Assembly: GCA_030612005.1 (NCBI GenBank)
Contig: JAUWOU010000002.1
Span: forward strand, 915-64,914
Length of the DNA stretch: 64,000 bases
Source of the DNA: Candidatus Thorarchaeota archaeon
GTDB lineage: Archaea; Asgardarchaeota; Thorarchaeia; Thorarchaeales; Thorarchaeaceae
Reading direction: 5' to 3'
Shown one piece after another: positions 1 through 64,000 of this stretch (position 1 is the first letter of the stretch; each line of letters opens with the position of its first letter). The translations under genes were made by a program, and so were the position numbers. The notes beneath the pieces were generated by a model, which had not been told where the DNA came from, ran no database searches, and worked only from the letters and a program-made list of their open reading frames with translations.

Positions 1-72
1 ACGATACCTTGGGATCTTGACGGAAATGGTTGGCTCAATGGCGCCGACTTCATCTGCTACTTTGTTATCCAC

Positions 73-1281
73 GTGGACGGACTTGGCATCTATGAAAACA
101 TTACAATTGAAACACCAGTGACTGTACTTCAACCTCTTGAGGTCAATCTGCAAGTCCCCTCTCTAACTTATAGTGATCAATCTACACTCAACCTTCAACT
201 GTATCCTCTATATGATTCCTCATTCACGGAGGGTCTAGACCTCACAATTACGCTCTATGTTTCAAATGACAACACTACTTGGGTGTCCATTGGTGAGTTC
301 ATCACTACTACTTCAGGCTGGCAAAGTATAGACTGGACCTGCACAGACTCAGGCATGCTCTTCTTCAAGGTCGAAGCAGTGAGTACTGAACTTTACACTG
401 AGAGTATCGGCTATGCGAACTCAGCGGCAATGAAGGAAATAACAGTATTGACAATAGAAGGTGTTGGAAACTTCATATATAGTGATCAAGGTGTACTTGT
501 AGCCCTGCTTTCAACTGATGATGGTGAACCCCTTTCTGACTACTCTGTATACCTAGAGATAATGGATGGGACATGGGTAAGCATAGGTTCAGGCCTTACA
601 AACGAGTCTGGTCATGTAAGTATCCTCTGGACACCCATGCTTTCAGCTGGTACTTATTCTATACAGATACGCATGTCACTTGCTGGTTCACAGTACTACC
701 TCACACCGGATAATGCAGTGGGAATAATTACAGTAGGTAAGGAATCCACTGTGGTTAGTATTGATTCTGCAACAGCAGCTCAAGGGTATGTACGTACAAG
801 AGTCACTGACGATGATGGTAATCCTATTGTCAGTATTCAAGTTCATTTCTATGTTGGTAGTAATCATGAATACCGAGGGTCTGGAATCACTGATAATGAT
901 GGATATACGCGTTTGAATATCACTTTGAACAATGATGAAACATTGGAAGCTGTAGTCAATGAGGATGACTTCTACTATGGTTCTATTGAACAGGTTACAG
1001 TTGCATTACCACTCGATCTTATGTTCATTATCTCTATATTGAGCGCTATCTGTCTCGTTGTAACTCCAATAGCTGTAGGTCGAAAAGTCATTCGTGGAAG
1101 AAGAGCATCAAGTCCACCATCTGTATCACCCGAGGTCAGTAAAGCATTGGAAGCGGAACGTGATAGTATTCCAGAAAGAGTTCGTGAGCATTCTGAAAAA
1201 CGGCTTGCTGAACTTGATGGTATAGGAATAGATAGCGGAGAAACCACCGAAACTCTATCAATTGATGATGACAGTACATGA
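73..1281 (+). CDS. Cell-surface protein with beta-sandwich (Ig/carboxypeptidase-regulatory-like) repeats and a C-terminal TM anchor followed by a charged cytoplasmic tail. The true start may lie upstream of the window.
   Basis: The protein is Thr/Ser/Val-rich with a repetitive beta-strand pattern (e.g. GTYSIQIRM, VRTRVTDDDGNPI). A hydrophobic helix (LMFIISILSAICLVVTPIAV) is followed by RKVIRGRR. No specific family was recognised. Confidence 0.45.
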   Translation: MDGLGIYENITIETPVTVLQPLEVNLQVPSLTYSDQSTLNLQLYPLYDSSFTEGLDLTITLYVSNDNTTWVSIGEFITTTSGWQSIDWTCTDSGMLFFKVEAVSTELYTESIGYANSAAMKEITVLTIEGVGNFIYSDQGVLVALLSTDDGEPLSDYSVYLEIMDGTWVSIGSGLTNESGHVSILWTPMLSAGTYSIQIRMSLAGSQYYLTPDNAVGIITVGKESTVVSIDSATAAQGYVRTRVTDDDGNPIVSIQVHFYVGSNHEYRGSGITDNDGYTRLNITLNNDETLEAVVNEDDFYYGSIEQVTVALPLDLMFIISILSAICLVVTPIAVGRKVIRGRRASSPPSVSPEVSKALEAERDSIPERVREHSEKRLAELDGIGIDSGETTETLSIDDDST

Positions 1282-1317
1282 GGGAGAAACATGTCGATTG
1301 ATAAACGGAGAGAATGA

Positions 1318-2445
1318 ATGATGTGGGACTCTTGGGATGTCACAACCTACACTGGCTTGAACCTTGATGAAGAAGAGGCTGATAGAATCTACATGATGAG
1401 TCCAGAAGAACTCCTCAGAGAGGCCAATGACCTTCAAGTTAGACCTCGAAAGAAACGAGTCGCTTCAATTGCATTTCTCCACTATGCACGACGGTGTATG
1501 GAGATTGAGAGATGGCACTATGTGGAAGACGCCCTCAAGACAGCAACCACACTAGATTCAAAGAACGGCGCAGCTTGGTTCCATCGAGGTATGGTCCTGA
1601 TGAGGGAACATGCATATCATAACGCTAGTCGAGCCTTCAAGAAGGTTTGCAAACTACAACCACAAGTTATTGATCACTGGGCTGAGGCCGGTGCTGCGTA
1701 TTATCATCTTAAGCAGTGGGATGACAGTAGGGAGGCTCTTGAGCAGGCTCTGGTGATCAAGCGTACTCCTCGTGTGCTACAATTCTTGGGACTGACTCTT
1801 TTCGAACTCGGACAGGAGAATGAGGGACTGACCTTGTTGCAAGAGGCATACACACTTGCTCCTGATGATAGAGGAATACTGTTCACACTGGGCATCATTC
1901 TCTTCCGACTTGATAAGACTCCGGAGGCTTTACCACTCCTTCAACAATCTGTAGATCAACCGAAGAAACAAAATAAGACAGAGAAACGAAGGGTTCGTGA
2001 TGCACTTGATATAGGAAGGAGTGATTTTGGGTCTTGGCTTGTTCTTGCGGATGTCTTTGAGCGTCTTGACCGGCGCTGGGAAACCATCATGATTTTTGAG
2101 ATGGCAACAAGGGTCATGCCCAAGAATGCTCAGGCGTGGTACGAGCTATCGCAAGTTCACACTGATTACGACCTTTACGAGGATGCAGTCCATCAAGCCT
2201 ATGAATTGGATAAAACAGATCCAGATATTCTCTGTGAACAGGGACAACTATTCTTTGATGCAGGGCTTAAGAAATATGCACTAGACATGTATCTAGAGGC
2301 AGTTGCTTGTGACCCAAAGCACGAGTTCGCTTTGGGACGAATTGATGAGATCGAGGAGGAATTCGAGGAACTTGAACGTTATGGACATGCCCCATATCTT
2401 GGAGAGTATGGTTACAATGCAGCGTATGATGACTACTATGACTAG
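1318..2445 (+). CDS. TPR-repeat protein
   Basis: Repeated 34-residue TPR-like units with the W/Y-x-G-x-A-Y pattern (AWFHRGMVLMREHAYHNASRAFKKV; HWAEAGAAYYHLKQWDDSREALEQAL; AWYELSQVHTDY). Confidence 0.6.
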   Translation: MMWDSWDVTTYTGLNLDEEEADRIYMMSPEELLREANDLQVRPRKKRVASIAFLHYARRCMEIERWHYVEDALKTATTLDSKNGAAWFHRGMVLMREHAYHNASRAFKKVCKLQPQVIDHWAEAGAAYYHLKQWDDSREALEQALVIKRTPRVLQFLGLTLFELGQENEGLTLLQEAYTLAPDDRGILFTLGIILFRLDKTPEALPLLQQSVDQPKKQNKTEKRRVRDALDIGRSDFGSWLVLADVFERLDRRWETIMIFEMATRVMPKNAQAWYELSQVHTDYDLYEDAVHQAYELDKTDPDILCEQGQLFFDAGLKKYALDMYLEAVACDPKHEFALGRIDEIEEEFEELERYGHAPYLGEYGYNAAYDDYYD

Positions 2446-2450
2446 GAGGA

Positions 2451-3389
2451 TTGGAGATTACAACATTCATAGACCTTGGAGCTGAAGACTATCTTCGTCT
2501 TATGAGAGATTCCTTGGACGAAGAAGTATTCAATAATCCAGATAATCAGGTCATCATCAATGATTTCGCCAACCAGAATCTTGTTCAGGCTGAGATTGAT
2601 TGTATGCTCAGGATCCAAGAGGACGAGAATGACAGTCTTGTGTGGGCGTTTTTTGGATTGTTCATGATGTTGCGTACAGATACATTTACAGCGGGACCTG
2701 CATTAGAGAAGGCAGTTGCTTCTGACCCTAAGAACATCTTTGCATTGAACCTCTTGGGAGACTTCCTGTGTAGAAACGGAGATTCTAAGAGAGGAGAGGG
2801 CTTCTACTGGCGCTCACTTCAATTGAAAAAGAAACAAGTCCATCCTTTCAAGATGCTCTACTATCAGTTCATGTTTCGAAAAGAGTATGAGAGAGCACTC
2901 AGGATGATGCAGGCAGTCCTTCTCATCGAACCAAATGATGGTAGAGCTTGGGCAAGTATTGAGTATACGATTCGAAAGATGGAATCCGATGCCTTTGCTG
3001 AAACAATCATGCTAACTCTGACCAAACATTTACCAAAACAGTATCGTGCTTGGTATATCTACGGTAGTCTTCTCCATAGGACTAAGAAGTACAATGAGGC
3101 TGAGAAAGTCGCACGTCAGTCGATTGAATTGAGAGATGACCATGCTGGATCTTGGTCACTGCTTGGAACTGTACTCACCGATCAAGGTAAGGTTGAGGAA
3201 GCAATCGAATGCTATCTCTGGGCTGTGAAGATCGAACCAATGAACATGGAGCTGTGGTTCCTCCTTAGTTTGCTCTTTCTCAAGAATGGAGATGAGAGTG
3301 AGTGGAAACGTGCATTAGATGTGGTTGTGTCTATAAATCCAGAAAAAGCAAGGGCATTACTGGAGAATCTTGAAGGGAAAGAGAAGTAG
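2451..3389 (+). CDS. TPR-repeat protein, adjacent paralog-like partner of the previous gene
   Basis: TPR-like helices (ALNLLGDFLCRNGDSKRGEGFYWRSLQL; AWYIYGSLLHRTKKYNEAEKVARQSIEL; SWSLLGTVLTDQGKVEEAIECYLWAVKIEP). Starts 6 nt after the previous stop. Confidence 0.6.
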   Translation: MEITTFIDLGAEDYLRLMRDSLDEEVFNNPDNQVIINDFANQNLVQAEIDCMLRIQEDENDSLVWAFFGLFMMLRTDTFTAGPALEKAVASDPKNIFALNLLGDFLCRNGDSKRGEGFYWRSLQLKKKQVHPFKMLYYQFMFRKEYERALRMMQAVLLIEPNDGRAWASIEYTIRKMESDAFAETIMLTLTKHLPKQYRAWYIYGSLLHRTKKYNEAEKVARQSIELRDDHAGSWSLLGTVLTDQGKVEEAIECYLWAVKIEPMNMELWFLLSLLFLKNGDESEWKRALDVVVSINPEKARALLENLEGKEK

Positions 3390-3522
3390 TATCTCAGTAC
3401 TATCGTCTTACACATCATATCCAAGAGAGTATGTACAGATGGGGATTGAAAAGGACGTATGAATCGAAATGAAGGAGAGATTTAAATCATAGAACCTGCT
3501 TGACAACAAAGAGGGAGATTTC

Positions 3523-4095
3523 TTGAGCATCTTTGATGACCGTCAGTCAATGATTGAGGTTTGGAAACAACTTCGTGAAGAGATGAGACAGCATGAGGAA
3601 GATACATTGAATGCAGCTGAACGTATCAATAATCTGAGCGTTGCTATTCTACCCGTGTATTTTGTTGGGTTGGGTCTTATATTCTCAATGCTAACAGGAA
3701 TGATACAAACGATGTTTTTGTTCAGTCTCGGATTCTTCCCTCTCATTCTTGTTGCTCTAGCAATCATGGGGAAAAGGTCCCTTCGGAGGAAATACCGCAC
3801 CAGGATATACCATTTTACACAAATACGGAAGGTTGAGATGATGTTAGGACTACATGAGTCAATTTCTGGTCGACTTGAAGGGCAACCATTCCATAAGGAC
3901 ATAACTTTGTTTTCTCCTCTATATATCCCAAAAATGGAATCGTCATGGGAATTCGCGGAGAAAGTTCTTTCTGGAGAGTTCGAGAGTGAGATTTTCCCTG
4001 AAATATCCGGAGGTTATTCGGTATTCATCGTCTTCGGATCAATTCTGACAATTGTAAATTTCATTATATGGGGAATTCTGTTTCTTTCCCTCTAG
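3523..4095 (+). CDS. Hypothetical membrane protein with 4 predicted TM helices
   Basis: Hydrophobic segments (AILPVYFVGLGLIFSMLTGMIQTMFLFSLGFFPLILVALAIM; FIVFGSILTIVNFIIWGILFLSL). No recognisable family. Confidence 0.4.
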   Translation: MSIFDDRQSMIEVWKQLREEMRQHEEDTLNAAERINNLSVAILPVYFVGLGLIFSMLTGMIQTMFLFSLGFFPLILVALAIMGKRSLRRKYRTRIYHFTQIRKVEMMLGLHESISGRLEGQPFHKDITLFSPLYIPKMESSWEFAEKVLSGEFESEIFPEISGGYSVFIVFGSILTIVNFIIWGILFLSL

Positions 4096-4304
4096 TCTAT
4101 TCCTATTGATGGATATTGAAAAGGACCTATTTTCCAATAATTATCAAAATAGTTAGCCATTGGGAAATTACAGAAATACCCCCGTACAGTACCACTAAAT
4201 GATAAATAGAGCATTTGAAACCCAAATATTGCAGAACTAATATTGGAGTTCATCAAGTCGTGAGTAAGAGCAGTCTATTACCAGAGAAAAGGTGAAAGTA
4301 ACAA

Positions 4305-4823
4305 ATGAATAACCGAAAACTATTGCTTGTAACAATCTTAGCAATCTTGGTAGTAATGCCAATAATGAATGTAGCAGCATATGAAGGATTACCAACAATT
4401 TTGTTGGATGCACCTGAAACTGTTTACGCAGGAGAAACTTTCACACTGGACATAGAACTAGGTTGTGATATTGGAATGTCTTCATACAAAGTTACCTACT
4501 ACTGGGATAGTGAGGAAATAGTTCTTGTTGATGATTTTCCTCTTGCAGGTGTAACGTGGTATTCTAAATCTATTGACTTGACACTGACTCCTCCTTGGTA
4601 TTATACTAACGACGATGGTGTATCATATTACGCTCCACGATTCTTTGTGACGTGCAATGACACAGAAGAAAGGATGGTAGGAGAAAACATTATGGTGAAA
4701 ATTCTAAAGCCCGTTGAGGATACTTCGTTCTTAGGACTTCTGGGAATATTGGGAATCGTAGCCGTTGGAGCGATTATTGTCACTGTTGTAATTCTAAAGA
4801 AAAGAATGAATGGGAATATCTAG
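4305..4823 (+). CDS. Secreted or surface protein with an N-terminal signal peptide and a C-terminal TM anchor ending in a KKR tail
   Basis: N-terminus MNNRKLLLVTILAILVVMPIMNVAAYE and C-terminus LLGILGIVAVGAIIVTVVILKKRMNGNI. An AT-rich promoter-like region lies upstream (4096-4304). Confidence 0.45.
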   Translation: MNNRKLLLVTILAILVVMPIMNVAAYEGLPTILLDAPETVYAGETFTLDIELGCDIGMSSYKVTYYWDSEEIVLVDDFPLAGVTWYSKSIDLTLTPPWYYTNDDGVSYYAPRFFVTCNDTEERMVGENIMVKILKPVEDTSFLGLLGILGIVAVGAIIVTVVILKKRMNGNI

Positions 4824-4831
4824 AATCCCCG

Positions 4832-5032
4832 TTAGGGGGTAAAGCGCATCTTCATCCACTCATCCAACTCCTGTAATGATCGAAAACTCACCTTCACACT
4901 GGACTCCTGACTGTGCTCATAGACCTCAACCCTTGCACCATTGCGCTCTTTCTCTGAAAGACTGTCCACAAGGACAAGAGCCTGACGTATCTCTTCCCAC
5001 CCAGTGAGGGTCTTTCCCATCCACTGACTCAA
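4832..5032 (-). CDS. Small hypothetical protein (66 aa), last ORF of the HEPN/KaiC-like operon
   Basis: ORF starts 25 bp downstream of the HEPN gene stop on the same strand. No family recognised; it could be spurious. Confidence 0.25.
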   Translation of the reverse strand: MSQWMGKTLTGWEEIRQALVLVDSLSEKERNGARVEVYEHSQESSVKVSFRSLQELDEWMKMRFTP

Positions 5033-5057
5033 CGTAGTATCTATAATGAAAGGCGTA

Positions 5058-6506
5058 TTAAGAGCAGTGTATGAATTCTTTGTAACGACCTACTGCTTTC
5101 TCTAAACGCTTCTTTGTTACCTTAAGATTTTCAATCTGCATAGATGATTTGCCTAGATCATTGAGCAAATTATTCTCGTCTTCAGGTGTTTTGCAGTCTG
5201 AATCCAATAACATCAGAATCGATAATCGTAGACTCTCTAATAATTTCGGGGATAGTTCAGATGCTTTATCTTCATCTACCTCATTGCCATGAACAAAATC
5301 ATTCCGAATTTTATACCCCTCATAGACATTACTAAAAACTTCAGATCGATTACACCCTAAACATTCCAATAAAATAGCAACTCTTGTTGAGAGCGTAAAA
5401 CGTAGCTCAGGAGACTCTCTTTGAAGAATGGTTTCCAACCCGATTATGGAAAATAATATGGATTCAAGAGTAGGCCGTTGTGATGCTTCATTAAGCATTT
5501 TAAGTGCTCTCGCTACTCTCATGAGATTTTTTTCCTTTTTCATTCTAGTAATATACTCAGGATAGGAGGAGTTTCTAACAAGATCGTAAACCTGTAGATG
5601 TTCTTCTTTGAAATATGAGTAATCATAGACACCAAGTTTCAAAAGAAATCGTTCAACAGGTAATCGATTGTCTATAGATGAACTATATAGTACATGATCT
5701 GTTTCAGCAAACCAAGAGGAATATTTCCACTTTCCTCCTACTGCTAGTCTTAGAATCTCTATCTCTTTCTCTATCATACTGACTATTTTCTGATAATTAT
5801 CATAGAACTTGAAATGATATCCACGAGGAATTCCACTAGCCATAAATTCCAACACAGATGAAACTGCAATTACTGTTGATTCTTTCACCTCAGAAGGAAT
5901 ATTCGGCTGAGTGTTTGGTACACGAGGTACTCTAAAAGTCTTGAAGTCACTAGCCACAGGTAGTCTAATCGTTACTCCGTCTATTGAATATCGAATCTTA
6001 CTGACAAGACCGTTCAAAAATACAATACAACGCCAGTCTGTCGGTACTTGCATAATTTCATCATACGCAGTTTGTATTATTTCTTGTTTCTTTTCTGGAT
6101 GATTTATGAGTCGTTCTAGATAGTGATATGCACCAATTGAGCCATCATCCAGAAAGACACTTCCAACAATCTCTTTCAGTTCTTGAAAGAGAGGCTTAAC
6201 TTCTGTCAGTATCATTAACCTTGCATTTCGACTCAATGATTGTATTTGTTCAGACTGCCCTGGTTTGTATTGTACCGAAACTCCAAATTCGCCACCAGGT
6301 GTGATTGTAGGATGGTAGACCAAATATAGTTCAGTCCTTTTTTCTTCATCAGGAATCGATTTTATCATTGAAACAACTGATTCTGCAAATTCTTCAAGCA
6401 CAGATTTTGCTTCTTTGGGTGAATGTCTGTCTGATTTCATTACATTTCCCTCCATAATCAGAATATTCATTTTTACACTAATCAATGTTGATGAAAACAC
6501 TACCAC
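5058..6506 (-). CDS. Large protein with a C-terminal HEPN-like domain (Rx4H motif). The true start is probably an internal Met near 6440 (MKSDRHSPKEAK).
   Basis: C-terminal region ...LSTRVAILLECLG...YEGYKIRNDFVHGNEV... carries the R-x4-H signature of HEPN RNase domains in an alpha-helical context. The motif is encoded at about 5281-5320. The N-terminal 350 aa have no recognisable family. Confidence 0.55.
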   Translation of the reverse strand: MVVFSSTLISVKMNILIMEGNVMKSDRHSPKEAKSVLEEFAESVVSMIKSIPDEEKRTELYLVYHPTITPGGEFGVSVQYKPGQSEQIQSLSRNARLMILTEVKPLFQELKEIVGSVFLDDGSIGAYHYLERLINHPEKKQEIIQTAYDEIMQVPTDWRCIVFLNGLVSKIRYSIDGVTIRLPVASDFKTFRVPRVPNTQPNIPSEVKESTVIAVSSVLEFMASGIPRGYHFKFYDNYQKIVSMIEKEIEILRLAVGGKWKYSSWFAETDHVLYSSSIDNRLPVERFLLKLGVYDYSYFKEEHLQVYDLVRNSSYPEYITRMKKEKNLMRVARALKMLNEASQRPTLESILFSIIGLETILQRESPELRFTLSTRVAILLECLGCNRSEVFSNVYEGYKIRNDFVHGNEVDEDKASELSPKLLESLRLSILMLLDSDCKTPEDENNLLNDLGKSSMQIENLKVTKKRLEKAVGRYKEFIHCS

Positions 6507-6575
6507 TCGATTTCAGATATTGAAGGTGGCGAACACACAATTAATCCCAACCCCTCCATAAAGCAACGATATCTC

Positions 6576-7307
6576 TCACACCTTGAGTCCAATACCCTTG
6601 ACTGTAATCTCGTAGGGAATCACATCCATCGAGTGCATGGTCTCTCGCATTTTGACAATACGAAGTTTCCTACTTACAGTCATATCCTTTTCATCATAAC
6701 CTAATCTGATTACTCCATGTGACGCATAGCGTTCTACTCCTACTCCTGCCTGATCTAACTCTGAAGTAAGAATAGTTGTTAGGGAGAGACGAGTAAGGAC
6801 TGCGGTTAGACTGAGAACACCATTTCTTCGCTCGGTTCCTTCCATTCCATCAAGAAGTGCTGAAACTGGATCAATCACTAAACGCTGTGCATTTATCTCT
6901 TCTTTAGCTTCGGTTATTAATCGGGTCACTTCTTCAATACTGAACTTGCCTATTGGTACAGCAAGCTCAAGATTGGGTTTTAGTCCAAGTCGACCAGAAA
7001 ATGCATCGATGATTTTGAGTTGTTTAAGATCCATTAATCGTTGAAGATTCCATCCAAAGGCAGAGGCCTCTCTCATCACATCAGTCGGACTCTCATCTAG
7101 ACATACAAGAATTGCTGGTTCAGGGTCTTTTGGATTCTCAAGAATTCCAGCAATGAGAAAGTGTAATGATAGTATTGTCTTACCTGTTCCTGGAAGTCCT
7201 TCAACAAGAGTTGTGCGTCCTCTTGGAAATCCCCCTAATAACATCTCATTCAATTCTTTGATTCCGGTGCTACATCTATCCGTCTGTTTCAATGGTTTCA
7301 CCTTCAT
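6576..7307 (-). CDS. KaiC-like / RadA-like single-domain RecA-superfamily ATPase
   Basis: N-terminus GIKELNEMLLGGFPRGRTTLVEGLPGTGKTILSLHFL carries Walker A GLPGTGKT. Walker B-like ILVCLDE. About 240 aa, typical of archaeal KaiC-like proteins. Confidence 0.8.
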   Translation of the reverse strand: MKVKPLKQTDRCSTGIKELNEMLLGGFPRGRTTLVEGLPGTGKTILSLHFLIAGILENPKDPEPAILVCLDESPTDVMREASAFGWNLQRLMDLKQLKIIDAFSGRLGLKPNLELAVPIGKFSIEEVTRLITEAKEEINAQRLVIDPVSALLDGMEGTERRNGVLSLTAVLTRLSLTTILTSELDQAGVGVERYASHGVIRLGYDEKDMTVSRKLRIVKMRETMHSMDVIPYEITVKGIGLKV

Positions 7308-7893
7308 TTGTTATAGTTGGGTGTTTGAGTAAGTGCCACTTATGACTGAACTTTCCATTGTCTGATTCTCTTGTAACGTCAATGTAGTTGGTGGCAATAT
7401 ACTTCAGAGTAGCAAGACCTCGGTCAGAATGTACTCCCTTTGCTACAAATGCCAAAAATCGAACCTTTGAGAAGTCCTTAGCAATAATACGTAAACATCG
7501 ACTGATCTCTTCATCTGTAACCCCTTGGGCTACCATATCAGAAGGAGACCACCACAACCACCATGATGCTTTGATTGACTCAGCTAGCTTTCCTAGGCGA
7601 TTAAGAACTCCTTTTGTATCTGCAGGATTCTCTAAAAAGTTTTCACTATCATAATCACTCACACGTTGGCGAAGTGAATCTCGCGCAGTGGGTTCATGCC
7701 TAGTGGCGTCAATGAGAGTTGTGTTTTCTATATCAGTGTCTATTGGTTTGGAGTGGATAATGGCTTGAGAATCTTCCCCGATATCATCACGTATTTGCTT
7801 TAGCACCACATACTCTGCTTCAATTGGAAAACTGATGATACTTAGGCCACTGGTTCCAAACCATTTGTTCAATGGGATTGTAGTAATCTTCAA
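7276..7893 (-). CDS. Hypothetical protein (205 aa), translationally coupled between the HTH regulator and the KaiC-like ATPase
   Basis: Overlaps the upstream gene by 4 nt (7890-7893) and the downstream gene by 32 nt. No family recognised. Confidence 0.5.
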   Translation of the reverse strand: MKITTIPLNKWFGTSGLSIISFPIEAEYVVLKQIRDDIGEDSQAIIHSKPIDTDIENTTLIDATRHEPTARDSLRQRVSDYDSENFLENPADTKGVLNRLGKLAESIKASWWLWWSPSDMVAQGVTDEEISRCLRIIAKDFSKVRFLAFVAKGVHSDRGLATLKYIATNYIDVTRESDNGKFSHKWHLLKHPTITNEGETIETDG

Positions 7894-8435
7894 CTCCTCC
7901 TTCCTGTTTCTGTAGAAATAGTCGATTCGGAATCATCTATTGATGAAGATTGGCTATACATAGGAATACCATGGACCTGATCAAGAAGATGGGCAGTGAC
8001 AGAATCCCTTGCCATGTTTTGTTTACGAGAAATGGTAGTCTTCAATGTGTCAATATCTGTTGTCATTGTGATACAGTTTACCTGTAGCTCGTTCTGAATT
8101 TGATACACATAGACTGTTAGAGGTACATGTCCAACACCAGTCTTGAGAAAATCTATGAGGCCCTTGATGGTTGATTCCAATTCAGTCTGAAACTGGTATA
8201 GATTCGAATCAATGAGCACTTGAACTAGATATGGTTTCCCGAATATTGAAGGAATAACCTCGGGGATATATCCCAACACAAGACCATCCTCTTCCAACTT
8301 CCTGGTACGATACAGGGCTGTAGATTTGGGGATGTCCAATGCACGACCTAATGCAGCTGGACTACTTTTCACGGAGTTTCGCAATGAGAGAAGTGTAGCT
8401 GTCCAATCACCAATTGTCTTCTTCTGTTGACCCAA
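7890..8435 (-). CDS. Lrp/AsnC-like winged-HTH transcriptional regulator, first gene of the operon
   Basis: SPAALGRALDIPKSTALYRTRKLEEDGLVLGYIPEV matches the AsnC-type HTH pattern (LA..vGlS.st...Rv.rLee.GvI.gY). It is followed by a YLVQVLID region resembling a RAM-like domain. Confidence 0.6.
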   Translation of the reverse strand: MGQQKKTIGDWTATLLSLRNSVKSSPAALGRALDIPKSTALYRTRKLEEDGLVLGYIPEVIPSIFGKPYLVQVLIDSNLYQFQTELESTIKGLIDFLKTGVGHVPLTVYVYQIQNELQVNCITMTTDIDTLKTTISRKQNMARDSVTAHLLDQVHGIPMYSQSSSIDDSESTISTETGRRS

Positions 8436-8450
8436 TTTGAACCCTCAATA

Positions 8451-8518
8451 TTGTCCATTGTTCAATTCCATATAAACTCAGTTGTCCATTGTTCAACTCG
8501 AATTGTCCATTGTTCCAA
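8451..8518. promoter_or_regulatory. Three direct repeats TTGTCCATTGTTCAA (8451-8465, 8482-8496, 8504-8518; the third is TTGTCCATTGTTCCA) bracketing a TATAAA element (8471-8476), in the divergent intergenic region between the HTH-regulator operon (-) and the membrane-protein gene at 8575 (+)
   Basis: The repeats are exact 15-mers read directly from the sequence. The TATA is about 36-41 bp upstream of the ATG at 8435. This is a likely operator for the adjacent Lrp-like regulator. Confidence 0.5.
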
Positions 8519-8574
8519 AATGCTTGGGTTAATGGTTAAGTAAACTATCGGCAAGTTCTTTCTTGTGATATAAA

Positions 8575-8889
8575 ATGTCGTTTGATATCGTAAACTTCCT
8601 GTTAGGCCCAGCAGAAATCCTAACACAGGGAATGGTGGGTCTCATCTTGGGACTCGGAATGAATGCTATGCAGATCTGGTTGATGTACGAGATTGTTGTT
8701 CTTGTCCCTCCACGGTCTAAGAATCTGATCGATGCTATGGACATGGAACTCAGTCAGACTCAATACTTCAGTGGGATGAAGTATCGAATATACTCTGCAT
8801 TGTTTCAGGTCTTTTTACCACTAGTGCTGATCTGTGTATGCTACCTATCATTCTGCCTGTTCACTGACGTTGTTACATCCCTGTTCTAG
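8575..8889 (+). CDS. Small membrane protein with 2 TM helices
   Basis: GMVGLILGLGMNAMQIWLMYEIVVLV and VFLPLVLICVCYLSFCLF. Size and topology resemble CedA1/CedA2-type small proteins, but similarity cannot be tested here. Confidence 0.4.
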   Translation: MSFDIVNFLLGPAEILTQGMVGLILGLGMNAMQIWLMYEIVVLVPPRSKNLIDAMDMELSQTQYFSGMKYRIYSALFQVFLPLVLICVCYLSFCLFTDVVTSLF

Positions 8890-8903
8890 AACATCTGAGG
8901 TGA

Positions 8904-9584
8904 ATGTTAAGAATGCGCTTACGCATTGCCCACCACTCCCCTCTTTTTTTGAGGGTTATGTTTGCAATATCAATGGTCCTTCTTGTTAGCAGTATCACAC
9001 TCTGTTCAGCTCAGGAAGTAAGTGACGATATTCCATGCATAATTCTAGCCAAACCAGGGGAATTGTATGAGTTGGAGTTGTATCAGCTTGGAAATGACAC
9101 TCAGCATACTATCATTATCAGCTTTAACTTTGAGAATGAAAGTGCACACAGGTTAGAAGTGCAAGTTCCATACAATGGTAATTATGACTCAGCATCCGAA
9201 ATATATTGCGTAAATGACGACTCAGGGCTACTATTGTGCACGATAAAGTATGTAGGGATTGAAACTGTACTTCTTGGGGAAGAGCGAGCCAAGCTTGAGG
9301 TAGACAGTTCAGACTACCAAGCACGCTTAGTTGGTGTGCATTTGTCCGAGTCTTCGTCTTCAAGAGATATAGCGATTCCAAAGTCCTTTGGGATCATTCT
9401 TGCTCTGTGCAGTCTATTGCCATTCTTCCTACTGGCCCCTGATGCAATAACAGACTTGCAGGCACAACTGGAAGTAGAAGCAGCATCGAAAGGAGTGTAT
9501 GGACGGATTCTTGCTCTGCTACTCCCACTTCTAACAATCGGTTTGACTTTTTGGCTTTTGGAGAGTTTGAAAATATTCGGGTGA
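8904..9584 (+). CDS. Secreted protein with a signal peptide and a C-terminal hydrophobic region
   Basis: N-terminus MLRMRLRIAHHSPLFLRVMFAISMVLLVSSITLCSAQE. C-terminus ILALCSLLPFFLLAP...ILALLLPLLTIGLTFWLL. Confidence 0.45.
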   Translation: MLRMRLRIAHHSPLFLRVMFAISMVLLVSSITLCSAQEVSDDIPCIILAKPGELYELELYQLGNDTQHTIIISFNFENESAHRLEVQVPYNGNYDSASEIYCVNDDSGLLLCTIKYVGIETVLLGEERAKLEVDSSDYQARLVGVHLSESSSSRDIAIPKSFGIILALCSLLPFFLLAPDAITDLQAQLEVEAASKGVYGRILALLLPLLTIGLTFWLLESLKIFG

Positions 9585-10414
9585 TGAACATGACAGCAAC
9601 TACACACAAGGGATTGAAACAACGTATAGCGCATTATTATGCGAAAAAAGACGCAGAAGCGGATAAAGGATCAGAAGCGGATAAAGAACGGAAAAGGGAA
9701 CTGAAGAGGAACTGGGATCAGTCAGGAGGTTCCTTGAAAGGTTGGATGAACAAATTCACTGGAGGTCTTGATCTTCCATTCAAATCTATAGCCATCTTTG
9801 CAGGTAGTTGGATGCTTTTGGAGATTGGTTGGCCTCTCTTGATAATATTTGGAGTGGCAACCGCTGGAAACGTGTGGAGTATTGCAACCGTAATTCCATG
9901 TCTATTCATTGCAGTATATGTCAATATCATGGTTAGTGGAATGAACATGATTCGCAGCATAATCACACAATTGGGGGATCGGCGGGACAATCTGGTGAAG
10001 GCATTATTTCGAGGATACTTTTGGAGCCTCTTGTCAATTGGGCTCATTCTGATAGTCCATGAATATTTCCATACCACTATGCCAATGCTGTTCTTTATAC
10101 CCATCTTTTATCTCATACCACTCCAAGTTCTTGGAACCACAGTCCCGTTTCCTCTATTACTTGGAATAAGTGGATTGTACATGGATCTCGCCGTTACAAT
10201 CATTGTGTATGCCATTGGGATAACTGGCAGTGCCATTGGTGGCATTGAGATTCTGCGTACCCTGCTGGACAATTCTCGACAACGTGGTACATATGGTGCG
10301 ATTTTCGGTGTGTTACTTCTAGCTGTGTTCCCAGTGGTGAACATCTACTTCTCACTGGTATTTCTAACGACTACTATGGATCTTTTTGGGAGGTGTGTGT
10401 CCTTTGGCGCTTGA
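9551..10414 (+). CDS. Polytopic membrane protein with about 6-7 TM helices
   Basis: Multiple hydrophobic helices throughout. Overlaps the upstream gene by 34 nt and the downstream ATPase gene by 29 nt, indicating translational coupling. Size and topology are comparable to CedA. Confidence 0.5.
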   Translation: MAFGEFENIRVMNMTATTHKGLKQRIAHYYAKKDAEADKGSEADKERKRELKRNWDQSGGSLKGWMNKFTGGLDLPFKSIAIFAGSWMLLEIGWPLLIIFGVATAGNVWSIATVIPCLFIAVYVNIMVSGMNMIRSIITQLGDRRDNLVKALFRGYFWSLLSIGLILIVHEYFHTTMPMLFFIPIFYLIPLQVLGTTVPFPLLLGISGLYMDLAVTIIVYAIGITGSAIGGIEILRTLLDNSRQRGTYGAIFGVLLLAVFPVVNIYFSLVFLTTTMDLFGRCVSFGA

Positions 10415-13187
10415 TCCGATTGCCCTGCTGAGCTTGATAGTTCCTCTCTTAGTCGTCTTTGGATTCAGTATATTGGCCATGACTATGATCCATCTTGGAT
10501 TATCCGCAAGTGGTAATCGTTTCGCTATGGAGATTACCTGCTTCTTGGGTATGGCAGTGTTCTATGGAACTGAGATAGTCCTAGGCATAACTTCGCTAGA
10601 ACTGACTCTATCGATGCTACTACTGATTACTCCGGTTATGGTTATCGAGGCTTTCAGGCCTTCAAACGAACGTAAGGGCAACAAGCCTCAACTAGTTAAG
10701 ATTGAAGGTGGAACAGACAGGCTTGCTAAAGAAGTCCTATGCTTCGCACATGGTGATGGATATGTAGGCCTTGCAGCAATCCGGATCAAAGGCATTCCGT
10801 TACAGAATGAACGACGGAACAATAAGCATGAGGAGAATGAGGATTTCAAATGGCTATACCCATTTTGGGAAGACAGCAAGAAATCCAATGGCGTATTCAC
10901 TCTGGAAGCAAAGTTTGAGAAGGGGCTTGCTGACCTCCGTTTCTTCACGATCAGTCACGACAAGGACTTCAAACAAGCAGTGGAAAAGACAGACAGATCA
11001 AGACAGATTGCAGAAACTTGGCTCACACGTATTGAGTACGACTATGAGGTTGTATCTTCTGATGAACTATGGAATGTATATCGTGAACTGGACTATGGCT
11101 CATTGCGCGCGACTTCTATGCCGGATGTGGTACAATCAGAGGATGATGGGTATCTTAGTGGACTCTCTATTGAACATCTACCAGATAGTCTATCGAGTAA
11201 CTGGGGCGAAGTGCTTCAGCAGTTCCTAAGAAGCCGTCTTTCTGGACATGCTCTTCTCTCCTTTTCCTCAGGACCTGTTCCCAAGTTGCATGAACGGGCA
11301 GGTGAGAGCAGAGAGGACTCAAAAGTACAAACGAGAACTCCTTTCCGTGTTGAAGACCACAAACTTCGAAAAACGTACAAACAGATGGCAGAGGTTGCAG
11401 CATGTGAGGAAACAGGCGCATTTCGGGTAGGGACAGCAGTCTTGCTCCGTGGTGGAACAGCTGAAGATGTTGAGTATGCTGTGAAGCAAACAGAAGCTGT
11501 TATTCAGGGAGTATGGGGCGGAGTGAAAACTACTAACCTATCAGGTGGTCGTTTACGACATAATTGGACCAAATTCCTACTGCGTAATTACATTGGCAAA
11601 TCTACTTCTGTAAGTGGCGCACGACTGACCGGATTATTACAGATCTACGAAGCCATGCCTGGTGTTCCAAATCATATAGTACCACCTGCTTTTGCGATTC
11701 CTATTCGTCATACTTCAATTGATTCGGTCACTTTCGGTCAAATCCTTGAAAGAGGTAAGACGACTGCTCAAGAGTATAGTATTCCCATTAATTCATTCTG
11801 TCTTCATACGGGAATTTATGGCAACCCTGGAAGCGGTAAGACCAATACAGGATTGGAACTCACCCATCAGGTTTACCAACATGGAATTCCATTTCTTGCT
11901 ATCGTTCCAGCCAAAACTGAGTGGAGAATGCTATCAGCATACATTCCAGAGCTACGGATCTTTACTGCTGGTGATGATTCTACTTCACCATTCCGATACA
12001 ATTTCTTCGATGTTCCACCGGGAGTTCCTATTCAGACACACATCAACAACATTACACTATGTTTCATAGCAAATTGGCCAACAGAGGGAATTCTCACTGA
12101 ACATATCACGAAGATATTCAGACGAACCTATACCAATGCAGGCTGGAACTTGCTCACGAACGAGCGAGGCAGTCCCATTCTACTGAATGACTTGTACTCC
12201 GCAATGGAAGAGGTCGCAAACGAACTAAGGTATGGGGCTCGCTTGAAACAAGACTTTGTGGGAGCCCTTACTGCAAGGTTTGAGTCCCTTTTGGATGATC
12301 CTGTATTGTCTGTCATGCTAAACACTAGACATGGGATAACAATACCCGAATTGTTGAGTAATCCGACAATTCTAGAGCTTCGTCATCTTCCTGATACTCA
12401 AAGAGCACTAATAACGAGCCTGATCATGGTGGCAGTGACGGAGTATCTTGAAGCTCAGGAGCCTTCTATCAATCAAGAGTTACGTCATTTACTAGTCTTG
12501 GAGGAAGCTCACCACGTTCTGAAACGTGTTGGGAATGGATACGGCATAAATGAGGGTCATTCATCCCAGCAGCAGGCAATCAACACCATCGTTCAACTCC
12601 TTCGTGAGGCACGCGGTCTCGGCTTGGGTGTGGTACTGATCGACCAGTTACCGGGAAGTCTGGCTGATGCTGCAGTAAAGCTTCCAGGTATCACGATGAT
12701 CCACTCACTCAAGGATGCACGAGAGAGACTTCTGGTGGGGGGTCAGGCAAACTTGAATGATGCGCAACTCCTGCACATAGGCTCTCTGAAATGTGGAGAA
12801 GTAGTCATCCATCAAGCCTTTGAAGGCCCAGCGGTACTTGCTCAAGTGTTTCAATTCCGTAGAAAACACGCAGCCGAACCTTGGACTGACAGACGAGTAG
12901 CAGACATGATGACGCCTTTCTTCATTGCAAACCCACATCTCCGAAGTCAGAACCTTCCCATGATACGACGGTGGGAAGCTGATCCCGTAGTACTTGACAA
13001 TCTCAAATTTCTGACAGTATCGCTAGATTTCAGAAAGGCATACATAGAATGTCTTGTCCAAGGGCAGGAATATGCAGACGCATACGTCTTGGGGTTAGTA
13101 CAGGAACTCGTTCCCAACTTCACAGAAGCCGCCCACTACTGCAATTGTCTAGTTGACCATCTTGGGGAGGTTGAGAGCAGTGGATGA
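10386..13187 (+). CDS. Membrane-anchored HerA/FtsK/VirB4-superfamily P-loop ATPase (CedB/TedB-like architecture)
   Basis: N-terminal ~90 aa contain 3-4 TM helices. Walker A GIYGNPGSGKTN is encoded at about 11825-11860. Walker B of HerA type (hhhhEEAH) is LLVLEEAHHVL, encoded at about 12490-12520. Confidence 0.7.
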   Translation: MGGVCPLALDPIALLSLIVPLLVVFGFSILAMTMIHLGLSASGNRFAMEITCFLGMAVFYGTEIVLGITSLELTLSMLLLITPVMVIEAFRPSNERKGNKPQLVKIEGGTDRLAKEVLCFAHGDGYVGLAAIRIKGIPLQNERRNNKHEENEDFKWLYPFWEDSKKSNGVFTLEAKFEKGLADLRFFTISHDKDFKQAVEKTDRSRQIAETWLTRIEYDYEVVSSDELWNVYRELDYGSLRATSMPDVVQSEDDGYLSGLSIEHLPDSLSSNWGEVLQQFLRSRLSGHALLSFSSGPVPKLHERAGESREDSKVQTRTPFRVEDHKLRKTYKQMAEVAACEETGAFRVGTAVLLRGGTAEDVEYAVKQTEAVIQGVWGGVKTTNLSGGRLRHNWTKFLLRNYIGKSTSVSGARLTGLLQIYEAMPGVPNHIVPPAFAIPIRHTSIDSVTFGQILERGKTTAQEYSIPINSFCLHTGIYGNPGSGKTNTGLELTHQVYQHGIPFLAIVPAKTEWRMLSAYIPELRIFTAGDDSTSPFRYNFFDVPPGVPIQTHINNITLCFIANWPTEGILTEHITKIFRRTYTNAGWNLLTNERGSPILLNDLYSAMEEVANELRYGARLKQDFVGALTARFESLLDDPVLSVMLNTRHGITIPELLSNPTILELRHLPDTQRALITSLIMVAVTEYLEAQEPSINQELRHLLVLEEAHHVLKRVGNGYGINEGHSSQQQAINTIVQLLREARGLGLGVVLIDQLPGSLADAAVKLPGITMIHSLKDARERLLVGGQANLNDAQLLHIGSLKCGEVVIHQAFEGPAVLAQVFQFRRKHAAEPWTDRRVADMMTPFFIANPHLRSQNLPMIRRWEADPVVLDNLKFLTVSLDFRKAYIECLVQGQEYADAYVLGLVQELVPNFTEAAHYCNCLVDHLGEVESSG

Positions 13188-15321
13188 AGGTTCTGACTTC
13201 GCCTCTTCTCCATTGGTTTCTTATTGGTCTGAAACACGGTTAGATATCATTCTTTGGAAGAATGAGAGTGAGTCATATCGCGGTTTCTTAAAGTACAGCA
13301 ATCCCACGGTTTCAGCGGAACTTGAGAATGGAACAACCGTCGTTCCTGATACGAAAGAAGACCTATGCGTAACTATTGAGTATGAAGTCATATTGAAAGA
13401 AACAGGGATAAGTGAACAAAGACCCCTGAAAAGACCAGTCAAGATACTCCTTAACCCAATTGTCACTCAACGTTACAGGTATTTTCCAAACCTTGATGGT
13501 AGAGGGGAATTTATCTTTCCGCCATCAACCAATAGATTCTACTCAAGACTTTTTGTTCTGGATCTTGAAAAATACTATGATGACGACGGTAGTATAGGTG
13601 CTCGTTGTTCCCTTCATCAGTGTCCAAATCAGAAGGATAGACTATGGCTCACAATATCAAACTCAGAAACCGGAGAGATCTACGAAGCCTTCCTCATCCA
13701 CCACTATGAAGGTAACATCTTTTTGATGCCCAATGATGCCCAGTTAGATTTTGCCCTTGCAAAGAGGTATGCAGATGGTGTTCGCAAATCGGACCTGTTC
13801 GATGTTGAAGGGCTCCTGAAAGGGCCACCGCCATCAATGGCCCAGCTAGCGATGTTGGTGCAGGATGTCAATGTACCGAACCTTATGATACATGATACCC
13901 TTGAGAGAACAATCTCACAACTAGTACCTCAGGTGTTTCCTGAAAACATAAGACAAAGCCTTTGCGTTTTCCTTGGCCTCCTTGCTCTTGATAAGATTGA
14001 ACAACGCAAGGACCCTGATGATCTTTCGGTCGAGTTCGCCCCTTGGAGAATGGTCAGTTCTCTCTACAATAGTCACTTACTTTACACTATTCTAAAAATC
14101 GAATCACCTTCATACGTTCGACTCATGCATCTAGCTGCACGAAGGGAGATGCAAGGAATCGGTAGAACTGTTAGGGAAGATATTGGTAAGAGTGAGTGGC
14201 TCATGTTCTGGCATCTACTTCACGATGGAGTGAAGAATTTCCGTGATGAGATACCTATTCTTCTGGATATCGTAGAAAGATCGAATCAGTTGGGTACGAT
14301 TACAGGCAAAATCATACCCTCCAAGTCTACGGGGCAACGTTCACGTAAGGCTTGGGTGACACGGTTAGTATGTAACTCTTCAGTTACTAGCCCCTCACTG
14401 ATTTGTACTCCCAATCTAAAGGCTCTTGGACTTGATCAGATTCTCTATCTGGGGTCCGCCTATTGCTGGCCTCACAGGCACATGTCATATATCACAAGTT
14501 TAGGAAGATGGCAGGTTAATAATCCACCACATCTACAACACATGATCCTCCCCTCGAAGGCTTCCGAACGAATCAGACGTCTGATTCCGTCAGTGTTGAA
14601 TGTTACTTGGAGTAGTAGGACTTTCAATCCTGACCTGTATACTAATCAGTGGAATGTGCGACCAGATGATATCTTGAGTTCCTTAGGTCGGACTAGACCA
14701 CTAACCACTCTGAGAAAGAAGTACTATACTCCTTCCCTCTGTGATGTTGATTATATTACTCCAACTGAAGCCTTGGTCATGGATATCATTACACGCTCAT
14801 TTCACATGATGTATTTCAAAGAACGACCATATTTGTTCGAGAAAATGTTCGGGATTGAGAAGCAACTTTTCATTCGTACTGCGCGTTCGTTGGCCAAGAG
14901 AGGGGTTCTGGAGCCACAATATATCCTAATCCCACTACTTCCTACACTGGCTACCATTGCCTGTGGAGAACCAAAGAATATCGTTTCTCTTGCTGATGCA
15001 TTTCTGTCGGGATCTCCTACATGCACAGCCTACATCTGTAACGAGGGAAACGATGCAGTCTTTCTCTCTCGAATACCACCCTCAGACCTAGGAGAACTTG
15101 CTAGGTCGCTCCCACAAGCAGGACAAGAACATGGGACTACCATTCGCTGTTTTAGACCTCACACCCTTAGAAGTTACAATCATTCGCTATACCAGAGATT
15201 ACTACGAGAGGATGGCACATGGGATGATGATGTGCGTGGATTCCTCTCTCAGGCACGAGGGAAGAGAGTTGAGATTGCAAATGTAATTGATAGCATGAAA
15301 ATTAAGAGTTGTATAACATGA
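13153..15321 (+). CDS. Large hypothetical protein (722 aa), translationally coupled to the ATPase
   Basis: Start overlaps the ATPase stop by 35 nt. No recognisable motifs by eye. Confidence 0.5.
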   Translation: MTILGRLRAVDEGSDFASSPLVSYWSETRLDIILWKNESESYRGFLKYSNPTVSAELENGTTVVPDTKEDLCVTIEYEVILKETGISEQRPLKRPVKILLNPIVTQRYRYFPNLDGRGEFIFPPSTNRFYSRLFVLDLEKYYDDDGSIGARCSLHQCPNQKDRLWLTISNSETGEIYEAFLIHHYEGNIFLMPNDAQLDFALAKRYADGVRKSDLFDVEGLLKGPPPSMAQLAMLVQDVNVPNLMIHDTLERTISQLVPQVFPENIRQSLCVFLGLLALDKIEQRKDPDDLSVEFAPWRMVSSLYNSHLLYTILKIESPSYVRLMHLAARREMQGIGRTVREDIGKSEWLMFWHLLHDGVKNFRDEIPILLDIVERSNQLGTITGKIIPSKSTGQRSRKAWVTRLVCNSSVTSPSLICTPNLKALGLDQILYLGSAYCWPHRHMSYITSLGRWQVNNPPHLQHMILPSKASERIRRLIPSVLNVTWSSRTFNPDLYTNQWNVRPDDILSSLGRTRPLTTLRKKYYTPSLCDVDYITPTEALVMDIITRSFHMMYFKERPYLFEKMFGIEKQLFIRTARSLAKRGVLEPQYILIPLLPTLATIACGEPKNIVSLADAFLSGSPTCTAYICNEGNDAVFLSRIPPSDLGELARSLPQAGQEHGTTIRCFRPHTLRSYNHSLYQRLLREDGTWDDDVRGFLSQARGKRVEIANVIDSMKIKSCIT

Positions 15322-16733
15322 GAGATATCGAAGAACTTTCAGATGATGAATCTCACATTGAAGATAGAGGAACAAAGGTCAAAGACTTCGAGAATCGTTC
15401 TCTGACTACTGAGGAACGTGATAAGATCATTCGCGAGTACAATGCTGAACATTCCATACATCGAATAATTCCTGATGCGGTCGATACACTAGACCAATCT
15501 GATAGGATTGTAACCGATTCAGAAAATCTTAATGATACTGATGAAGATACCGACTCTAGTTCTGAAAAAAAGAAGATAGATTCTGAAGAGGTTTGCAGAT
15601 TGTACATTGAGGATGGGCTGAGTCTAAAAGAAGTAGGAAAAATTTTCGGCTTCAAAACTGGTGCACCAATAAAACGAATATTAGAGGCTGAGGGGCTAGA
15701 ATTGCGATCAGCTGGAGCTCAAAAAACTGATATTAACTCTGAAGAGGTTTGCAGACTATATCTTGAGGAAGAACTGAGTCTGGATAAGATAGGAGAACAT
15801 TTTGGTCTTAAATCCCGTAGCCCTGTCAAACGAATCCTAGAAACTGCGGGAGTGGAAATACGCCCAGTCGGTTTTCAGAAGATAGATATTGACCATGATG
15901 AGGTCTATAGATTGTACTTTGAGGAGCGCAAGGATCTCAAAGAGATTGCTGACCACTTCGATTGCAAATCCACAGACCCCATCCATCGTATTTTTGATGA
16001 GCAGGGTTGGAAGACAAGGTATCAGGAAACCTATGAGAAGGATTTCGAACCTGAAGAGGTCTTTAGATTATACAATGAAGATGGATTGTCTTTGAGAAAG
16101 ATTGGGGAACATTTTGGGGTTTCAATTGGTCCTATCCGTAGAATCTTCGAAGAACATAACATGGAGTATGGTCAGGAGATTCAGATTGATCCAGAAGTTA
16201 TCCATAAGCTGTACTTTGATGAAGGATTGTCAAAAGAAGAAGTATGTGAGCGTCTTGGTGTTTCAAAGAGACCAATTAATCGTATAATTGAAGAGCAAGA
16301 TCTATTGAGGAACAGGAGTGGGTTGATTGACATTGATGATTTTTCTAGATTATACTATGTAGAAGAATTGACAATGACAGAAATATCCAAACATTTTGAA
16401 GTTTCACAAAATACTCTCAAGCGATTCCTCAAAAAGCACAAGTTGGAAGAAAGAACTACTAGAACTGTAAGAGAGATACGCGATGAGATGTTTGGTAAAG
16501 ATTGTGTATCCTGTCGAAGACCAAAAGAGGTTATTCATAAAAAGGATGGAGAGCCGCATGAGCGTTATAGAACTTGGACTAAGAAGGCATTACGAACAGT
16601 GAATCCAAACGAATGGGTGGCATTATGTGAACCCTGTCACAGGTTAACCCATTCTCTTATGAAATCATTTAGTTGTGAATGGGATGACATTGAAAAAATA
16701 CTAACAGAACTCGCAAAAGAATGGTTATCCTAG
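15309..16733 (+). CDS. Protein with six tandem HTH repeats (sigma-70 region-4-like) and a C-terminal HNH endonuclease motif
   Basis: Repeats of about 50 aa such as EEVCRLYIEDGLSLKEVGKIFGFKTGAPIKRILEAEGLELR. C-terminal CVSCRRPKEVIHKKDGEPHERYRTWTKKALRTVNPNEWVALCEPCHRLTH has HNH-like C-x2-C...H...N...C-x2-C-H spacing. Overlaps the upstream gene by 13 nt. Confidence 0.65.
   Translation: MYNMRDIEELSDDESHIEDRGTKVKDFENRSLTTEERDKIIREYNAEHSIHRIIPDAVDTLDQSDRIVTDSENLNDTDEDTDSSSEKKKIDSEEVCRLYIEDGLSLKEVGKIFGFKTGAPIKRILEAEGLELRSAGAQKTDINSEEVCRLYLEEELSLDKIGEHFGLKSRSPVKRILETAGVEIRPVGFQKIDIDHDEVYRLYFEERKDLKEIADHFDCKSTDPIHRIFDEQGWKTRYQETYEKDFEPEEVFRLYNEDGLSLRKIGEHFGVSIGPIRRIFEEHNMEYGQEIQIDPEVIHKLYFDEGLSKEEVCERLGVSKRPINRIIEEQDLLRNRSGLIDIDDFSRLYYVEELTMTEISKHFEVSQNTLKRFLKKHKLEERTTRTVREIRDEMFGKDCVSCRRPKEVIHKKDGEPHERYRTWTKKALRTVNPNEWVALCEPCHRLTHSLMKSFSCEWDDIEKILTELAKEWLS
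15585..16440 (+). repeat. In-frame tandem repeat array of about 150-156 bp units within the CDS, encoding the HTH repeats
   Basis: GAAGAGGTTTGCAGAYTRTA recurs at 15585 and 15741 at nucleotide level. The protein repeats are more diverged further 3'. Confidence 0.6.
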
Positions 16734-16766
16734 CTGTCGTGTCGAAACGGTTTTAAGCACGCTCCT

Positions 16767-17447
16767 GTGGTTCGAACAAGTTACTCGATGTATATAGGAG
16801 ATACCATCTTGGCCACAACAATTGATGATGAAGAAATCGACCTACTCATAGAGATGGATCGCTACCTCGCAGCCGGCTGCCACATCGGCACCCAAGTCAA
16901 AACGCAGGATATGGAGCCCTTTGTATACAGACAACGCCCAATCGGCCTATACGTTCTTGATGTTCGTAAGACTGATGAGAGGGTAAGAGTAGCTGGAAAG
17001 TTCTTGGCTCGATTTGATCCTTCCAAGATTGTAGTGGTATCTGGTCGTGTCTATGGTAAAAGACCAGTTGAAACCTTTTCCTACTATATTGGAGCCAGTG
17101 CTTTTACAGAGAGATTTGTTCCTGGTACCCTAACCAATCCTAATATTGCAGGACCACGAACGTACATTGAACCAGATGTAGTGGTACTTACTGACCCCCG
17201 TACGGACCAGCAGGCGCTTAATGAGGCTGCAAGAATCGGAGTACCAGTAGTTGCATTATGTGATACTGATAACGTAACAACAAATATCGATCTTGTTATT
17301 CCTACGAACAACCGTGGTCGGAAATCACTTGCACTAGTATACTATCTTCTAACTACTCAGGTCTTGAAAGAGAGGGGCGATATGCCTGAAGATGGTGAGC
17401 CCGTATACACGCCAGATGACTTTGAACCACAAGTACAGAGGTTCTGA
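16767..17447 (+). CDS. rps2: 30S ribosomal protein S2 (uS2)
   Basis: [40 protein letters not shown] and [32 protein letters not shown] match conserved uS2 blocks. Confidence 0.85.
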
Positions 17448-17451
17448 TAGT

Positions 17452-17865
17452 TCATCCTTCAATTAGAGTAACGACGCCATTATCGGCGTCAACCTCTATC
17501 TTTTGTCCATTCTGAATTTTTCCAATATCAATCTGATCTACTGCAGGTATCTCTGAAATAATACAACCCACAGCAACAACCGGGTCCATTATTTTATTGA
17601 CAATTGCAAGAGGAGCTTTTTCTGCTTTCTTCAACGCATACAAAACATATGACCCTACTGTAGAACCTTTTCCGCTGGGAAAAACAAGGACTTTTCCTGA
17701 TACAGACTTTCCCTCTAGATGATGTCCCTTTTCTACTATCTCACCAGTTTCAGGATCACAACCACCGTAGAATGATATGTCATCTCCAGTAACTAGAGCT
17801 TCACCAGTTACTTTTCCCTTGAAGATTTTCCTTCCTTGCATTATGATATTGCCTCCTTGATACAC
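17452..17865 (-). CDS. AcnX-type small subunit (DUF126 family), candidate phosphomevalonate dehydratase small subunit
   Basis: About 137 aa with GEALVTGDDISFYGGCDPETGEI. Overlaps the large-subunit gene by 25 nt. Sits in an operon with MVK and a UbiD-like gene. Confidence 0.65.
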   Translation of the reverse strand: MYQGGNIIMQGRKIFKGKVTGEALVTGDDISFYGGCDPETGEIVEKGHHLEGKSVSGKVLVFPSGKGSTVGSYVLYALKKAEKAPLAIVNKIMDPVVAVGCIISEIPAVDQIDIGKIQNGQKIEVDADNGVVTLIEG

Positions 17866-19037
17866 TGTTCGATTGTCCGTATCTCTGTCTTGAATTTGTT
17901 CTTTCCACGCGCATAGAAACAGGCTTTTGCTGAGTCAGTCATTAATCCGGTAAATTTACCTTTCAAAGGTGCCACCGCACAGCATGCGTCCGCGACCAGA
18001 AAGGCACCTGCATTCTCAATTATATCATAGTATCCCATCTTGATTGCTAGATCTTTGGTAGGCTTTGCTGTTGTAATCCAAACAGTTTTTCCATCTGCAA
18101 CTTTCTTTCCATCAAGCATTACCGCTATTTCTGCAATCTCCTTTATACTAGCATGTGGACAACCTACGCTGATGAAATCAATTTTAACCTCTTCATCATC
18201 GAGATCTACCCGAGCTGCGTGTAGGTCATCTTGAGTCACAACTTCAGTCTTATCAGGGATAGGGGTCTTGTTAGGTGTAATTCCCTCCATATGGAAGATT
18301 GCCACACCGCCATAAGTAGCAACTGATGCACAGAATGATTTGAGCTCTTCAGTGCTTGCTTTCTCCACTCCCGTGATGTATGGAATGGTCTTACCAGTTC
18401 TTGTACCAATGACATGTCCAAGAAGTCCAAAATCATCGGTATCCTTCAACTCTGCTTGGACATCATACTTGACCTGAGCTACCCTGTTTTCATCAAGGTG
18501 AAAGCCATACTCTGCAGTTTTTCCGGTAAGTGCGGTTGCCAACGCGCTAGGGCCACCTTCTCTGTTTGTTAATGCACCAATCACAGAGTTTGCAAAACAT
18601 ACAGCAGATGATTCAGCCCACGCAATGTGCTCTCCATAGTGTGGTAAATTACCAATGAGATATGGCGTACAAGTACAGGTTGTAATCACTCCCATTCTCT
18701 CAAAAGCATCAACCACACGCTCTTGGTTCACTGCAAAATCTTCACTTATACCATGTTTCTTCCATTCTAGCATATCCATTCCAGCAGGATTGAGGGTGGT
18801 TAGAACTCGAACCCGTCCATCTTCTGCTATCTCCGAGAGATACTCTAGACCTGCCTCTCCCAGATTGTGATACGAAACACCTGCTATCTGTACGCTAGCC
18901 ACTGGAATCAGTCTTTTTGCACCATAAATCTCACCTAAGGTAGTGATGATTTCCATGGCTTTCTGAGTTGCTTTTCCATGCTTACCTTCAAGCATTTCTT
19001 TCTCTTCTGGGGTTAGAATGAGTCCCATTTCACTCAC
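17841..19037 (-). CDS. AcnX-type large subunit (DUF521 family), candidate phosphomevalonate dehydratase large subunit
   Basis: N-terminus MLEGKHGKATQKAMEIITTLGEIYGAKRLIPVASVQIAG and cysteine-containing blocks, about 400 aa. Gene context is MVK/UbiD-like. Confidence 0.7.
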   Translation of the reverse strand: MSEMGLILTPEEKEMLEGKHGKATQKAMEIITTLGEIYGAKRLIPVASVQIAGVSYHNLGEAGLEYLSEIAEDGRVRVLTTLNPAGMDMLEWKKHGISEDFAVNQERVVDAFERMGVITTCTCTPYLIGNLPHYGEHIAWAESSAVCFANSVIGALTNREGGPSALATALTGKTAEYGFHLDENRVAQVKYDVQAELKDTDDFGLLGHVIGTRTGKTIPYITGVEKASTEELKSFCASVATYGGVAIFHMEGITPNKTPIPDKTEVVTQDDLHAARVDLDDEEVKIDFISVGCPHASIKEIAEIAVMLDGKKVADGKTVWITTAKPTKDLAIKMGYYDIIENAGAFLVADACCAVAPLKGKFTGLMTDSAKACFYARGKNKFKTEIRTIEQCIKEAIS

Positions 19038-20337
19038 CTAGATACTTTTTCAAATCGACTTCTGGGAACTTTGCTTTGTCAAAACTCTTACCCTTGGTAT
19101 CCAATGTTTTAGTGCAATCAAAACCACACTTGGTAGTCATTTTTGTACCAGGTTCCGCACTGGGATCTAACGAGCTACCTGGTTCTTGGTCCTTGATTAA
19201 GAGATCAACATCGGCCTGAAATCGAGTGGCCATTGCCCATTCTCTCTCTTCATCAGAGTAGATGTCGATATCGTCATCATATACCCAGATGTGTTTAGCA
19301 CTTTTATGACCTGAAAAAGCTCCTTCAAGGGCTTGGATTCCATCATCATCATTCTTTTTCTTGATTTTTATTGCTACATGAAGCCAACTGGCTCCACCAG
19401 GAGTAATGTTGACATCTAAGACTTCAATGCCTCTTTCCTTGATTTTCCTGAAAACAGTTGGTTCTCTTGGCATCCCCATCAGAATTTTGTGCTCATCCCT
19501 TCCTGGTAAGAGACCCTGCCATATTGCAGTCTTTCTGTGGGTAATCTTCTTCACTTCGAAGATTGGTTCTTGACGAATCACATCAACGGTTTCCGTTAAG
19601 TCAATGAATGGTCCTTCATCGTGCTTATCCCCCAGAATAATTCTTCCTTCAAGAACAAATTCAGAATCTGCTGGAATCATCAGATCAACAGTCTTAGCTC
19701 GTGTAACAGAAATTTTTCGAAGCGCATTTGCTATCTCTAATTCATTTATCCCAGTTTCTACCGATGTTGCCGCAGCAATCAATACTTCTGGAGTGTTTCC
19801 AATACAGAAAGCAACATCAACTTCTCCATTTCGTTCCAAGAATTTATGGAAATCTCTCCCTTTGACAACTCTTACTACCATTTTGTTTTTGCTTATCTGC
19901 ATGGCTCTGTGAAAATCAAGATTTTGACCAAATTCAGGATCTGCTGCTACTACAACTCCGGATGAGATATAGGGTCCTCCATCGACCTTGTTATGTATTA
20001 GAATTGGCAACTTGTCAAGATCTACTTGGTTTTCAATCACTTCTTGACATGGGACTTTGTCAGTCTGATCTGGTTCACTTCGTTTTTCTATTGCTCTTGT
20101 AAGAGTTGGAATTATCTCTTCTGTGGTTATCCCAAAATAGTCCGCAATCTGCCTCTTATTGCAGAACAAGTTACCTGTAACTCGAAATTCACTTTCCTTA
20201 ACATTCTCAAAAAATACAGGCTGTGGTTCGAGGCTCTTCAATACACCAGCAATCTCAAGACTCTTTGAGATTCTTTCAGTGATAGTAGTAATCTTTCCAT
20301 TCTGTTGTAAATCTTTGATATATTCCTCAAGTATCAT
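19030..20337 (-). CDS. UbiD-family decarboxylase, candidate trans-anhydromevalonate-5-phosphate decarboxylase
   Basis: N-terminal PVFFENVKESEFRVTGNLF matches the UbiD family block (LFENVKGSDFPVVGNLF). Overlaps the AcnX gene by 8 nt and lies immediately downstream of mvk. Confidence 0.7.
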   Translation of the reverse strand: MILEEYIKDLQQNGKITTITERISKSLEIAGVLKSLEPQPVFFENVKESEFRVTGNLFCNKRQIADYFGITTEEIIPTLTRAIEKRSEPDQTDKVPCQEVIENQVDLDKLPILIHNKVDGGPYISSGVVVAADPEFGQNLDFHRAMQISKNKMVVRVVKGRDFHKFLERNGEVDVAFCIGNTPEVLIAAATSVETGINELEIANALRKISVTRAKTVDLMIPADSEFVLEGRIILGDKHDEGPFIDLTETVDVIRQEPIFEVKKITHRKTAIWQGLLPGRDEHKILMGMPREPTVFRKIKERGIEVLDVNITPGGASWLHVAIKIKKKNDDDGIQALEGAFSGHKSAKHIWVYDDDIDIYSDEEREWAMATRFQADVDLLIKDQEPGSSLDPSAEPGTKMTTKCGFDCTKTLDTKGKSFDKAKFPEVDLKKYLGE

Positions 20338-20346
20338 GAAACCACC

Positions 20347-21300
20347 TCAAAGTCCGAATGATGTTAACCATACACCAGCAGCTCTTGCTTTTTCAAGAGC
20401 TTCTGCTATTTGTTTGGCTGTAGCCTCATTAGGTGCAAGAGCAATCATATTCCCCCCGCGGCCGGTTCCTGTCATTTTCGCACCTATTGCACCATTCTCA
20501 CGTGCCACTATTACCAAATTATCTAATTCTTCACATGAAACAGTTAATTCTTGAAGCAACTCGTGATTCTTATTCATTAATTTGCCAACTTTTGGTAAGT
20601 CGAATTGAATCAGTGCATCTTTTCCCTCGTGAACAACTTGGTTGTATTTTTCAGAGATTGAATCAAACCATTTTGGGTCGGCTTCTTTTCTTATTTTCAC
20701 AGCTCCCACAACCACCGTAGTACTTGCAGTAATACCAGTTGAGGCAATTACAAGGTGTACAGCTTTTTTGAGTTTCAATCTCTCGAATTTTGGAGGTCCA
20801 CCACTTAAATCCCGTTCAAACCAGACTAATCCTCCATATGTTGATACAGTATTATCTAGTCCAGAAGGAGTTCCATGATACCCTTTCTCTCCTTCATAGG
20901 CGGCTTCATTGACTTGTTCATCATTAAGCCCAAGTTTGAACTCATCATTCAGAGATCTTACAATTGCCACACAACTGGCTGCACTTGCCCCTATTCCTGA
21001 GGCACAGACAAGGTCCCCCTCAAGATCAATCTGAAATCCCATTCTTGTTGTATCGATATTGAGATGTTTCAGTATATTCTCCAGTGAGGTTTTCTGCTCT
21101 TCATACTTTTTCTCTTTGTAACCTGGCATTGCAGGTCGATTGTCAACCAGAGTATGTCCAAAGGAGCGTACCCGTGTTAATTTTGCAGTTGTTACAGATG
21201 ATATTCCTGCTGCTATAGCTGGAAATCCATAGACTACAAAGTGTTCTCCAAACAGAATAGCTTTACCTTTGCCTGAACCGGTCCCCATGATTTCTCTCAC
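20347..21300 (-). CDS. mvk: Mevalonate kinase (GHMP kinase family)
   Basis: GKAILFGEHFVVYG matches the MVK N-terminal motif. GHMP ATP motif ASGIGASAAS is present. Confidence 0.8.
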   Translation of the reverse strand: MREIMGTGSGKGKAILFGEHFVVYGFPAIAAGISSVTTAKLTRVRSFGHTLVDNRPAMPGYKEKKYEEQKTSLENILKHLNIDTTRMGFQIDLEGDLVCASGIGASAASCVAIVRSLNDEFKLGLNDEQVNEAAYEGEKGYHGTPSGLDNTVSTYGGLVWFERDLSGGPPKFERLKLKKAVHLVIASTGITASTTVVVGAVKIRKEADPKWFDSISEKYNQVVHEGKDALIQFDLPKVGKLMNKNHELLQELTVSCEELDNLVIVARENGAIGAKMTGTGRGGNMIALAPNEATAKQIAEALEKARAAGVWLTSFGL

Positions 21301-21429
21301 TCACCATCTTGGCTTGTGAAAGCGCTGTAGATAATCGGTACTTTTGAACTCTTCCGTCAACATTAATGCAATTCTTTGTGAACACAAGATTATTGTTGGA
21401 TTCGGATAAGAAATGAACCTCTGGAGTAC

Positions 21430-22401
21430 TTGTCTGTGAAAATACTTGATTTGTTCTGTGGTGCTGGTGGATTCTTTCATGGATTCTCCGCTCTTTCAGA
21501 TGACACTCATCTTGCTATTGATATAGATAAACCCGCAATTGAAACTTACAGACTCAACCATCCTAATGCCACAATATTACAGACGGATATCAATAGTCTC
21601 CACTCTTTACAAATAGAAGAAGAACTGGGTGGCACTCCTGACATTATCATTGCTTCTCCACCTTGTGAAGAATTCAGTAAAGCAAATCCTGAAAGTCGAA
21701 GGTCTGCAGCAGATAGGATTTACGGCGAAGGAACTGCAAAATTATTACTAGATACAATTCGGATAATAGGGGACTTTGCTCCAAAAGCATTCGTCATCGA
21801 GAATGTTGCAGCACTTCTTCTAAGTGGAGGAAAGGAAATCATCAAGCGGGAGTTTGAACGTGTTGGTTTTGACAGTGTCGAGTTTAATCTGATTAGGGCA
21901 CATCAACATGGAAATCCGTCAAAACGATTACGAGTCTTCATCAGTAATATCCGAATGAAACCACCACGAAAATACCCACCTACAGTTATGGAAACAATAG
22001 GAGATCTTCCATCACTTGATATCAACGCGATTTTCAATCCCGGAGAGATGTTTCCTAATCATGAAATCTATCACTTGGCTGATGATAAGATGAAGTCCGT
22101 GCGAAAGACCCGTTGGGGTCAAGGGGCCAAACATTACCGTGTATCAAAGAAACGGAGTCTTCCTAACTGGGTTCGCTTATTCCCCGATCGACTTGCCACT
22201 TCAATTAACGGTCTCTCACGTTATGTACATCCGTATGAACATAGGCTGTTATCGGTAAGAGAACATGCAAGACTTATGAGCTATCCTGATTCGTTTGTTT
22301 TCGTTGGATCAAAAGACAGCCAATACAATCAAGTGGGTGAGAGTGTTCCTCCACTAGTATCCAATCTAATTGCACAGGAGGTTCGTGCACATATTGAATG
22401 A
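21430..22401 (+). CDS. DNA (cytosine-5)-methyltransferase
   Basis: Motif I ILDLFCGAGGF, motif IV SPPCEEFS (PC), motif VI FVIENVAALL (ENV). Confidence 0.8.
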   Translation: MSVKILDLFCGAGGFFHGFSALSDDTHLAIDIDKPAIETYRLNHPNATILQTDINSLHSLQIEEELGGTPDIIIASPPCEEFSKANPESRRSAADRIYGEGTAKLLLDTIRIIGDFAPKAFVIENVAALLLSGGKEIIKREFERVGFDSVEFNLIRAHQHGNPSKRLRVFISNIRMKPPRKYPPTVMETIGDLPSLDINAIFNPGEMFPNHEIYHLADDKMKSVRKTRWGQGAKHYRVSKKRSLPNWVRLFPDRLATSINGLSRYVHPYEHRLLSVREHARLMSYPDSFVFVGSKDSQYNQVGESVPPLVSNLIAQEVRAHIE

Positions 22402-22870
22402 ATCCCTAAAAAACGTCTATGTGGTTCTCCACAATGTTCACTCTGCATCAAAAACGATTGAAACTGCCCAGGTTGTTTATGGACTTGGCTTTCCAAATTT
22501 TGTTGTATCAAAAGCTGAAGGGTCATCAGCACAGTCTGGTGTTCCTGATGCAAATCGTCTTGCGATTAGGATGAAGCATAACTTCATGGTTCTACCAGAT
22601 TTGAAAGATGTTCTAGAGGTCCTTAAAATTGACTACTCTTTGTTAGTTACTTCTCCTAAGCTTGTAAAAGAACATGTAGATCTAAATCAATTATCTGAAC
22701 GATGTCAGTCTGGAGATAGAATTGCCATTATTCTCTCAGGAAGTAACAGCTCTTTCTCTAGGAAAGAAATGGATTTGGGTGATTGTCGAAGTCTCGAAGC
22801 TCATGTAGATATTGGTCCTGCAGGTTCTGCTGCAATCATTATCTATTCATTATCAACGAAGAAGGAGTAA
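22370..22870 (+). CDS. Hypothetical protein (166 aa) overlapping the methyltransferase stop by 32 nt. Possible Rossmann/SPOUT-like fold.
   Basis: Alternating hydrophobic beta-strand/Gly pattern (VVLHNVHS, AIILSGSNS, IGPAGSAAIIIY). No firm family assignment. Confidence 0.35.
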   Translation: MHRRFVHILNESLKNVYVVLHNVHSASKTIETAQVVYGLGFPNFVVSKAEGSSAQSGVPDANRLAIRMKHNFMVLPDLKDVLEVLKIDYSLLVTSPKLVKEHVDLNQLSERCQSGDRIAIILSGSNSSFSRKEMDLGDCRSLEAHVDIGPAGSAAIIIYSLSTKKE

Positions 22871-22947
22871 TGGTGTGCCGGACGAGATTTGAACTCGCGA
22901 TCCCTTGGATCCGAACCAAGAATCATACCAATCTAGACCACCGACCC
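22871..22947 (-). tRNA. tRNA-Pro (anticodon CGG) with encoded CCA. One acceptor-stem mismatch (G2.A71).
   Basis: Reverse-complement sequence: GGGTCGG TG GTCT AGATTGGTA TGAT T CTTGG TTCGGAT CCAAG GGATC GCGAG TTCAAAT CTCGT CCGGCAC A CCA. U8, A14, G18G19, U33, A37 and the T-loop TTCAAAT are present. Confidence 0.75.
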
Positions 22948-22957
22948 AATCATTAAG

Positions 22958-23848
22958 TCACTCGCGCTCTAGTTTGGATTTAATCATTTCGTTAAAACGT
23001 TCTCTCATCCATCCAATTGTGCCAAGGTATAATCCATCAGTACTGTAAATTTCTGATTCAAGTATGTCGACACACGAGTTTTCAAAGAGCGGACCTTGAA
23101 ACTCTGAACTAGGTGAATTCACTGCAATTCCCGAAATAAGCTGATTGAAGCTAGGTAGAGTAGTAAGTGTAGCACTATCATCATCTGGAATCTCTAACAT
23201 TCCAAGATGCTGCCGAATACAATTCTTGCTCAGCTTAGAGTTTATCACTACTGGGACAGAGCCCGCATACCTCCTTCTATCACGGCCAATTTCTGGTTTT
23301 GATACAGTTCGAAATCTACTGACTGATGGATGACTATGACCTGCAATGAATCGTGATGCATCAAGTAGTTCTGGAGCTGGCCAAGAATGACCATGCATGA
23401 GACCTATCCTATCTTCATCCATTCCTATCACAATTCCATGAACATCAGCTAGCTCGACATTACGTGGAAGTAAGGATTCTAGATTTCCATCGTGATTTCC
23501 TGGTATAATCATGGTTTCCACAATTTCTGCAAGAGTCTCCATAAATTCAGGGATAATATCCCAATTATATGGAATATCGGTCAAAATACTATGTTTAACA
23601 TCCCCGATAATATACAATGAAGATAGATTGTACTTTTTAACAAGTGATTTGATTCGCTCAATGATATTAGTATCCTGTAATGGAAAATGAATACCTCTCT
23701 CTTCTGAGATCTCTTCCTCTATACCCAGATGAAGATCTGAAATTATCAGCACTGATAGACTATCACTATGAATAATCAAGCCCCTGTCTTCAAACACTAT
23801 CTCCATCGCTAAATTCTGTTCGAAGGTACAACATTTTAACTTCGTCAT
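22958..23848 (-). CDS. Calcineurin-like metallophosphoesterase (Mre11/SbcD-like fold)
   Basis: LIISDLHLGIEEE (D-x-H), GDVKHS and PGNHDG metallophosphatase motifs. Confidence 0.65.
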   Translation of the reverse strand: MTKLKCCTFEQNLAMEIVFEDRGLIIHSDSLSVLIISDLHLGIEEEISEERGIHFPLQDTNIIERIKSLVKKYNLSSLYIIGDVKHSILTDIPYNWDIIPEFMETLAEIVETMIIPGNHDGNLESLLPRNVELADVHGIVIGMDEDRIGLMHGHSWPAPELLDASRFIAGHSHPSVSRFRTVSKPEIGRDRRRYAGSVPVVINSKLSKNCIRQHLGMLEIPDDDSATLTTLPSFNQLISGIAVNSPSSEFQGPLFENSCVDILESEIYSTDGLYLGTIGWMRERFNEMIKSKLERE

Positions 23849-23860
23849 GCTAGAGATTGC

Positions 23861-24256
23861 ATGAGGAATATGGCCCTTTCACTAATAGAGGAGAAGAAAC
23901 TCTCAAGAGAGAATCTCACTCAGAACGATATTGACTACTTCCGTAACAAGTATGGAAAGAAGTTCATTAGAGCTCTTCGCGTTGTTGAAGAGAATAAAGT
24001 GGAAAAGTACCTGTTTGAACCCAGTGGCACTATAACATGGATTGTGAAAGGACGTGCTCGTCAATATTTGGTGATTCCCAAGGTCTACTGTACTTGTCGG
24101 AGTTTCTACCAAGAAGTTGTAATCTCTCGGGAAAGCAACATGTGTTATCATTTACTCGCTCAACAGATTGCCGAACTCCGTGACCAATACGAACTCGTAG
24201 ATTCTACTGATACCAAGAGAAGAAAGCTGTATGTGGACTGGCGTAGGACTGATTGA
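23861..24256 (+). CDS. Small protein with a SWIM-type zinc-finger motif
   Basis: YCTCRSFYQEVVISRESNMCYHLLA matches C-x-C-x(n)-C-x-H. Confidence 0.4.
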   Translation: MRNMALSLIEEKKLSRENLTQNDIDYFRNKYGKKFIRALRVVEENKVEKYLFEPSGTITWIVKGRARQYLVIPKVYCTCRSFYQEVVISRESNMCYHLLAQQIAELRDQYELVDSTDTKRRKLYVDWRRTD

Positions 24257-25431
24257 TTATTAATCCAACATTGAATCTGAAGATAACTTTAAAACACGGT
24301 CCCAAGTTTGGCACGCTGATTGCGCAAAGAGGTCGGATACGTCCCATGAATCAGTTCAAAAAGATTCCCAGAGTACTTGCAACAATATTGGCTTTGATGC
24401 TTCTTCTATCAAGTTTCCAAGCTACAGTTCCAGCTCAAGCTGATTTTGACCCAGTTGTAGTGCTATTTGATGCAAGCCACTCACCACAATTTGATGCTGC
24501 TGATGCAGACTTGGGTTTAAAATTGATGTTTGACATGGTAAACATATCCACCCGTTATATCGTACGTGTGCATGAGGAAGGTCCACTTGATGAGGAAGTC
24601 CTCAATGATGTTGATATTCTGATAATTGCGGGTTCAGACAGTTCTAGTCCATTTAGTAATGAAGAGTATGCAGGAATTGCAGAAATGCTTGCCAATGGAA
24701 GTTCACTATTTCTTCTAGGTGACCCTACAATCTCTGAAGATTCTACTTATTGGCCAGAAGGTCCGATGGAAGATATTGGTGACAATAATGCTTTGAACAT
24801 AATTCTTGATGGAATCAATATGACCGGACCTCGTTTCAGCATCAATGAAACTGAAACAAATTATTGGTCTGATACAATGTTCGACTATGATTACTCAATC
24901 AATGGAAGCACTCCTTGGGTCATTCAACTGGACTCAACTACATGGGATACTACTCACCCAATTTTCAGAAACATCAACGAACTTCTGACAATGACATCCA
25001 CTTTGAAACCAATTGAGCTAGCCAGTGGAATTGGTAATAGTTATGAAAGCTCTTTTGCTCAATATCGAAAGGATGTCAATTCTTGGGCTAATTATTCCAT
25101 GCCTAACACGACTCTCTTCTCTTTGAACCCCCTTTCTTATTCTGCAATGAATGGAACTTTTCCATCATGGCTCTCCGCATTTGAGTATGGTGCAAGTAGA
25201 GTCACTATTGCTGGATCTACAATAATGTTCACTGGAAGACCCATTGATTTGCCAGACACAGAACTCCAGTGGTTCTATGTTGCTGACAATGCAAAATTAT
25301 TCATGAACATCCTAGATTGGCTATCAGTAGATTTTGTTACTGCTCCAAGCGCTATTGATTCAATGCTAATTATCTCTGGTGTAATTTTGATAATTGGTAT
25401 AGCATTCTATCTTTTGAAGAAGCTTAGGTAA
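24253..25431 (+). CDS. Secreted or surface protein with a signal peptide and a C-terminal TM anchor with a KKLR tail
   Basis: N-terminus RVLATILALMLLLSSFQATVPAQA. C-terminus SMLIISGVILIIGIAFYLLKKLR. Confidence 0.45.
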   Translation: MIINPTLNLKITLKHGPKFGTLIAQRGRIRPMNQFKKIPRVLATILALMLLLSSFQATVPAQADFDPVVVLFDASHSPQFDAADADLGLKLMFDMVNISTRYIVRVHEEGPLDEEVLNDVDILIIAGSDSSSPFSNEEYAGIAEMLANGSSLFLLGDPTISEDSTYWPEGPMEDIGDNNALNIILDGINMTGPRFSINETETNYWSDTMFDYDYSINGSTPWVIQLDSTTWDTTHPIFRNINELLTMTSTLKPIELASGIGNSYESSFAQYRKDVNSWANYSMPNTTLFSLNPLSYSAMNGTFPSWLSAFEYGASRVTIAGSTIMFTGRPIDLPDTELQWFYVADNAKLFMNILDWLSVDFVTAPSAIDSMLIISGVILIIGIAFYLLKKLR

Positions 25432-26047
25432 AGGCCCACTGAGGTTTCTCTAAGCCTTCATCATCAAGTATTTCATCAATCAGGTCCTTTAATTCCCTCA
25501 TACCCTGTTTCTTCACAGCAGCCGATAATATGATTGTGGGCTCTCTATCACTTACAGCTTCTCTAAGCTGAAATTTGAGAAAGTCTAATTCATCATCGAT
25601 ATGTCGTTTCTTTACCTTGTCCATCTTGTTTGCTAGCACTATTACACGCGGGGAAATTTCACATAGAAAGGAATAGAACTCTACATCAACTGGTACCTCT
25701 CCACGAGATGACCATCGGTCGAAAAGTATTCTAAATAATGAAATATCAACAATGAACACTGATAACAGGATTCTGCTACTCCAACTTTCCAAACTTTCGA
25801 TAATATGGTTCTTTGTTTCTTCAATAGTTGTCTTACTCTGTCCTGACATAAAACCAAACCCTGGAATATCTACTATAGTTACAGGGTCTAAATCGATCAT
25901 CTGTTCCCATCGAGTACTTCCTGGTCTTTTACCCACTCTTACTTTCTTTCCTGTGAGCACACGAATAGTACTACTCTTCCCTACATTGCTTCTTCCTGCA
26001 AAGACAATCAAGGGCTTGTTATTACCAGTAGGGTCTTGTTCTTTCAT
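25424..26047 (-). CDS. engB: GTP-binding protein EngB (YihA/YsxC family)
   Basis: G1 motif AGRSNVGKSS, DIPGFG (G3) and NKMDK (G4). Confidence 0.8.
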   Translation of the reverse strand: MKEQDPTGNNKPLIVFAGRSNVGKSSTIRVLTGKKVRVGKRPGSTRWEQMIDLDPVTIVDIPGFGFMSGQSKTTIEETKNHIIESLESWSSRILLSVFIVDISLFRILFDRWSSRGEVPVDVEFYSFLCEISPRVIVLANKMDKVKKRHIDDELDFLKFQLREAVSDREPTIILSAAVKKQGMRELKDLIDEILDDEGLEKPQWAFT

Positions 26048-28865
26048 ATTGAAGCTCTCCCTTTGCTATTGCTCGTAGGATTTCAAGTCTTTCCTTTAAA
26101 CTTGGGCTTAGAATACGCGATGCTGTTGTTGCACCAATACCACGTCCAGCTAGTACCAAAAGGGCTGTTTTCCCATATCTTGAAACTAGTTCTGCTGTTA
26201 GTGACGCTGATTTGTATTTCTTTTCTTCCTCTTTCGTCAACAACACTTTTCCCCTAAGTCGTTTGTCAAGAAGTTTTGTGAAGTCTTTGTCTGAGAGTTG
26301 TACGACTGCAATCATTTTCGATTCACAGATTGGACAAGTGACGACTTCGTCTAATGTTTTAATAGTTCTCACAGAGTTCCAATGGTTCTCAGCCATACAT
26401 ATCAGTCTGAATTTCTTTGAAAGAAGTCGTTCTTCCATCATTCGTAACACTTCATCTTCTTCTGTAATCTCACCCATCACTTCAAAACGGGTCTTCTCTT
26501 CAATTATTAGGCGCGCTAAGGGTGATGGTGGTCCTATTGTCTTAGTTTCGTGAATCTCAAGACTTCCATTAGAATACCTATCAAAGACTTTCATAGCTCG
26601 CTTCTCATCCATTTTTTCATCAAGGACCTCTCGCATTGCTTCTTCAAATACAGGAGTTCCCTCAAAGGATTTGATGAGGTATCTAACGGGAATCTGCTTT
26701 GACTTTGCATCCTTTCGTATAATATCCATTCTTCGAGCAACATGAACAAATCTAGATGCGAAGTTCTGTGTCTGCTTGACAGCTAATTTCAGAATATGTG
26801 ACGCTTGTTCACCAGAATAATCTCTAAGGACATCAAGTAAATGATTTGACTCCAAGTTATCACTGGCTGTAAAGAGAATACGATAGGGATCCCTTTCAAC
26901 AGCCACTTCGATACCAAGACGTGTTGTCAAAAGAGAAGCTATCACAATCCCTAATGTTTCATTTGCTCTAGTTCCCAATGGAGAATGAAGAACAATCCCT
27001 GAACCAAACGTTTCCAAGATATACAAATCTGGTGATGGAAGTTCTCCCAAGACATCCCTACTCCGTGTAAGAGTGTCAACAAGATGATTTTTAGCTTCTC
27101 CAGTTATTCCATAGTTCGCCAGCCAAGAATCAATTCTTCTGGTATCTTTTTTGAGAATTGTGTTCCACATTATTGCAACATCTGAAGCCACCTCATATGG
27201 CACTGGAATCATCTCTCCTATCCAGCGCGGTGCATCGGTATTCGTACCTGTTGCGGGTGCACACATCACTTCCCCACTCTCATCATCGACATTGATCACA
27301 TTCCATGGTCTTCCTCTTATTACAAATACTGTGCCTGGTGCGACATTGGCGGCTACATAATCCTCATCGAGGACACCAATTGACGTACGTGTTGTAATAT
27401 CTACTGCACTGACCTGTCGTGTGTCAGGAATCGTGCTTAGACGTTCATAGTAGAACATGCGTGATTTTGAACCTCTAGACACCTGTGAACCATGTAGTTC
27501 TAGAAGATATCTTCCTTCCATAAATTGTAGAAGTGTATCAAGTTCCGCAGCTGTTACCTCTGAAAATGGATATGCTGAAGTCACCAATTCCAACAATGAT
27601 TCTTTCTCTATTGTATCCCAATCGAGAAGCACTCCAGTTATCTGATGACAAAGAACATCCCAAGCTTTCTTTGGTATTCTAGCATTCTCCACCTTGTTCA
27701 GCCTTGCACGTCTTATGATAATTCCAGATTCTGAAATATCATCCAAGTTTATAGTCGAAATCACAATTCCTTTCGATATACGCCCAACACTATGACCAGA
27801 CCTCCCAACTCTTTGGACTAATCTAGAAACCTCTCTGGGAGATGAATATTGAATTACAAGGTCCGCCTGTCCAATATCTATACCTAATTCCAAACTCGAT
27901 GTTGCAATAATTGCTTTTGAAACTCCAGACTTTAAATTATCTTCAGCAGTAAGACGTGCACTTTTGGATAGCGAACCATGATGTACATCAAACGTGTATG
28001 GTGGACTCAAAGCCCTCATTTTTGCGCCAAGGACTTCTGCAAATGAACGTGTATTAGTAAAGACAAGAGTAGATTGATGTTTTTCAATCAAATCCACAAT
28101 CGTTTCAAGCCTTGCCACAGAATGAGGTGGGTATGATAATTTCTTGACTAATTTCTTATGCTGATCATTTGGCGAAGGCATCTCTACTCTAAGATCTACT
28201 TTACGATTGTCATAGCCTGCCCATACAGTCTTGATATTCCTCTTTCCGCCTAGAAGTCGTGCTACTTCTTTTGGATTTCCTACAGTTGCAGATAGTCCTA
28301 CTCGCATTATCCCTGAACCTATTAAATGTTCAAGACGTTCAAGTCCCAGACTAAGTTGAGTCCCTCTCTTACTACCTGCTAGATTATGTACTTCATCTAC
28401 AACTACCGCAAAGACAGTCCTGAGGTGATATCTTAGTCGTTTTCCTGGTAGGATTGCTTGAAGAGTTTCAGGAGTAGTAATCAATAAGTTTGGAGGGTAA
28501 ATAGCCTGTTTTCTTCTAGCATATTGAGTTGTATCACCGTGACGGACATCAGCAGTTAGACCAAGGTGTTCACAGAGTTCTACGATTCTTTTGAACACAT
28601 CACGATTTAATGCCTTCAAGGGAGTGATATAGAGGATATAGAATCCAAACAATTCCTTCTGCTTACTCATCTGTTGTAATTTATTCAATAATGGTAGAAG
28701 TGCAGCTTCAGTTTTACCACTCCCTGTTGGGGCGAGAAGGAGTGAATTATGCGTTCCCTCAAGCAGTAATGGGATTGCTTTCTCCTGAATAGGTGTAGGT
28801 TTTACAATACCTTTTGACTTGAGAAATTGGACTATCTCTTTACTCAGGGGAGTCCGTGCACTCAT
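26022..28865 (-). CDS. lhr: Lhr-like ATP-dependent DEAD/DEAH-box helicase. The ORF extends to 28898, but the start is probably Met12 at 28865, overlapping the upstream stop as TGATG.
   Basis: PTPIQEKAIP...APTGSGKTEAALLP (Walker A), VVVDEVHNL (DEVH), helicase C-terminal motifs, and a C-terminal C4 zinc ribbon (CPICESKM...). About 950 aa. Confidence 0.8.
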   Translation of the reverse strand: MSARTPLSKEIVQFLKSKGIVKPTPIQEKAIPLLLEGTHNSLLLAPTGSGKTEAALLPLLNKLQQMSKQKELFGFYILYITPLKALNRDVFKRIVELCEHLGLTADVRHGDTTQYARRKQAIYPPNLLITTPETLQAILPGKRLRYHLRTVFAVVVDEVHNLAGSKRGTQLSLGLERLEHLIGSGIMRVGLSATVGNPKEVARLLGGKRNIKTVWAGYDNRKVDLRVEMPSPNDQHKKLVKKLSYPPHSVARLETIVDLIEKHQSTLVFTNTRSFAEVLGAKMRALSPPYTFDVHHGSLSKSARLTAEDNLKSGVSKAIIATSSLELGIDIGQADLVIQYSSPREVSRLVQRVGRSGHSVGRISKGIVISTINLDDISESGIIIRRARLNKVENARIPKKAWDVLCHQITGVLLDWDTIEKESLLELVTSAYPFSEVTAAELDTLLQFMEGRYLLELHGSQVSRGSKSRMFYYERLSTIPDTRQVSAVDITTRTSIGVLDEDYVAANVAPGTVFVIRGRPWNVINVDDESGEVMCAPATGTNTDAPRWIGEMIPVPYEVASDVAIMWNTILKKDTRRIDSWLANYGITGEAKNHLVDTLTRSRDVLGELPSPDLYILETFGSGIVLHSPLGTRANETLGIVIASLLTTRLGIEVAVERDPYRILFTASDNLESNHLLDVLRDYSGEQASHILKLAVKQTQNFASRFVHVARRMDIIRKDAKSKQIPVRYLIKSFEGTPVFEEAMREVLDEKMDEKRAMKVFDRYSNGSLEIHETKTIGPPSPLARLIIEEKTRFEVMGEITEEDEVLRMMEERLLSKKFRLICMAENHWNSVRTIKTLDEVVTCPICESKMIAVVQLSDKDFTKLLDKRLRGKVLLTKEEEKKYKSASLTAELVSRYGKTALLVLAGRGIGATTASRILSPSLKERLEILRAIAKGELQYERTRPYW

Positions 28866-29092
28866 CAGTTGCTCTTCCTTCTCTCTAGGTGACGACATTC
28901 ATTGATTAAGATACGGATGTCGGTCCTGAGAGTCACCTCTGCGTCTTCAATCTTCTTCTCTAAAATTTCAATTATAGCATCAAATGATAGAACTTCAGAT
29001 TCCAAATCATCAACTATCGTCTTTACAGTTTCTAAATTAGAAATGTGGGATGCAATATTATCAAAAGCAGCTCGTATATCTGAACTTGTCAT
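28865..29092 (-). CDS. Small coiled-coil protein coupled to the lhr-like gene. The reading frame stays open upstream to an ATG at 29230, which would add a TM helix (MQTLETFTSILFIMLAAMGIIAL...).
   Basis: Charged heptad-like sequence. Its stop overlaps the lhr start. I found no in-frame stop between 29092 and 29230. Confidence 0.35.
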   Translation of the reverse strand: MTSSDIRAAFDNIASHISNLETVKTIVDDLESEVLSFDAIIEILEKKIEDAEVTLRTDIRILINECRHLERRKSN

Positions 29093-29295
29093 TGGGAACG
29101 ACTTCCCGCCAGACTAATCCTCTTCCTCTTCACCATATACCATGTATCCCATTGTGAGTAGGAGAGCAATAATACCCATTGCAGCTAGCATGATGAATAG
29201 GATTGAAGTGAAAGTTTCGAGAGTCTGCATTGGAATCTTGTGTCTGCGGATTTAGTCCGCTTATAATCATTGCTGAATATTAACAGCTGTACTGG

Positions 29296-29547
29296 TTATG
29301 CTTCAACACTTCGTTGTTCATAGAACTTGTCTATGAATGATCCATAGATATCCACAGGCTCAGTCAAAGGATTTACATCATCAATTGTCATTTCTATAGT
29401 GCATGAACCACACTTTACAGTCGCCATTCCATTGTCCCTATAAATTTGGATCTTGATGGCAGTATTTCCACAATCCGGACATGGATATACGTCTGGAATG
29501 CGTTTCTGTGGTCGCCGACGTACTTTTTGTCTTCGTCTTCTTCCCAT
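29296..29547 (-). CDS. Elf1-like transcription elongation factor (zinc-ribbon)
   Basis: Basic N-terminus MGRRRRQKVRRRPQKR, C-x2-C...C-x2-C zinc ribbon, and LTEPVDIYGSFIDKFYE. These match the Elf1 family pattern (LTEPVDIYSDWIDACE). Confidence 0.7.
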   Translation of the reverse strand: MGRRRRQKVRRRPQKRIPDVYPCPDCGNTAIKIQIYRDNGMATVKCGSCTIEMTIDDVNPLTEPVDIYGSFIDKFYEQRSVEA

Positions 29548-29646
29548 GATGCTTCACCTATACCTATTTCACACCTAACAGAACATAAGCCCCGAAAGAA
29601 ATGAGCAAGTCCTGCGGCTCAGGTGTTAATTTAAGCATTTGGTTAA

Positions 29647-29940
29647 GTGACAGAATCACTCCATTACGAAGCTTTCTTATTGTCGGATGTGTCGCCTCGA
29701 TTAGCGATGTCCGACCTCTCAAAAAACTCTCAGTGTGTACTCAAGGTTCTTGAAACTGCAGACTCCCTAACAACAACCGAGATCCTTGAGATTGCCCGTA
29801 AAAAGAAGTATGCCGACATATGCACAGACTGTGCTGGTGGCGATGCTTTCGTAGCTGCTGCCAACCAACTCGTTGAGATGGGTCTTGTCACTAAGAAGTT
29901 TGGCAAGGGAGGCTATCGGTGGCATTTGGTAAAAGGTTGA
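29647..29940 (+). CDS. Small hypothetical protein, possible winged-helix
   Basis: 97 aa. VLKVLETADSLTTTEILEIARKK resembles a wHTH helix. Weak evidence. Confidence 0.3.
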   Translation: MTESLHYEAFLLSDVSPRLAMSDLSKNSQCVLKVLETADSLTTTEILEIARKKKYADICTDCAGGDAFVAAANQLVEMGLVTKKFGKGGYRWHLVKG

Positions 29941-31187
29941 TTTACATGGTTGACTGGACTAAAATCAGGAAAGACTTCCCAGCCCTTGAACGTAGAATTA
30001 ACGGTCATCCAGTAGTGTATCTGGATAGTGCATGCATGGCACTCAAGCCTAGACAGGTCATCGATGCTATGAATGAATACTATGAGATGTATCCCGCTTG
30101 TGCTGGAAGGAGTATCCATAGATTTGGTGAGGAGGCTTCTAACGCATATTCTGCAGCTCGAGGTAAATTTGCCAAGTTCTTGAATGCTGCCCAAGAAGAA
30201 GAATGCATCTGGACTAGAAATGCTACAGAATCTCTCAATATTGTTGCAAGCTCAGTTAAACTGCCAAAAGGTTCCAAAATCATCACAACGTCTCTTGAGC
30301 ATCATAGTGGTTCTCTTCCATTCGTTGAGAGAGCAAAAAGAGACGGTCTAGAGATTGAGATAGTCAAAGCTCAGATGGATGGAACTTTTGATATCGAAGA
30401 CTGGAAGAGTGCAATTGACAACAATACAAGTCTAGTATCTGTTGTTCATTCTTCTAATGTCACAGGCACAATATCTTCAATGAAAGATATCGTTGAGATT
30501 GCACATGATCGAGGAGCTATAGTGATGTGTGATGACGCTCAGTATGCCCCTCATCACCCACTTGATGTTCAAGAAATGGATGTAGATTTTTCATGTATTT
30601 CAGTCCATAAAATGTGTGGACCCACTGGAATGGGCGTACTCTATGGAAAGATGGAACATCTCGAATCAATGAACATGGCTCTATATGGTGGGGACACGGT
30701 TAGTGATGTTAAATTTGAGAATGGACAGATACTTCCTGAATATCTTCCGCCTCCTGAGAAATTTGAGGCGGGTCTGCAGAATTATGCTGGTGCAATAGGT
30801 GCAGGAGCTGCAGCTGAATATCTTCAAGCAATTGGAATGCATGAGATTGAGAAACATGAACGTTCTCTCCTCAAAGTTGCGCTGAAAAGACTGCTTGATA
30901 TGGAACATGTACACATCCTTGGAACAGATAACATCAACATCAAAACTGGTCTAGTAACTTTTAGTGTTGATACTGTCCCTTCAGCACATGATGTGGCAAC
31001 ATTCCTCAATGATGAATTCAATGTTATGGTTCGCAGCGGTGCTCATTGCGTACATCCATTTCATCATCAGTTGGGTATTCCAGTAGAAAGAGGAACTGCC
31101 CGTGCAAGTTTCTATCTGTACAACAATATGGAAGATGTCAAAACATTTCTTGATGGTCTAGAAACACTTCTTGAAGCAAGTAGTTAG
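29919..31187 (+). CDS. Cysteine desulfurase (class V aminotransferase, SufS/CsdA-like)
   Basis: HHSGSLPF, VVHSSNVTG, the PLP-lysine region SVHKMCGPTGMGVLYG, and C-terminal RSGAHCVHPF (catalytic Cys). Confidence 0.85.
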   Translation: MAFGKRLIYMVDWTKIRKDFPALERRINGHPVVYLDSACMALKPRQVIDAMNEYYEMYPACAGRSIHRFGEEASNAYSAARGKFAKFLNAAQEEECIWTRNATESLNIVASSVKLPKGSKIITTSLEHHSGSLPFVERAKRDGLEIEIVKAQMDGTFDIEDWKSAIDNNTSLVSVVHSSNVTGTISSMKDIVEIAHDRGAIVMCDDAQYAPHHPLDVQEMDVDFSCISVHKMCGPTGMGVLYGKMEHLESMNMALYGGDTVSDVKFENGQILPEYLPPPEKFEAGLQNYAGAIGAGAAAEYLQAIGMHEIEKHERSLLKVALKRLLDMEHVHILGTDNINIKTGLVTFSVDTVPSAHDVATFLNDEFNVMVRSGAHCVHPFHHQLGIPVERGTARASFYLYNNMEDVKTFLDGLETLLEASS

Positions 31188-31192
31188 GTTTC

Positions 31193-33202
31193 TTATTTAA
31201 ACCTACTAGGAAGATGCCGTTCAAAAAGTCCCCACTTGATGGCTTTATTCACACTTCTCATCTTCCTTTTATGATCCGGAGGTGCAATCTTGACCCAAAT
31301 AGCCGCATCTCTGTTCCTGCTAGTAGTACATGACCAAAGTAGTGATATTTTTCCAGTTTCAGGATACAAAACCACTCTATCCCAGCGTCTTGTAATACTG
31401 ATAGCGAAATGCTCGACAATCTTCTTTTCACTTTCAAGGAGTCTACTTTTATTCTCCTTTATCATCTTGTGAAATCGTTGAGCTTCAGTTGCAATCTCTG
31501 AATCAGAATCCATCATCAATTTATCTAATTCTCCTTTTGTTATCACGATTTGTTTAGTTGGTTCTTCTTTGATAGAATAAGGATTCTTGAAATCTGTCGT
31601 TTTTCTTTTACCATGTTCAATGATAAATTGTTGTTCAGAATTCCCAATCCGCGATTCCAAACCGTATTTTTCCATTTTCCCACTATACAAGGTAACGGCA
31701 CGACTCCATTTAAACCTCCAACCACCTCCTTTGAACGAGAAGCTCCCATCTTCTGCAATCAACTGGCTTAGGTACTCTTGTTTGACTCTATTAGTTCCAT
31801 CTTTGATTACCTTGGGGAGGTCTGAATTGAGGATGCTTTTGTCACCAATAGGCATTCCCCATACCGCTAACATTCGACCGAATACAGCAGGTAATCCAAT
31901 AACATGGCCATCTTTTCTTTTAGATTCCCAATATTGAATTTCACCAAGCTGGCTAATTATTTCCTTGAATCTTCTAAGACGGACTTGGTCTTTCTCGTAA
32001 TAATGAGCCGACATTTTTGGTCTAAGATGTCCATCACTCATCATCGCACCAATTAATTGAGCTCTGATTATCTCTATATCTAATGGAAACTCTGGGTTCT
32101 CAATATTGCCTCTCCCACGTTTTGCACCAAAGCCCGAAATGTGTTTGATAGATTGAACATCTTGAATGTCCTTTCCGACCACATCTAGAATAAATCCAAG
32201 TGTTTCTCCTGTTAGATAATTACTTGATTTTCTGAGTTCATTTCTATCAGATCCTTGAGTGACGTTTCTAGTTTCTTCCGCAAATTGATTCAGTAATCTT
32301 CCAAAATCTCGACGACTAATACCTCCAAGATGAAGAAGAGCATTTTCAACAATTCTATTCTTTGCTTCAGAAGATTCGAAATGAAAATGATCGACAGCGT
32401 GTATATCTGTCCAACTATTAATACCTGGCACGCATCTATGGACATAAAGTGTATCATTTACTATTCCAATTCTCAGGCTATTAGTATCTAATTTGTTTTT
32501 GACCTCTCCCTGATTTCGCGTAATGTAATCAGATACACCCCTATACCATTGTGTTCCAAGAGTGGAGTATGGTCTCAAATTCGTATAATAGAATCGGATA
32601 TTTTGTGGCACTTGTTCGTCTAAACCAATTATCATTGATGCTACTTGTTGAAAATCCAATAGTTCGAATCTGAATTTCTTGAATGAATGATATACAAGAG
32701 AACAATCTATACAATGTTCTTGTGCCTCACATGGCACTTCCCGTTCACAATCAATCCTATCAGCCTCAAGTTTCTCAAGTATCCTTAGACCAAAAGGCCT
32801 TACTTCTCTGTAAGACCAATCATTAAACGATGAGTCAGGAATCCCATAATGTACCGCTAACTCCTTTCTTTGTACTCCCTCTGGAATTTTCCCCGTCTTC
32901 TTATCATCCTTCATTCTGAAATATCCAGCAATCTCTCGCAATTCCTTCTTTGCATCCATCCTTTCCATGAAAGAAGGATTTCTTTGTAAAACCTCTTGGA
33001 ATTCATCATAGGTTTCAATTCTCGAATTGAGGTTTCTCTCTCGTGCATTAATTTTTCCTATATTCTCTCCTTCCAGTGAAGGCTTAATCTTAGATAATTT
33101 GTCGTGATATTCTCTGATTATTTCATCTCTTTCTTCAGGAGTTAATCGTCTACCCTTTTTCTCTGAATCTTCGGATAAATCGTATTCTCGAGTTTCTCTC
33201 AA
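31193..33202 (-). CDS. Free-standing LAGLIDADG-type homing-endonuclease-like protein with two LAGLIDADG-like motifs and a long N-terminal extension
   Basis: AQLIGAMMSDGHL and YLSQLIAEDGSF resemble paired LAGLIDADG motifs. No intein splice-junction context. The N-terminal 55 aa are paralogous to the N-terminus of the 15309..16733 protein. Confidence 0.55.
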   Translation of the reverse strand: MRETREYDLSEDSEKKGRRLTPEERDEIIREYHDKLSKIKPSLEGENIGKINARERNLNSRIETYDEFQEVLQRNPSFMERMDAKKELREIAGYFRMKDDKKTGKIPEGVQRKELAVHYGIPDSSFNDWSYREVRPFGLRILEKLEADRIDCEREVPCEAQEHCIDCSLVYHSFKKFRFELLDFQQVASMIIGLDEQVPQNIRFYYTNLRPYSTLGTQWYRGVSDYITRNQGEVKNKLDTNSLRIGIVNDTLYVHRCVPGINSWTDIHAVDHFHFESSEAKNRIVENALLHLGGISRRDFGRLLNQFAEETRNVTQGSDRNELRKSSNYLTGETLGFILDVVGKDIQDVQSIKHISGFGAKRGRGNIENPEFPLDIEIIRAQLIGAMMSDGHLRPKMSAHYYEKDQVRLRRFKEIISQLGEIQYWESKRKDGHVIGLPAVFGRMLAVWGMPIGDKSILNSDLPKVIKDGTNRVKQEYLSQLIAEDGSFSFKGGGWRFKWSRAVTLYSGKMEKYGLESRIGNSEQQFIIEHGKRKTTDFKNPYSIKEEPTKQIVITKGELDKLMMDSDSEIATEAQRFHKMIKENKSRLLESEKKIVEHFAISITRRWDRVVLYPETGKISLLWSCTTSRNRDAAIWVKIAPPDHKRKMRSVNKAIKWGLFERHLPSRFK

Positions 33203-33342
33203 TTCTTTTCCTTCCCAAGGATATCAAGTCACATTTGGAACTCTTGTGTATCGGTCATCAAATCATCATTATATTCTTACTATATATTCACCTTGATAAT
33301 CCACACGTAATTTTCTATTCGATTGAAAAATATCTTGGAATA

Positions 33343-33480
33343 GTTATTCCATTTCACTATCAGATGGGAATTGATCCAAAGAAAGGCACAGCCCGTGCAA
33401 GTTTCTATCTCTATAATAACATGGATGATGTCAAAGCATTTCTTGATGGTCTAGAAACACTCATTGAAGCAAGTGCCTGA
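33343..33480 (+). pseudogene. Displaced, diverged copy of the 3' end of the cysteine desulfurase gene (last ~40 codons)
   Basis: ...PFHYQMGIDPKKGTARASFYLYNNMDDVKAFLDGLETLIEASA versus the sufS C-terminus PFHHQLGIPVERGTARASFYLYNNMEDVKTFLDGLETLLEASS. Estimated at about 85-90% nucleotide identity over about 100 bp (hand alignment). Upstream of 33343 the ORF has no sufS similarity. Confidence 0.7.
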
Positions 33481-33533
33481 AGTAACTAAAGTCTGCTCCT
33501 TTCTTTAGGTGCAGGCTCTATTTTGTTCTCGAT

Positions 33534-35717
33534 TTAGTTTGTTTCCTTCTGAATTACTTCTTTTAGACGTTTAATCTCTTGAAGAGGATCTGCAAACTCA
33601 AAACCATTTGAAGATATTTCGATAGAATCTCCAAACTTCTTGATTCGTCCATACATTGCAATGTATCTACCGCGTATCTTGTCAGAGGTTGCTTGAATAG
33701 GTTCGTCCTCTTTGCCTGATTTGGCAATCAGTTTTTGAGCCTCCTCAGCGGTCATTCCTAGAAGTTTTTCACCAACAATACCGAACAAAGTTGCTCTTAT
33801 CGAACCTGAACCATCATCGATTGTAATCTTGTAGAGCATTCGTGGTTCTGGTTTTTCCACTTTTCCACATGATTTACAACTATACCCGTCATCAACAGCC
33901 TCAAGTTTTTTGTTGCATGTTGGGCACGCTTCGTAGAATACCCGATTCTGTCCCATGTCAACTATTATTCCGCAGACTTCGACGTTCTTACCTTCACTAG
34001 CTTCATCAATTTCACCAATAAGAACCCTTGACGCCTTAGTTGCTACAGTTTCAAAGGCAACATCTGATAGATCTAGTTGCTTAAGATCAGAATCCTCTGG
34101 ATTCAGTAAAATCTCTCCCTTACGACCTACTTGATACTCTAATCCCCCTCTATATCCTTCTTTCACATAACCGTGGAGAATCCTAATCACGTCGCCCTCT
34201 TGAACATCAGCTACTTTTTCTACATCTTCACCCCAGAAGGTTACTCTGATTTTGCTTGTCTGGTCCGCAATTACTACATTTCTTAACTGACCTTCAGCTC
34301 CATCTTTTCTTGTGAAAGTCTTAACATCGTAAGCAGTTACTACCTTACCTTCTATATCAACATCTCTCATTTCAACGGAAAGATCTGAAATGCTTATTTT
34401 TCCAAGGGGTTCAGAGCTACCTCCAGTTCCTGATGCTGAAGATGCATTTTCAGTAATCTTTGACAAATCAAGCTGTTTCAGTTTTGACCCCTTTGGGTTC
34501 AATTCAACCTTTGAACTCCTTCCAAATTGATACTCAACTCCACCTCTGAAACCTTCTTTCACATAACCATGGAGGATTCTGATTATATCGCCTTCCTTTG
34601 CTTTTGCAATGTGTTCATTATCTTCACCCCAGAAGGTCACTCTGATATTGCTTGTCTTGTCTGCGATGACAATATTTTGTACCTGTCCTTCACCACCATC
34701 CTTTCGTGTGAAGGTATTCACATCATAGATTGTTGCAATCTTACCTTCGATATCTACATCATTCATTCCGGTTTCCAAATCTACAATATCCTTCATTCCA
34801 AGTGGTTCTGAACTGCTTGAGTATTTTGGAGTTGATTCTGCAGTGTCGATTTTGTCCTTAAGTCCCCTTTCAATAACTGTTGATTTACCTACATGAATTT
34901 CTATGTCATCCCCATCACGATTTGGACGAGTATATGCATGATTTACTCCAATGACTTCTCCAGGTTCGATTCCTTCGACTTCGTCTGCTTTATCGTCCCA
35001 AAAAACAAGGCGTGAGCTTCCAGAATTGTCTGCGACAACCATTGCGAGTACTTTTCCTTCACTACCATCCTTTTTGTTGAATGTTGAAACTCTGAACACT
35101 CTTTGTATCTCTACCTTGAGAGAAACATCATAGGTGTTTTCCTGAAGATCGCTTATTTTCATTTCATCTTTAGATGTAGCACTGAAATCAACACCAAGTT
35201 CTTCAATCTCATCATTTTCAAGTGGTTTGATTGTACCCCTCTGACCTAGATTAAGTTCAATCGTATTACCGAGTCCTGGTTTAACATATGCTCCTCGTAC
35301 CTGAATGATACTTCCAACCGATATGTGATCTTCGGATACTGCCTTGGTCATTTCATCCCAAAGTGCAACTCTGATACTACCAGTTTCATCTGAGATGAAG
35401 ATACTAGCTACCTTTCCTTCCCCACCATCTTTTCGTGCGAAAGTTCGTACTGTACCTATTCTATCGACCCTACCCACAAGTCCTGCAACATTCTTGGTTG
35501 ATTCAGTAATATCTTCTATTCTCTGGCGCGCACTTGGTGACATTTTATGCAAATCTACACCTAGTTCTCTTGCCACAATCATGGCTGCTGATTCATCATT
35601 GATGACTTCCGGACCTAGTTCATTACGTTTATCCTGAATCATTGTAAGGATATCATTTCGTTCGTGGTCCGATTTATGCTTTAGAATTAATTCAATTGTT
35701 TCTTCAAGAGTGAGCAT
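33534..35717 (-). CDS. rpa: Replication protein A (RPA) with multiple OB folds and a C4 zinc ribbon
   Basis: Three near-identical OB-fold units (…RKDGGEGKV…IRV.FWG…) plus CPTCNKKLEAVDDGYSCKSCGK. Confidence 0.8.
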   Translation of the reverse strand: MLTLEETIELILKHKSDHERNDILTMIQDKRNELGPEVINDESAAMIVARELGVDLHKMSPSARQRIEDITESTKNVAGLVGRVDRIGTVRTFARKDGGEGKVASIFISDETGSIRVALWDEMTKAVSEDHISVGSIIQVRGAYVKPGLGNTIELNLGQRGTIKPLENDEIEELGVDFSATSKDEMKISDLQENTYDVSLKVEIQRVFRVSTFNKKDGSEGKVLAMVVADNSGSSRLVFWDDKADEVEGIEPGEVIGVNHAYTRPNRDGDDIEIHVGKSTVIERGLKDKIDTAESTPKYSSSSEPLGMKDIVDLETGMNDVDIEGKIATIYDVNTFTRKDGGEGQVQNIVIADKTSNIRVTFWGEDNEHIAKAKEGDIIRILHGYVKEGFRGGVEYQFGRSSKVELNPKGSKLKQLDLSKITENASSASGTGGSSEPLGKISISDLSVEMRDVDIEGKVVTAYDVKTFTRKDGAEGQLRNVVIADQTSKIRVTFWGEDVEKVADVQEGDVIRILHGYVKEGYRGGLEYQVGRKGEILLNPEDSDLKQLDLSDVAFETVATKASRVLIGEIDEASEGKNVEVCGIIVDMGQNRVFYEACPTCNKKLEAVDDGYSCKSCGKVEKPEPRMLYKITIDDGSGSIRATLFGIVGEKLLGMTAEEAQKLIAKSGKEDEPIQATSDKIRGRYIAMYGRIKKFGDSIEISSNGFEFADPLQEIKRLKEVIQKETN

Positions 35718-35879
35718 CTATGCCACCTTCCTCCAAGTATTTGAGAGAGTCTAGTCAATTAGTGAATCTTTACTGGAGGCTTTAAAGTAATCTGCTCAAT
35801 AATGACGAGCTTGGGGATTTTTCCACTAACTGAAGCGAAACACAGAATACGGGATATGCTAGCATCAACATGACTTATT

Positions 35880-38800
35880 GTGACAGAATCGGAACATGAA
35901 CTACCTCCACACAGTATTGCATACAGTCTATATTTCGAATCACTAAACGAAGAAATTGGTAGAATCTACGCTGTTGCAGAACTAGCACGTATGAAGGGTT
36001 ATGATCCAACCACAAGAGTAGAGATTCCACCTGCACATGATGTTGCTGCAAGAGTTGAAGCTACCCTAGAAGGTCCAAAAGGTGTTGCAAAGCGTATCCG
36101 AGAGTTACAAAAAACAATGTCAAGAGAGCAAGTAGCTTTTGCAGTAGCAAAAGAAATTGCAGAAGGTACTCTAGGAGGTATAACTGATATTGAGAAAGCA
36201 GCTGAGAAGGCTGTACGAGTAGCACTAGCAATTCTAACTGAAAGTATTACAGCTGCACCCCTTGAAGGAATTGCGAGGGTCCGAATTAGAGGATCAGATG
36301 AGAATCGCTATCTTGCTCTCTACTTAGCCGGTCCAATCCGTGCTGCTGGTGGGACAGAGGCTGCAATGACGGTCTTGGTGGCTGATTACGTTCGTCAGGT
36401 ACTCGAATTACCAGCTTTCAAGTCCACAGAGGAAGAAACAGAGCGCGCATTAGAAGAAGTAGAACTCTATGCACGTAATGTGCATCTTCAATATCCTGTA
36501 CATCCTGAACTTGTCAAGTTCGCCGCAGCTAGATTGCCAATAATGCTTACCGGCGATCCAACTGAGGAGTTCGAGGTGTCAGGAAGTCGAGACCTCAATC
36601 GAATAGAAACCAATCGTGTTCGAGGAGGTGCGGTTCTTGTTCTCAATGATGGAGTAGTAGGAAGAGCTGCGAAGCTTGCTAAAATTGTAAATGAAGCAAA
36701 CATCAAAGGTTGGGACTGGCTAGATGAAGTAGCTTCAAAAATGTCTAAAGATTCAACCCAGGAAGAAGACTCTGCAGATAAGAAACTTGAACCAAAAGAT
36801 GACTATCTGGCAGATGTAATTGGAGGAAGACCTGTATTCTCACATCCTCAACGTCTGGGTGGTTTCAGGCTTAGGTATGGTCGTTCAAGAAACACAGGTC
36901 TTGCAGGTGTGGGAGTACATCCAGCAACTATGTACATTCTTGAAGAATTCTTGGCTACTGGAACTCACATTCGTACTGAACGTCCTGGGAAAGGGTCAAT
37001 AGTTGCACCGGTTGATACTATTGAAGGTCCAATTGTTCTTATGAAAGATGGTTCAGTTGTACGATTTGTAGGATTGGATGATGCTCGTGGTTTCGAAGGG
37101 AAGATTGAGCAGATACTATTTGTTGGTGATATTCTTGTTGCATTGGGGGAGTTTATTGAGAATAACCATCCTTTGGTCCCCTCAGGATATTGTGAGGAAT
37201 GGTGGTCACATGATTTAGAACATGCAATTTCAAAATTATCCGCTACACAACTCACTAGTAGATTAAAAGGGTCTGACCTGACCCCTCAAACCTTCAATGC
37301 GATAATAGAATCTCCTCTAACTATTATTCCAACCCCTGCTCAAGCAGTTCATCTCTCGAAAAAATTGAATATCCCCCTCCATCCATACTATCTCTACAGA
37401 TGGGCTGCACTATCAATAGACGAAGTTCGGAATCTGCGGGAATGGATACTAACCAAACATAGAATCAGTAAGAAAGATGATGGACATATTGTACTTCCAT
37501 TTGTTAGAAAGTACAAAACTATGTTAGAAAATATGGGAATCCCTCACAAATTTTCGGAAAATCGTAAGAAACTAATTCTGACAGATGATCCAATAACGAT
37601 TCTAGTTCAGCTAGGTCCTGATACAAAATCACCCAAAGGAAAAAACACACTTGAGATGTTGAATTCAGTATCAGATGTTACCCTTCGAGATAAGGTTGGT
37701 TTTGCAATCGGCGCCAGGATGGGTCGTCCTGAGAAAGCACAAGAGCGTAGAATGAAACCTCCTGTGCAATCATTATTTCCTGTAGGCCGGTCGAAGGGGT
37801 CTGAAAGAAGAATTGATGAGGTTGCCAAGAGTGTCCAATATGTTTCTACACTTGACTCGTTTGATGAGAACAATGATATCGATACAAAGATACCTGAAGT
37901 TTCTGGAGTTAAATTAGAGCTTGTGGCTCGTAAATGCCCAAAATGTGAGTTAAAAACTTTCGAATCAAGGTGTCCTAAGTGTCGTACTCACACAGAAATC
38001 GAACTTTGGTGTGGAGAAGAAGGCTGTGGACGTGCAATTGATCCTGTTAAAGGGATGTGTCCAGTCAACCATAATCCCAATATGATCCGAAAGACACGAA
38101 TGGTTCCTGTTGATTTGAAAGCCCTTCTTGAACGAGTGAAAGAAGAGGTAGGGGAATTTGAAACACATGGTGTTCGTGGAGTTCTTGGGTTAACAAGCGA
38201 ATACAAAATTCCAGAATATCTTGGTAAAGGAATTCTCAGAGCAAAGCATGATGTATACTGTTATCGAGATGGTACTGCGCGTTTTGATGCAACAGATGCT
38301 CCACTTACCCATTTTACTCCAAAGGAAATTGGAGTACCAGTCAGTAGGCTTAGAGAGCTTGGATATTTAATAGATTATGATGGGGCTCCATTGGTATCCG
38401 AAGATCAAGTTGTAGAACTCAAAGTTCAGGATGTTGTCATTCCTGAGAATTGTGCCGATTACCTCCTCAGAGTTGGTAGATTTGTTGATGATTGTTTAGA
38501 GAAGATGTACAATCTTCCTAGGTACTACAACTTCAATTCTCAAGAGGATGTCATAGGTCAGCTTGTCATTGGTCTTGCTCCCCACACCTCTGCAGGTATA
38601 ATCGGAAGATTGGTTGGTTTCACCAATGCAAGTGTATGTTACGCTCATCCGTATTGGCACGCAGCCAAACGACGTAACTGCGATGGGGACGAAGACGCAC
38701 TCATTCTGGTTCTTGATGCACTGTTGAATTTCTCAAAAAGTTATCTTCCTGCAGGTCGAGGAGGTCTAATGGATGCTCCTCTTGTTCTCTCAGTTATTCT

Positions 38801-39422
38801 TAATCCGACCGAAGTAGATGATGAAAGTCACAATATGGAGGTCTGTAGACGATATCCTGCTCAATTCTATGAGATGGTATCAGAAGCAAGACATCCAAGA
38901 GATGTAGAGAGTCTTGTTGATATCATATCATCTCGCCTGAACACTCTTGTACAATACGAAGGATTTGGTTTTACGCACAATACAACATCTTTTGATATTG
39001 GACCTAAGAATTCTAGATACAAAATTTTGGATACTATGAATGACAAACTTGAGGCTCAGTTGCGTCTTGCCACTTTAATTAGAGCTGTAGATTCACAGGA
39101 TGTCGCTCAGCGTGTTCTCTCAACCCATTTCTTCCGTGATATACGTGGGAATTTACGAGCATATTCTACACAAAAGATTCGATGTCTTAAGTGCAATCGT
39201 ACATACCGAAGGGTACCTATCTCAGGTAAATGTGTGTGTGGTGAATCGAAACTATCCCTTACAGTGAGGCAGAAGAATATCTCAAAATACCTTCAGGTTA
39301 CCGAGAAAATCATACTCGATCACGGTCTTGATCAGTATATGCAAGAACGATTGAAACTGATTACTGCGTCACTAGATTCTTTGTTTGTATCTGAACAGAC
39401 ATCTCTCACAGACTTTTTTTGA
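35880..39422 (+). CDS. DNA polymerase II (PolD) large subunit DP2
   Basis: N-terminus YFESLNEEIGRIYAVAELARMKGYDPTTRVE. Internal zinc-binding clusters (CPKCELKTFESRCPKCR; CLKCNRTYRRVPISGKC). 1180 aa with no intein. Confidence 0.9.
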   Translation: MTESEHELPPHSIAYSLYFESLNEEIGRIYAVAELARMKGYDPTTRVEIPPAHDVAARVEATLEGPKGVAKRIRELQKTMSREQVAFAVAKEIAEGTLGGITDIEKAAEKAVRVALAILTESITAAPLEGIARVRIRGSDENRYLALYLAGPIRAAGGTEAAMTVLVADYVRQVLELPAFKSTEEETERALEEVELYARNVHLQYPVHPELVKFAAARLPIMLTGDPTEEFEVSGSRDLNRIETNRVRGGAVLVLNDGVVGRAAKLAKIVNEANIKGWDWLDEVASKMSKDSTQEEDSADKKLEPKDDYLADVIGGRPVFSHPQRLGGFRLRYGRSRNTGLAGVGVHPATMYILEEFLATGTHIRTERPGKGSIVAPVDTIEGPIVLMKDGSVVRFVGLDDARGFEGKIEQILFVGDILVALGEFIENNHPLVPSGYCEEWWSHDLEHAISKLSATQLTSRLKGSDLTPQTFNAIIESPLTIIPTPAQAVHLSKKLNIPLHPYYLYRWAALSIDEVRNLREWILTKHRISKKDDGHIVLPFVRKYKTMLENMGIPHKFSENRKKLILTDDPITILVQLGPDTKSPKGKNTLEMLNSVSDVTLRDKVGFAIGARMGRPEKAQERRMKPPVQSLFPVGRSKGSERRIDEVAKSVQYVSTLDSFDENNDIDTKIPEVSGVKLELVARKCPKCELKTFESRCPKCRTHTEIELWCGEEGCGRAIDPVKGMCPVNHNPNMIRKTRMVPVDLKALLERVKEEVGEFETHGVRGVLGLTSEYKIPEYLGKGILRAKHDVYCYRDGTARFDATDAPLTHFTPKEIGVPVSRLRELGYLIDYDGAPLVSEDQVVELKVQDVVIPENCADYLLRVGRFVDDCLEKMYNLPRYYNFNSQEDVIGQLVIGLAPHTSAGIIGRLVGFTNASVCYAHPYWHAAKRRNCDGDEDALILVLDALLNFSKSYLPAGRGGLMDAPLVLSVILNPTEVDDESHNMEVCRRYPAQFYEMVSEARHPRDVESLVDIISSRLNTLVQYEGFGFTHNTTSFDIGPKNSRYKILDTMNDKLEAQLRLATLIRAVDSQDVAQRVLSTHFFRDIRGNLRAYSTQKIRCLKCNRTYRRVPISGKCVCGESKLSLTVRQKNISKYLQVTEKIILDHGLDQYMQERLKLITASLDSLFVSEQTSLTDFF

Positions 39423-39434
39423 AAACTAATCTGT

Positions 39435-40283
39435 TTAAACATCAAGTGCAAGTTTCAGCAGATTTCGATCTTCAATCATACCAATTAGATTGCCAGCTGC
39501 AGAAAGGACTGGAGCTTGATCAATATCTTCCTTTCGAATAGTTTTTACACATTCCGAGATTGTTGTAAGTTCACTCAAATTGATTATATTCTTCGTCATC
39601 GCTTCTGAAACTGGAATATTTGGTAGTTTGAGAATCTTTTTTGTAACAACAAGGAAGTCCTTTGATGTCCAACCCCAATCAACTGAACTATCTTGACCAC
39701 TGAAAGTTGTTGATATATTATCTTCAACAGTCACCTCGGAAAGACGAATATAATCACTGACTGTAATCATTCCTGACACGCCTCCACCTTCATTGATTAG
39801 AACAAGCGCATTCTTCCCAGCCATGTCCATTACCATATAGGTCAAAGGTAGCGGAGTCTGTTCCCAAACCGCTGTTATCTCTCTCGTGACCAAATCAATA
39901 ATCTCTTTCGAACCAATTTTGTCATTATCTTCCAATGTGGCTCCTAATATGTCTGGAATTGAAATCAAACCGACAAGATTACCTTTCTCAACAACAGGGA
40001 GCCTTCTGTAATTCTTCTCAAGCATGAGTTTAGTAGCTGTCTTGAGTTCAGTTCTAGGAGTAACAGTATCTGGGTCTCTATTCATCAACATTCCAAGTTG
40101 ATTTTCATCTGCTTTTCTTAGAAGATCTGTCCTAGTTACAATACCAACCAAGGTCTTTGAACCTTTTTTCACAACTGGAACACCATTGACTTGTTTCTCT
40201 GCCATAATTTGAAGGACATCTTCTCTGGTTCCAGGCACTGAAACGTAAATCACGTCCGATTGCATACAGTCTTTGACCATCAT
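39435..40283 (-). CDS. CBS-domain protein (two CBS pairs)
   Basis: Repeated CBS-like units (DVIYVSVPGTREDVLQIMAEKQVNGVPVV; LVGLISIPDIL). Confidence 0.65.
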   Translation of the reverse strand: MMVKDCMQSDVIYVSVPGTREDVLQIMAEKQVNGVPVVKKGSKTLVGIVTRTDLLRKADENQLGMLMNRDPDTVTPRTELKTATKLMLEKNYRRLPVVEKGNLVGLISIPDILGATLEDNDKIGSKEIIDLVTREITAVWEQTPLPLTYMVMDMAGKNALVLINEGGGVSGMITVSDYIRLSEVTVEDNISTTFSGQDSSVDWGWTSKDFLVVTKKILKLPNIPVSEAMTKNIINLSELTTISECVKTIRKEDIDQAPVLSAAGNLIGMIEDRNLLKLALDV

Positions 40284-40497
40284 TGTCAGAATTACTCCGG
40301 TTCGATAATAACTCGAAAGTATTTACAGTTCACTCACACAGAGTTACAGTCTATTCAGTGAAACTGCATCTACCGACTTTACTCGTTACATACCTTTTAT
40401 GTTTAGCGTTCATTCTAAATTGGAAAAATTTGAACTTCTGTCCTTTTTCCCTTTAGGGAATGAAACTGGAGTCTTTAACATGAATTGATGATTATAT

Positions 40498-41073
40498 TCA
40501 CCATGGGTTTTTCTTGAGCCCAAGAAGATACACTATTGCATTACTAATCCAATGGATGCCAAGTGTTGTTAGAACTAGAATAACAATGAAGATGGACCCT
40601 GGTTGAATTAATGGATACGCAAAAATCAACGCCATGATTATGAACCCAAGCTGGTCCATAAAGGGAGAGGGGTTCCCACTCTTTACATTGACTCGCCTTT
40701 TTATGAACGATCCAACAATGTCGCCAGTGAGAGCTCCGACAGCCATCAAAACTGCAACTGGAACTTGCATATAGAGAACCAATTCCATTGCGGGTGTTAC
40801 AGTGACGAACTGTGCTAGTATAGGATGTAAATATGGAGCTGCAAACATCTGCCCAATACCAATTAAGACTCCAAAGATAATACCGACAATGAAACCTCGA
40901 ATCGTTTTTCCATCACCGAGTATTCTACGACCATCACTAAAGAATCGCCCTCCATCAATTGCGCTTCCCCCACCACCTAGGACGGGAGTTGCATTTGCAA
41001 TCCACGCTGGAAGTCCAAACCATATAGCCAATTCTAATAGGGCAAGTTCTTCATACATCAGATGAGGCTCCAT
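40498..41073 (-). CDS. carS: CDP-archaeol synthase-like membrane protein (CarS/DUF46 family)
   Basis: About 190 aa with 5 TM helices and PVLGGGGSAIDGGRFFSDGRRILGDGKTIRGF (the family's conserved GKT-containing loop). Confidence 0.55.
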   Translation of the reverse strand: MEPHLMYEELALLELAIWFGLPAWIANATPVLGGGGSAIDGGRFFSDGRRILGDGKTIRGFIVGIIFGVLIGIGQMFAAPYLHPILAQFVTVTPAMELVLYMQVPVAVLMAVGALTGDIVGSFIKRRVNVKSGNPSPFMDQLGFIIMALIFAYPLIQPGSIFIVILVLTTLGIHWISNAIVYLLGLKKNPW

Positions 41074-41096
41074 ATCTGCGATTTACCAAGTCAATT

Positions 41097-41786
41097 TCAC
41101 TCTTTCTCATTGGTACGTTCAACTGAGAAGCCAGATTCTGTAAGGAAAAGTCGCCCCTCTGATATATCACCTTCAGGTACAAGTCTTCTCAATAATCGTT
41201 CTCCTGAGGATTTTCCTATCATCATCTTAATTACATAATCAGACCAATAATCTAAGATATTTTTAGCAACCGGCTCAACGTCATCTAATCCCTTTAATCT
41301 AGATGTGACCTGATTCAATACAATTACTGCAATATCGTTATGTCTAGCTAATCCCTTTAAAACACCAGCCTGTCGATTGAGTTCACGATGATTAGCATAG
41401 TTTGTTTTCTTGTCCTCGAGCGCCAATCTGTAATGCTTTGTAAGAGTATCAATAACAACTAATCGTGTGTTCTTACGGATGTACAGATTCAAGTCGTCAA
41501 TTAGTACACCCTGCTCACTAAATCCCTTAGGTACGAAGATCTTGACTAGAGTTTCAATGTCACTGAATGACTTTCCTGTCATCAGCTCTAGCCGTTCAAC
41601 AGGGGATGTTGTTTCTGAATTAATGTAGATGGTGCCCCATCCTTGCCTATACATTGCCCTTACAAATTGTAATCCAAAAGTAGTCTTTCCTGCAGCTGCT
41701 TCACCATAAACATGGGTGAAGATCCCAGTATTCAGACCACCATTCATTATTCGATCCAGAAGGGAAACGCCTGACGGAAGAATCAA
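41097..41786 (-). CDS. radB: RadB-like recombinase paralog
   Basis: GVSLLDRIMNGGLNTGIFTHVYGEAAAGKTTFGLQF carries the Walker A motif. About 229 aa, typical of RadB. Confidence 0.75.
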   Translation of the reverse strand: MILPSGVSLLDRIMNGGLNTGIFTHVYGEAAAGKTTFGLQFVRAMYRQGWGTIYINSETTSPVERLELMTGKSFSDIETLVKIFVPKGFSEQGVLIDDLNLYIRKNTRLVVIDTLTKHYRLALEDKKTNYANHRELNRQAGVLKGLARHNDIAVIVLNQVTSRLKGLDDVEPVAKNILDYWSDYVIKMMIGKSSGERLLRRLVPEGDISEGRLFLTESGFSVERTNEKE

Positions 41787-41849
41787 AAATGCCTCACTAT
41801 TTACTTATAATAACCGCTCAGTGATAAGCATATCTGGAGGACTCTATTC

Positions 41850-42608
41850 ATGCCAAGATGGGAAGCTGCAATTGCCACCGAGAACCCGAAAATACTCTAT
41901 CATGTGGTACAGCTCCTAAAAAAGCTCGAAATAAAATTCGTCATTTGCTCTCCATCAGATCACCGATGTGACCACGCTCATATTGTAATAACCGGTCCTG
42001 ATGACAATTTTGAGCAACATGAGCGAAAGATAGAGGTTACTGAGGATTTCGATACTGCTTTTGTTAGAATAGAGTTGATGTCCAAACTACACGATTTACA
42101 TGCCCCATCCAAGGCAGTAGTTGGAATAGATCCTGGGATGACTTTCGGAGTAGCCTTGGTCATTGATGGGATTCCTGTTTATAGTAACTCTCTTTCATCA
42201 CCTGAATCTGTAATGATTTTAACCCAACAACTAGTAAACCATTCAAAGACTCTATTTCCCGAATGCCAGACGGTTGTTCGCATTGGAACTGGTTCCAATC
42301 TTTATGCCACTTTATTATTGAGGTCTACTAAGAATATTAGAACGACACTACCGATTGAGCTAGTAAATGAGCATAATACTACAATTACTGGTGGAGCAAG
42401 ATCAGACGAGTCTGCAGCTATACTAATTGCAGGAAGAAGTGGACGGTTTGTAGTGGACTCTGATATGAACCTTGAACCTAAAGAAGGATATGTCCGTTCA
42501 CTGAAACAGTTTGTGACTAAACTAACGAGAGGGAAGAAATCCATCACATCGAAAGAAGCACGTGCAATACTAATTGGAGATTCCGCGCTTGAGGATTTGA
42601 TTGCATAG
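41850..42608 (+). CDS. Conserved hypothetical protein with a RuvC/YqgF-like (RNase H-fold) motif in its C-terminal half
   Basis: VVGIDPGMTFGVALVIDGIPV resembles the first beta-strand/catalytic-Asp block of RuvC/YqgF-like nucleases. Weak evidence. Confidence 0.35.
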   Translation: MPRWEAAIATENPKILYHVVQLLKKLEIKFVICSPSDHRCDHAHIVITGPDDNFEQHERKIEVTEDFDTAFVRIELMSKLHDLHAPSKAVVGIDPGMTFGVALVIDGIPVYSNSLSSPESVMILTQQLVNHSKTLFPECQTVVRIGTGSNLYATLLLRSTKNIRTTLPIELVNEHNTTITGGARSDESAAILIAGRSGRFVVDSDMNLEPKEGYVRSLKQFVTKLTRGKKSITSKEARAILIGDSALEDLIA

Positions 42609-42609
42609 G

Positions 42610-44589
42610 TTAGGTCATGAAAAAACTCTCAACTTGATGTGCCACATCTTCCGGATTATCAGAAACTACTTGCATCACTTCCTTTAGCCATGAAGGGATG
42701 AATCGTGACAGGTATTTAGTTGCAAACCTCTGATCGAGCATCACAATTGCCCCTCTATCGTCCAACCTTCGTACCGGTCTTCCTGCAGATTGAATTGCCC
42801 GTGTCATGGCAGGTAGTACGTATGCATAATCTCTACCTTTTTGATTGAAGGCTGAATCATAGTACGTAATGAGTGCCTCCATTCTGGGAGTAGGTCTGGC
42901 ATAGGGAACTCCAACGACAACAACGCTCTCCATTGTGGAGCCTGGAAAGTCACCACCCTCCGAATTACGACCTCCCTGTACACCTAACAGTACTGCTCCT
43001 CCCTTCTCACCTTGTCTCTTATAATCCTCAATCATCTTGTCATTATCTGTGCCTTTCATTCCTGGACGTTCAATGAACAGTTTTCTCTTCAATCGCTTTT
43101 CAAGACCTGCTTCAATAAGCGATCTACCAATCGAGTAACTTGAAGTAAAAATACCAGTATTTCCTGGGGTTGCATTAGCAACAGCAAGACAATGGTCAAC
43201 CATCCTCCCAAAAGTATTGCCATTCCTATTTTGGAAAGATGTATCCAATCCACTCACAATTAATCCAAGTCTATTTCTAATTGCAAATGGGCTCTGGAAT
43301 GTGACTTGTGTAGATTCAGAACCAAATCCGAGCATCTCCGCATAGGCATCAAGTGGTGATAATGTTCCAGATATTGCTACAGAACTATGGACCATATTCA
43401 GAACGGGGCTTGTAACAGAGGTTGGATCTAATGCAACCAGGTCAAGAGATACTCTCTTTGTACTTCCTCTGGTAATTGATGATGATAAGATAAAGGAATA
43501 ATCCTCTCTATCAACACATCTTAGCCAGGATAACAAGAACTCTGCTACTCTATGAATTGCAGAGCGTGGAAACTTTCCTGCTTTGAGAAGTCCTTTCTTA
43601 ATCTTCGCTCCATGATCTTGCATATGATGTAGGATCCGTTCACCTGAATCAAGACCAGCTGATTTGACAGACATATCCACTATATCACGTGGATTCACTA
43701 TTTTCTCATTATTTTCCTTCAAATCAGAGGACAACTCTAATAGCATCTTTGTAAGCGCTCGACAGAACTCATGTGATGTCCCATCCTTGTATGGACCATC
43801 TTTTGCTTCTCTGGTGGCCTGCCTGACAATTCTAAGTGTTAACGAATCACTTGCCGAGTCCAAGGCAGTTGCTGGAACATTGTGTGCCTCATCCTGAACA
43901 AGCACAATCTTTGATAAGGGTGTTCCAAGATCTGGCACAAAAACTTCGAGAATCCATGGGTCGAAAACATACAGGTAGGAGAGCGCTACTACATCCACCA
44001 CTTTTGCTAAACGTTTTGCCATCTCATATGGACACATAGATTTGCTTTCTGCAAGATTCACAATTTCTGGTGCTGTCAAAACTCTCTTAGGGGCATCTTC
44101 CAAAAGATCCTCAGGGTCTCCAGCTTTCTTGAGCTTTTCATAGTACGAGCACCTACCAGTGGCCTTCAGTTGTCCACAAACTTCACTTATCGGTGCAACA
44201 AAGTCTGCATTCTCAATAACAAATGGATTCACACACATATGCCTTCTACCACGGAATGAAACCCCTGAAACATCCTGACGCTTAGATATTTCAACCAACT
44301 CTTCAACAACACGATCAAGTTGTCTATGTGTTCTTGCACAGTAGAGTATTTTCCCATTGTTCTCTTTGACCCAAGGAAGAATTCCGCTCAATGTCACACA
44401 CGTCTTTCCAAATCCATTTGGCGCTTCTGAGCAGATATTCACTCCAGTTCTAACAGCCTCCTCTATTGCAAACATCATCTCATTCTGACCTTTACGCGGC
44501 TCAGGATATGGAAAGAACTCTTTGTAGCTGTTAGAATCAATAGTCATGGGAATTCCAATGATGAGTCCCTCTATGACCTTGATAACCAT
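42610..44589 (-). CDS. xpd: XPD/Rad3-family 5'-3' DNA helicase with a FeS domain
   Basis: FPYPEPRKGQNEMM...APNGFGKT (Walker A), four cysteines of the FeS domain (CVNPF...C...C..C), VLVQDEAHNV (DEAH), and C-terminal helicase motifs. Confidence 0.8.
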   Translation of the reverse strand: MVIKVIEGLIIGIPMTIDSNSYKEFFPYPEPRKGQNEMMFAIEEAVRTGVNICSEAPNGFGKTCVTLSGILPWVKENNGKILYCARTHRQLDRVVEELVEISKRQDVSGVSFRGRRHMCVNPFVIENADFVAPISEVCGQLKATGRCSYYEKLKKAGDPEDLLEDAPKRVLTAPEIVNLAESKSMCPYEMAKRLAKVVDVVALSYLYVFDPWILEVFVPDLGTPLSKIVLVQDEAHNVPATALDSASDSLTLRIVRQATREAKDGPYKDGTSHEFCRALTKMLLELSSDLKENNEKIVNPRDIVDMSVKSAGLDSGERILHHMQDHGAKIKKGLLKAGKFPRSAIHRVAEFLLSWLRCVDREDYSFILSSSITRGSTKRVSLDLVALDPTSVTSPVLNMVHSSVAISGTLSPLDAYAEMLGFGSESTQVTFQSPFAIRNRLGLIVSGLDTSFQNRNGNTFGRMVDHCLAVANATPGNTGIFTSSYSIGRSLIEAGLEKRLKRKLFIERPGMKGTDNDKMIEDYKRQGEKGGAVLLGVQGGRNSEGGDFPGSTMESVVVVGVPYARPTPRMEALITYYDSAFNQKGRDYAYVLPAMTRAIQSAGRPVRRLDDRGAIVMLDQRFATKYLSRFIPSWLKEVMQVVSDNPEDVAHQVESFFMT

Positions 44590-44658
44590 GTTGTTTTCTG
44601 GCGCGAAATAAACTGTCCATGAATTGTCGGTACTGATTTATTCAAGTATATAGTCATC

Positions 44659-45018
44659 TTGTCTGTGGTCTTTATGACAATTGATGACATCTCTGAATTA
44701 ACCTCGGAAACATCCATTGGAACGGTCAAAATTCGCATTCTGAACCTTGAGAATGGTCTGTTACTGTTATTTTCAGATAAGGAACAATACCGTCTAGGTA
44801 TTTCTGCTGTTGCAATTCCTCCAGGTCAAGGTCGTTCAGAACCCACCTCGACTGCAGCATTTACCGTGGGTTTGGATATCACACTTGTTCGAACAATGGC
44901 AGAAAGAGTTGCATCTTGGACTAATAACACATGTATGGTGGTGTCAGGAGTTACACAACTAAATCGTGATGTCATGATGGAGCTTCTATCAGCTCTCAGA
45001 GACCACCTTGTGACGTGA
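44659..45018 (+). CDS. Hypothetical protein
   Basis: 119 aa with no family recognised. Confidence 0.3.
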   Translation: MSVVFMTIDDISELTSETSIGTVKIRILNLENGLLLLFSDKEQYRLGISAVAIPPGQGRSEPTSTAAFTVGLDITLVRTMAERVASWTNNTCMVVSGVTQLNRDVMMELLSALRDHLVT

Positions 45019-45211
45019 TGAATTCGATTACTTCTCTTATCCATCTACCAGTATCTTCAATATCACTAATTTTGTCTAGATATTCTTCCCATGAAAGACC
45101 AGCTGCAGTTTCCCATTTTTCATGCATCTCTTTCAGATTGGTAGATGCGGTTTGGTGATAGGGACAGAACTCATCTTGCTTATCTCTACCACAAATTGGG
45201 CAGTTATTCAC
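44996..45211 (-). CDS. Small zinc-ribbon protein, translationally coupled (4-nt overlap) downstream of the topoisomerase gene
   Basis: Zinc-ribbon-like CPICGRDKQDEFCPYH. Confidence 0.4.
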   Translation of the reverse strand: MNNCPICGRDKQDEFCPYHQTASTNLKEMHEKWETAAGLSWEEYLDKISDIEDTGRWIREVIEFITSQGGL

Positions 45212-47322
45212 GATTCATTGCCCTCCTCATCTTTCTTCGATTGCCTAGCTCGCCTCTTATCAAGTGCTTTGAGGTCTTCCTGTCTTCCGGGACATTCAGT
45301 CCAATTGATGCAGGTTTCCCATGTCCGCCTACCTGAAAATATCTTTATCATACGATGATCACAGTGAGGACACATTGTTTCAAGTGGCGCTAATCTTCCT
45401 TTTTGAGGGAGGGGAAATGTCTGATTACATACCCCATCTTTATAGTTTGAACAACCGACAAACCGTTTTCCGGTCTTTGGAGATTGCACAACTCTAAGAA
45501 CTCCATCGTCACATTTTGGACACGGTCCAAGTTCCTCGGTGTCCTTCCAATATCTCTGGAGTCCTTTGACAAGGTCCTCTCCTATTTGGTCCTCTCTATC
45601 CTTGAATTCTTCTAAAATTGAAAGCAAACTATTTTTGATTTTGACGAGTACGTTATCTCGATCTGTTTTTCCTTGCTGGATGTCTTCCATCTCTTTCTCC
45701 AATTGTCTTGTCATTTCTGGAGAGAGCATAGCTGGCATGTATTGGTCTAATGTTTCGTAAAGCGCATATCCAAGAGTTGATAGCTCAAAACTATCTCCTA
45801 TAGTATAACCTCTTGATCTTACAGAATCAACAATTCTTGACCTCGTCGATTTAGTTCCAAGATTCTCCCGTTCAAGTAATTTTAGAAGACTTGCAGGATT
45901 GAACCGAGCCGGTGGAAGAGTGTGTTTCTCTTCAGAATCCACTGATGTAAGTGGAATTGAATCACCCTCCTCAATATCTGGAAGTGCTTTCTCCTTTGTT
46001 TTGAAGTATGGTCCATAGTACTCAGTCCAACCTTGTTTCAGGATCTGAAGACCTCTTGTGTAGAGTCGATGACTTTCACAAACAATATCCGCTCTTAGAT
46101 GGTCTTTAACCAAAGGTTCTCCAAAAACGGAGAAGAATCTCCTCACAATCAAATCATACAGTTTCTTCTCACTTGGAGTTAGTCGCTTTGTTGGTTTTTC
46201 ACCTGTGGGATGTATTGCAGGATGCGCAGGGTCTGTCTTCTTACCTTGAACTGGACTGAGAGGTCCTTTCAGTATGATTTTTGCCATTGATGCATAATTC
46301 TTCATGGCACTTAGTCCAGTGAGGATTCCTTTGATATCCAGGGTATCAGGCAGTTGTTCACTACTTGTTCTAGGGTATGAGATTGCTGAATTGAGATAGA
46401 GTGACTGTGCAAGAGCCAAGGTACGACTCGGTTTGAAGCCCAAGTGTCTGTAGGCTTCAGATTGAAGAGAACTGAGATTGAAGGATGGATGTGGTTGTTG
46501 AGTGACAGTACGCCTGTTTATCTTGTCAACAATTGCAGTTTGTCCAGAAATGGTTTCTACTATTGCTTTTGCTTCTGATACTGTAGAGATTCGTTTCTTG
46601 AAGTATTCTAGTTCTAATTCTTCATTATTATGATGTGCAACTATCTGAATCATCCAATATGGCAATGGTACAAAGAGATTGATCTCTTTCTCACGCTGAG
46701 CAACATACGAAAGAGCGGGGCCTTGAACTCGTCCAGTAGAAACTATTTTGAACCAACCTGCAGCTTTCTTTATTGAAAGAGTGAGTGCTCTTGTCATATT
46801 GATTCCATACAACCAATCAACTTCGTGACGAACCTGACCTGATTCTATCAATGGAAAATCAAGATCTATCATATTCTCAAAAGCATGTTCTAGTTCCTTT
46901 TCAGTTAAAGCAGAGAACCTCATCCTTGCGGCTTGACTGGGTTCAGTTTTGCAAGCGTACAATAAGGTAAGGTATCCAATCAAACTACCCTCGATATCAT
47001 AATCCGTAGCAACAACAAACCTATCGATATCCTTTGAAAGTTTCTTAATCAGAGAAATTATGGGTTTGATATTAGTTGCTTTCTTGTCAACCTCATATTT
47101 TGGAACCCATTTATTTTCAAGACGAGGATATGTCCAACCTTTCTCTGTTTGTTTGAGTTCGAAGAGATGTCCTAATGCATAAACCACTACAAGTTCATCA
47201 TTTCCTCTTGTACATTCAAAGTAGCTTGTCTTTCCTTTCTTAATCTCTTTTGGAGAGTTGGAATCATCAAGAGCTTCGGCAATTTTCTTTGCAGCAGTTG
47301 GTTTTTCAGTGACGAGCATCAA
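45208..47322 (-). CDS. Type IA DNA topoisomerase (Topo III-like) with C-terminal zinc ribbons
   Basis: TOPRIM N-terminus LVTEKPTAAKKIAEAL with ELVVVYALGHLFEL. Active-site region near SYPRTSS. C-terminal CPKCDDG...C and CPHCDHRM zinc fingers. Confidence 0.85.
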   Translation of the reverse strand: MMLVTEKPTAAKKIAEALDDSNSPKEIKKGKTSYFECTRGNDELVVVYALGHLFELKQTEKGWTYPRLENKWVPKYEVDKKATNIKPIISLIKKLSKDIDRFVVATDYDIEGSLIGYLTLLYACKTEPSQAARMRFSALTEKELEHAFENMIDLDFPLIESGQVRHEVDWLYGINMTRALTLSIKKAAGWFKIVSTGRVQGPALSYVAQREKEINLFVPLPYWMIQIVAHHNNEELELEYFKKRISTVSEAKAIVETISGQTAIVDKINRRTVTQQPHPSFNLSSLQSEAYRHLGFKPSRTLALAQSLYLNSAISYPRTSSEQLPDTLDIKGILTGLSAMKNYASMAKIILKGPLSPVQGKKTDPAHPAIHPTGEKPTKRLTPSEKKLYDLIVRRFFSVFGEPLVKDHLRADIVCESHRLYTRGLQILKQGWTEYYGPYFKTKEKALPDIEEGDSIPLTSVDSEEKHTLPPARFNPASLLKLLERENLGTKSTRSRIVDSVRSRGYTIGDSFELSTLGYALYETLDQYMPAMLSPEMTRQLEKEMEDIQQGKTDRDNVLVKIKNSLLSILEEFKDREDQIGEDLVKGLQRYWKDTEELGPCPKCDDGVLRVVQSPKTGKRFVGCSNYKDGVCNQTFPLPQKGRLAPLETMCPHCDHRMIKIFSGRRTWETCINWTECPGRQEDLKALDKRRARQSKKDEEGNES

Positions 47323-47479
47323 TCGGGGCAGATTAATTCGCCTCTCTTACAGTTTGATAATCCATCGTTGGTTTTCCCTCTTAAATACGCGTTCTGAGTT
47401 ATTAATGTGATAGTACAATGTTGCATTTCTCGATACTCTTAAAAGCAGACTCAATTTCGAAACCGCTCGAGGTAACACT

Positions 47480-47902
47480 ATGCAACCCTGGTGGCCGAGG
47501 TTTATTGTAAAACCCAGAGTTCGACTTACGAGGCCGAGGTTTGGTATGCCAACCCGCCCTCCAGACACAGTTCTCTTTGGAATTATCTTCATAGCAGTTA
47601 TATTTGTCCTCGGTGGCAACATCTACACCCTAGTAAGAACTCCGCCTGCTATTGCAGGAGGAGCAGGTGGAACTCCTATCCTCATCTCCCCGGGCATAGA
47701 TTCTCAACTTGGTATGGAAGGAGTTGTTGCATCAGTTATCATCTTGATTGGTACAATGGGTCTTGGTTTAGTATACTATGGATCCAAGTATGTCTTTCAA
47801 CCTGGATATGCAACCAGATTGATGATCCTTGGAGTGATTCTTGCAAGTGTAGCATTTCTAATCTTCAGCTACCTCTGGGGAATCAAGACTGGAATGTTTT
47901 AG
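47480..47902 (+). CDS. Hypothetical membrane protein with 3-4 TM helices. The start is probably an internal Met (MPTRPPDTVLF).
   Basis: Hydrophobic helices with Gly-rich loops. Confidence 0.4.
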   Translation: MQPWWPRFIVKPRVRLTRPRFGMPTRPPDTVLFGIIFIAVIFVLGGNIYTLVRTPPAIAGGAGGTPILISPGIDSQLGMEGVVASVIILIGTMGLGLVYYGSKYVFQPGYATRLMILGVILASVAFLIFSYLWGIKTGMF

Positions 47903-47904
47903 AA

Positions 47905-48645
47905 TCATTCTTCTTCATCGTTTCTCAGTACACTTTGTAAAATAGTGCAAGGTATGTTTACTCTTTCAAAGAGAGTGGTAATGAGTTCATGCGCAATCTC
48001 TAGCTTGAGTACTTTCCTTTGAGGTGCGGTAAAGTGAGTTTCATGCGTTGGCTTGGACCACTTTCCCACTACTTTTCCAAAATCCATCCCTGCAAGAATG
48101 ACTCTCCTTGGTGAGTAATTAGTAACAACATAACAGGCTCTATCACCGTCTGTAAAACCTCCCCAAAGAAAAGCTCTCTCCGTTGGCTCTACCTGAGTAC
48201 TCCCAAGAACAGATCCAAGGCTTGGTACCATCTCTCTAATCTTGTCCATGTTATCCCCATGTCCATGAACAATAGCCAAAGCTCCATTCTGTATGGTTTG
48301 TTTGATATGGTTGTAATCTCCATCTAGGTCTGTAACAATGATGTCACACAGACAATTCTGTTCTAGTAGAAGTGATACTGCACCATCTGCAGCAACAAAG
48401 ACCAGGTCTTGGTAGTCACTTCTCTCTTTCAGTGTCTGTATATGCTGTTCAAGTGATGGACCAGCTCCACAAATTACAACTGTTCTGTTTCTTATCCTCT
48501 GTTCCAAGAGTTGTAATAATGGATCTGGATTGATATTTTTCAATAATTCTGTAAGCAACTGGGTAGCGCGGTTATCCATTATTGCATCTAGGTTTAGTCT
48601 TCTTACGATATCTTGGTAAATTGGTTGCCAATCTATCCAATCCAT
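47905..48645 (-). CDS. mptE: MptE-like 6-hydroxymethyl-7,8-dihydropterin pyrophosphokinase (archaeal HPPK, DUF115)
   Basis: VVICGAGPSLEQHI...VAADGAVSLLLE matches the family pattern. It is adjacent to dihydropteroate synthase. Confidence 0.65.
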   Translation of the reverse strand: MDWIDWQPIYQDIVRRLNLDAIMDNRATQLLTELLKNINPDPLLQLLEQRIRNRTVVICGAGPSLEQHIQTLKERSDYQDLVFVAADGAVSLLLEQNCLCDIIVTDLDGDYNHIKQTIQNGALAIVHGHGDNMDKIREMVPSLGSVLGSTQVEPTERAFLWGGFTDGDRACYVVTNYSPRRVILAGMDFGKVVGKWSKPTHETHFTAPQRKVLKLEIAHELITTLFERVNIPCTILQSVLRNDEEE

Positions 48646-48651
48646 CTTGTA

Positions 48652-49485
48652 TCACTCATCCTGAAGAACAGCTTCAACTATACGAACTGCCATTTTCGTT
48701 TCTTTGATATCGTGTGTACGTATCACTTTGGCACCATTATAGACTGCAATAGCTGTGGCTGCTAGGGATCCATTGAGTCTTTCTGCAGGGTCTTTCTGTT
48801 TTAGTAGACTGCCTATGAAGGCTTTTCTGGACACTCCAACTAACAAAGGTTGATTGAAACGAGTGAACTGTTGCAAGCTTCCTAATATCTCGAAATCTAC
48901 TTCAGCTGGTTTTCCAAATCCTATTCCAGGATCCAAGAGTATTTTTTCTTGTCCTATTCCTGATTTGATTGCTATTGTATAACTGGCTTCTAGTGAACTT
49001 ATGGCTGAATAAATACTCTCACAGGGAGTTCCGCAGTTTGCCATAATCACTATAGGGACATCTCTAGAACTTACGAGATTCGCCATCTTTGGATCAGCAC
49101 GTAATCCCGAGATATCATTGACCATTGCTACCCCCATATCAAGAGCCACCTCTGCCACCTTAGATGAAACAGTGTCAATTGATATCGGTAGATTAGTCGA
49201 ATTTGTGATATCTCCGAGTACCTTCGTGAGACGCTTCAGTTCCTCTCGCTCTGAAATCTCAGATGTACCATAGACATTCTTTGGGGCAGTTGATGCTGCA
49301 CCAACATCAATGATATCGGCGCCATCTTTCTCCATTTTGTCAATGATTTGTCGAATTTTCGATTTATCCGTAGCAACGGTTCCTTTGTAGAATGATTCAG
49401 GTGATAGATTGAAGATACCCATAAGACGAACCGGATAACCATCTCCAATACGAAGTCCATCTACGTCAACTTTGTACTTTACCAA
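48652..49485 (-). CDS. folP: Dihydropteroate synthase
   Basis: MGIFNLSPESFYKG, GADIIDVGAASTAP and MVNDISG match pterin-binding blocks. Confidence 0.8.
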   Translation of the reverse strand: MVKYKVDVDGLRIGDGYPVRLMGIFNLSPESFYKGTVATDKSKIRQIIDKMEKDGADIIDVGAASTAPKNVYGTSEISEREELKRLTKVLGDITNSTNLPISIDTVSSKVAEVALDMGVAMVNDISGLRADPKMANLVSSRDVPIVIMANCGTPCESIYSAISSLEASYTIAIKSGIGQEKILLDPGIGFGKPAEVDFEILGSLQQFTRFNQPLLVGVSRKAFIGSLLKQKDPAERLNGSLAATAIAVYNGAKVIRTHDIKETKMAVRIVEAVLQDE

Positions 49486-49570
49486 GGAGTATGCCTCAAT
49501 AGTAGACTAAATGGAAGGACATAAAATGTAGTCGATTTAGCGTCGCATCAAGTCAAGACGGTGATTTTCG

Positions 49571-49735
49571 ATGAATGACAGGCTTGAAAGAACTCAGCTC
49601 TATGATTGGCATAAAGAACATGGTGACGTTATCCCGTTTGCTGGTTGGGAGATGCCAGTACGGTATACAACCATCAGAGAAGAGCACATGGCTGTCAGGG
49701 ATAGTTGTGGTGCTTTCGACGTCAGTCATTTCATT
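49571..49735 (+). pseudogene. Fragment homologous to the first ~54 codons of aminomethyltransferase GcvT; similarity is lost thereafter
   Basis: [54 protein letters not shown] versus the intact gcvT at 58082 ([49 protein letters not shown]). The rest of the 92-aa ORF is unrelated. Confidence 0.65.
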
Positions 49736-50679
49736 TTTGCTTCTCTGAGCATTGTACGTATCGATCCGCTACGAAGTGCTATTGAATGTTCTAACCACAA
49801 TTTTTCTGATATCTCTCCCGAAGAAAAACCACAACTACTTAATTCATGAACAAGTTTTCGTGTACCATCGGGTCTTTTCTTATTATGTCCTGTTAGAGAC
49901 AACATGGCAACAATTTGTGATAATTGGTGTTGCCGACCAGTCGCATACCTGAACATTGGAAATTCATGCATTTTTTTAATTGAGTCCTTTTTAAGAACTT
50001 CAACTCTTATTTTAGAATTTACAGGTTCAATTCCCATACATCTAAGTAAACTCTCAAGGAAATTTGTATTAACCTTGGAGGTTATTCCCACCTTTTGACT
50101 TTTGAATGAAGCATGACCATCACCATCACAGACACCCTGTAAGAACGCAACCTGCCAACTATGAGGTATTGAATGAATCCAATTTGCTTCTATCGGTGTT
50201 TCGTTTTCGATGGTTTCATGATAGAAAACCCAGTTCTCTTTCTTTCGCCACTTACACTCTATTACAGCACGAATCTGGATTTGGGGATGTTTTTCCAAAC
50301 CTAACTTCTCGCTTTTTGATGCAAGAAGATCTATCGTGCGATATACTGGCTCCTTCTGTCCTTCCCACTCTTTTCGAATTTCTTCTACCCAACTTGACTC
50401 TTCTTTTGGAATTTGTAAATCCCAATATGTTCCATGAATACTTGAAAACCACCCTCTCTTCTGGAACTGTAAATACGCCTGAAGCTCCAGTTCTAGCCCT
50501 CTTTCTCTTAGCTCTTTGAGGACGTTTTCAGTATGTTCGCGATTATCAGCGGTAGTGGAGTTCTCTTTTGACACAAATATCTCCCCATTTAACTGAGGTA
50601 TTACTGATTGTATTAACTTATGTCTAATTGTGTCTAGCCAACTATGGTCTTCTCTTTTCGTACGTATGATTCTTTGCAT
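49726..50679 (-). CDS. Hypothetical nuclease-like protein with one LAGLIDADG-like motif and a possible PD-(D/E)xK-like block
   Basis: [13 protein letters not shown] is LAGLIDADG-like. TIDLL...IRAVIECKW has PD-(D/E)xK-like D...ExK spacing. Both are motif-level only. Confidence 0.4.
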
Positions 50680-50997
50680 TACTCATGTTAGTTTGAAGGG
50701 CTTTGCACAGTTCTCTCGTTGAAGGAGCTGGATGAGTGGTTGACCTTCACCACAGCTGAAGGTTGGATTGGAGAAACCTACTTCGCAGATGCTATCATTC
50801 TGAATCCCCATGGTTGATAACCACTTTCAATGAGTGCAATTCAGATTCTGGATTCGCACTCTTTTTTCTTTTCAACGTCTTAGTATCAGTAAGCACCACA
50901 ATCTCTATCTTTCACCTACTGAAATATGAACATGAGGTATTCGTAATTTGAGGACATTCATTATTTTGCAAAAAACACCAGAATACGAAATACCCGT

Positions 50998-51192
50998 TCA
51001 GCTTTTTCTTGACATGAGTATAACTGATAGTATTATGAGTATGAATCCCCCTATAAAGAGGAAATATGGTAGAATACGTGACCAAATGCTAATTGTCACG
51101 AAATCGATTAGCGGGCCGCTGAAACCTGCCATTATGACTAGTATGACTCCGAGAATGAACAAGCTGATTGTCGGAATAGAAACGCGCCCCAT
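50998..51192 (-). CDS. Small membrane protein (64 aa, 2 TM). The alternative + strand ORF 50948..51205 is the less likely reading.
   Basis: Two clean hydrophobic helices with an RKS tail. Confidence 0.3.
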   Translation of the reverse strand: MGRVSIPTISLFILGVILVIMAGFSGPLIDFVTISIWSRILPYFLFIGGFILIILSVILMSRKS

Positions 51193-51282
51193 TTTAATTA
51201 CCTAGACATGGTACGAGCTCCCAGTCTATTAAACAAAACGGATGCCGATGCGAATCTTGACCAACTATGACTGTGAGGACAA

Positions 51283-51320
51283 AAAAAGGGTGAGTCCAAA
51301 AAAAACACTCACCCCTTTCA
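51283..51320 (-). terminator. Hairpin plus oligo-T intrinsic-terminator-like element just downstream of the protease-like gene
   Basis: Minus strand reads GGGTGAGT-GTTTTTTTTG-GACTCACCC followed by TTTTTTTGTCC. This is an 8-bp perfect stem and a T7 run. Confidence 0.45.
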
Positions 51321-51337
51321 AACACTAATAACTCCTT

Positions 51338-52981
51338 TCACAACGTCCTTCTCTGCAAAAAGTGGTAGAAGCAATACCATCCTTCACCGGCTGAGGTAGA
51401 CATTATACACTCGGGAGTGTCACAATAGTCTTCCGGCCCCCAAAAGGGAACGGAGATGTAGATGTGATGACCATATTCATGCCATATCACATAATTCATG
51501 TGACAGTGGTCGGCGTTGATTGCGATGCCATAGTTATAAATCCTGATACCATAGATATGCAAAGCATAGAGGTAACCTGCATAATCCGGATCTAAGCTCT
51601 CAACATAGATCACATACTCCCACTTTGCTTGTCCGATATGATCAAAGTAGTCTAGGTAATACGAGTAGTGTTCAGAAAGTGTAGTCTCCGAGTCTACTGG
51701 TAAGTCTTGTGATGTGGTGTAGGTCACATAATGATAGGAATGTGTTTTATAGTAAGCATTCATTGAAGTAATCTGAGATGCTAATGTCGTGATTGGAGTG
51801 TTTAGCATATAGTCAACCTCAAGGTTCCAACCAACGTGAGTCACGCATAACTGTTTAATTCTCTTTGCATAATCAATGTCAGGCATATACCTAAATACAA
51901 GTTTCAGTTTTCGATGAACATTATCCGTGTGCTCTCCAAGATACACCTGATATGATCCAGGACAGCTAATCCAACCTTTGAAGCTATATGTACCACCAGA
52001 ATTTTCAAAATAGACATATACTGACCGCCTTGTCGTGTCTGCAACATTCTCTGTTTGGATATTTAGTAACGTGTACTCACCTGCTAGAACATCGAACTCC
52101 ATTACACAATGTGTTTGTCCGGTTCTAGGAGTCAGCTCATTCATGGGATAGGGAAAACCATTGCTATCCATTGGTGGAGTCTGCTGATCACCGTTGGGCC
52201 CAGTTCCGTTTCCAACCCATCCATAAAGGAGTTTCCAACCTTGGTCAACATATCCACAATAGTTAATCGATATCTCTACTCTATGTCTGGTCAAGCTATT
52301 ATCTATCTTTGAAGCAGGAACGTATACTGAAGTCTTGAAGCCAAGCGAGGTTATAACACTCTGTTGTACAAAATTGTTGTCGAACCAGAAAGTCAAAAAT
52401 CTACTATAGGAATCCTGATCACGTACTATCCAAGCCCAAATATATAGATTGTCAGTAATCGGCGTATCAATCTCAATATCAAATGATAGGGTAGAATAAC
52501 TCTTCTTGGGCCACCATCTACCTTCCATAACTGGTGCTGTTGGCAAAGCTGGAAAATCATCACGAGTCGAGAGCAAAGGTTGCCATGGCCATCCTGAATC
52601 ATCTAGACTCTTAGTAGAAGCATCGCTTACCGATAATTCATCGCCTGGGTATATCTGGGGTGCACAATCAGTGCCATTAGAATCATCAGATATCTGACTT
52701 GGTGTTGTGTAGACATGTGATTCGGGCTCTGAGTACAAATCATCCATAGACTTGTATTCGATTAGCGCTGCCTGTTCTTGGGTCAATGGATTGTCCCAGT
52801 GTGTATTCAGAAACAATGCAGCATTGGGATCTAGGTCGGGTGAGTCCGATGCTGTTTTCACAGTTGGTTGTTGTAGGATTACTCCTCTATCAATAAGTCC
52901 TAATGGTGACAGCCCTATCACTGTAGTAGACGTAGTGAAGGACAGAATCACGATAAGGACAATAACCTTTTTTCTTATCAT
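51338..52981 (-). CDS. Secreted protein with an N-terminal signal/TM segment and a C-terminal HEXXH zinc-metalloprotease-like motif
   Basis: N-terminus MIRKKVIVLIVILSFTTSTTVIG. C-terminal VIWHEYGHHIY (H-E-x-x-H). Confidence 0.45.
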   Translation of the reverse strand: MIRKKVIVLIVILSFTTSTTVIGLSPLGLIDRGVILQQPTVKTASDSPDLDPNAALFLNTHWDNPLTQEQAALIEYKSMDDLYSEPESHVYTTPSQISDDSNGTDCAPQIYPGDELSVSDASTKSLDDSGWPWQPLLSTRDDFPALPTAPVMEGRWWPKKSYSTLSFDIEIDTPITDNLYIWAWIVRDQDSYSRFLTFWFDNNFVQQSVITSLGFKTSVYVPASKIDNSLTRHRVEISINYCGYVDQGWKLLYGWVGNGTGPNGDQQTPPMDSNGFPYPMNELTPRTGQTHCVMEFDVLAGEYTLLNIQTENVADTTRRSVYVYFENSGGTYSFKGWISCPGSYQVYLGEHTDNVHRKLKLVFRYMPDIDYAKRIKQLCVTHVGWNLEVDYMLNTPITTLASQITSMNAYYKTHSYHYVTYTTSQDLPVDSETTLSEHYSYYLDYFDHIGQAKWEYVIYVESLDPDYAGYLYALHIYGIRIYNYGIAINADHCHMNYVIWHEYGHHIYISVPFWGPEDYCDTPECIMSTSAGEGWYCFYHFLQRRTL

Positions 52982-53136
52982 ATCTTTCTCCTGAGAGATT
53001 AATTCCTATGATGACTATAAGTGCAAGTCATCAAAATTCTGAAACTCCCTCCCCTTATGTTGCAATACTTTGATATAACTCCTTTGAAGAGCGGCAGCTC
53101 AAGAGCTAGTATTATAACTGAAGTTCAAATGAGTTT

Positions 53137-53589
53137 GTGAGGGGTCATCATTTGAAAGATATCCAGATTCTAGAAGACTTGAAAGGGAAGACCCTTGCAA
53201 TATACTTCTTTCTTCTTGGACAGACTGAACCAATTTCGGGGAGGGAAATCCAGAGGAGAATGGGAATCTCAAGTCCGAGTCTAGCGCTATACCATCTGAA
53301 AAAGCTTGAAGAGCTCGAATTGGTCGGGATGAGCCAGACTGGGGGATTTCAGGTCACAAGATACATTAGAGTCGGGATCCTGCGATTCTTCATTGGAATG
53401 GGTAGGTTTTATCTCCCTCGTTATGTGTTCTACTCTCTCTTTGCCATATCATATCTTGTCGGAGCGTTGTGGGCTTTTGGATGGAATCTAACGCCTCATT
53501 TCATATTGTTTATTCTTTATATATCGTTTTCAATATTCATTTTCTCGTATGAAGCCGTGAGTGTTTGGAGGAGCAGGCCGAGTATATAG
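53137..53589 (+). CDS. Membrane-associated winged-HTH regulator (N-terminal wHTH plus 2-3 TM helices)
   Basis: GREIQRRMGISSPSLALYHLKKLEELELV is wHTH-like. Followed by hydrophobic helices. Confidence 0.45.
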   Translation: MRGHHLKDIQILEDLKGKTLAIYFFLLGQTEPISGREIQRRMGISSPSLALYHLKKLEELELVGMSQTGGFQVTRYIRVGILRFFIGMGRFYLPRYVFYSLFAISYLVGALWAFGWNLTPHFILFILYISFSIFIFSYEAVSVWRSRPSI

Positions 53590-53708
53590 CTTCACCCTGG
53601 CTTGAGTGTTCTAGCTCTAAGATTAGCTCGCCATAATGTATGGAAGCTCTAATGATAGGATTAAGTACAAACATGTCTATTGTTTAATCTGGATATCAGT
53701 TGTGAGAA

Positions 53709-54899
53709 GTGAGAACATTGCATAAAAGAGAATTTTCAGCTACCCTTGTACTGATTATTGTGACTTCAATGATTTGTGGATTCACTGTTCCCTTGTTAGT
53801 GAATTCGGCAACAAGGACGAATTCTGCAGTCATTCCAGAACCTGGAGTTGAAATCCCTAACACTGTTTTCGCCTCACTATCAACAGACGAAATCGATTCA
53901 GCTATTATCATTGGAAACTGGTCAGAATCAGGATTAACCGGGAGATACCACCTAGACCTTCCAAACCCGTCGATTACTGAGGAAGAGGGGAAGATCATTG
54001 CTCTCACATTCGTCGATGATGATTTGAGAGCCTTTCTGGATGAAGATCCAGAGAATCCAAAAACAAACCGTATGAATGAGTGGAGATATGTCTTTTTCAA
54101 TGGAACAAGACTTGAAAACGGAATATATGACTACGAAGCATACGTATGCATAACTCTGAACTCGATGACTGGGAGAGTCATCGGATGTTATGAGGTGCTC
54201 TCAAAGGAGTTTCTTGCCTTATTATATTCCGGAAGAAGCTACTGTCCACTGAAAAATGAAACTGAAGCACAATACATGGGGCGCGACTACCTCTTAGAAC
54301 ACAACTATACACTGCCCTACAACACTTATCTACTGGATACTAGGATAGAGATGTTTCACTACGAATCCGCTCCTGGTGAACCAGAGAATGTGACACGACC
54401 TATGTACATCATTGAGCTTGGGATTGCTAGAAACAGAGTTCTTCCAGGCCGTATGCACCAAGGCCTCTTAATCCAAATTGACGGAGTAACAGGTCGTGTG
54501 TTTCGCTTCGAGTACCGTGCGCTTCAACTTCCTGAAGTTTCTCTAGCCAACCTCGTTTCCATTTCGACTGCGAGGACAGTTGCCCACGAGTACGTTCTGA
54601 ATGACAACAAAGAACGAGCCGTTTATTTGCGGCTCGTTCACAGTTTCTGGGTTCAGTTGGATTATGAACTAGCATGGGCTTTTGCGTATGAATTGAATCT
54701 GTCATCCGGAGTGTCTGTGGAGGAATTCTATGTAAATGCCAGAAGTGGAACAAGCTTCTATCCAGAACCCCTGTTTAGTGGAGGAATCTCCTTGGGTTCT
54801 AATCCGTTTATAGGAATCGTTCTAGTACTATTTGCTTCCACGATTGTCGGAGTTACAGGATACTCCGTCACAATGAAGAAAATCAGAAGAGGATCATAG
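53709..54899 (+). CDS. Secreted or surface protein with a signal peptide and a C-terminal TM anchor with a KKIRRGS tail
   Basis: N-terminus SATLVLIIVTSMICGFTVPLLVNSA. C-terminus IGIVLVLFASTIVGVTGYSVTMKKIRRGS. Confidence 0.45.
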   Translation: MRTLHKREFSATLVLIIVTSMICGFTVPLLVNSATRTNSAVIPEPGVEIPNTVFASLSTDEIDSAIIIGNWSESGLTGRYHLDLPNPSITEEEGKIIALTFVDDDLRAFLDEDPENPKTNRMNEWRYVFFNGTRLENGIYDYEAYVCITLNSMTGRVIGCYEVLSKEFLALLYSGRSYCPLKNETEAQYMGRDYLLEHNYTLPYNTYLLDTRIEMFHYESAPGEPENVTRPMYIIELGIARNRVLPGRMHQGLLIQIDGVTGRVFRFEYRALQLPEVSLANLVSISTARTVAHEYVLNDNKERAVYLRLVHSFWVQLDYELAWAFAYELNLSSGVSVEEFYVNARSGTSFYPEPLFSGGISLGSNPFIGIVLVLFASTIVGVTGYSVTMKKIRRGS

Positions 54900-55205
54900 A
54901 TAGAACTCATCTTAGTACCTATGAGTGGGCTGTTAAGAAGTGCCAAGGGTTCAAGAAAGAAGGCGTCAAATCAGTGGATAAGATGTTTGGTTGGCAGATT
55001 ATGACCATTGTCTTTTCTATCACTTTGGGCCTATATGGAGGTTCAATCCCTAGCGACTTCTCTAGCCAGCTTCTTGTAGGTTTGGGTGTCCCCGCCATCA
55101 CAATTAGTGCTGTGATTCCTACACTTCGAAAAGAGGGAAAGGCTTGGTTGAGAAACAGGACAATTGTACACAACTTTTGCAATGGGTTTCTATTATTATC
55201 TATTC

Positions 55206-55946
55206 TTACATATTATCAAGAAAGAATGACAATGGTAGTGTCGTAGCCATCATTTTCCTGCTTGGTCTATTTTCCTGTTCTTTTCTGAGAGGATACTGTG
55301 GGTGCTTGATCAGGTTGTAAATGAGCCTCTCCTTAGTTTCTTCCACGTAGACATGGACCTGCGCTGAGTGTTTGAGACCCTGTCCTGCTGCTGGATTGTA
55401 CCTATACCTTTGCGAAGAACTCCCAGTGATGATGGTCACGATGTTGTGCTTCAGAGTGAAGGTCATCAGTCGATGAGCCATGTGGGTCAGGTGTTGCTTT
55501 CCCTCTGCCTTCACTCCCTCTCCATAATAGATGTCGGCGAGACCTGGAAGGAGCAAGAGCCTAGCAGGAACGCGCTCGAAGAAGGAGTCCAACTGGTTCA
55601 TCACAACATCATAGGTCTGGCTGGAATTGAAAGCCCTTGTTACGAAGATGTTGTCCATGACCGTTTCAGGTTCAAGTCCGTGCTCGAAGGACCAGTGAGT
55701 GAGAGTTTCGATTCTGAGCATGTTCTCTGAGTCGATGAGGATGGAAGGGATATTCATGCCACCCTTCTCTGGTGGGAGTTGGGCGTGGACTGCGACTCGG
55801 TGAAGGCATTCGCGGATGGTGCGTGACCCATAGAGCAGGTAGGTAAGCCCCATCTCCAGCCCACCACCAAGTAGGGAATCCAGTGGTTTGATACCTGTCT
55901 GGAGGACCTCGCGCTTGGTTAGTTTGTCTGCGGTTTGGAAGGACAT
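55206..55946 (-). CDS. RadA/KaiC-like RecA-fold protein with a degenerate P-loop. The ORF extends to 56045, but the likely start is MSFQTADKL at 55946.
   Basis: TGIKPLDSLLGGGLEMGLTYLLYGSRTIRECL has the RecA-family N-terminal layout, but Walker A G-x4-GK[TS] is replaced by YGSRTIRE. Confidence 0.5.
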   Translation of the reverse strand: MSFQTADKLTKREVLQTGIKPLDSLLGGGLEMGLTYLLYGSRTIRECLHRVAVHAQLPPEKGGMNIPSILIDSENMLRIETLTHWSFEHGLEPETVMDNIFVTRAFNSSQTYDVVMNQLDSFFERVPARLLLLPGLADIYYGEGVKAEGKQHLTHMAHRLMTFTLKHNIVTIITGSSSQRYRYNPAAGQGLKHSAQVHVYVEETKERLIYNLIKHPQYPLRKEQENRPSRKMMATTLPLSFFLDNM

Positions 55947-56081
55947 CTCACTCGGAAGTGGTATGGTGGTCGAGGACCTATAAACGACTATAGAAAGTAT
56001 TTCTATCATTGATATCGAAATACATAACTGGGTATATTCGAACAATCCAATGTAATTCGTTATGCTGTAGGATGGGTTTCA

Positions 56082-57617
56082 GTGATAGAAGATGGAGAAA
56101 TAGCAATATTCTGGGATATTGAAAATTGTCCTCCTCCAAGCAAAATGAGAGGAATTGCTGTAGAGAAACAGCTTCGGAAAGCACTTCGACAGTATGGCAG
56201 AATCTATCAGGTCAATGCTTATGCTGAGATGACTAAAATTCCTGAAAAACTTCGCATGGAACTTCAGAGGTCTGGTGTCCATTTGATTGACACACCTCAT
56301 GTCAAGGAGAAAGAAGTCGCTGACTTTATGATAATTACTGATATGTACGTGTTTGCCCATAAGAATGAGCCTCCACAACGGGTAGCCCTCATCTCTGGTG
56401 ATTCTGGTTATGCCTATAGTCTCGCAAAATTAAGACAACTCGACTATGAAGTGGTTCTCATAGTACCACCGTCTGGAGTTTCTTCCATCCTTCGTGAGCA
56501 GGCTGATATCATTCTTGAATGGAATGAGATAATGGATATTCAGGAAGCTGTGCTTGAGGACACAGAATTGAGATATGAGCCGTTACTCAAGGTTATCGAA
56601 GATCTTAACGAAATGGGTGTTGATGAGCCGACGTTATCTGAGATAGAACAACTTCTCTCAACTAAATATCCAACATGGAGTAAAACATCAGGTTATGAAA
56701 CAATATCAGAGTACATCGAGAGTGCTGAGTCTAGCGGTCTGGTAGTGAAATATTCCAAGGACACAATATCGCGCCTACGAATAACGGAAGATGAGAGTGA
56801 AGACATCGATTATACTACATCGGATTCAAACAGATTCAAACCGCTCAGAACAGCTCTTGCACAACTTGGAGACAAGGATAATCATGAACCTGAACTGGCT
56901 ATCATTGGAGTGATTCTCCGAACTCTAATGACAGATCCCCTTGAGAAGTTGGGAGTTTCCCGATTGAAGGACTATGTTATGGAGGCAGAAGAAGCAGGAA
57001 TTGTGAATGTTCGTCAAGACGGACTTCAGTACTATGTAACCCTAAAGGCTGAAGGTCCTGAAGATAAACTCACCTTCGAAGAGAAAGAGACACTTGATCT
57101 CTTCGAGCTTGCTTTGGACTCTCTAAAGGAGGAATTGATTATGCCAACTCCTAGAACTATCGTTGGTCGTATGAGTGCACTTCGGCCACAATGGAGTCTA
57201 GCTCGCTCAACCTACACTGATGAATCCCACTTGCTGTCTGAGGCTCAGAAAAATCGAAGTATCATTACAAAAGCAGTAGGTTCGTCATTGGTGATATTCC
57301 CAAGCACAGGTGAATTTGATTACATAGACGTTACGGATTCTACCAATCCATATACTCCTAATCAATGGATTGCATTCTATGATTACTTGCTCGCGAACAA
57401 AGACAAATGGGTAAAGGGACGCTATGCATATGCATGGAGAATCAGAAATTCTGAAATTGAGGAACTGAAGGATTTGAAATTGGGACATCTTATCCATATG
57501 GTCCAGATTGCTATCAATGAAGCATCACTTGGGAAGAGAATGGGTAGTTGGGATTCTTTCACGCCTGTGGAAAATAACGTCCTAATTATGAGAAAACACT
57601 ATCTCTCGAAAAAGTAG
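56082..57617 (+). CDS. NYN-domain (LabA/Limkain-b1-type PIN-like nuclease) protein with 2-3 C-terminal OST-HTH/LOTUS-like repeats
   Basis: N-terminus IAIFWDIENCPP...VHLIDTPHVKEKEVADFMIITDMY...VALISGDSGYAYSLAKLRQLDYEVVLI matches conserved NYN acidic blocks. C-terminal ~70-aa winged-helix-like repeats (LSEIEQLLSTKYPTWSKTSGYETISEYIESAESSGLVVK; ELAIIGVILRTLMTDPLEKLGVSRLKDYVMEAEEAGIVNVR). Confidence 0.6.
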   Translation: MIEDGEIAIFWDIENCPPPSKMRGIAVEKQLRKALRQYGRIYQVNAYAEMTKIPEKLRMELQRSGVHLIDTPHVKEKEVADFMIITDMYVFAHKNEPPQRVALISGDSGYAYSLAKLRQLDYEVVLIVPPSGVSSILREQADIILEWNEIMDIQEAVLEDTELRYEPLLKVIEDLNEMGVDEPTLSEIEQLLSTKYPTWSKTSGYETISEYIESAESSGLVVKYSKDTISRLRITEDESEDIDYTTSDSNRFKPLRTALAQLGDKDNHEPELAIIGVILRTLMTDPLEKLGVSRLKDYVMEAEEAGIVNVRQDGLQYYVTLKAEGPEDKLTFEEKETLDLFELALDSLKEELIMPTPRTIVGRMSALRPQWSLARSTYTDESHLLSEAQKNRSIITKAVGSSLVIFPSTGEFDYIDVTDSTNPYTPNQWIAFYDYLLANKDKWVKGRYAYAWRIRNSEIEELKDLKLGHLIHMVQIAINEASLGKRMGSWDSFTPVENNVLIMRKHYLSKK

Positions 57618-58081
57618 AGTACAGATGTAAGTTCATCAACACTACTCATCCAATCACTTCCTCAACCTTCCTCCCATGCAATTTCCTGCATGACTTGGAT
57701 ATACACCTCAAGATGTGGCAATCTGCATTCAGCATAACTCCCCTCGAAACTTCACGTAGAATAGTGTATGCCACGTTATTTACACCAATCACTCAGAATT
57801 GACAGAAATATTCAAGTTCTCAGTGTCATCTGTGTACCAAGTTCACCAATACTTTGAGCATTACATACCTAGATATCTATATTTAATCACAGTGTTCGTA
57901 TAATTCTCCGAGTGTGGAGCAAAAGGGTAACAAGTTTGGTTGTACATCAGACTTCGTGATGCTCAATATCACACAATATGGTCCCATACATCCACTATCT
58001 ATTTCTATGATTATTAGCGAAGGTTTTTTTGGATGTATTTTCCCCAATCGAATGGATTGAAGAGCACTCAATTCTTCAGGT

Positions 58082-59242
58082 TTGGTGAATAGCGTTTTGA
58101 CTGATACACTCAATAGAACTCAGCTTTACGAATGGCACAAAGAACATGGCGACATCGTTTCCTTTGCTGGTTGGGCAATGCCTGTTAGATTCTCAAACAT
58201 TCGAGAGGAACATATGGCTGTCAGAGAGGCTGTTGGAATCTTCGATGTGTCAAACATGTTGAGAATGTGGATTGAGGGGCCAGATTCTATTGATTTTCTC
58301 CAAACAGTAACTACCAACAACGTACGCAAATTGAAGATCAATGGTGGTCAATATTCCACCTGCCTGAACGAGAATGGTGGAACCTTTGATGACCTCATGT
58401 TGTATCGAATTGGAGAAGAGGAGTTCATCTGGGTTACCAACGCAGCCAATGGGGCCAAAATCTGGGCTCATCTCGAAGAACAAGCAAAGAAGTTCGACGT
58501 GAAAGTGACTGATAAAACAAAAGAGATAGCTATGATTGCAGTACAAGGTCCTAATGCACTAGCGCTTCTGGGTAAGATGTCAGAGAAAGATATGGATGAA
58601 TTTGGCAGATTCACGTGCAATCCTTTGACTATTGCTGGATACGACACTTTCCTGTGCAGAACTGGGTATACTGGTGAAGCAGGCGCAGAAGTATTAGTAT
58701 TGAACTGCTCTTTCTCTGAGGAGGGAAAGGAGAGAGCAACCGGATTCTGGAAAGAAATACTCGCCCAAGGTGCTGAGTTTGATATCAAGCCCTGCGGGTT
58801 AGGAGCAAGAGACTCAACACGCCTAGAAGCTGGGTTTGTTCTCTATGGACACGAGCTTGACGAAGAAACATCACCAATCGAAGCTCGGATACCATATGCG
58901 GTCAAGTTCAAAGTAGAACCTCACTATATTGGCTACGACACAGTACGGAGTCATAAGAAAGAAGGTGTTAAGAAGACTCGAATTGGATTTGTTATGATTG
59001 ATCGAGGGATTCCAAGGGAAAAATATCCAATTCTCCTTAATGGCTCAGAAATCGGCATGACAACCAGTGGTGGTATCTCACCCATATCAAACAAGGGCAT
59101 TGGAATGGGCTATGTTCCCCCCGATACAGTCGATGTTGGTGATATCATTGAAATCGACATCAAAGGTCGCCATCGAAGAGCAGAAGTTACGAAGTGGCCC
59201 TTCTATGATCTTGAAAAGTATGGTGAAACAAGGACTGCATAA
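58082..59242 (+). CDS. gcvT: Glycine cleavage system T protein (aminomethyltransferase)
   Basis: [45 protein letters not shown] at the N-terminus. Full length 386 aa. Followed by gcvH. Confidence 0.85.
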   Translation: MVNSVLTDTLNRTQLYEWHKEHGDIVSFAGWAMPVRFSNIREEHMAVREAVGIFDVSNMLRMWIEGPDSIDFLQTVTTNNVRKLKINGGQYSTCLNENGGTFDDLMLYRIGEEEFIWVTNAANGAKIWAHLEEQAKKFDVKVTDKTKEIAMIAVQGPNALALLGKMSEKDMDEFGRFTCNPLTIAGYDTFLCRTGYTGEAGAEVLVLNCSFSEEGKERATGFWKEILAQGAEFDIKPCGLGARDSTRLEAGFVLYGHELDEETSPIEARIPYAVKFKVEPHYIGYDTVRSHKKEGVKKTRIGFVMIDRGIPREKYPILLNGSEIGMTTSGGISPISNKGIGMGYVPPDTVDVGDIIEIDIKGRHRRAEVTKWPFYDLEKYGETRTA

Positions 59243-59285
59243 TATATCCAAACTGATTTAAACCGAATCTTGCAATCCGAAATCA

Positions 59286-59693
59286 TTGGTGGACAATATG
59301 GGCGACACCGAAATTAAAGATGAATTAAAATATAGTGCTGAACACGAGTGGATCAAAGTCGAAGGTGATATTGCAATCATTGGGATAACTGATCATGCTC
59401 AGAATGCACTGCACGAGATTACTTTTGTTGAAATCTCTGAGGTAGGCACAGTACTCAAAGCGAATGATGAATGCGGACTTGTTGAGTCCATGAAAGCCTC
59501 ATCAGATCTCTTCACACCAATTGGTGGCGAGATTGTAGAAGTGAATACTGAGCTTGAAGATGCTCCAGAAAAAATCAACGAAGATTGCTATGGGGAAGGG
59601 TGGTTGTTCAAGATTAAACCTTCAAATCTTGAAGCAGACCTTGCAGCCCTAATGGATGCGAACGCATACAAGGCATTAATCGAATCCGAATAA
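59286..59693 (+). CDS. gcvH: Glycine cleavage system H protein
   Basis: KYSAEHEWIKVEGDIAIIGITDHAQNAL and the lipoyl-lysine region VESMKASSDLFTPIGGEIVEVN. Confidence 0.85.
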   Translation: MVDNMGDTEIKDELKYSAEHEWIKVEGDIAIIGITDHAQNALHEITFVEISEVGTVLKANDECGLVESMKASSDLFTPIGGEIVEVNTELEDAPEKINEDCYGEGWLFKIKPSNLEADLAALMDANAYKALIESE

Positions 59694-59712
59694 AATAACA
59701 AGTGCATGACTT

Positions 59713-59745
59713 ATGGTGGGGCTGAGATAAGCTCCACCCTAATCA
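59713..59745 (+). terminator. Hairpin followed by a T-rich tract downstream of gcvH
   Basis: GGTGGGGCT-GAGATA-AGCTCCACC (stem with a 1-nt bulge) followed by CTAATCATCATTTCTTTTTCTG. Confidence 0.35.
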
Positions 59746-59867
59746 TCATTTCTTTTTCTGACTGGTTTCCAAAATTATAGTACAACTCCGATTCAAACAG
59801 TAACCTTTTTAGCGCATCACAAAATCGCTCCGCCTAGTTCGGAAAGAACGCGGAGAGAGCACTCCAT

Positions 59868-62594
59868 ATGTCAGTAGGTAAGTTCAGAAGGTCTAGTGTA
59901 CGATTCCTAAAACAGGTATTTCACCGACCTAAATCAAAGATTTCACGTGGCTCAATTATGGTGATGGTGACACTTCTCATCATCTTTATTTCTGCTCTTT
60001 TGTTGCGTCTAGAACCCCTACTAGACTCTCAGCCAGTAGTACGTGCATTTGACCCTTGGTTTCAACTAAGAGTTACTGATTATATTACAGAAAATGGATA
60101 TGCTGCATTCTTCAGTTGGTATGATGATTCAACATGGGTTCCATTTGGTCGTGATATGACCAAGACAAGTTATGTTGGAGTACCTTTCACAAGTGCCTTC
60201 TTCTATTTCATACTGAATGGTTTTAGTATCAGTGTAGATGTGATCACCGTATCCCTTATCCTTCCAGCTTTCATGGGAGCTCTTACTGCAGTGGTCGCTT
60301 TCTTCCTTGGTAGAGAACTCTATAACAACACTGTTGGACTATTCACTGGAATATTCACAGCATTCATTCCCGCTTTTCTACAGAGAACAATAGCAGGATT
60401 CTATGACAATGAGTGTATTGGTGTATTTGCCATTGTCCTTACAACATTTCTATTCATGAGAGGTCTAAAACGTGGTTCTATATCCGCTTCTGTGGGTGCA
60501 GGTCTTGCTCTAGGCTATCTTCAGATGTCTTGGGGTGCTTCAGAATTTATGCTAGGTCTTCTTGCATTATACGCTTTCACAATGTTAGTAATTGGACGCT
60601 ATAGCAAGAAACTACTTTCTTCATACTTAATTACAATCTCGTTAGGTATCTTTCTCGGAGCCCTTATTCCGCGAAATGGTTTCGCCAATCTGACAGATTT
60701 CACAATCCTTGCACCAATTGGAGTTGCTGGACTTCTTGCTATGTATGAGATTTGGCTCAGAATTGGAGGTTATCGTGAAACCACTGCCAATGTATTGGCG
60801 CCTCACATGAAACCCATTCTTTTCGGATTAATTACTCCTGTTATTGGTGTAGTTTCATATCTTATCTATGTAGGAAGTAATACGCTCACAATCATTCCCT
60901 ATAACTCCACTCCGATTCTAAAAATCGGTATGAAATTCCTTTCAGTAATCAATCCATTCTTGCGGTTAGATCAACGGATTCTAGCATCAGTTGCAGAACA
61001 CTTGCCAAGTCCATGGGGTGCCTTCTATAACACACTTTTAGTCTTGATATTCTTCTTCCCGCTTGGTTTGTACTTCTTATTCAAGAGAGGTCGTGATGAG
61101 GATTGGTTAATTTTACTCTATGGAGTGACATCAGTCTACTTCGCTGGAAGTATGATTCGCTTAAGTCTGATACTTGCACCTGGTGTAGCTATCTTAGCTG
61201 CAGTTGCAACATACAACATTCTATCACCTTATGCAAAGGTTGTCACACAGCAATCAGTCTTTGAGAGACGAAGATTCAGGATGAGTTCCTCACTCACCTC
61301 GGAACATGCACTTACTGCATTTGCGTTTATTGCACTACTACTGTCAGTTAACGTGATTCTAGGTGTGAATTATGTTTCCACGCAAGTAGGTAATCCTGAA
61401 TTTGCACAAGCTCCACTCTCAGAGGGAGCTCAAGCCACCGATTGGCAGGTTGCTATGACCTATATTAGGAATGTCTTACCTTCTGGGTCAATAATTGCTA
61501 GTTGGTGGGACTATGGTTATTGGATAAATGGTGCTTCTGACGCGAAAACTATAGTGGATAATGCGACGTTTAACAGTACGCAAATAGGACTCATGGGGTA
61601 TGCATTAATGGCCCTTAACCTAACTGAGTCACTAAAGACTTTCAAACTCTGGGACACAACCCATGTTCTTGTATATTGGGGACATAGGTACTCAGGATTT
61701 GGTGGTGACGATGGTAAGTGGCCATGGATGGTACGAATTGCAGAGGACAGATTTGGTACATCGCTGATTGATGATGCTACATACCTTGGTGACAATGATC
61801 AAACACTTGATAAATTCTTCAGCTCAACTCTCTACAAGCTCCTATCCTACGGTGAGCCTAGAAATCAAGAAGAAGCAGGACTTCTTAATCTACCCCAAAC
61901 CAGAGTGGCTGTGGATGAATTTTTCTGGCAAGATACTGAATGGGTTAGCCATATGCCAGTAGACCTTCATGGTGCATTCAAGGACCCATATGTCAGCTCT
62001 GCATACGGGACAGTCAAAATCTATGAAATTGATTACACAATGTATGACCAGTACATGAACCGTACAAATGCAGATCATATTCCATCTTTGACCGCTGAAA
62101 ACTTAGATGCATCTCTTGACGGAGTACTAACAAGTGCTGAGAGTTCTCTTCAAAGCTATGATGTAGCATTTGGTGGAGGATACAATGCTCGAGTCTACTC
62201 TCAAGCAAACTCAACTCACATGTACTATGGAATCCAAATGGACAACTACACCCTTGGTGAAGATGCCTTTGGTATTCAGTTCTCCCCAGAGAACGCAGTC
62301 CTTGATTCTGACCTCAGAATTGTGAACTATAATGGTCAACCATTTGATGGTAACATTCACTATGATGGAACTTGGACCGAAGACTCTACTGGTACAAACT
62401 CCACCGAATTTGCTAGTGGTGATAATGTAATAGAATTCATAATTCCATTGCAATCTGGAGACCTTCAAGATCTTGGAATGTTTCCAGGAATGAACTACCA
62501 GCTAAAATTCCTCTGGTGGAACAACATAGACCATGGTGAACCATCCTTTGCTAGTGATTGGAATACTTTCTGGGTTCCAATTCAGCTCTACTAA
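59868..62594 (+). CDS. aglB: Archaeal oligosaccharyltransferase AglB (STT3 family)
   Basis: About 13 N-terminal TM helices. The diagnostic WWDYGYWI motif is in IASWWDYGYWINGASDAKTIVDNATFN. Large C-terminal soluble domain. Confidence 0.9.
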   Translation: MSVGKFRRSSVRFLKQVFHRPKSKISRGSIMVMVTLLIIFISALLLRLEPLLDSQPVVRAFDPWFQLRVTDYITENGYAAFFSWYDDSTWVPFGRDMTKTSYVGVPFTSAFFYFILNGFSISVDVITVSLILPAFMGALTAVVAFFLGRELYNNTVGLFTGIFTAFIPAFLQRTIAGFYDNECIGVFAIVLTTFLFMRGLKRGSISASVGAGLALGYLQMSWGASEFMLGLLALYAFTMLVIGRYSKKLLSSYLITISLGIFLGALIPRNGFANLTDFTILAPIGVAGLLAMYEIWLRIGGYRETTANVLAPHMKPILFGLITPVIGVVSYLIYVGSNTLTIIPYNSTPILKIGMKFLSVINPFLRLDQRILASVAEHLPSPWGAFYNTLLVLIFFFPLGLYFLFKRGRDEDWLILLYGVTSVYFAGSMIRLSLILAPGVAILAAVATYNILSPYAKVVTQQSVFERRRFRMSSSLTSEHALTAFAFIALLLSVNVILGVNYVSTQVGNPEFAQAPLSEGAQATDWQVAMTYIRNVLPSGSIIASWWDYGYWINGASDAKTIVDNATFNSTQIGLMGYALMALNLTESLKTFKLWDTTHVLVYWGHRYSGFGGDDGKWPWMVRIAEDRFGTSLIDDATYLGDNDQTLDKFFSSTLYKLLSYGEPRNQEEAGLLNLPQTRVAVDEFFWQDTEWVSHMPVDLHGAFKDPYVSSAYGTVKIYEIDYTMYDQYMNRTNADHIPSLTAENLDASLDGVLTSAESSLQSYDVAFGGGYNARVYSQANSTHMYYGIQMDNYTLGEDAFGIQFSPENAVLDSDLRIVNYNGQPFDGNIHYDGTWTEDSTGTNSTEFASGDNVIEFIIPLQSGDLQDLGMFPGMNYQLKFLWWNNIDHGEPSFASDWNTFWVPIQLY

Positions 62595-62655
62595 TAATAT
62601 AACCAATGGCAACTGGGCTTTAGTATCAGTTGCCAAAATTCTTCTTTTTAAAAAA

Positions 62656-62832
62656 TTAACTGGTTTCTTGTTGTTCTATCTTACGTTTTGCTTTTCTTCT
62701 ATAGTCACCATATTTGTCTTGAGGACTATATTTTGGAGGTTTAGGATCTGATACAGCACCTCCACACTTTGGACAAGTTTTTTGACTCAGAGTGTATTTA
62801 TTGCACTTGGTGCATTTATAGAGATGAGGCAT
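62656..62832 (-). CDS. nop10: H/ACA ribonucleoprotein component Nop10 (58 aa). It is below the 60-aa cut-off of the supplied ORF track.
   Basis: Hand translation gives MPHLYKCTKCNKYTLSQKTCPKCGGAVSDPKPPKYSPQDKYGDYRRKAKRKIEQQETS. It has the C-x2-C...C-x2-C zinc ribbon and the P-KYSP-DKYG-YRR block typical of Nop10. It lies immediately downstream of aIF2alpha, the conserved archaeal arrangement. Confidence 0.8.
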   Translation of the reverse strand: MPHLYKCTKCNKYTLSQKTCPKCGGAVSDPKPPKYSPQDKYGDYRRKAKRKIEQQETS

Positions 62833-62849
62833 ATATGGTCCCCAACCCC

Positions 62850-63644
62850 TTACTTTCTCACAAAATTAATTGTTCCAGAGCCTTTCTCTATCTGTTTTGA
62901 AATTAAATCATAAACATCTGAGAGAATGTCTTCAGCTTCTTTGTAATCTGGACTGACAATTCTAAGTTTGTATCTGGGTGAACCTAGAGTGTATATTTCA
63001 GTTGTAGACTTTTCATGACTCTTTCCTTTTGCTAGTCCCTCGGTCAGAGCTTTCTTGATTACTTCAATTCCATTTGTACCAGGAACAAGTATTGTCATTT
63101 CACCGTCAATCTCAACAGAAGGTATCTCGATTCGCTGTTTTGCTAAGTCTGCAATCTGTTTCTTCAATTTCTTAGTTGCTTGGACTTCTTCAAAGACTTC
63201 TACATCACCATCTGCAGCTTTCTCTAGTCCTGTATATATCTCTCCAAAGACATCCTCAATTGACCAACCAATCTTCTCATAGACTTGTTCGAGAGTCATA
63301 TCGTTCTCTTTGGCTACCAATTCTAAGAGTTTCTCTGCTTTCTGAGCCCGTTTCCACTCGTTATTCTTGACTCTTTTGGACTCACTAGAAACACGTCTAA
63401 GAGAGCAATCAATATGCATCTTATCTTCGTCTACTTTGAGAACTTTTACAACAACACGCTGATTCTCATGAATATGATTACGAATATTCCTGACCCACGT
63501 ACTACTGATCTCTGAGATATGAATGAATCCCTCTTTATTCCCATATTCGGGTAAGTGAACGTAGGCACCATAAGGGGCTACCTTGCTTGCAACAGCTATA
63601 GCATAATTATCTGGATTTGGCCAATCAGCACGTTTCTGGACCAT
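62850..63644 (-). CDS. eif2a: Translation initiation factor 2 alpha subunit (aIF2alpha)
   Basis: N-terminal S1 domain GAYVHLPEYGNKEGFIHISEISSTWVRNIRNHIHENQRVVVKVLKVD. About 264 aa. Confidence 0.85.
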   Translation of the reverse strand: MVQKRADWPNPDNYAIAVASKVAPYGAYVHLPEYGNKEGFIHISEISSTWVRNIRNHIHENQRVVVKVLKVDEDKMHIDCSLRRVSSESKRVKNNEWKRAQKAEKLLELVAKENDMTLEQVYEKIGWSIEDVFGEIYTGLEKAADGDVEVFEEVQATKKLKKQIADLAKQRIEIPSVEIDGEMTILVPGTNGIEVIKKALTEGLAKGKSHEKSTTEIYTLGSPRYKLRIVSPDYKEAEDILSDVYDLISKQIEKGSGTINFVRK

Positions 63645-63658
63645 GGGTAAATTTCTCC

Positions 63659-63868
63659 TTACGGAAGGACCTCAACTTCTCGCGCAATTGGCTCGAGTTT
63701 AGCCTTTCCTCCGCTTGGCTTAGCAAGTATCTTATCGCACTTAAGGCATTTTACCTCTGTAGTTGCGTTTCCAAAAATAATCTGCTCATTCTCACAATCA
63801 AGGCATTTTACCTTTAGAAATCGTGAGTTTGGTTGTCGAACAATATCGCCTTTTGGCATAATAATCAC
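63659..63868 (-). CDS. rps27e: 30S ribosomal protein S27e
   Basis: C4 zinc finger VKCLDCENEQIIFGNATTEVKCLKCDKILAKPSGGKAKL, 69 aa. Confidence 0.85.
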   Translation of the reverse strand: MIIMPKGDIVRQPNSRFLKVKCLDCENEQIIFGNATTEVKCLKCDKILAKPSGGKAKLEPIAREVEVLP

Positions 63869-63872
63869 CCTA

Positions 63873-64000
63873 TACTTTCTGAACCTCGACCTTCTTCAAA
63901 CGCATACTCTTGGACTGGATAATGTGGTCGCATTCCTTACACTTGAGTTTGAGCACGGTCTTTTTAGTTGTCTTAGCAAAACGTTTCTGGATTGGTTTTG
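63873..64000 (-). CDS. rpl44e: 50S ribosomal protein L44e (eL42), C-terminal part. The gene continues beyond the window end.
   Basis: Hand translation of the minus strand gives ...KPIQKRFAKTTKKTVLKLKCKECDHIIQSKSMRLKKVEVQKV*. This matches the eL42 C-terminus ([20 protein letters not shown]...). The stop is at 63870-63872. Confidence 0.7.

Follow-up and report, generated by a model that had tools for sequence, protein, structure and literature searches.

What does a protein do that carries six HTH units and an HNH-like C-terminus, and whose gene closes an operon for a membrane-anchored ATPase? Such a gene lies in the window, a stretch of 64,000 nucleotides from a Candidatus Thorarchaeota archaeon, and an earlier note had read its product as a nuclease that recognises a long or repeated DNA site. 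We hold the domain assignment of the 471-aa product with great confidence. The family to which it belongs is one without characterisation, assembled from known parts. As to its function, we tentatively prefer a modular DNA-reading protein with a putatively active His-Me finger, serving the upstream ATPase/membrane operon. The features of the locus are listed in Table 1.

Table 1. Features of the poly-HTH/HNH-like locus, with positions in the window and residue numbers of the 471-aa protein.
Feature	Position	Strand	Basis or remark
Promoter-region triple repeat, three exact TTGTCCATTGTTC copies, upstream of the operon	8451-8515		candidate operator
226-aa operon member, about 3 hydrophobic segments	8904..9584	+	hydropathy; 45-50% identity in L002-4 and L019
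287-aa operon member, 6 predicted TM segments	9551..10414	+	hydropathy; 57-58% identity in L002-4 and L019
933-aa HerA/FtsK-superfamily (DUF87-like) P-loop ATPase, conserved operon partner	10386..13187	+	translation, TM prediction, weak profile matches
722-aa orphan protein, between ATPase and poly-HTH gene	13153..15321	+	ORF; stop overlaps poly-HTH start
Poly-HTH/HNH-like protein gene, 471 aa, ATG to stop codon	15318..16733	+	ORF listing, ATGA overlap, homolog N-termini, P0001
Acidic, mostly disordered leader, aa 1-88, whose one conserved helix spans aa 31-49 (LTTEERDKIIREYNAEH)	15318..15581	+	AF2, homolog comparison
HTH unit 1, aa 91-134	15588..15719	+	unit HMM; AF2 helices 89-98, 103-109, 116-124
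HTH unit 2, aa 143-186	15744..15875	+	unit HMM; closest paralog of unit 1
HTH unit 3, aa 195-238	15900..16031	+	unit HMM, AF2
HTH unit 4, aa 247-290	16056..16187	+	unit HMM, AF2
HTH unit 5, aa 294-337	16197..16328	+	unit HMM, AF2
HTH unit 6, aa 341-384	16338..16469	+	unit HMM, AF2
Divergent HNH / His-Me finger module, aa 382-471	16461..16730	+	Cys4 zinc knuckle and beta1 / Omega-loop / beta2 / helix residues

The gene and its HTH array

The ORF at 15309..16733 (+) was confirmed by the ORF listing and its translation, and its probable true start is the ATG at 15318, from which all residue numbers are counted. Homolog N-termini open with MRD or MRE, in line with this start, and the codon and the stop of the upstream ORF (15319-15321) overlap as ATGA. 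A database protein of 471 aa (P0001) is 100% identical to the product. A phmmer search of the PDB with the whole protein returned no match. In the full-length AF2 model, the leader has pLDDT <50 at aa 1-27 and 48-83 and forms a helix at aa 31-49. The same leader is found in the LAGLIDADG-like proteins P0031 and P0035 (56-72% identity).

The six consecutive units of one consensus described in the earlier note were recovered with a unit HMM at aa 91-384 in ATG numbering, at periods of 52, 52, 52, 47 and 47 aa. Their likeness to sigma-70 region 4 was borne out by Pfam Sigma70_r4 (PF04545), which matches the array in five stretches (E=1e-19; 70.2 bits against a gathering threshold of 24.1) with the best in unit 4 (aa 247-276), and by NCBIfam sigma70-ECF, which matches in six stretches with the best in unit 6 (aa 344-374). 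AF2 models each unit as three helices. The Foldseek matches of the units are all HTH DNA-binding domains, AraC/Rns, Mos1/Tc3, DeoR and Cbp2 (PDB 2lvs) among them. The protein matches in region-4-like stretches only, and sigma-70 region 2 and 3 families are absent from its Pfam list; a sigma factor would carry region 2, responsible for core binding and -10 recognition, besides region 4, and the protein is therefore none.

According to PMC3597662 and PMC10883916, Cbp1 and Cbp2 are archaeal CRISPR-repeat binders in which two to three imperfect tandem HTH/homeodomain-like units read repeated DNA. The NCBIfam Cbp1 model (NF040595) aligns over two adjacent units of the array (E=2e-16), with 60 bits falling under the equivalog cutoff of 140. 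The protein differs from Cbp1 and Cbp2 in having six units, preceded by an acidic leader and followed by an HNH-like finger, and no CRISPR array was found near its gene.

The units had also been reported as a still-recognisable nucleotide tandem repeat of ~156 bp, taken as a sign of recent in-frame amplification. Units 1 and 2 are the only pair whose nucleotide identity (65-67%) exceeds the background of 52-59%; their amino acid identity is 55%. The DNA-level repeat is faint: a repeat search found 67-nt copies at 15583, 15739, 16051 and 16333 with 61-75% identity, and Tandem Repeats Finder reported nothing at 15000-17000, so that a tandem DNA repeat recognisable at the level of that program is not present. 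Recent amplification did not hold up. Same-position units of orthologs are 64-98% identical, compared with 20-55% for neighbouring units within the protein. Unit 3 is 64-82% identical to its positional equivalent in close orthologs, and unit 4 is up to 98% identical to its equivalent in P0003 and P0004. In five-unit orthologs, a single unit matches both unit 1 and unit 2, and the duplication that gave rise to this pair is older than the split from orthologs with just 56% overall identity. Synonymous sites retain almost no signal, with 14 identical codons observed against 9.2 expected, of 25.

The C-terminal finger

The Cys/His spacing pointed out earlier in the C-terminus is present as C396, C399, H407, H414, C437, C440, H441 and H445. 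The four Cys residues make up a Cys4 zinc knuckle, beta1 carries H407-K408-K409-D410-G411, the Omega-loop carries H414, beta2 starts with E432-W433, and the helix bears H441 and H445. The signature of the module family is H-[RK]-K-D-G-x2-H ... [ED]-W-x2-L-C-x2-C-H-x3-H, and the beta-beta-alpha core fold matches solved HNH nucleases. With hhalign, the family aligned to a McrA/PF01844 set at a probability of 95.9% and to a phage HNH family at 96.9% (E=1.7e-10). PHROG HNH families match the module at E=5e-4, and small relatives down to 4e-6. At the level of fold and homology, these results support an HNH/His-Me finger for the C-terminus, its zinc knuckle being of the Cys4 type.

Other searches were less productive. 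The isolated 91-aa C-terminus matched no Pfam family at E<=10, the HNH models PF01844, PF13392 and their relatives included, and the isolated N-terminus gave no Pfam match; small relatives align to PF01844 at E=0.16-0.21 (12 bits, under the 21.4 cutoff). No significant sequence match was obtained with the C-terminal profile against the PDB (E>=0.2 throughout). We put down to chance a GATA zinc-finger likeness in that search (G-x-E-C-x2-C-G...RDG-x-H, E=0.22); its matches to IscB and McrA (E ~0.8-1.9) cover the LCxxCH part only. A tblastn search of phage genomes with the module found no match, and one with a small relative found Pseudomonas phage HNH genes only (E=0.06), which were used as a bridge. 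Judged by its sequence, the module is an HNH-derived subfamily without earlier description and invisible to Pfam.

The phage 'LEFHHxDPxxK' HNH endonucleases (e.g. Pseudomonas phage COT4 UGL61253.1, OK258139) and the McrA-type PF01844 HNH domains, to which profile-profile probabilities are 96-97%, share several features with the module: the N-terminal helix closes with FG-x2-C-x2-C-G, a beta-hairpin follows, the helix carries L-C-x2-C-H-x3-H, and there is a Cys4 knuckle. The module has Arg/Lys in place of the second His of the phage family's invariant HH doublet, and an invariant His where that family has Lys82. The module also differs in its inter-strand loop, which is longer or helical, in the Glu/Asp at the canonical Asn position, and in being fused to 3-10 HTH units and chromosomal in Asgard archaea. 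The register from the phage family was preferred over that from McrA because it scores higher, is longer, and at module position 27 fits both the place of the strand in the AF2 model and the hydrophobic periodicity L-x-[ILV]-H. The hhalign register on McrA, which placed the family KDG-x-P on NDGNP and the McrA HH on non-conserved columns, was dropped.

In the preferred register, K408 (module position 27) takes the place of the general-base His that ends beta1; this position is Arg or Lys in 204 of 218 modules (R 147, K 57) and His in one. The structural-Asn position at the start of beta2 (module position 51) is E in 59%, D in 27%, K in 5% and N in 4%. H441 is conserved in 99% of modules and H445 in 93%; the knuckle Cys residues are conserved in 90-99%, with His replacing C440 in 8%. 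Four His, one Asp and one Lys that surround the former active site hardly vary among the 218 modules, giving an active-site signature that is re-wired yet strictly conserved. The earlier wording of an HNH nuclease is thus sound for the HNH/His-Me fold, the homology, the zinc knuckle and the helix His, and fails for the canonical general-base His and Asn. The outcome once set against it, a structural zinc ribbon lacking the catalytic residues of HNH enzymes, has come about by half. Because of these two replacements and the blank Pfam HNH models, catalysis, if present, is non-canonical. We place a metal-dependent nuclease activity of the module at even chances.

The operon and the family

The poly-HTH gene is translationally coupled through the ATGA overlap to, and co-transcribed with, the operon of the membrane-anchored ATPase. 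The 933-aa ATPase has four N-terminal TM helices, a middle domain without assignment and a P-loop ATPase domain with Walker A GNPGSGKT and Walker B LLVLEEAHH. It matches weakly the PADLOC HerA/mad8 model (E=1.4e-10) and NCBIfam CedD, the latter at 39 bits against a cutoff of 600, and an ortholog has precomputed Pfam DUF87. Its closest known counterparts in the HerA/FtsK superfamily are CedB and CedD, from the Ced system by which Crenarchaeota import DNA, and HerA-NurA. The layout resembles that of CedD, namely TM helices, an N-terminal domain without assignment and a HerA-like ATPase, and the polytopic membrane partners recall CedA/CedE, but no Ced component is a poly-HTH/HNH protein. In L001-4, L019, L031, L009/10 and L011, family members have the ATPase as their immediate upstream neighbour. 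As many paralogs (L005-7, L015-18, L020-29) do not adjoin the ATPase, the partnership is not universal. We consider a functional partnership of the protein with the ATPase probable, if not strongly so.

Searches of Pfam, NCBIfam, PADLOC, PHROGs and PDB returned nothing for the intervening 722-aa protein, which is missing from the orthologous operons but recurs elsewhere, as a homolog ahead of a 10-HTH paralog in L021 and as a remnant ahead of P0031 in L032. The poly-HTH gene is chromosomal, its surroundings are housekeeping (uS2, mevalonate-pathway genes), and its synteny next to rpsB is conserved across species. The triple TTGTCCATTGTTC repeat was considered as a DNA target and set aside, being unique in the window and absent from all fetched loci; the orthologous operon promoters share no motif.

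Clustered at 50% identity, the module family numbers at least 550 representatives; its named close relatives are Thorarchaeota archaea in every case. Genomes hold several paralogs, and a scan of viral contigs found no relatives. Repeat number and domain composition change fast from strain to strain. The family includes two-module architectures, and HNH_3 or LAGLIDADG domains are swapped in, as in P0033 and P0034 (HTH x3 and HNH_3); some relatives are apparently fused to LAGLIDADG-like bodies, with signs of locus rearrangement.

Possible functions of the protein

In the reading that we prefer, the disordered acidic leader with its conserved helix is followed by six independently folded HTH units on flexible linkers, like beads on a string, which could jointly bind a DNA site that is long or iterated. 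The active-site metal may be retained through H407, H441 and H445 as a colicin-type His triad, and the general base may have been relocated, the invariant Omega-loop H414 being a candidate. A parallel would be the Omega-loop Tyr of PacI, a His-Me finger without the catalytic His. PacI has no detectable sequence similarity to the module, works as a restriction enzyme in the form of a homodimer, lacks HTH arrays, and has a substitute Tyr where the module has a candidate His. The substrate of the finger would be DNA, which in this single-module protein it would most probably nick. The protein might then be a DNA-recognition/processing subunit that hands or tethers DNA to the ATPase and the membrane-channel proteins, with a Ced/T4SS-like DNA-translocation logic for the operon; a translocation role as such we consider rather doubtful.

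A serious alternative, which we would nevertheless not call probable, is that the finger is catalytically dead and kept as a zinc-stabilised binder of DNA or protein, making the protein a transcription factor with multiple HTH units, a chromatin protein or a DNA anchor. The family-wide change of the general-base His to Arg/Lys and of Asn to Glu/Asp is what such a finger predicts, and His-Me groups that have neither the catalytic His nor a substitute are counted as inactive DNA binders, e.g. Smad MH1 (Jablonska et al.). Like the module, Smad MH1 has a His-Me fold, a structural zinc and a lost catalytic His, and its role is in DNA binding and transcription; it is eukaryotic, however, and without sequence relationship, and the module keeps three helix/strand His typical of an active-site metal. 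Rather than an active site, H407, H414, H441 and H445 could make up a second metal site that is closed and structural. The chromosomal, rpsB-adjacent setting with several paralogs and none in viral contigs also suits a binder, as do the matches to Cbp1 and Cbp2 and the three exact repeat copies in the promoter region as a possible operator, although that repeat is not kept in orthologous loci. Against a dead finger, a decayed site does not usually keep six residues nearly invariant, the closest relatives are phage HNH enzymes of the active type, a regulator is not typically encoded by the translationally coupled last gene of a structural operon, and the two-module architectures and HNH_3/LAGLIDADG swaps suggest a nuclease role.

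The pairing of a nuclease with a HerA-type ATPase is a known theme, and ATPase-plus-nuclease layouts are common in defence. An anti-virus or anti-plasmid system, in which the HerA-like ATPase drives or activates the HNH-like effector and the HTH array is the DNA sensor (compare HerA-Sir2, HerA-DUF4297 and HerA-NurA), is nonetheless improbable. The weak PADLOC matches (mad8/HerA for the ATPase and, for one HTH unit, mad1 at E=4e-7) are confined to P-loop and HTH regions of a generic kind and come nowhere near the definition of a system. In L009, a type IIG restriction-modification gene adjoins the distant operon, and the fast strain-to-strain change would fit defence; the housekeeping surroundings with synteny stable across species, and a membrane-anchored ATPase alongside two polytopic membrane proteins, do not.

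Modular homing endonucleases likewise join a nuclease fold (HNH or GIY-YIG) to several small, flexible DNA-binding modules, a layout echoed by P0033 and P0034, and the LAGLIDADG-like fusions and signs of locus rearrangement would fit such an origin, but a selfish or recently domesticated free-standing enzyme of this kind is very improbable, as the gene lies outside any intron, intein, virus or other mobile element, is not sporadically spread, keeps its position and operon context across species at just 50-56% identity, and lacks the canonical catalytic His.

Were the finger inactive, it would be a clean prokaryotic parallel to Smad MH1. Were it active, as the preferred modular DNA-reading protein has it, it would be the second natural His-Me finger, after PacI, to work without the strand histidine, and the family would offer naturally modular readers of long DNA sites (3-10 HTH units) joined to a small nuclease. 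We know of essentially no DNA-transfer machinery in the archaeal lineage closest to eukaryotes, and a functional link to the ATPase operon would point to a system of DNA uptake, export or processing there. The most specific version, a sequence-reading, nicking ('relaxase-like') subunit of an undescribed Asgard membrane DNA-transfer apparatus with an Omega-loop His base in a new His-Me site, seems unlikely. The apparatus in that version would consist of two channel-type membrane proteins and the TM-anchored HerA/FtsK-type ATPase.

The helix-turn-helix array and its age

The open reading frame that the earlier note had placed at 15309..16733 is confirmed, on the + strand, by ORF listing and translation. 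Its earliest in-frame ATG, at 15318, forms an ATGA with the stop codon of the 722-aa ORF that lies upstream, and the equivalent MRD/MRE are the starting residues in homologs too. Most probably, therefore, the protein has 471 aa and its translation is, on this gene layout, coupled to that of the preceding gene. Public data contain an identical protein (P0001). This poly-HTH protein comprises six helix-turn-helix (HTH) units and a C-terminal HNH-like module.

A repeat-derived profile delineates the units, with periods of 52, 52, 52, 47 and 47 aa. Pfam Sigma70_r4 matched five stretches (E = 1e-19; 70 bits, cutoff 24) and NCBIfam sigma70-ECF six, while NCBIfam Cbp1 spanned two adjacent units (E = 2e-16) with a score under its cutoff. 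In a full-length AlphaFold2 model built on a 22-sequence alignment, each unit has three helices of ~10, 7 and 10 residues (pLDDT ~78–91), and the N-terminal 88 residues are disordered except for one conserved helix (aa 31–49). The linkers are of low confidence and the pTM is 0.27, which in this model indicates that the units are independently folded beads on a string. Foldseek with the full-length model returned HTH DNA-binding domains exclusively, including AraC-family Rns, the bipartite Mos1/Tc3/SETMAR transposase DNA-binding domains, sigma factors, DeoR (37% identity over 46 residues) and the CRISPR-repeat-binding protein Cbp2; the length and flexibility of the query chain kept the E-values weak. 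The proposal that the repeats are HTH units is thus upheld by the profile matches, by the modelling of every unit as a three-helix HTH and by fold matches that are all DNA-binding domains. The whole window encodes no further copy of the unit or of the module.

The proposed recent in-frame amplification of the array did not hold. Each unit is 64–98% identical to the same-position unit in orthologs that are only 50–60% identical overall, whereas units inside the protein share 20–55% amino-acid identity. Nucleotide identity between units (52–59%) equals the background of the global aligner, and units 1 and 2 are the sole pair that stands out (55% amino-acid, 65–67% nucleotide identity). A single unit in five-unit orthologs matches both, and six-unit orthologs (P0002, P0005, P0015) contain both, so this duplication is lineage-specific but older than those splits; the lineages of P0004 and P0008–P0010 gained an extra unit near the C-terminus instead. 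Where units 1 and 2 share an amino acid, 14 of 25 codons are the same, against 9.2 expected from codon usage. The described nucleotide repeat survives only as 67-nt stretches of 61–75% identity in a repeat search, but Tandem Repeats Finder reported none at this locus and most unit pairs are at background; the nucleotide similarity is in essence a by-product of protein conservation. When relatives were compared, the number of units per protein varied from 3 to about 10.

An HNH-like module with a re-wired active-site signature

The last 90 residues (aa 382–471) had no Pfam match even at E ≤ 10, nor did PDB sequence searches give a significant hit. An AlphaFold2 model of the module, based on a 20-sequence alignment (A1), was confident (pLDDT 91.9), with a helix and the first CxxC followed by strands at module positions 24–27 (VIHK) and 52–55 (WVAL) and a helix at 57–70. 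Foldseek matched it to Cas5-HNH, IscB, Cap5, GVE2 and McrA at probabilities of at most 0.94. All PHROGs matches were ‘HNH endonuclease’ (window module, E = 5e-4; small relatives, E as low as 4e-6). A full HMMER search through 1.84 billion cluster representatives with the module profile found at least 550 proteins carrying the module at E ≤ 1e-3, many with HTH arrays and two tandem modules and many others small (90–200 aa) with a single module. Among the frequent families, a Pfam HNH annotation occurred in none of the best 145 of these 550, and ten small module proteins gave a best E of ~0.2 for PF01844. Profile–profile comparison of 218 family modules gave 95.9% probability against McrA (HNH sequence verified against PDB 6ghc, PF01844 relatives added), and 96.5–96.9% (E = 1.7e-10 over 65 columns) against 120 gathered relatives of the nearest annotated phage enzyme, the HNH endonuclease of Pseudomonas phage COT4. 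Fold matches and profile homology therefore show that the module truly belongs to the His-Me/HNH superfamily and has a Cys4 zinc knuckle. A likeness of aa 392–414 (FG-x-x-C-x2-C-x7-H-K-K-D-G-x-P-H) to GATA-3 and GATA-2 zinc fingers was non-significant (PDB, E = 0.22–0.73) and was put down to chance or to treble-clef convergence.

The phage family has the invariant signature L-E-F-H-H-x-D-P-x2-K, and the poly-HTH module family has [ILV]-H-[RK]-K-D-G-x2-H. In both HMMER and hhalign alignments H407 (module H26, 100% conserved) pairs with the first His of the doublet and K408 with the second, a position occupied by R in 147, K in 57 and H in 1 of the 218 modules. In HNH enzymes that have been characterised (colicin E7/E9, Cas9, I-HmuI, T4 endonuclease VII) this second His serves as the general base. 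D410 pairs with the conserved Asp of the phage family and H414 (99% conserved) with its invariant Lys. At the canonical Asn position 86% of modules have Glu/Asp and 4% have Asn, and the helix His are retained (H441 99%, H445 93%); we take H407, H441 and H445 to be the counterparts of the three-His metal site of colicin DNases. A register from direct McrA alignment was rejected, being lower-scoring, shorter and at odds with the predicted strand and hydrophobic periodicity. The HNH assignment of the earlier note is therefore right as to fold and homology, but the canonical His and Asn are replaced.

The analysis thus establishes a multi-HTH array joined to a finger of HNH fold that has a zinc knuckle and whose polar cluster is conserved but re-wired. 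The HTH units together may read a long or iterated DNA site, with the finger holding a metal and nicking or gripping DNA. That the finger is inactive and the protein a regulator or anchor is only slightly less likely.

An operon with a membrane-anchored ATPase

The poly-HTH gene is the last of a series of overlapping genes. The ATPase carries Walker A (GNPGSGKT) and Walker B (LLVLEEAHH) motifs and weakly matches PADLOC mad8/HerA (E = 1.4e-10) and NCBIfam CedD (39 bits); its ATPase region matches ‘ser_rich_anae_1’ (E = 3e-22), and its orthologs carry Pfam DUF87.

Features of the window around the poly-HTH gene, and LAGLIDADG-like paralogs
Feature	Position	Strand	Remark
KaiC-like ATPase (243 aa), 205-aa protein, winged-HTH protein	6576–8435	-	divergent from operon
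Winged-HTH gene (181 aa)	7890–8435	-	
TTGTCCATTGTTC, three exact direct copies	8451–8515		starts 8451, 8482, 8503; spacing 31, 21 bp
226-aa protein	8904–9584	+	~3 hydrophobic segments; first operon gene
287-aa protein	9551–10414	+	6 TM segments
933-aa ATPase	10386–13187	+	4 N-terminal TM helices, roughly 400-aa middle region without assignment, HerA/FtsK-type P-loop
722-aa orphan	13153–15321	+	between ATPase and poly-HTH gene
Poly-HTH gene	15318–16733	+	471 aa
Six HTH units	aa 91–134, 143–186, 195–238, 247–290, 294–337, 341–384		repeat-derived profile
uS2, AcnX small and large subunits, UbiD-family decarboxylase, GHMP kinase	16767–21300		syntenic in L001
LAGLIDADG-like ORF	31193–33202	-	669 aa
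LAGLIDADG-like ORF	49726–50679	-	317 aa

In four compared loci (L002–L004 and L019) the poly-HTH gene and those for the 226-, 287- and 933-aa proteins likewise overlap as one operon. L001 retains the poly-HTH gene together with the end of the ATPase gene and, downstream, the uS2, AcnX, UbiD and kinase genes. Directly after an ATPase 82% identical to that of the window, L031 has a truncated poly-HTH variant, and in two distant genomes ATPases of 32–34% identity directly precede many-HTH, two-module proteins of 781 and 1160 aa. The pairing of ATPase and poly-HTH gene is thus kept across long distances. Many paralogs are solitary, such as P0022 between PPIase and H+-PPase genes. The 722-aa ORF matched nothing in Pfam, NCBIfam, PADLOC, PHROGs or PDB; its gene is absent from the orthologous operons, and its position between ATPase and poly-HTH gene is seen in the window lineage only. 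A homolog of 26% identity in L021 (2376–4130) lies directly upstream of a paralog with ten HTH units and one module, and L032 has a 31-aa remnant of the C-terminus upstream of P0031.

CedD/CedB with CedA/CedE form a crenarchaeal DNA-import system, and the operon resembles its layout of TM segments, an N-terminal domain without assignment, a HerA-like ATPase and polytopic membrane partners (PMC11868833), but the sequence similarity is far under any membership threshold. Coupling to the 722-aa ORF and conserved adjacency to a membrane-anchored HerA/FtsK-type ATPase are, as gene arrangements, established. The poly-HTH protein might pass DNA to, or place it at, the ATPase and channel complex. A role as defence effector is unlikely, and that the gene is a selfish homing enzyme is more improbable still. 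The component parts (HTH arrays, a His-Me finger, a HerA/FtsK ATPase) are each of known kinds. New are the subfamily signature without the canonical His and Asn, the fusion of this module to long HTH arrays and the conserved pairing of the fusion with a membrane ATPase in Asgard archaea; no description of the family was found in the literature searched.

Distribution and neighbouring genes

Candidatus Thorarchaeota is the source of all close homologs that are named. When one genome per GTDB species was scanned, 16 loci emerged, all in Thorarchaeota or unclassified archaeal MAGs, with 2–3 loci per genome common; no relative was found in IMG/VR viral contigs. A tandem pair of modules follows a long HTH array in about 30% of the family proteins analysed (50/168; P0036–P0083, e.g. 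L009 8001–10346 and L011 8001–11483), which reach 1160 aa, and in some second modules the last zinc-knuckle Cys is His. A large set of small (90–200 aa) single-module proteins (P0100–P0180, e.g. L012 8001–8423) has a basic N-terminus with the recurring motif MPYKD-x-K-x-REYQR-x-W-x2-RKR-x-GL-x-TR; P0102 sits among archaeal housekeeping genes (Alba, TruD, Pus10, L21e), not in a mobile element.

The winged-HTH gene and the first operon gene diverge, and the copies of TTGTCCATTGTTC sit in the intergenic region that separates them. No other exact copy occurs in the window and none in the 30 loci compared; its count at ≤2 mismatches was reached in 0/100 shuffles, and the triple repeat is possibly an operator. 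PADLOC matches of the winged-HTH protein are confined to the HTH part of Csa3/CARF models, and L002 also has an upstream KaiC-like gene. The downstream set of uS2, AcnX, UbiD-family and GHMP kinase genes is one typically seen with the archaeal-type mevalonate pathway.

The acidic N-terminal leader of the poly-HTH protein is common to the LAGLIDADG-like proteins P0028, P0031 and P0035, and P0028 also has HTH units 1–3. The C-terminal 158 aa of P0028 and P0031 are 60–62% identical to the 317-aa ORF, and P0035 shares 26% identity over 606 aa with the 669-aa ORF. The poly-HTH gene of L031 and L032, loci whose ATPase and GcvH are 82% and 87% identical to those of the window, is apparently truncated and fused to a LAGLIDADG-like body, which could reflect rearrangement, mobile-gene insertion or chimeric assembly.

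Follow-up and report, generated by a model that had tools for sequence, protein, structure and literature searches.

A short acidic N-terminal leader is common to two otherwise unrelated nuclease-like proteins of Candidatus Thorarchaeota and recurs at the end of a HerA/FtsK-like ATPase operon

Results

Genes of the locus. We have analysed a 64,000-nucleotide stretch of a Candidatus Thorarchaeota contig (the window), in which two otherwise unrelated nuclease-like proteins, here termed A and B, have a ~45-residue acidic N-terminal leader in common, and this leader is a real module. The gene for A terminates an operon on the plus strand. The first gene of this operon (8904..9584) encodes a small protein with hydrophobic segments at both the N- and C-terminus, located in the membrane or secreted, and the second (9551..10414) a polytopic membrane protein. 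Orthologues of both occupy the same operon slots at three other loci (L005, L006 and L029), those of the second being 58–68% identical, and neither protein matched a family in Pfam, PADLOC or NCBIfam. The third gene (10386..13187) encodes a predicted membrane-anchored ATPase of the HerA/FtsK superfamily, with weak matches to the HerA and CedD models (PADLOC HerA, E = 2.8e-8; NCBIfam CedD, 39 bits versus a cut-off of 600), a match to PADLOC mad8 (E = 1.4e-10), hydrophobic segments in residues 1–91, a Walker A motif (GNPGSGKT) at 479 and LLVLEE at 702. Pfam returned no match at 1e-3 for the window ATPase itself, and recognised DUF87 in its L005 orthologue, with which it is 44% identical. The fourth gene (13153..15321) encodes a 722-aa soluble protein with no match in Pfam, PADLOC or NCBIfam, and its stop codon overlaps the start of A.

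Protein A. An ORF is present at 15309..16733 on the plus strand, in which the probable start is the ATG at 15318, overlapping the stop of the upstream ORF as ATGA, with the TTG at 15309 as an alternative. The resulting protein (15318..16733), identical to the NCBI entry P0007, begins with the leader and an acidic linker, continues with a tandem array of six HTH repeats and ends in a Cys4/His zinc motif. Its leader, of the A-type subtype, spans aa 1–46 (15318..15455) and contains block 1 (15318..15353; MRDIEELSDDES) and the block 2 helix (15396..15443; RSLTTEERDKIIREYN). Pfam matches are to Sigma70_r4/HTH, and the PADLOC and NCBIfam matches, including a Cbp1-like HTH match below cut-off, are confined to the HTH array, outside the leader. 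The original prediction had described A as an HNH protein. In the C-terminus, C13, C16, H24, K26, D27, G28, H31, W50, L53, C54, C57, H58 and H62 are invariant. This residue pattern is compatible with a zinc-stabilised HNH fold, yet the Asn position of the motif CxxC...H...N...CxxCH varies between N and D. HNH models in Pfam matched neither full-length A nor its C-terminal 92 aa, and a profile of 12 C-termini compared with PDB recovered no HNH structure, its sole matches being GATA zinc fingers (E = 0.35). The HNH assignment is motif-based and putative.

Protein B. Protein B is encoded on the minus strand, which had not been stated previously, at 31193..33202, as a stand-alone gene between those for a cysteine desulfurase and RPA. 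Its start, TTG at 33202, is supported by homologues with ATG at the aligned position (MREFREID...). The leader, a short subtype without the linker, spans aa 1–37 (33092..33202), with block 1 at 33161..33202 (M/L-RETREYDLSEDSE) and the block 2 helix at 33104..33151 (RRLTPEERDEIIREYH), and is followed by the remainder of the N-terminal half, which is helical and HTH-like, and by a LAGLIDADG fold with two motifs. In the AlphaFold2 model of B (pLDDT 84, pTM 0.76), residues 1–17 are disordered, 22–42 form a helix (pLDDT 63–77) and 39–59 are again disordered, such that the leader is detached from the body. Foldseek searches with this model matched intein and intron LAGLIDADG endonucleases, with the TliVMA intein endonuclease at E = 1.7e-5 and PI-SceI, I-Tsp061I, I-DmoI (TM 0.66; range 0.6–0.68, target-normalised) and WhiA among the further matches. 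The first motif, LIGAMMSDGHL, includes the invariant residues S389, D390 and H392; the second reads LIAEDGSFS, with PEDGSF as consensus. In homologue alignments, each of the two LAGLIDADG helices ends in a conserved acidic residue. Thus, the LAGLIDADG-like character originally ascribed to B is confirmed at the level of the predicted fold, a double LAGLIDADG fold, while Pfam lends no support, as neither LAGLIDADG_1/2/3 nor any other Pfam model matched B; PADLOC and NCBIfam models also gave no match. A second LAGLIDADG body type found behind the leader does match LAGLIDADG_3 (P0037, E = 1.8e-7). We rejected B as a mobile homing endonuclease resident in an intron or intein, as the gene is free-standing and its orthologues occupy the same chromosomal position, between the RPA and cysteine desulfurase genes, in L007, L008, L010 and L011.

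Homology of the two leaders. BLASTP comparison of A with B yielded a single significant stretch, with 12 of 18 residues identical (ENRSLTTEERDKIIREYN / KGRRLTPEERDEIIREYH; E = 0.002), and nothing further that was significant, in keeping with the original claim that the downstream parts are unrelated. This pairwise match alone is weak, being short, and block-2-like motifs also occur as internal repeats in five unrelated proteins (P0050, P0055, P0056, P0062 and P0067), as expected if a common helix-cap motif, LTxEER..I, had arisen independently in two acidic N-termini. However, in a search of 717 sequences a profile built from A-type leaders alone detected B (24.6 bits, E = 7e-7), and one built from B-type leaders alone detected A (19.8 bits, E = 2e-5). 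Throughout both families, the two blocks and their placement at residue 1 are maintained, and chimeras carry the leader of A on the body of B (P0041, P0043, P0049, P0051 and P0063). Chance similarity is effectively refuted by these chimeras, and the proposed homology of the N-termini is borne out by the reciprocal profiles and family conservation. Nor is the similarity limited to a short block absent elsewhere, as it extends to the extreme N-terminus (MRDIEELSDDES versus MRETREYDLSEDSE) across a 9-residue indel and recurs in further protein clusters. The leader is present in most homologues of A. Within the window, the reciprocal profiles matched no segment besides the leaders of A and B, and six-frame translation revealed the motif nowhere else.

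Architecture and novelty. The shared module measures 37–46 aa rather than the ~55 aa first estimated. It comprises an acidic block from residue 1 (consensus MRE..E[FY][DS][ED]), an acidic linker that varies, and a helix (consensus [RK].[LM][TS].EERDE[IL][IL]RE[YV][HN]), the latter a single, N-capped, amphipathic helix of the pattern L-T/S-x-E-E-R-D-E-I/L-I/L-R-E-Y/V. We considered whether block 2 is a degenerate helix 1 of the HTH repeat of A and rejected this, as hhalign of the leader against the HTH-repeat alignment gave a probability of 0.09 and E = 0.57. The leader region had no significant match among Pfam, NCBIfam, PADLOC or PDB sequence models, the sole Pfam matches, all below cut-off and at residues 16–39 of B, being CENP-B_N (E = 0.05), Rad50_zn_hook (E = 0.062) and Arg_decarbox_C (E = 0.18). 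A literature search found no description of the module, which is thus previously undescribed, without a Pfam family or a paper.

Distribution. An exhaustive profile search with the leader, as originally suggested, across 1.84 billion proteins recovered ~28 further clusters, with the leader at residue 1 in nearly all. There were 34 matches at E ≤ 1e-3, and in 26 of them the best stretch begins within the first 15 residues. Wherever a source is named, it is Candidatus Thorarchaeota; the leader is a Thorarchaeota-specific protein module. It is carried by at least seven unrelated bodies, namely the HTH array with its HNH-like zinc motif, LAGLIDADG proteins of two types, and four or more large proteins (800–1400 aa) without a known domain. 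The description of A and B as selfish or defence nucleases was not established, as the chromosomal location of each is conserved across several genomes of Thorarchaeota and no leader copy was found on viral contigs.

Association with the HerA-like operon. Leader genes are recurrently the last gene of a HerA-like operon, their starts overlapping the upstream stop, in the order two membrane proteins, HerA/FtsK-like ATPase, in some versions the 722-aa protein, and finally the leader gene. Related operons end in different bodies. In L005 and L006, the two membrane proteins and a 907-aa DUF87 ATPase precede an A-like gene, while in L004 the C-terminus of a HerA-like ATPase precedes the leader gene. 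The ATPase is followed by P0047 (1230 aa) in L012 and, 82% identical to that of the window, by P0034, with a LAGLIDADG_3 body, in L015. In L013, a 722-aa homologue with 89% identity precedes P0045 (1090 aa), and in L002 and L029 the leader gene behind the ATPase has a LAGLIDADG body of the B type, the whole operon being present in L029. Leader subtype goes with the gene upstream rather than with the body: A-type leaders sit behind the 722-aa gene or a stub of it, and LFSLDEI-type leaders sit directly behind the HerA-like ATPase and are joined to three different bodies (P0014, P0047 and P0034).

Exchange of bodies at the leader boundary. DNA of the window and of L013 is 90.5% identical over 14549..15456, the identity ending exactly at the last codon of leader A. 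Recombination just past the leader swaps the bodies, and the leader is the constant 5' part of interchangeable genes at the operon end. The domain shuffling that had been proposed as ongoing is upheld by this breakpoint and by the variety of bodies. Dispersed copies retain the leader together with its ribosome-binding site and a remnant of the gene upstream. The last 12–54 codons of the 722-aa gene accompany A-type leaders to other loci, and remnants of this gene are found in L001, L003, L016, L025 and L029. One of the dispersed families, that of protein B, is now a fixed stand-alone chromosomal gene.

The position of the breakpoint, the overlap of starts with upstream stops and the conservation across loci of GAGTTGTATAACATGAGAGA just 5' of the start are the features expected if the leader had no function as a protein module, its 5' end being kept as a homology handle for recombination together with signals for translation initiation and coupling. 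We regard this as improbable. Of the 12 residues identical between A and B in the 16-residue block, 9 are specified by different codons and nucleotide identity is 56%, and therefore the constraint is on the peptide, not the DNA. In addition, the conserved sequence found upstream of A-type leader genes is missing from the B gene, and the leader is kept in the stand-alone, vertically inherited B orthologues, and in every full-length homologue of B, down to 27% identity.

Discussion

As the leader remains in the operon when bodies are exchanged, and its subtype tracks the upstream gene, its most likely role would be that of a docking adaptor. We give about an even chance to the proposal, drawn from gene order and subtype tracking, that the leader serves to attach exchangeable effectors to the machinery of the ATPase. 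The tethered helix and acidic tail would act as a recognition signal by which whichever effector is present is docked onto the ATPase hexamer or the 722-aa protein, in a manner perhaps comparable to the N-terminal trafficking domains of polymorphic effectors or the substrate signals of FtsK-like coupling ATPases. Among possible partners, the original prediction had listed the HerA-like ATPase; gene order agrees with this, leader genes being last in the operon, while the binding itself is what we infer. The machine would possibly function in DNA transfer, defence or effector delivery. Many leader genes lie outside the HerA-like operon, including B and its orthologues, P0006, L022–L024 and L031, and therefore the leader also works in trans or has another role. 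For protein B, whose gene lies 16 kb away from the operon, docking would take place in trans.

Operon linkage could reflect mere descent from an operon gene. With the association thus only historical, the leader would be an adaptor to another shared partner, such as a replisome or chromatin factor, or an oligomerisation helix. In line with this are the many dispersed leader genes, the conserved location of B beside RPA and PolD DP2 in several genomes, and the tandem repetition of block 2 in P0048, P0054 and P0061, as is often seen in short binding or coiled-coil units. However, the HerA-like operon is the sole common neighbour seen across leader loci, and subtype co-varies with operon type, which renders such a partner rather unlikely.

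The mostly DNA-binding or nuclease-like bodies also fit an intramolecular role for the acidic tail. Tail and helix would then form a tethered DNA mimic or autoinhibitory peptide that keeps the surfaces of the body for DNA binding or nuclease activity covered until released by a signal. Leaders contain 35% Asp/Glu with a mean net charge of -10, the acidic tail is disordered and a disordered tether links leader to folded body in the AlphaFold2 model of B, most identifiable bodies are DNA-binding HTH arrays or LAGLIDADG folds, and B retains its leader despite its location outside the operon. We nonetheless consider this unlikely, since the leader is also found on the four or more large bodies without a detectable DNA-binding domain and its subtype does not follow the body; the leader of B is only weakly acidic, with a net charge of -2, and a DNA mimic needs neither a strict residue-1 position nor a conserved MRE start.

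Docking of exchangeable effectors would have parallels in known systems. LXG proteins of type VII secretion are read by the FtsK-like ATPase EssC, and Rhs/CDI loci have orphan cassettes. Polymorphic toxin and effector loci, of which these are examples, combine a constant N-terminal trafficking domain with swappable C-terminal parts (Zhang et al. 2012, PMC3482391). The leader genes are similar in joining a constant region to unrelated downstream parts that include nuclease folds, in exchanging these by recombination at the boundary, in having displaced 'orphan' copies that retain a piece of the constant region, and in their linkage to a membrane ATPase of the FtsK/HerA superfamily. They differ in that the host is an Asgard archaeon, the constant part is ~45 aa, acidic and largely disordered, and whole bodies of 400–1400 aa, not a C-terminal toxin tip, are exchanged. 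No secretion apparatus was identified, only the membrane ATPase and two membrane proteins being visible, and some members, such as B, are vertically inherited and core-like. The analogy to secreted toxins is further weakened because no immunity-like gene directly follows the leader genes at the loci examined, where what lies downstream is a housekeeping or otherwise unrelated gene, for example ribosomal S2, dsDNA_bind/S19e (opposite strand), Robl_LC7 or GCV_T.

A second comparison is with the coupling ATPases that serve conjugation-like DNA transport, such as VirD4 and, in the Ced system for DNA import of Crenarchaeota, CedD/CedB (PMC11823120). As in these systems, a membrane-bound FtsK/HerA-superfamily ATPase is encoded with small membrane proteins and a DNA-processing protein, and recognition of substrates by short signals recalls the leader. 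In contrast, known type IV substrate signals are C-terminal or internal while the leader is an acidic N-terminus, and neither a VirB4-like second ATPase nor a pilin was identified with the operon. We rejected membership of the operon in Ced/Ted or type IV-like DNA transport on the basis of the CedD score far below cut-off and the lack of family matches for the membrane proteins.

HerA also acts with nuclease or effector partners, as in archaeal HerA-NurA and the bacterial defence pairs Sir2-HerA and DUF4297-HerA. The thorarchaeal operon likewise places a HerA-like, presumably hexameric motor beside a nuclease-like partner, with effectors exchanged between related operons. Unlike these pairs, its ATPase is anchored in the membrane at the N-terminus and is accompanied by two membrane proteins, its effectors are connected by a common leader peptide, and the operon matches no known defence system.

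For protein B, the Foldseek matches to WhiA (PDB 3hyi, 8dy7) point to a further parallel. As in WhiA and other domesticated LAGLIDADG-HTH proteins, the body of B has helical, HTH-like DNA-binding modules in addition to its double LAGLIDADG fold, and the gene resides at a fixed chromosomal position. In contrast to WhiA, the HTH-like part of B is N-terminal, the leader is present, and both LAGLIDADG motifs keep their acidic residues.

The N-termini of proteins A and B are homologous

The HTH-array protein A (15318..16733, +) and the LAGLIDADG-fold protein B (31193..33202, −) begin with the same homologous module of ~45 residues, the leader, which is under selection as a peptide. The pairwise BLASTP match between the two proteins is weak by itself, covering 18 residues with 12 identities (E = 0.002), and homology is accepted because the evidence from the family is decisive. 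A profile built from A-type leaders (the subtype of protein A) alone detects B at 24.6 bits (E = 7e-7) in a set of 717 sequences that took in every six-frame segment of the window, and the reciprocal profile from B-type leaders alone detects A at 19.8 bits (E = 2e-5). Neither profile matched any further six-frame segment of the window, and known members score 28-68 bits with the leader profile under local scoring. The N-terminus MRE[FT]RE[YI]D.SED...RLTPEERDEIIREY is kept in all full-length B homologues, including the database protein P0006 in which the body is just 27% identical to B, and the same start is observed in most A homologues. The homology of the two N-termini put forward in the original prediction is therefore upheld by both reciprocal detection and family-wide conservation.

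The leader consists of an acidic block 1 from residue 1 (MRE..E[FY][DS][ED].[ED]), a variable, acidic linker of 0-30 residues, which contains RLFSLDEI[LM]SESE in one subgroup, and, as its last part, a helical block 2 ([RK].[LIM][TS].EERDE[IL][IL]RE[YV][HN]). The previously noted identity of A and B at 12 of 16 residues in block 2 was confirmed in the codon comparison, in which nine of the 12 are encoded by different codons and nucleotide identity is 56%, indicating that selection acts on the leader peptide. These values rule out both conservation at the RNA or DNA level and recent gene conversion between A and B. The codon divergence also contradicts the proposal that the leader is a mere handle for recombination and translation, which we consider very improbable. 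Two other origins for block 2 were rejected: it is not a degenerate helix 1 of the HTH repeat in protein A (hhalign probability 0.09 for leader against repeat), and a psq/CENP-B-type HTH, suggested by likeness by eye and a Pfam CENP-B_N match at E = 0.05, was not borne out.

The profile search that had been suggested for the leader recovered further leader proteins, mostly with the module near residue 1. An exhaustive HMMER search of 1.84 billion representatives yielded 34 proteins at E <= 1e-3, the best stretch beginning within the first 15 residues in 26. Five of the 34 (P0050, P0055, P0056, P0062 and P0067) clearly have no relation to the family and carry block-2-like repeats internally; thus, the helix motif alone is not diagnostic, the leader being identified by both blocks together with their position at residue 1. 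Tandem repeats of block 2 also occur within true members (P0048, P0054, P0061 and P0071). Wherever a source is named in the databases searched, it is a Thorarchaeote. The leader matches no Pfam, NCBIfam or PADLOC model and literature searches on the module found nothing, making it a new family. Locus scans, run with the A-type leader alignment A5 and thus covering A-type leaders only, detected no relative on viral contigs; this result, and the conserved chromosomal neighbourhoods of both A and B, argue against a virus or mobile-element origin.

Bodies are exchanged behind the leader

At least seven unrelated bodies, the body being everything after the leader, carry this module. The first, that of the A family, has six HTH repeats in tandem and then a Cys4/His zinc motif. 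The second is the B-type double LAGLIDADG body, found in B, P0041, P0043, P0049, P0051 and P0063 and at the related loci L002, L003, L022, L024-L027, L029 and L031. A second LAGLIDADG type with a Pfam LAGLIDADG_3 match is the third (P0037, P0034, P0061, P0069, L019 and L028). Bodies four to seven and beyond are large proteins with no recognisable domain: P0045 (1090 aa), P0046 (817 aa), P0047 and P0053 (about 1200 aa), P0057 (1231 aa) and a 1411-aa ORF in L023. Pfam has no match for P0045, P0046, P0047, P0053 or P0057, PADLOC and NCBIfam none for P0045, P0047 or P0057, and PDB sequence searches none for P0045, P0046, P0047 or P0057.

P0041 and P0043 are chimeras, in which a leader 66-72% identical to that of A precedes a body 25-27% identical to B. 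Such chimeras prove body shuffling, and in P0006, P0063 and L002 one to three A-type HTH repeats are inserted between the leader and a B-type body. Bodies are therefore exchanged behind the leader, and the ongoing domain shuffling originally proposed is borne out by the chimeras and by the number of bodies behind one leader. That the A/B likeness arose by chance is contradicted by the chimeras and is hardly conceivable.

Protein A is 100% identical to the deposited NCBI protein P0007, and its named homologues are all from Candidatus Thorarchaeota. Its C-terminus (16440..16733, +) contains CxxC..H.KDG..H...W..LCxxCHxxxH, invariant in 12 homologues and HNH-like by eye. The HNH label originally given to A is supported neither by Pfam, which has no HNH match, nor by a profile of the C-terminus against the PDB, for which the best match is a GATA zinc finger at E = 0.35.

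The LAGLIDADG-like nature of B was corroborated by structure prediction. An AlphaFold2 model from 7 sequences was unusable (pLDDT 57), and the model used, from a 12-sequence alignment, has pLDDT 84 and pTM 0.76. Its C-terminal half falls among LAGLIDADG endonucleases in Foldseek, with matches to the TliVMA intein endonuclease (E = 1.7e-5), PI-SceI and WhiA and a target-normalised TM of 0.6-0.68 to I-DmoI, and acidic residues are retained in both LAGLIDADG helices. The best matches are intein endonucleases, with query-normalised TM of 0.21-0.23, meaning that only the LAGLIDADG core superposes, which tells against an intein origin of B. In the model, the first 17 residues are disordered (pLDDT 30-39), a single helix spans residues 22-42 (pLDDT 63-77), and a further disordered stretch (residues 39-59) leads to the folded body, which begins near residue 60. 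This disorder-helix-disorder arrangement predicts that the leader is a tethered peptide outside the globular body.

Two observations concern related sequences. A helical module following the leader in B (residues about 60-145; 32770..33020, −; ..QRNPSFMER.D...ELAVHYGIPDSSFNDW..RP) also occurs in the otherwise different LAGLIDADG_3 protein P0037 (27% identity, E = 7e-4) and in two copies in P0041; it looks HTH-like, with a weak MarR match (E = 0.23). A third LAGLIDADG-type gene, in the window at 49726..50679 (−; 317 aa), has no leader and a different N-terminal half. Its motif-bearing C-terminal half is ~40% identical to the C-termini of P0061 and P0069, which are leader-bearing LAGLIDADG_3 proteins, and Pfam LAGLIDADG_3 matches it at just E = 0.008.

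Genetic linkage of the leader to the 3' end of an ATPase operon

Protein A is encoded by the last gene of an apparent operon on the + strand. The first two genes, mem1 (8904..9584) and mem2 (9551..10414), both encode hydrophobic segments. They are followed by a HerA/FtsK-like ATPase (10386..13187) with three hydrophobic segments in residues 1-91, a Walker A motif (GNPGSGKT) at residue 479 and LLVLEE at residue 702, which matches PADLOC HerA and mad8 and, weakly, NCBIfam CedD. The fourth gene (13153..15321), present in only some operon versions, encodes a soluble 722-aa protein of no known family, with no match in Pfam, NCBIfam or PADLOC. Within the ORF of A (15309..16733, +), the ATG at 15318 overlaps the stop of the 722-aa gene as ATGA. 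The residues 'LYN' encoded ahead of this Met (15309..15320) are conserved in relatives (MYNLRDIEE in P0043; equivalents compared at L003, L013, L018 and L025), and the same nucleotides also specify the C-terminal end of the upstream protein (..SCIT*) and include an SD-like GAG, leaving the true start ambiguous between TTG 15309 and ATG 15318.

The operon recurs in other Thorarchaeota contigs, ending in different leader genes. In L005/L006, mem1, mem2 and a 907-aa DUF87 ATPase precede an A-like HTH protein with a 14-nt overlap, and in L004 a HerA-like ATPase C-terminus and an 88-aa leader remnant precede an A orthologue, beyond which lie S2 and AcnX, as they do in the window. A HerA-like ATPase lies upstream of P0047 (1230 aa) in L012, an 89% identical homologue of the 722-aa protein upstream of P0045 in L013, and an ATPase 82% identical to that of the window upstream of P0034, with its LAGLIDADG_3 body, in L015. 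B-type bodies follow a HerA-like C-terminus in L002 and, in L029, mem1, mem2, an ATPase (68% identical) and a 54-aa stub of the 722-aa gene. Leader subtype tracks the gene upstream rather than the body: A-type leaders come after the 722-aa gene or its stub, and leaders of the LFSLDEI type, named for the linker motif, come directly after the ATPase irrespective of the body (P0014, P0047 and P0034). There is thus a genetic link between the leader and the 3' end of a membrane HerA/FtsK-like ATPase operon.

Aligned at the nucleotide level, the window and L013 share 90.5% identity over 14549 to 15456, where the similarity stops. The leader ends with codon 46, whose last base is 15455, which puts the breakpoint exactly at the leader/body boundary. 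Orphan leader copies also exist. Dispersed A-type leader genes (L001/L019, L003/L031, L016/L017 and L025-L027) retain the last 12-54 codons of the 722-aa gene, often interrupted by stops, and in nearly all of them the sequence around GAGTTGTATAAC-ATG-AGAGA is kept. Debris of earlier cassettes is found upstream of some current leader genes: a degenerate leader in the 88-aa ORF of L004 (1714..1980, ending ..GCIT*), an isolated extra copy of block 2 in L029 (4679..4727) and, in L030 (1773..1994), a 74-aa piece of a P0047-type body immediately before P0053.

At one chromosomal site the body appears to have been replaced. P0047 (L012) and P0057 have no body similarity, each is encoded at the end of a string of overlapping genes that run in one direction, and both strings adjoin the same neighbours (dsDNA_bind, ribosomal S19e and CRS1_YhbY).

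Protein B lies outside any HerA-like operon, ~16 kb from that of the window, with its own 330-bp upstream region, which contains no stub of the 722-aa gene. The ORF limits first reported for B stand, and the strand, previously unstated, is the minus strand; the TTG start at 33202 was confirmed by homologues with an ATG start at the aligned position. In several genomes B orthologues are located between RPA and cysteine desulfurase genes, beside PolD DP2, and at this one position they show decay, being split into 408 and 268 aa in L007 (8001..10008) and L008 (6203..8210) and reduced to the C-terminal 372 aa in L010/L011 (8001..9119). In L010/L011, Roc/SLFN_AlbA_2 and other genes are inserted beside the truncated orthologue.

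Possible function of the leader

When one part of a protein remains with an operon and co-varies with it, it is normally this part that makes the contact, which points to the leader as a docking adaptor. Docking signals typically look like the leader, with an acidic tail and a tethered helix. We infer, with about even confidence, that the leader is the adaptor by which a variable protein is recognised by machinery that stays constant, be it the ATPase or the 722-aa protein. An intramolecular acidic autoinhibitor or DNA mimic would fit the leader charge and the DNA-binding bodies; it fits neither the large bodies with no known domain nor the leader-subtype pattern, and is unlikely. An adaptor to another partner, or an oligomerisation helix, is slightly less likely again, as no other common neighbour was seen.

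Extending the docking adaptor to the whole operon, we tentatively suggest, as a possibility well short of even, an undescribed Thorarchaeota membrane machine which reads a 45-aa acidic N-terminal signal and thereby loads or translocates changing effectors. The machine would comprise the two membrane proteins, the anchored HerA/FtsK-like ATPase and sometimes the 722-aa partner, and its repertoire, loaded or translocated via the leader, would consist of sequence-specific nucleases and large proteins of unknown function. Possible roles are DNA transfer, defence or effector delivery. No immunity-like gene was found downstream of leader genes, and no match to Ced or type IV components reached membership level.

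If docking holds, it would reveal what an uncharacterised HerA/FtsK-like membrane motor of archaea takes as its substrates or effectors, and would suggest a route by which homing-endonuclease-like proteins were recruited into cellular systems. With a breakpoint resolved to the base pair, the loci show Asgard archaea swapping entire protein bodies behind a constant adaptor where an ATPase operon ends. To our knowledge, this evolutionary logic has so far been known mainly from bacterial conflict systems. Because all members share one short peptide, the leader provides an experimental handle, usable as bait, on large Asgard proteins without known function. The logic of leader loci is similar to that of polymorphic effector loci (PMC3482391) and of the substrate signals of FtsK-like coupling ATPases (PMC11823120), and the machine, if real, would be an archaeal counterpart of bacterial polymorphic-effector delivery or conjugative coupling systems. 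The leader differs from both in being a new, short, acidic, archaeal module, and leader loci differ from polymorphic effector loci in exchanging whole multi-domain bodies and in that some leader proteins are now fixed chromosomal genes.

Chromosomal context

The window covers part of an archaeal chromosome and carries PolD DP2, RPA, Lhr, XPD-like and topoisomerase genes, AcnX/UbiD/GHMP mevalonate genes, ribosomal protein S2 and a single tRNA gene, tRNA-Pro CGG (22871..22947, −). A C-5 cytosine DNA methyltransferase gene (21430..22401, +) adjoins this tRNA gene, and in the syntenic stretch of L004 a 194-aa gene with no Pfam match occupies the place of the methylase; the methyltransferase/tRNA-Pro stretch may be a small variable island.

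Follow-up and report, generated by a model that had tools for sequence, protein, structure and literature searches.

The usual expectation is that a homing endonuclease of a cellular genome is tolerated inside an essential gene only when housed in an intron or an intein. Archaeal LAGLIDADG enzymes associated with rRNA introns or inteins include I-DmoI, I-Tsp061I, PI-PfuI, and the TliVMA intein endonuclease. Free-standing phage endonucleases encoded by the T4 seg and mob genes, e.g., mobE, spread by "intronless homing" (PMC2790892), and in "fractured genes" a free-standing endonuclease gene lies between two gene halves that carry split inteins (PMC2677866). The mORFs of fungal mitochondria are LAGLIDADG or GIY-YIG ORFs that, with no intron or intein around them, reside in protein-coding genes and form gene hybrids with atp6, atp9, cox2, and nad3 in Glomus sp. 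(PMC3630166) and with atp6 in Allomyces macrogynus (as cited in PMC3630166). In such hybrids the target gene acquires a foreign in-frame C-terminal segment, and the displaced native C-terminus is closer to relatives than the inserted copy (PMC3630166).

The window, a 64,000-nucleotide stretch of a Thorarchaeota chromosome, contains a locus flanked by PolD, RPA, and Lhr genes in which sufS, the essential gene for cysteine desulfurase, is followed by an antisense gene for a 669-aa LAGLIDADG protein (ORF669). The mORF hybrids appear to be the closest precedent, of which the sufS element would be a variant: here too, a foreign C-terminal segment is in frame and the native C-terminus lies downstream of the endonuclease ORF. 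The sufS element differs from mORFs in (i) its location on an archaeal chromosome rather than in an organelle, (ii) an antisense endonuclease gene, mORFs being in phase or co-transcribed with the target on the same strand, (iii) a multidomain protein from a family without a Pfam model, and (iv) relatives that also replace a 5′ end (uvrB) and the 3′ half of a tRNA. Unlike the archaeal intron and intein enzymes, ORF669 is associated with neither an intron nor an intein, has ~370 extra N-terminal and ~100 extra C-terminal residues, and resembles them too little for Pfam and PDB profile searches to detect. With the T4 seg/mob enzymes it shares a free-standing gene beside its target and a mode of spread, proposed here for ORF669, in which repair of a double-strand break co-converts flanking markers; those enzymes are GIY-YIG or HNH proteins encoded between genes that neither interrupt the target nor carry a replacement end. 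As in fractured genes, a conserved gene broken by a free-standing endonuclease gene stays functional through a compensating device, but that device is a duplicated gene end rather than split-intein trans-splicing.

Organization of the sufS locus

The features of the locus are as follows.

29919-31187, + strand: sufS, 422 aa (Aminotran_5, E=2.6e-116)
29919..31040, + strand: host-derived part of sufS, codons 1-374 (Aminotran_5/SufS), 94-95% nucleotide identity to L004, L008, and L009
31041..31187, + strand: element-borne sufS 3′ end, codons 375-422 and stop, including the Cys377 codon (31047-31049); putative immunizing changes W375A, G379H, Y383H, and DPKK>PVER
31193-33202, − strand: ORF669, free-standing 669-aa LAGLIDADG endonuclease gene, antisense to sufS; residues 1-370, N-terminal region with an HTH-like stretch; residues ~371-565, two-domain LAGLIDADG core with motifs LIGAMMSD390GH and LSQLIAED485GSF; residues 566-669, C-terminal extension
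33203..33333, − strand: element upstream region, presumed ORF669 promoter, AT-rich and absent from empty sites
33334..33348, + strand: putative decayed target piece (cf. TGG CAT TGC GTA GGT) at the right end of the element, cttggaatagttatt where the host has gttggcattgcgtaggt
33349..33480, + strand: displaced native sufS 3′ end, codons 380-422 and stop, a promoterless remnant and a near base-for-base match to the empty-site allele of L009
33481-33533: native sufS-RPA intergenic region, aligning with empty sites
33534-35717, − strand: RPA gene, right host flank (Pfam OB folds and Rep_fac-A_C)

The sufS product matches TIGR01979, the model of the SufS subfamily, with E=5e-130 and a score of 433.9 bits, the curated cut-off being 475.1. 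A repeat search recovers a single long pair in direct orientation: 127 nt at 31055-31181 recur at 33348-33474 with 83% identity and a spacing of 2293. All remaining repeats in the region are 30 nt or shorter. From the Pro380 codon to the stop, the two sufS ends (31056-31187 and 33349-33480) are 79.5% identical over 132 nt and agree in 33 of 43 residues; 9 codon differences are synonymous and 10 non-synonymous, and 14 of the 27 mismatches fall within the first 45 nt. The original prediction that the last ~40 codons of sufS recur at 33343-33480 thus survives proper alignment, extended to 43 codons. Its count of 27 identical residues in 31 is exact for the last 31 codons, while its hand estimate of 85-90% nucleotide identity was somewhat high for an otherwise real repeat.

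The first 374 codons of sufS differ from those of L004, L008, and L009 by a dS of 0.18-0.27, which is the background divergence of these hosts. In the remainder, departure from the naive allele starts with TGG>GCT at 31041, and there the divergence from L009 jumps from 5.4% (61 mismatches in the first 1130 nt) to 22% (30 mismatches in the last 139 nt). Foreign bases (TGG>GCT, GGT>CAT) are already present 15 nt before the duplicated segment starts, and by comparison of alleles the in-frame end is foreign from codon 375, two codons before Cys377, which is presumably the catalytic cysteine given the "HC" active-site motif of SufS. The foreign segment is a 48-codon cassette in frame with the host codons, as expected if the insertion brought its own replacement 3′ end, and the hybrid product retains the 422-aa length found in empty-site relatives. 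The element-type motif AHCVHPFHHQLGIPxExGT is present in the occupied loci L004 and L083, with a close form in L007 (PIFK), while occupied L001 carries AHCVHPFHYQMGISPTKGT at this position. The divergence of the two copies had been ascribed to co-conversion; this holds for the extra upstream changes W375A and G379H, but the divergence arises mainly because the cassette derives from a different sufS lineage.

The second, downstream copy agrees with the naive allele at the empty site of L009, through its stop codon and the adjacent hairpin-containing intergenic region, and is therefore the displaced native end. It is also the remnant, and not the in-frame end, that has the WHCxGPFHYQMGIDPKKGT state common to other species of the clade. 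Of the two readings originally offered, the remnant as original end is borne out, and the remnant as incoming copy is contradicted by the foreign character of the in-frame end. The remnant stays in frame in all lineages; 43-45 codons without a stop are not improbable, and the window remnant is young. In the remnant, the left half of the target site is replaced by element sequence. The 15 nt at 33334..33348 may represent a short decayed target piece that travels with the right end of the element; its counterpart is clearer in L001 (TTG TTG TGC ACA GGT) and L083 (GCA GGT).

The ORF669 endonuclease

ORF669 occupies nearly the whole interval between the sufS end copies, in line with the original description of a 669-aa antisense LAGLIDADG-like ORF, and its stop codon is 5 nt from that of sufS. 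Its predicted start codon is TTG. The upstream region coincides with a drop in GC content to 0.345-0.352 (intervals 33000-33399 and 33200-33599) compared to 0.40-0.46 in the flanks.

The LAGLIDADG superfamily cleaves sites of 14-40 bp, leaving 4-nt 3′ overhangs, and the conserved acid at the end of each LAGLIDADG helix is a catalytic metal ligand. ORF669 has the fold that defines the superfamily, i.e., two alpha-beta-beta-alpha-beta-beta-alpha domains packed through two LAGLIDADG helices, and each helix ends in an acidic residue. D390 is an aspartate in 76/76 family members, position 485 is D in 54/76 and E in 22/76, and the glycine that follows is conserved in 49-70/76. The catalytic acids are intact, and the protein is under purifying selection. 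Searches of Pfam, NCBIfam, PHROGs, and the PDB by phmmer and profiles returned nothing usable for ORF669; it does not match Pfam LAGLIDADG_1/2/3 or Hom_end, and relatives reach LAGLIDADG_3 only at sub-threshold E-values of 0.08 and 0.007. No structural neighbor was found for residues 1-370.

Occupied, empty, and apparent footprint alleles

Convergent RPA directly follows sufS, without the element, in ~50 species of Thorarchaeota, among them L008 and L009, which are the two nearest relatives (95-96% protein identity to the window in both flanking genes). The naive L009 site reads ...CGAAGCGGTTGGCATTGCGTAGGTCCATTTCACTATCAAATGGGAATTGATCC... The occupied loci (the window, L004/5, L083, L007, and L001-3) are interrupted at exactly the same site. 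The uninterrupted arrangement anticipated for endonuclease-free relatives thus exists, and so does the presence/absence polymorphism that a mobile insertion predicts. The 350-400 bp sufS-RPA gaps of L014-type loci were considered as element relics and rejected; they contain an unrelated 111-aa ORF.

Among the ~25 species of the window's clade, WHCxGPFHYQMGIDPKKGT is present, in two species with a single substitution, in all but 4. Two of these exceptions are the occupied genomes; the others, L008 and L010, are empty and have hybrid alleles that combine an element-type 5′ end with a host-type 3′ end. These hybrids are consistent with footprints of a lost element. In Thorarchaeota clades further removed from the window, however, the element-type AHCVH motif seems to be native, so that L008 and L010 could in principle reflect allelic recombination without the element. 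The ORF is intact in the window, L007, and L083, frameshifted in L004 and L005, interrupted by a premature stop in L084, and N-terminally truncated with extra genes inserted in L001. Intact, degenerate, and lost stages of a homing cycle are all represented among these loci.

Between the window and L004, nucleotide identity is 75.9% in the element ORF, 94.3% in sufS, and 94.5% in RPA; RPA is likewise 94-95% identical to L004, L008, and L009. The element (24%) is about four times as divergent as the host flanks (5.5%), and the histories of element and host are decoupled. This divergence argues against an old, vertically inherited, and now immobile insertion whose LAGLIDADG protein has been domesticated, e.g., as a WhiA-like regulator, and which was lost elsewhere through recombination between the repeats. 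A single old insertion with many later losses would account for the location of all close ORF669 homologues at the same sufS-RPA junction, yet the closest genomes lack the element, the whole clade shares the naive allele as its usual state, some copies are frameshifted or truncated, and relatives at unrelated targets share the end-duplication layout. Domestication also fits poorly with catalytic positions that are invariant or acidic in 76/76 family members, a feature that the LAGLIDADG domains of WhiA are not known to share. Such an insertion is accordingly unlikely.

Proposed mechanism of gene-end replacement

Positions 31041-33348 are very probably a 2.3-kb homing-endonuclease element in chromosomal sufS, inserted where sufS encodes its active-site loop (RSG-W-H-C-V-G-PFH). 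Three parts would make up the element: (i) the 48-codon replacement sufS 3′ end, in frame with the first 374 codons of the host, (ii) an antisense gene whose LAGLIDADG endonuclease is monomeric, with two domains and a large N-terminal addition, and (iii) the upstream region of that gene. The enzyme is proposed to cut naive alleles (...GGT TGG CAT TGC GTA GGT CCA TTT CAC TAT CAA...). Repair of the break from an occupied allele would copy in the cassette and the endonuclease gene and co-convert adjacent bases, leaving a functional hybrid sufS and pushing the native 3′ end 2.3 kb downstream without its left half-site. W375A, G379H, Y383H, and DPKK>PVER would abolish the target, and this change would confer immunity on occupied alleles. 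Neither an intron nor an intein would be required. An endonuclease borne by an in-frame intein or by a self-splicing or BHB intron was rejected, since ORF669 lies on the opposite strand and downstream of the hybrid sufS's own stop codon.

Integration at a gene 3′ end with a replacement end, and the use of tRNA targets, are classic for integrase-driven elements. The sufS 3′ copies might accordingly be attL and attR of a minimal integrative element that relies on a site-specific recombinase, a model prompted by the tRNA target of L006. Analysis of the element junctions found no shared att core, and no recombinase domain was detected by sequence or fold, LAGLIDADG being the sole recognizable catalytic domain. 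In addition, the remnant is wholly host-type and the cassette wholly foreign, with foreign bases extending upstream of the repeat; this anatomy therefore excludes a crossover within a shared core. The integrase model is rejected as highly improbable, and of the two routes named earlier, homing-type rather than integrase-type movement is supported by the same observations. An assembly artefact or chimeric contig could be suspected given the metagenomic origin of the window and of most related assembled loci, but at least five independent assemblies show the same architecture; they stem from different samples and host lineages, and the sequence of each is specific to its lineage. Moreover, four further independent occupied loci carry the same sufS-end duplicate, so the duplication is almost certainly not artefactual.

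The ORF669 family at other targets

The homing element belongs to a large, previously unannotated LAGLIDADG family that seems to use gene-end replacement on other genes as well. The family comprises at least 563 clusters at 50% identity, with members of ~600-1600 aa and placeable members in Asgard archaea. The antisense layout with a duplicated gene end recurs at tRNA-Met (L006), at an AMP-binding enzyme (acyl-CoA synthetase) gene (L085, 62% identity), and at uvrB (L087, 69% identity). The replaced part is the 3′ end in sufS and the acyl-CoA synthetase gene, the 5′ end with the promoter in uvrB, and the 3′ half in tRNA-Met. Intron-containing tRNAs were found by Rfam and missed by ARAGORN.

Three loci neither support nor contradict the general pattern: in L089 the family ORF adjoins AdoHcyase and no displaced fragment was found, L088 is at a contig end, and L086 has a uvrB fragment with no second copy in reach. 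An indexed homologue search with the 76-sequence profile retrieved only close relatives already known, a metagenome scan gave only 3 loci (2 already known), and an HMM search for further family copies found none in the window, nor in Thorarchaeota loci totalling ~1 Mb. The balance tips slightly towards a general strategy for the family, in which large free-standing LAGLIDADG endonucleases insert antisense in conserved, often active-site-coding positions of essential genes and carry a replacement end.

Significance

The sufS locus represents a third solution besides introns and inteins, gene-end replacement, in an archaeal chromosome, documented before mainly in fungal mitochondria. It is a well documented case, as one clade holds naive, occupied-intact, degenerate, and apparent footprint alleles. 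Profile libraries have missed a sizeable protein family with a LAGLIDADG core, intact catalytic residues, and a novel N-terminal region. ORF669-type enzymes are candidate rare-cutting nucleases with long target sites, which are predictable in that a naive allele displays the target. In Asgard genomes, fragments of gene C- or N-termini as well as mosaic alleles in the vicinity of such ORFs should be regarded as products of selfish elements and not read as annotation noise or ordinary pseudogenes. If the strategy is indeed general to the family, it would constitute a way of homing in cellular chromosomes that dispenses with introns and inteins, with the by-product that active-site-coding segments are moved between species and leave mosaic alleles such as those of L008 and L010. 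Gene-end replacement might thereby account for the patchy WHCxG/AHCxH dimorphism of sufS across Thorarchaeota.

Locus and duplicated sufS end

The window is archaeal, and its sufS gene lies in a neighbourhood with genes for an Lhr-type helicase, Elf1, RPA, and the large subunit of PolD. Three features define the locus:

29919-31187, + strand: sufS (cysteine desulfurase)
31193-33202, − strand: 669-aa ORF (ORF669), the sole long ORF between the two copies of the sufS end
33534-35717, − strand: RPA

The stop codons of ORF669 and sufS are 5 nt apart. A repeat search returned a single long direct repeat (31055-31181 and 33348-33474), whose 127-nt copies are 83% identical and offset by 2293 nt, with all remaining repeats in the region being at most 30 nt. 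Aligned from the Pro380 codon to the stop, the two copies are 79.5% identical over 132 nt and share 33 of 43 residues; of the codons that differ, 9 do so synonymously and 10 non-synonymously. The first 45 nt account for more than half of the mismatches (14 of 27); similarity stops at the stop codons, and the sequence 3′ of each is unrelated. Repeat search and alignment thus bear out the original prediction that the sufS 3′ end is duplicated around an antisense ORF. Its count of 27 identical residues in 31 is exact for the last 31 codons; its estimate of 85-90% nucleotide identity was slightly high.

Empty and occupied sites

A scan with the sufS protein, using one genome per species, placed the host in Thorarchaeota (Asgard archaea) and yielded approximately 60 syntenic loci. 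In nearly all of these, sufS is directly followed by a convergent RPA gene across a gap of 15-60 bp. In a few, the gap is about 350-400 bp and holds a 111-aa minus-strand ORF that has no known function and is unrelated to the element (L014:9284-9619; likewise L015-17, L021, L024, and L025). The sites of the nearest relatives, L008 and L009, are both empty; their proteins are 96% and 95% (sufS) and 95% and 96% (RPA) identical to those of the window, respectively, with a nucleotide identity of about 94-95% for both genes. Other loci carry the insert in various states of integrity.

Occupied sufS sites and state of the LAGLIDADG ORF
Window: ORF intact
L004 / L005: ORF frameshifted into 408 + 268 aa, in two independent assemblies
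L083: ORF intact, 673 aa
L007: ORF intact, 675 aa
L001-3 (= L044): ORF N-terminally truncated, insert with two extra genes
L084: ORF with premature stop

In all occupied loci that reach both junctions, the displaced sufS 3′ fragment adjoins RPA and starts at the same codon (PFHYQ...). The insertion at the sufS end is real, and its interpretation as a mobile insertion is supported.

The insert at L001:6838-11119 (= L002, L003, L044, L080) spans 4.1 kb, and its LAGLIDADG ORF lacks the N-terminal ~290 residues. Separating this ORF from the displaced fragment are two genes: one encodes a 699-aa fusion of a Roc/Ras-like GTPase with a Schlafen AlbA_2 domain, the other a 213-aa product without a family match. 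They may represent a secondary insertion or cargo.

Native and foreign sufS ends

The empty-site allele of L009 ends in ...RSGWHCVGPFHYQMGIDPKKGTARASFYLYNN.DDVKAFLDGLETLIEASA and a stop codon, and matches the downstream copy in the window nearly base for base, through the TGA stop and the intergenic region, with its hairpin, that precedes RPA. The in-frame end of the window sufS instead reads ...RSGAHCVHPFHHQLGIPVERGT...EASS before its stop, followed by unrelated sequence. Relative to L009, the first 1130 nt of the window sufS contain 61 differences (5.4%) and the last 139 nt contain 30 (22%). Because the L009 allele matches the downstream copy and divergence jumps in the in-frame end, the displaced copy (33349-33480, the remnant) is the host's original sufS end, and the functional end (31041-31187, the cassette) came with the element.

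The foreign sequence begins with TGG>GCT at 31041 (W375A), 15 nt upstream of the start of the duplicated segment and two codons before a Cys codon (TGC, 31047-31049), which we take to be that of the catalytic Cys in the SufS active-site “HC” motif. The 15 nt directly upstream of the remnant resemble an older and decayed copy of TGG CAT TGC GTA GGT, most clearly in L001 and L083, and such a pattern would be expected if the part of the target beside the break travels with the element. The window cassette is itself a mosaic, with a strongly divergent first ~45 nt, a near host-type middle, and last codons that are again element-type. Its middle (31101-31180 versus 33394-33473) resembles the host-type remnant far more than the cassettes of L004, L083, and L007 do, which suggests past gene conversion between the two repeats within the window's lineage.

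Proposed mechanism

Homing by double-strand-break repair is the best-supported reading. The enzyme would cut the naive, uninterrupted allele in or near a putative site, ...GGT TGG CAT TGC GTA GGT CCA TTT CAC..., and repair of the break from an occupied allele would copy in the cassette together with the endonuclease gene. The hybrid gene would putatively escape re-cutting through W375A, G379H, Y383H, and DPKK>PVER, and the remnant through replacement of the left half of the site. A conservative site-specific recombinase does not fit the foreign bases upstream of the duplicated segment, the entirely host-type remnant, and the lack of a shared att core at the junctions, three observations that are consistent with homing.

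Phylogeny and element history

Site states were annotated on a neighbour-joining tree of the sufS body (approximately codons 1-371, up to the RSG motif). Within the window's clade (~25 species), the motif WHCxGPFHYQMGIDPKKGT occurs in all but four, with a single substitution in two of the species that carry it. The four exceptions are the occupied window and L004 and the empty L008 and L010. The latter two carry hybrid alleles, in which codons 375 to about 400 are element-type (AHCVHPFH[HY]QMGIP[VI]E[QR]GT) and the remainder, up to and including the stop codon and UTR, is host-type. Such alleles could arise by loss of the element via recombination between the two repeats, or by repair of a cut site with the cassette serving as right-hand homology; by either route, they would be element footprints. 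Within the cluster formed by the window, L004, L008, and L009, each of the four stages (intact, degenerate, footprint, naive) appears to be represented. At the nucleotide level, the window and L004 are only 75.9% identical in the element ORF, versus 94.3% in the sufS body and 94.5% in RPA; element history is decoupled from host history.

Across Thorarchaeota (L008-L067), residues 375 and 379 (window 31041-31055) are strictly paired, W, V, or F occurring with G (once A) and A with H (rarely N or Y), and these two states are scattered over the tree. The paired positions lie on either side of the catalytic Cys; they may be coupled structurally, and this would account for the conversion tract having to span both. 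Such coupling, repeated conversion driven by the element, or a combination of the two could underlie the pairing.

ORF669 and its family

ORF669 matches nothing in Pfam, NCBIfam, or the PDB, and the indexed database contains just 6 homologues. An exhaustive profile search retrieved 563 cluster representatives (202 at E<=1e-30), many of the matches being the C-terminal part of 900-1600-aa proteins. All family members that were looked up are unnamed or annotated as “hypothetical protein”; one of them is placed in Kariarchaeaceae, a further lineage of Asgard archaea. An AlphaFold2 model built from a 76-sequence alignment is confident (pLDDT 91.3, pTM 0.85), and its best Foldseek match is the TliVMA intein (7qsu, E=6e-6). 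Two LAGLIDADG helices are present:

Residues 376-390: helix 1, LIGAMMSD390GH
Residues 471-484: helix 2, LSQLIAED485GSF

Both helices end in an acidic residue in 76 of 76 family members (always D at 390, either D or E at 485), which argues for an active nuclease as opposed to a degenerate DNA binder. The first ~370 residues include an HTH-like stretch and found no structural neighbour in the structure search. Comparing the intact ORF of the window with that of L083 gives an overall dN/dS of 0.21; by region, the ratio is highest in the N-terminal part (0.27), lower in the LAGLIDADG core (0.17), and lowest in the C-terminal extension (0.09).

Other targets of the family

Distant members share the same geometry: the ORF runs antisense to the gene it interrupts, its stop faces the 5′ part of the target in convergent orientation, and one gene end is duplicated. 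Two such loci contain the following features:

L006, 1994-2096, − strand: intact intron-containing tRNA(CAU), 10 nt from the family ORF's stop
L085 (JGI Ga0566186_0000255), 6001-7932: family ORF, antisense, within 4808-9488

The L006 member (L006:1-2100, JGI Ga0315536_1001072) is 27% identical, and the displaced tRNA 3′ half, from anticodon loop to acceptor end, lies upstream of the ORF start at the contig start. The layout repeats that at sufS, a tRNA gene being the target here. Rfam reports two intron-containing tRNAs on L006 (L006:1994-2096 and L006:2720-2824), and ARAGORN finds no tRNA there. L081 has the same displaced tRNA half; its other side is rearranged and carries a different, two-intron tRNA-Met. 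A third intron-containing tRNA, at L081:2107-2243, when read by eye appears to be interrupted in the T-loop and 3′ of the anticodon loop; it escaped both Rfam and ARAGORN-type detection.

At L085, an AMP-binding (acyl-CoA synthetase-like) gene adjoins the ORF's stop, and a 93-aa AMP-binding_C fragment on the far side is 62% identical to residues 430-518, the C-terminus of that gene. The insert also encodes a 196-aa ORF of unknown function. The target at L087:3-3376 (Logan SRR31155648) is uvrB, and the duplicated end is the 5′ one. An N-terminal fragment of 82 aa, with the Walker A motif, adjoins the stop of the family ORF and shares 69% identity with the uvrB start on the far side; this arrangement implies that the element provides a promoter along with the replacement 5′ end. 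A 103-aa uvrB N-terminal fragment (L086:10334-10645) also lies near a 1210-aa member. At L089:6001-15151 (NCBI GCA_975965375.1), the stop of a 1559-aa member is 6 nt from a convergent AdoHcyase (S-adenosylhomocysteine hydrolase) gene; no displaced fragment or duplicate was found within this locus, and a Cas12f1-like/TnpB gene is located 2.3 kb away. At L086, L088, and L089, large ORFs without assigned function, up to 1165 aa in size, precede the long family ORFs, a hint of larger composite elements.

Relation to known systems

Of the literature on Asgard mobile elements, two papers from a non-exhaustive search make no mention of elements of this kind. The nearest precedent is the mobile endonuclease ORFs of fungal mitochondria, which introduce a foreign C-terminal segment into atp6, atp9, cox2, or nad3 and displace the native C-terminus of the target (PMC3630166), as in the Allomyces atp6 case summarised in that source. 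The sufS element likewise brings in a foreign C-terminal segment and displaces the native one. In contrast to the fungal systems, it resides on an archaeal chromosome, its ORF is antisense, and its enzyme is a large multidomain LAGLIDADG protein from a family without a curated profile model; among its relatives, a 5′ end and a tRNA half are replaced as well.
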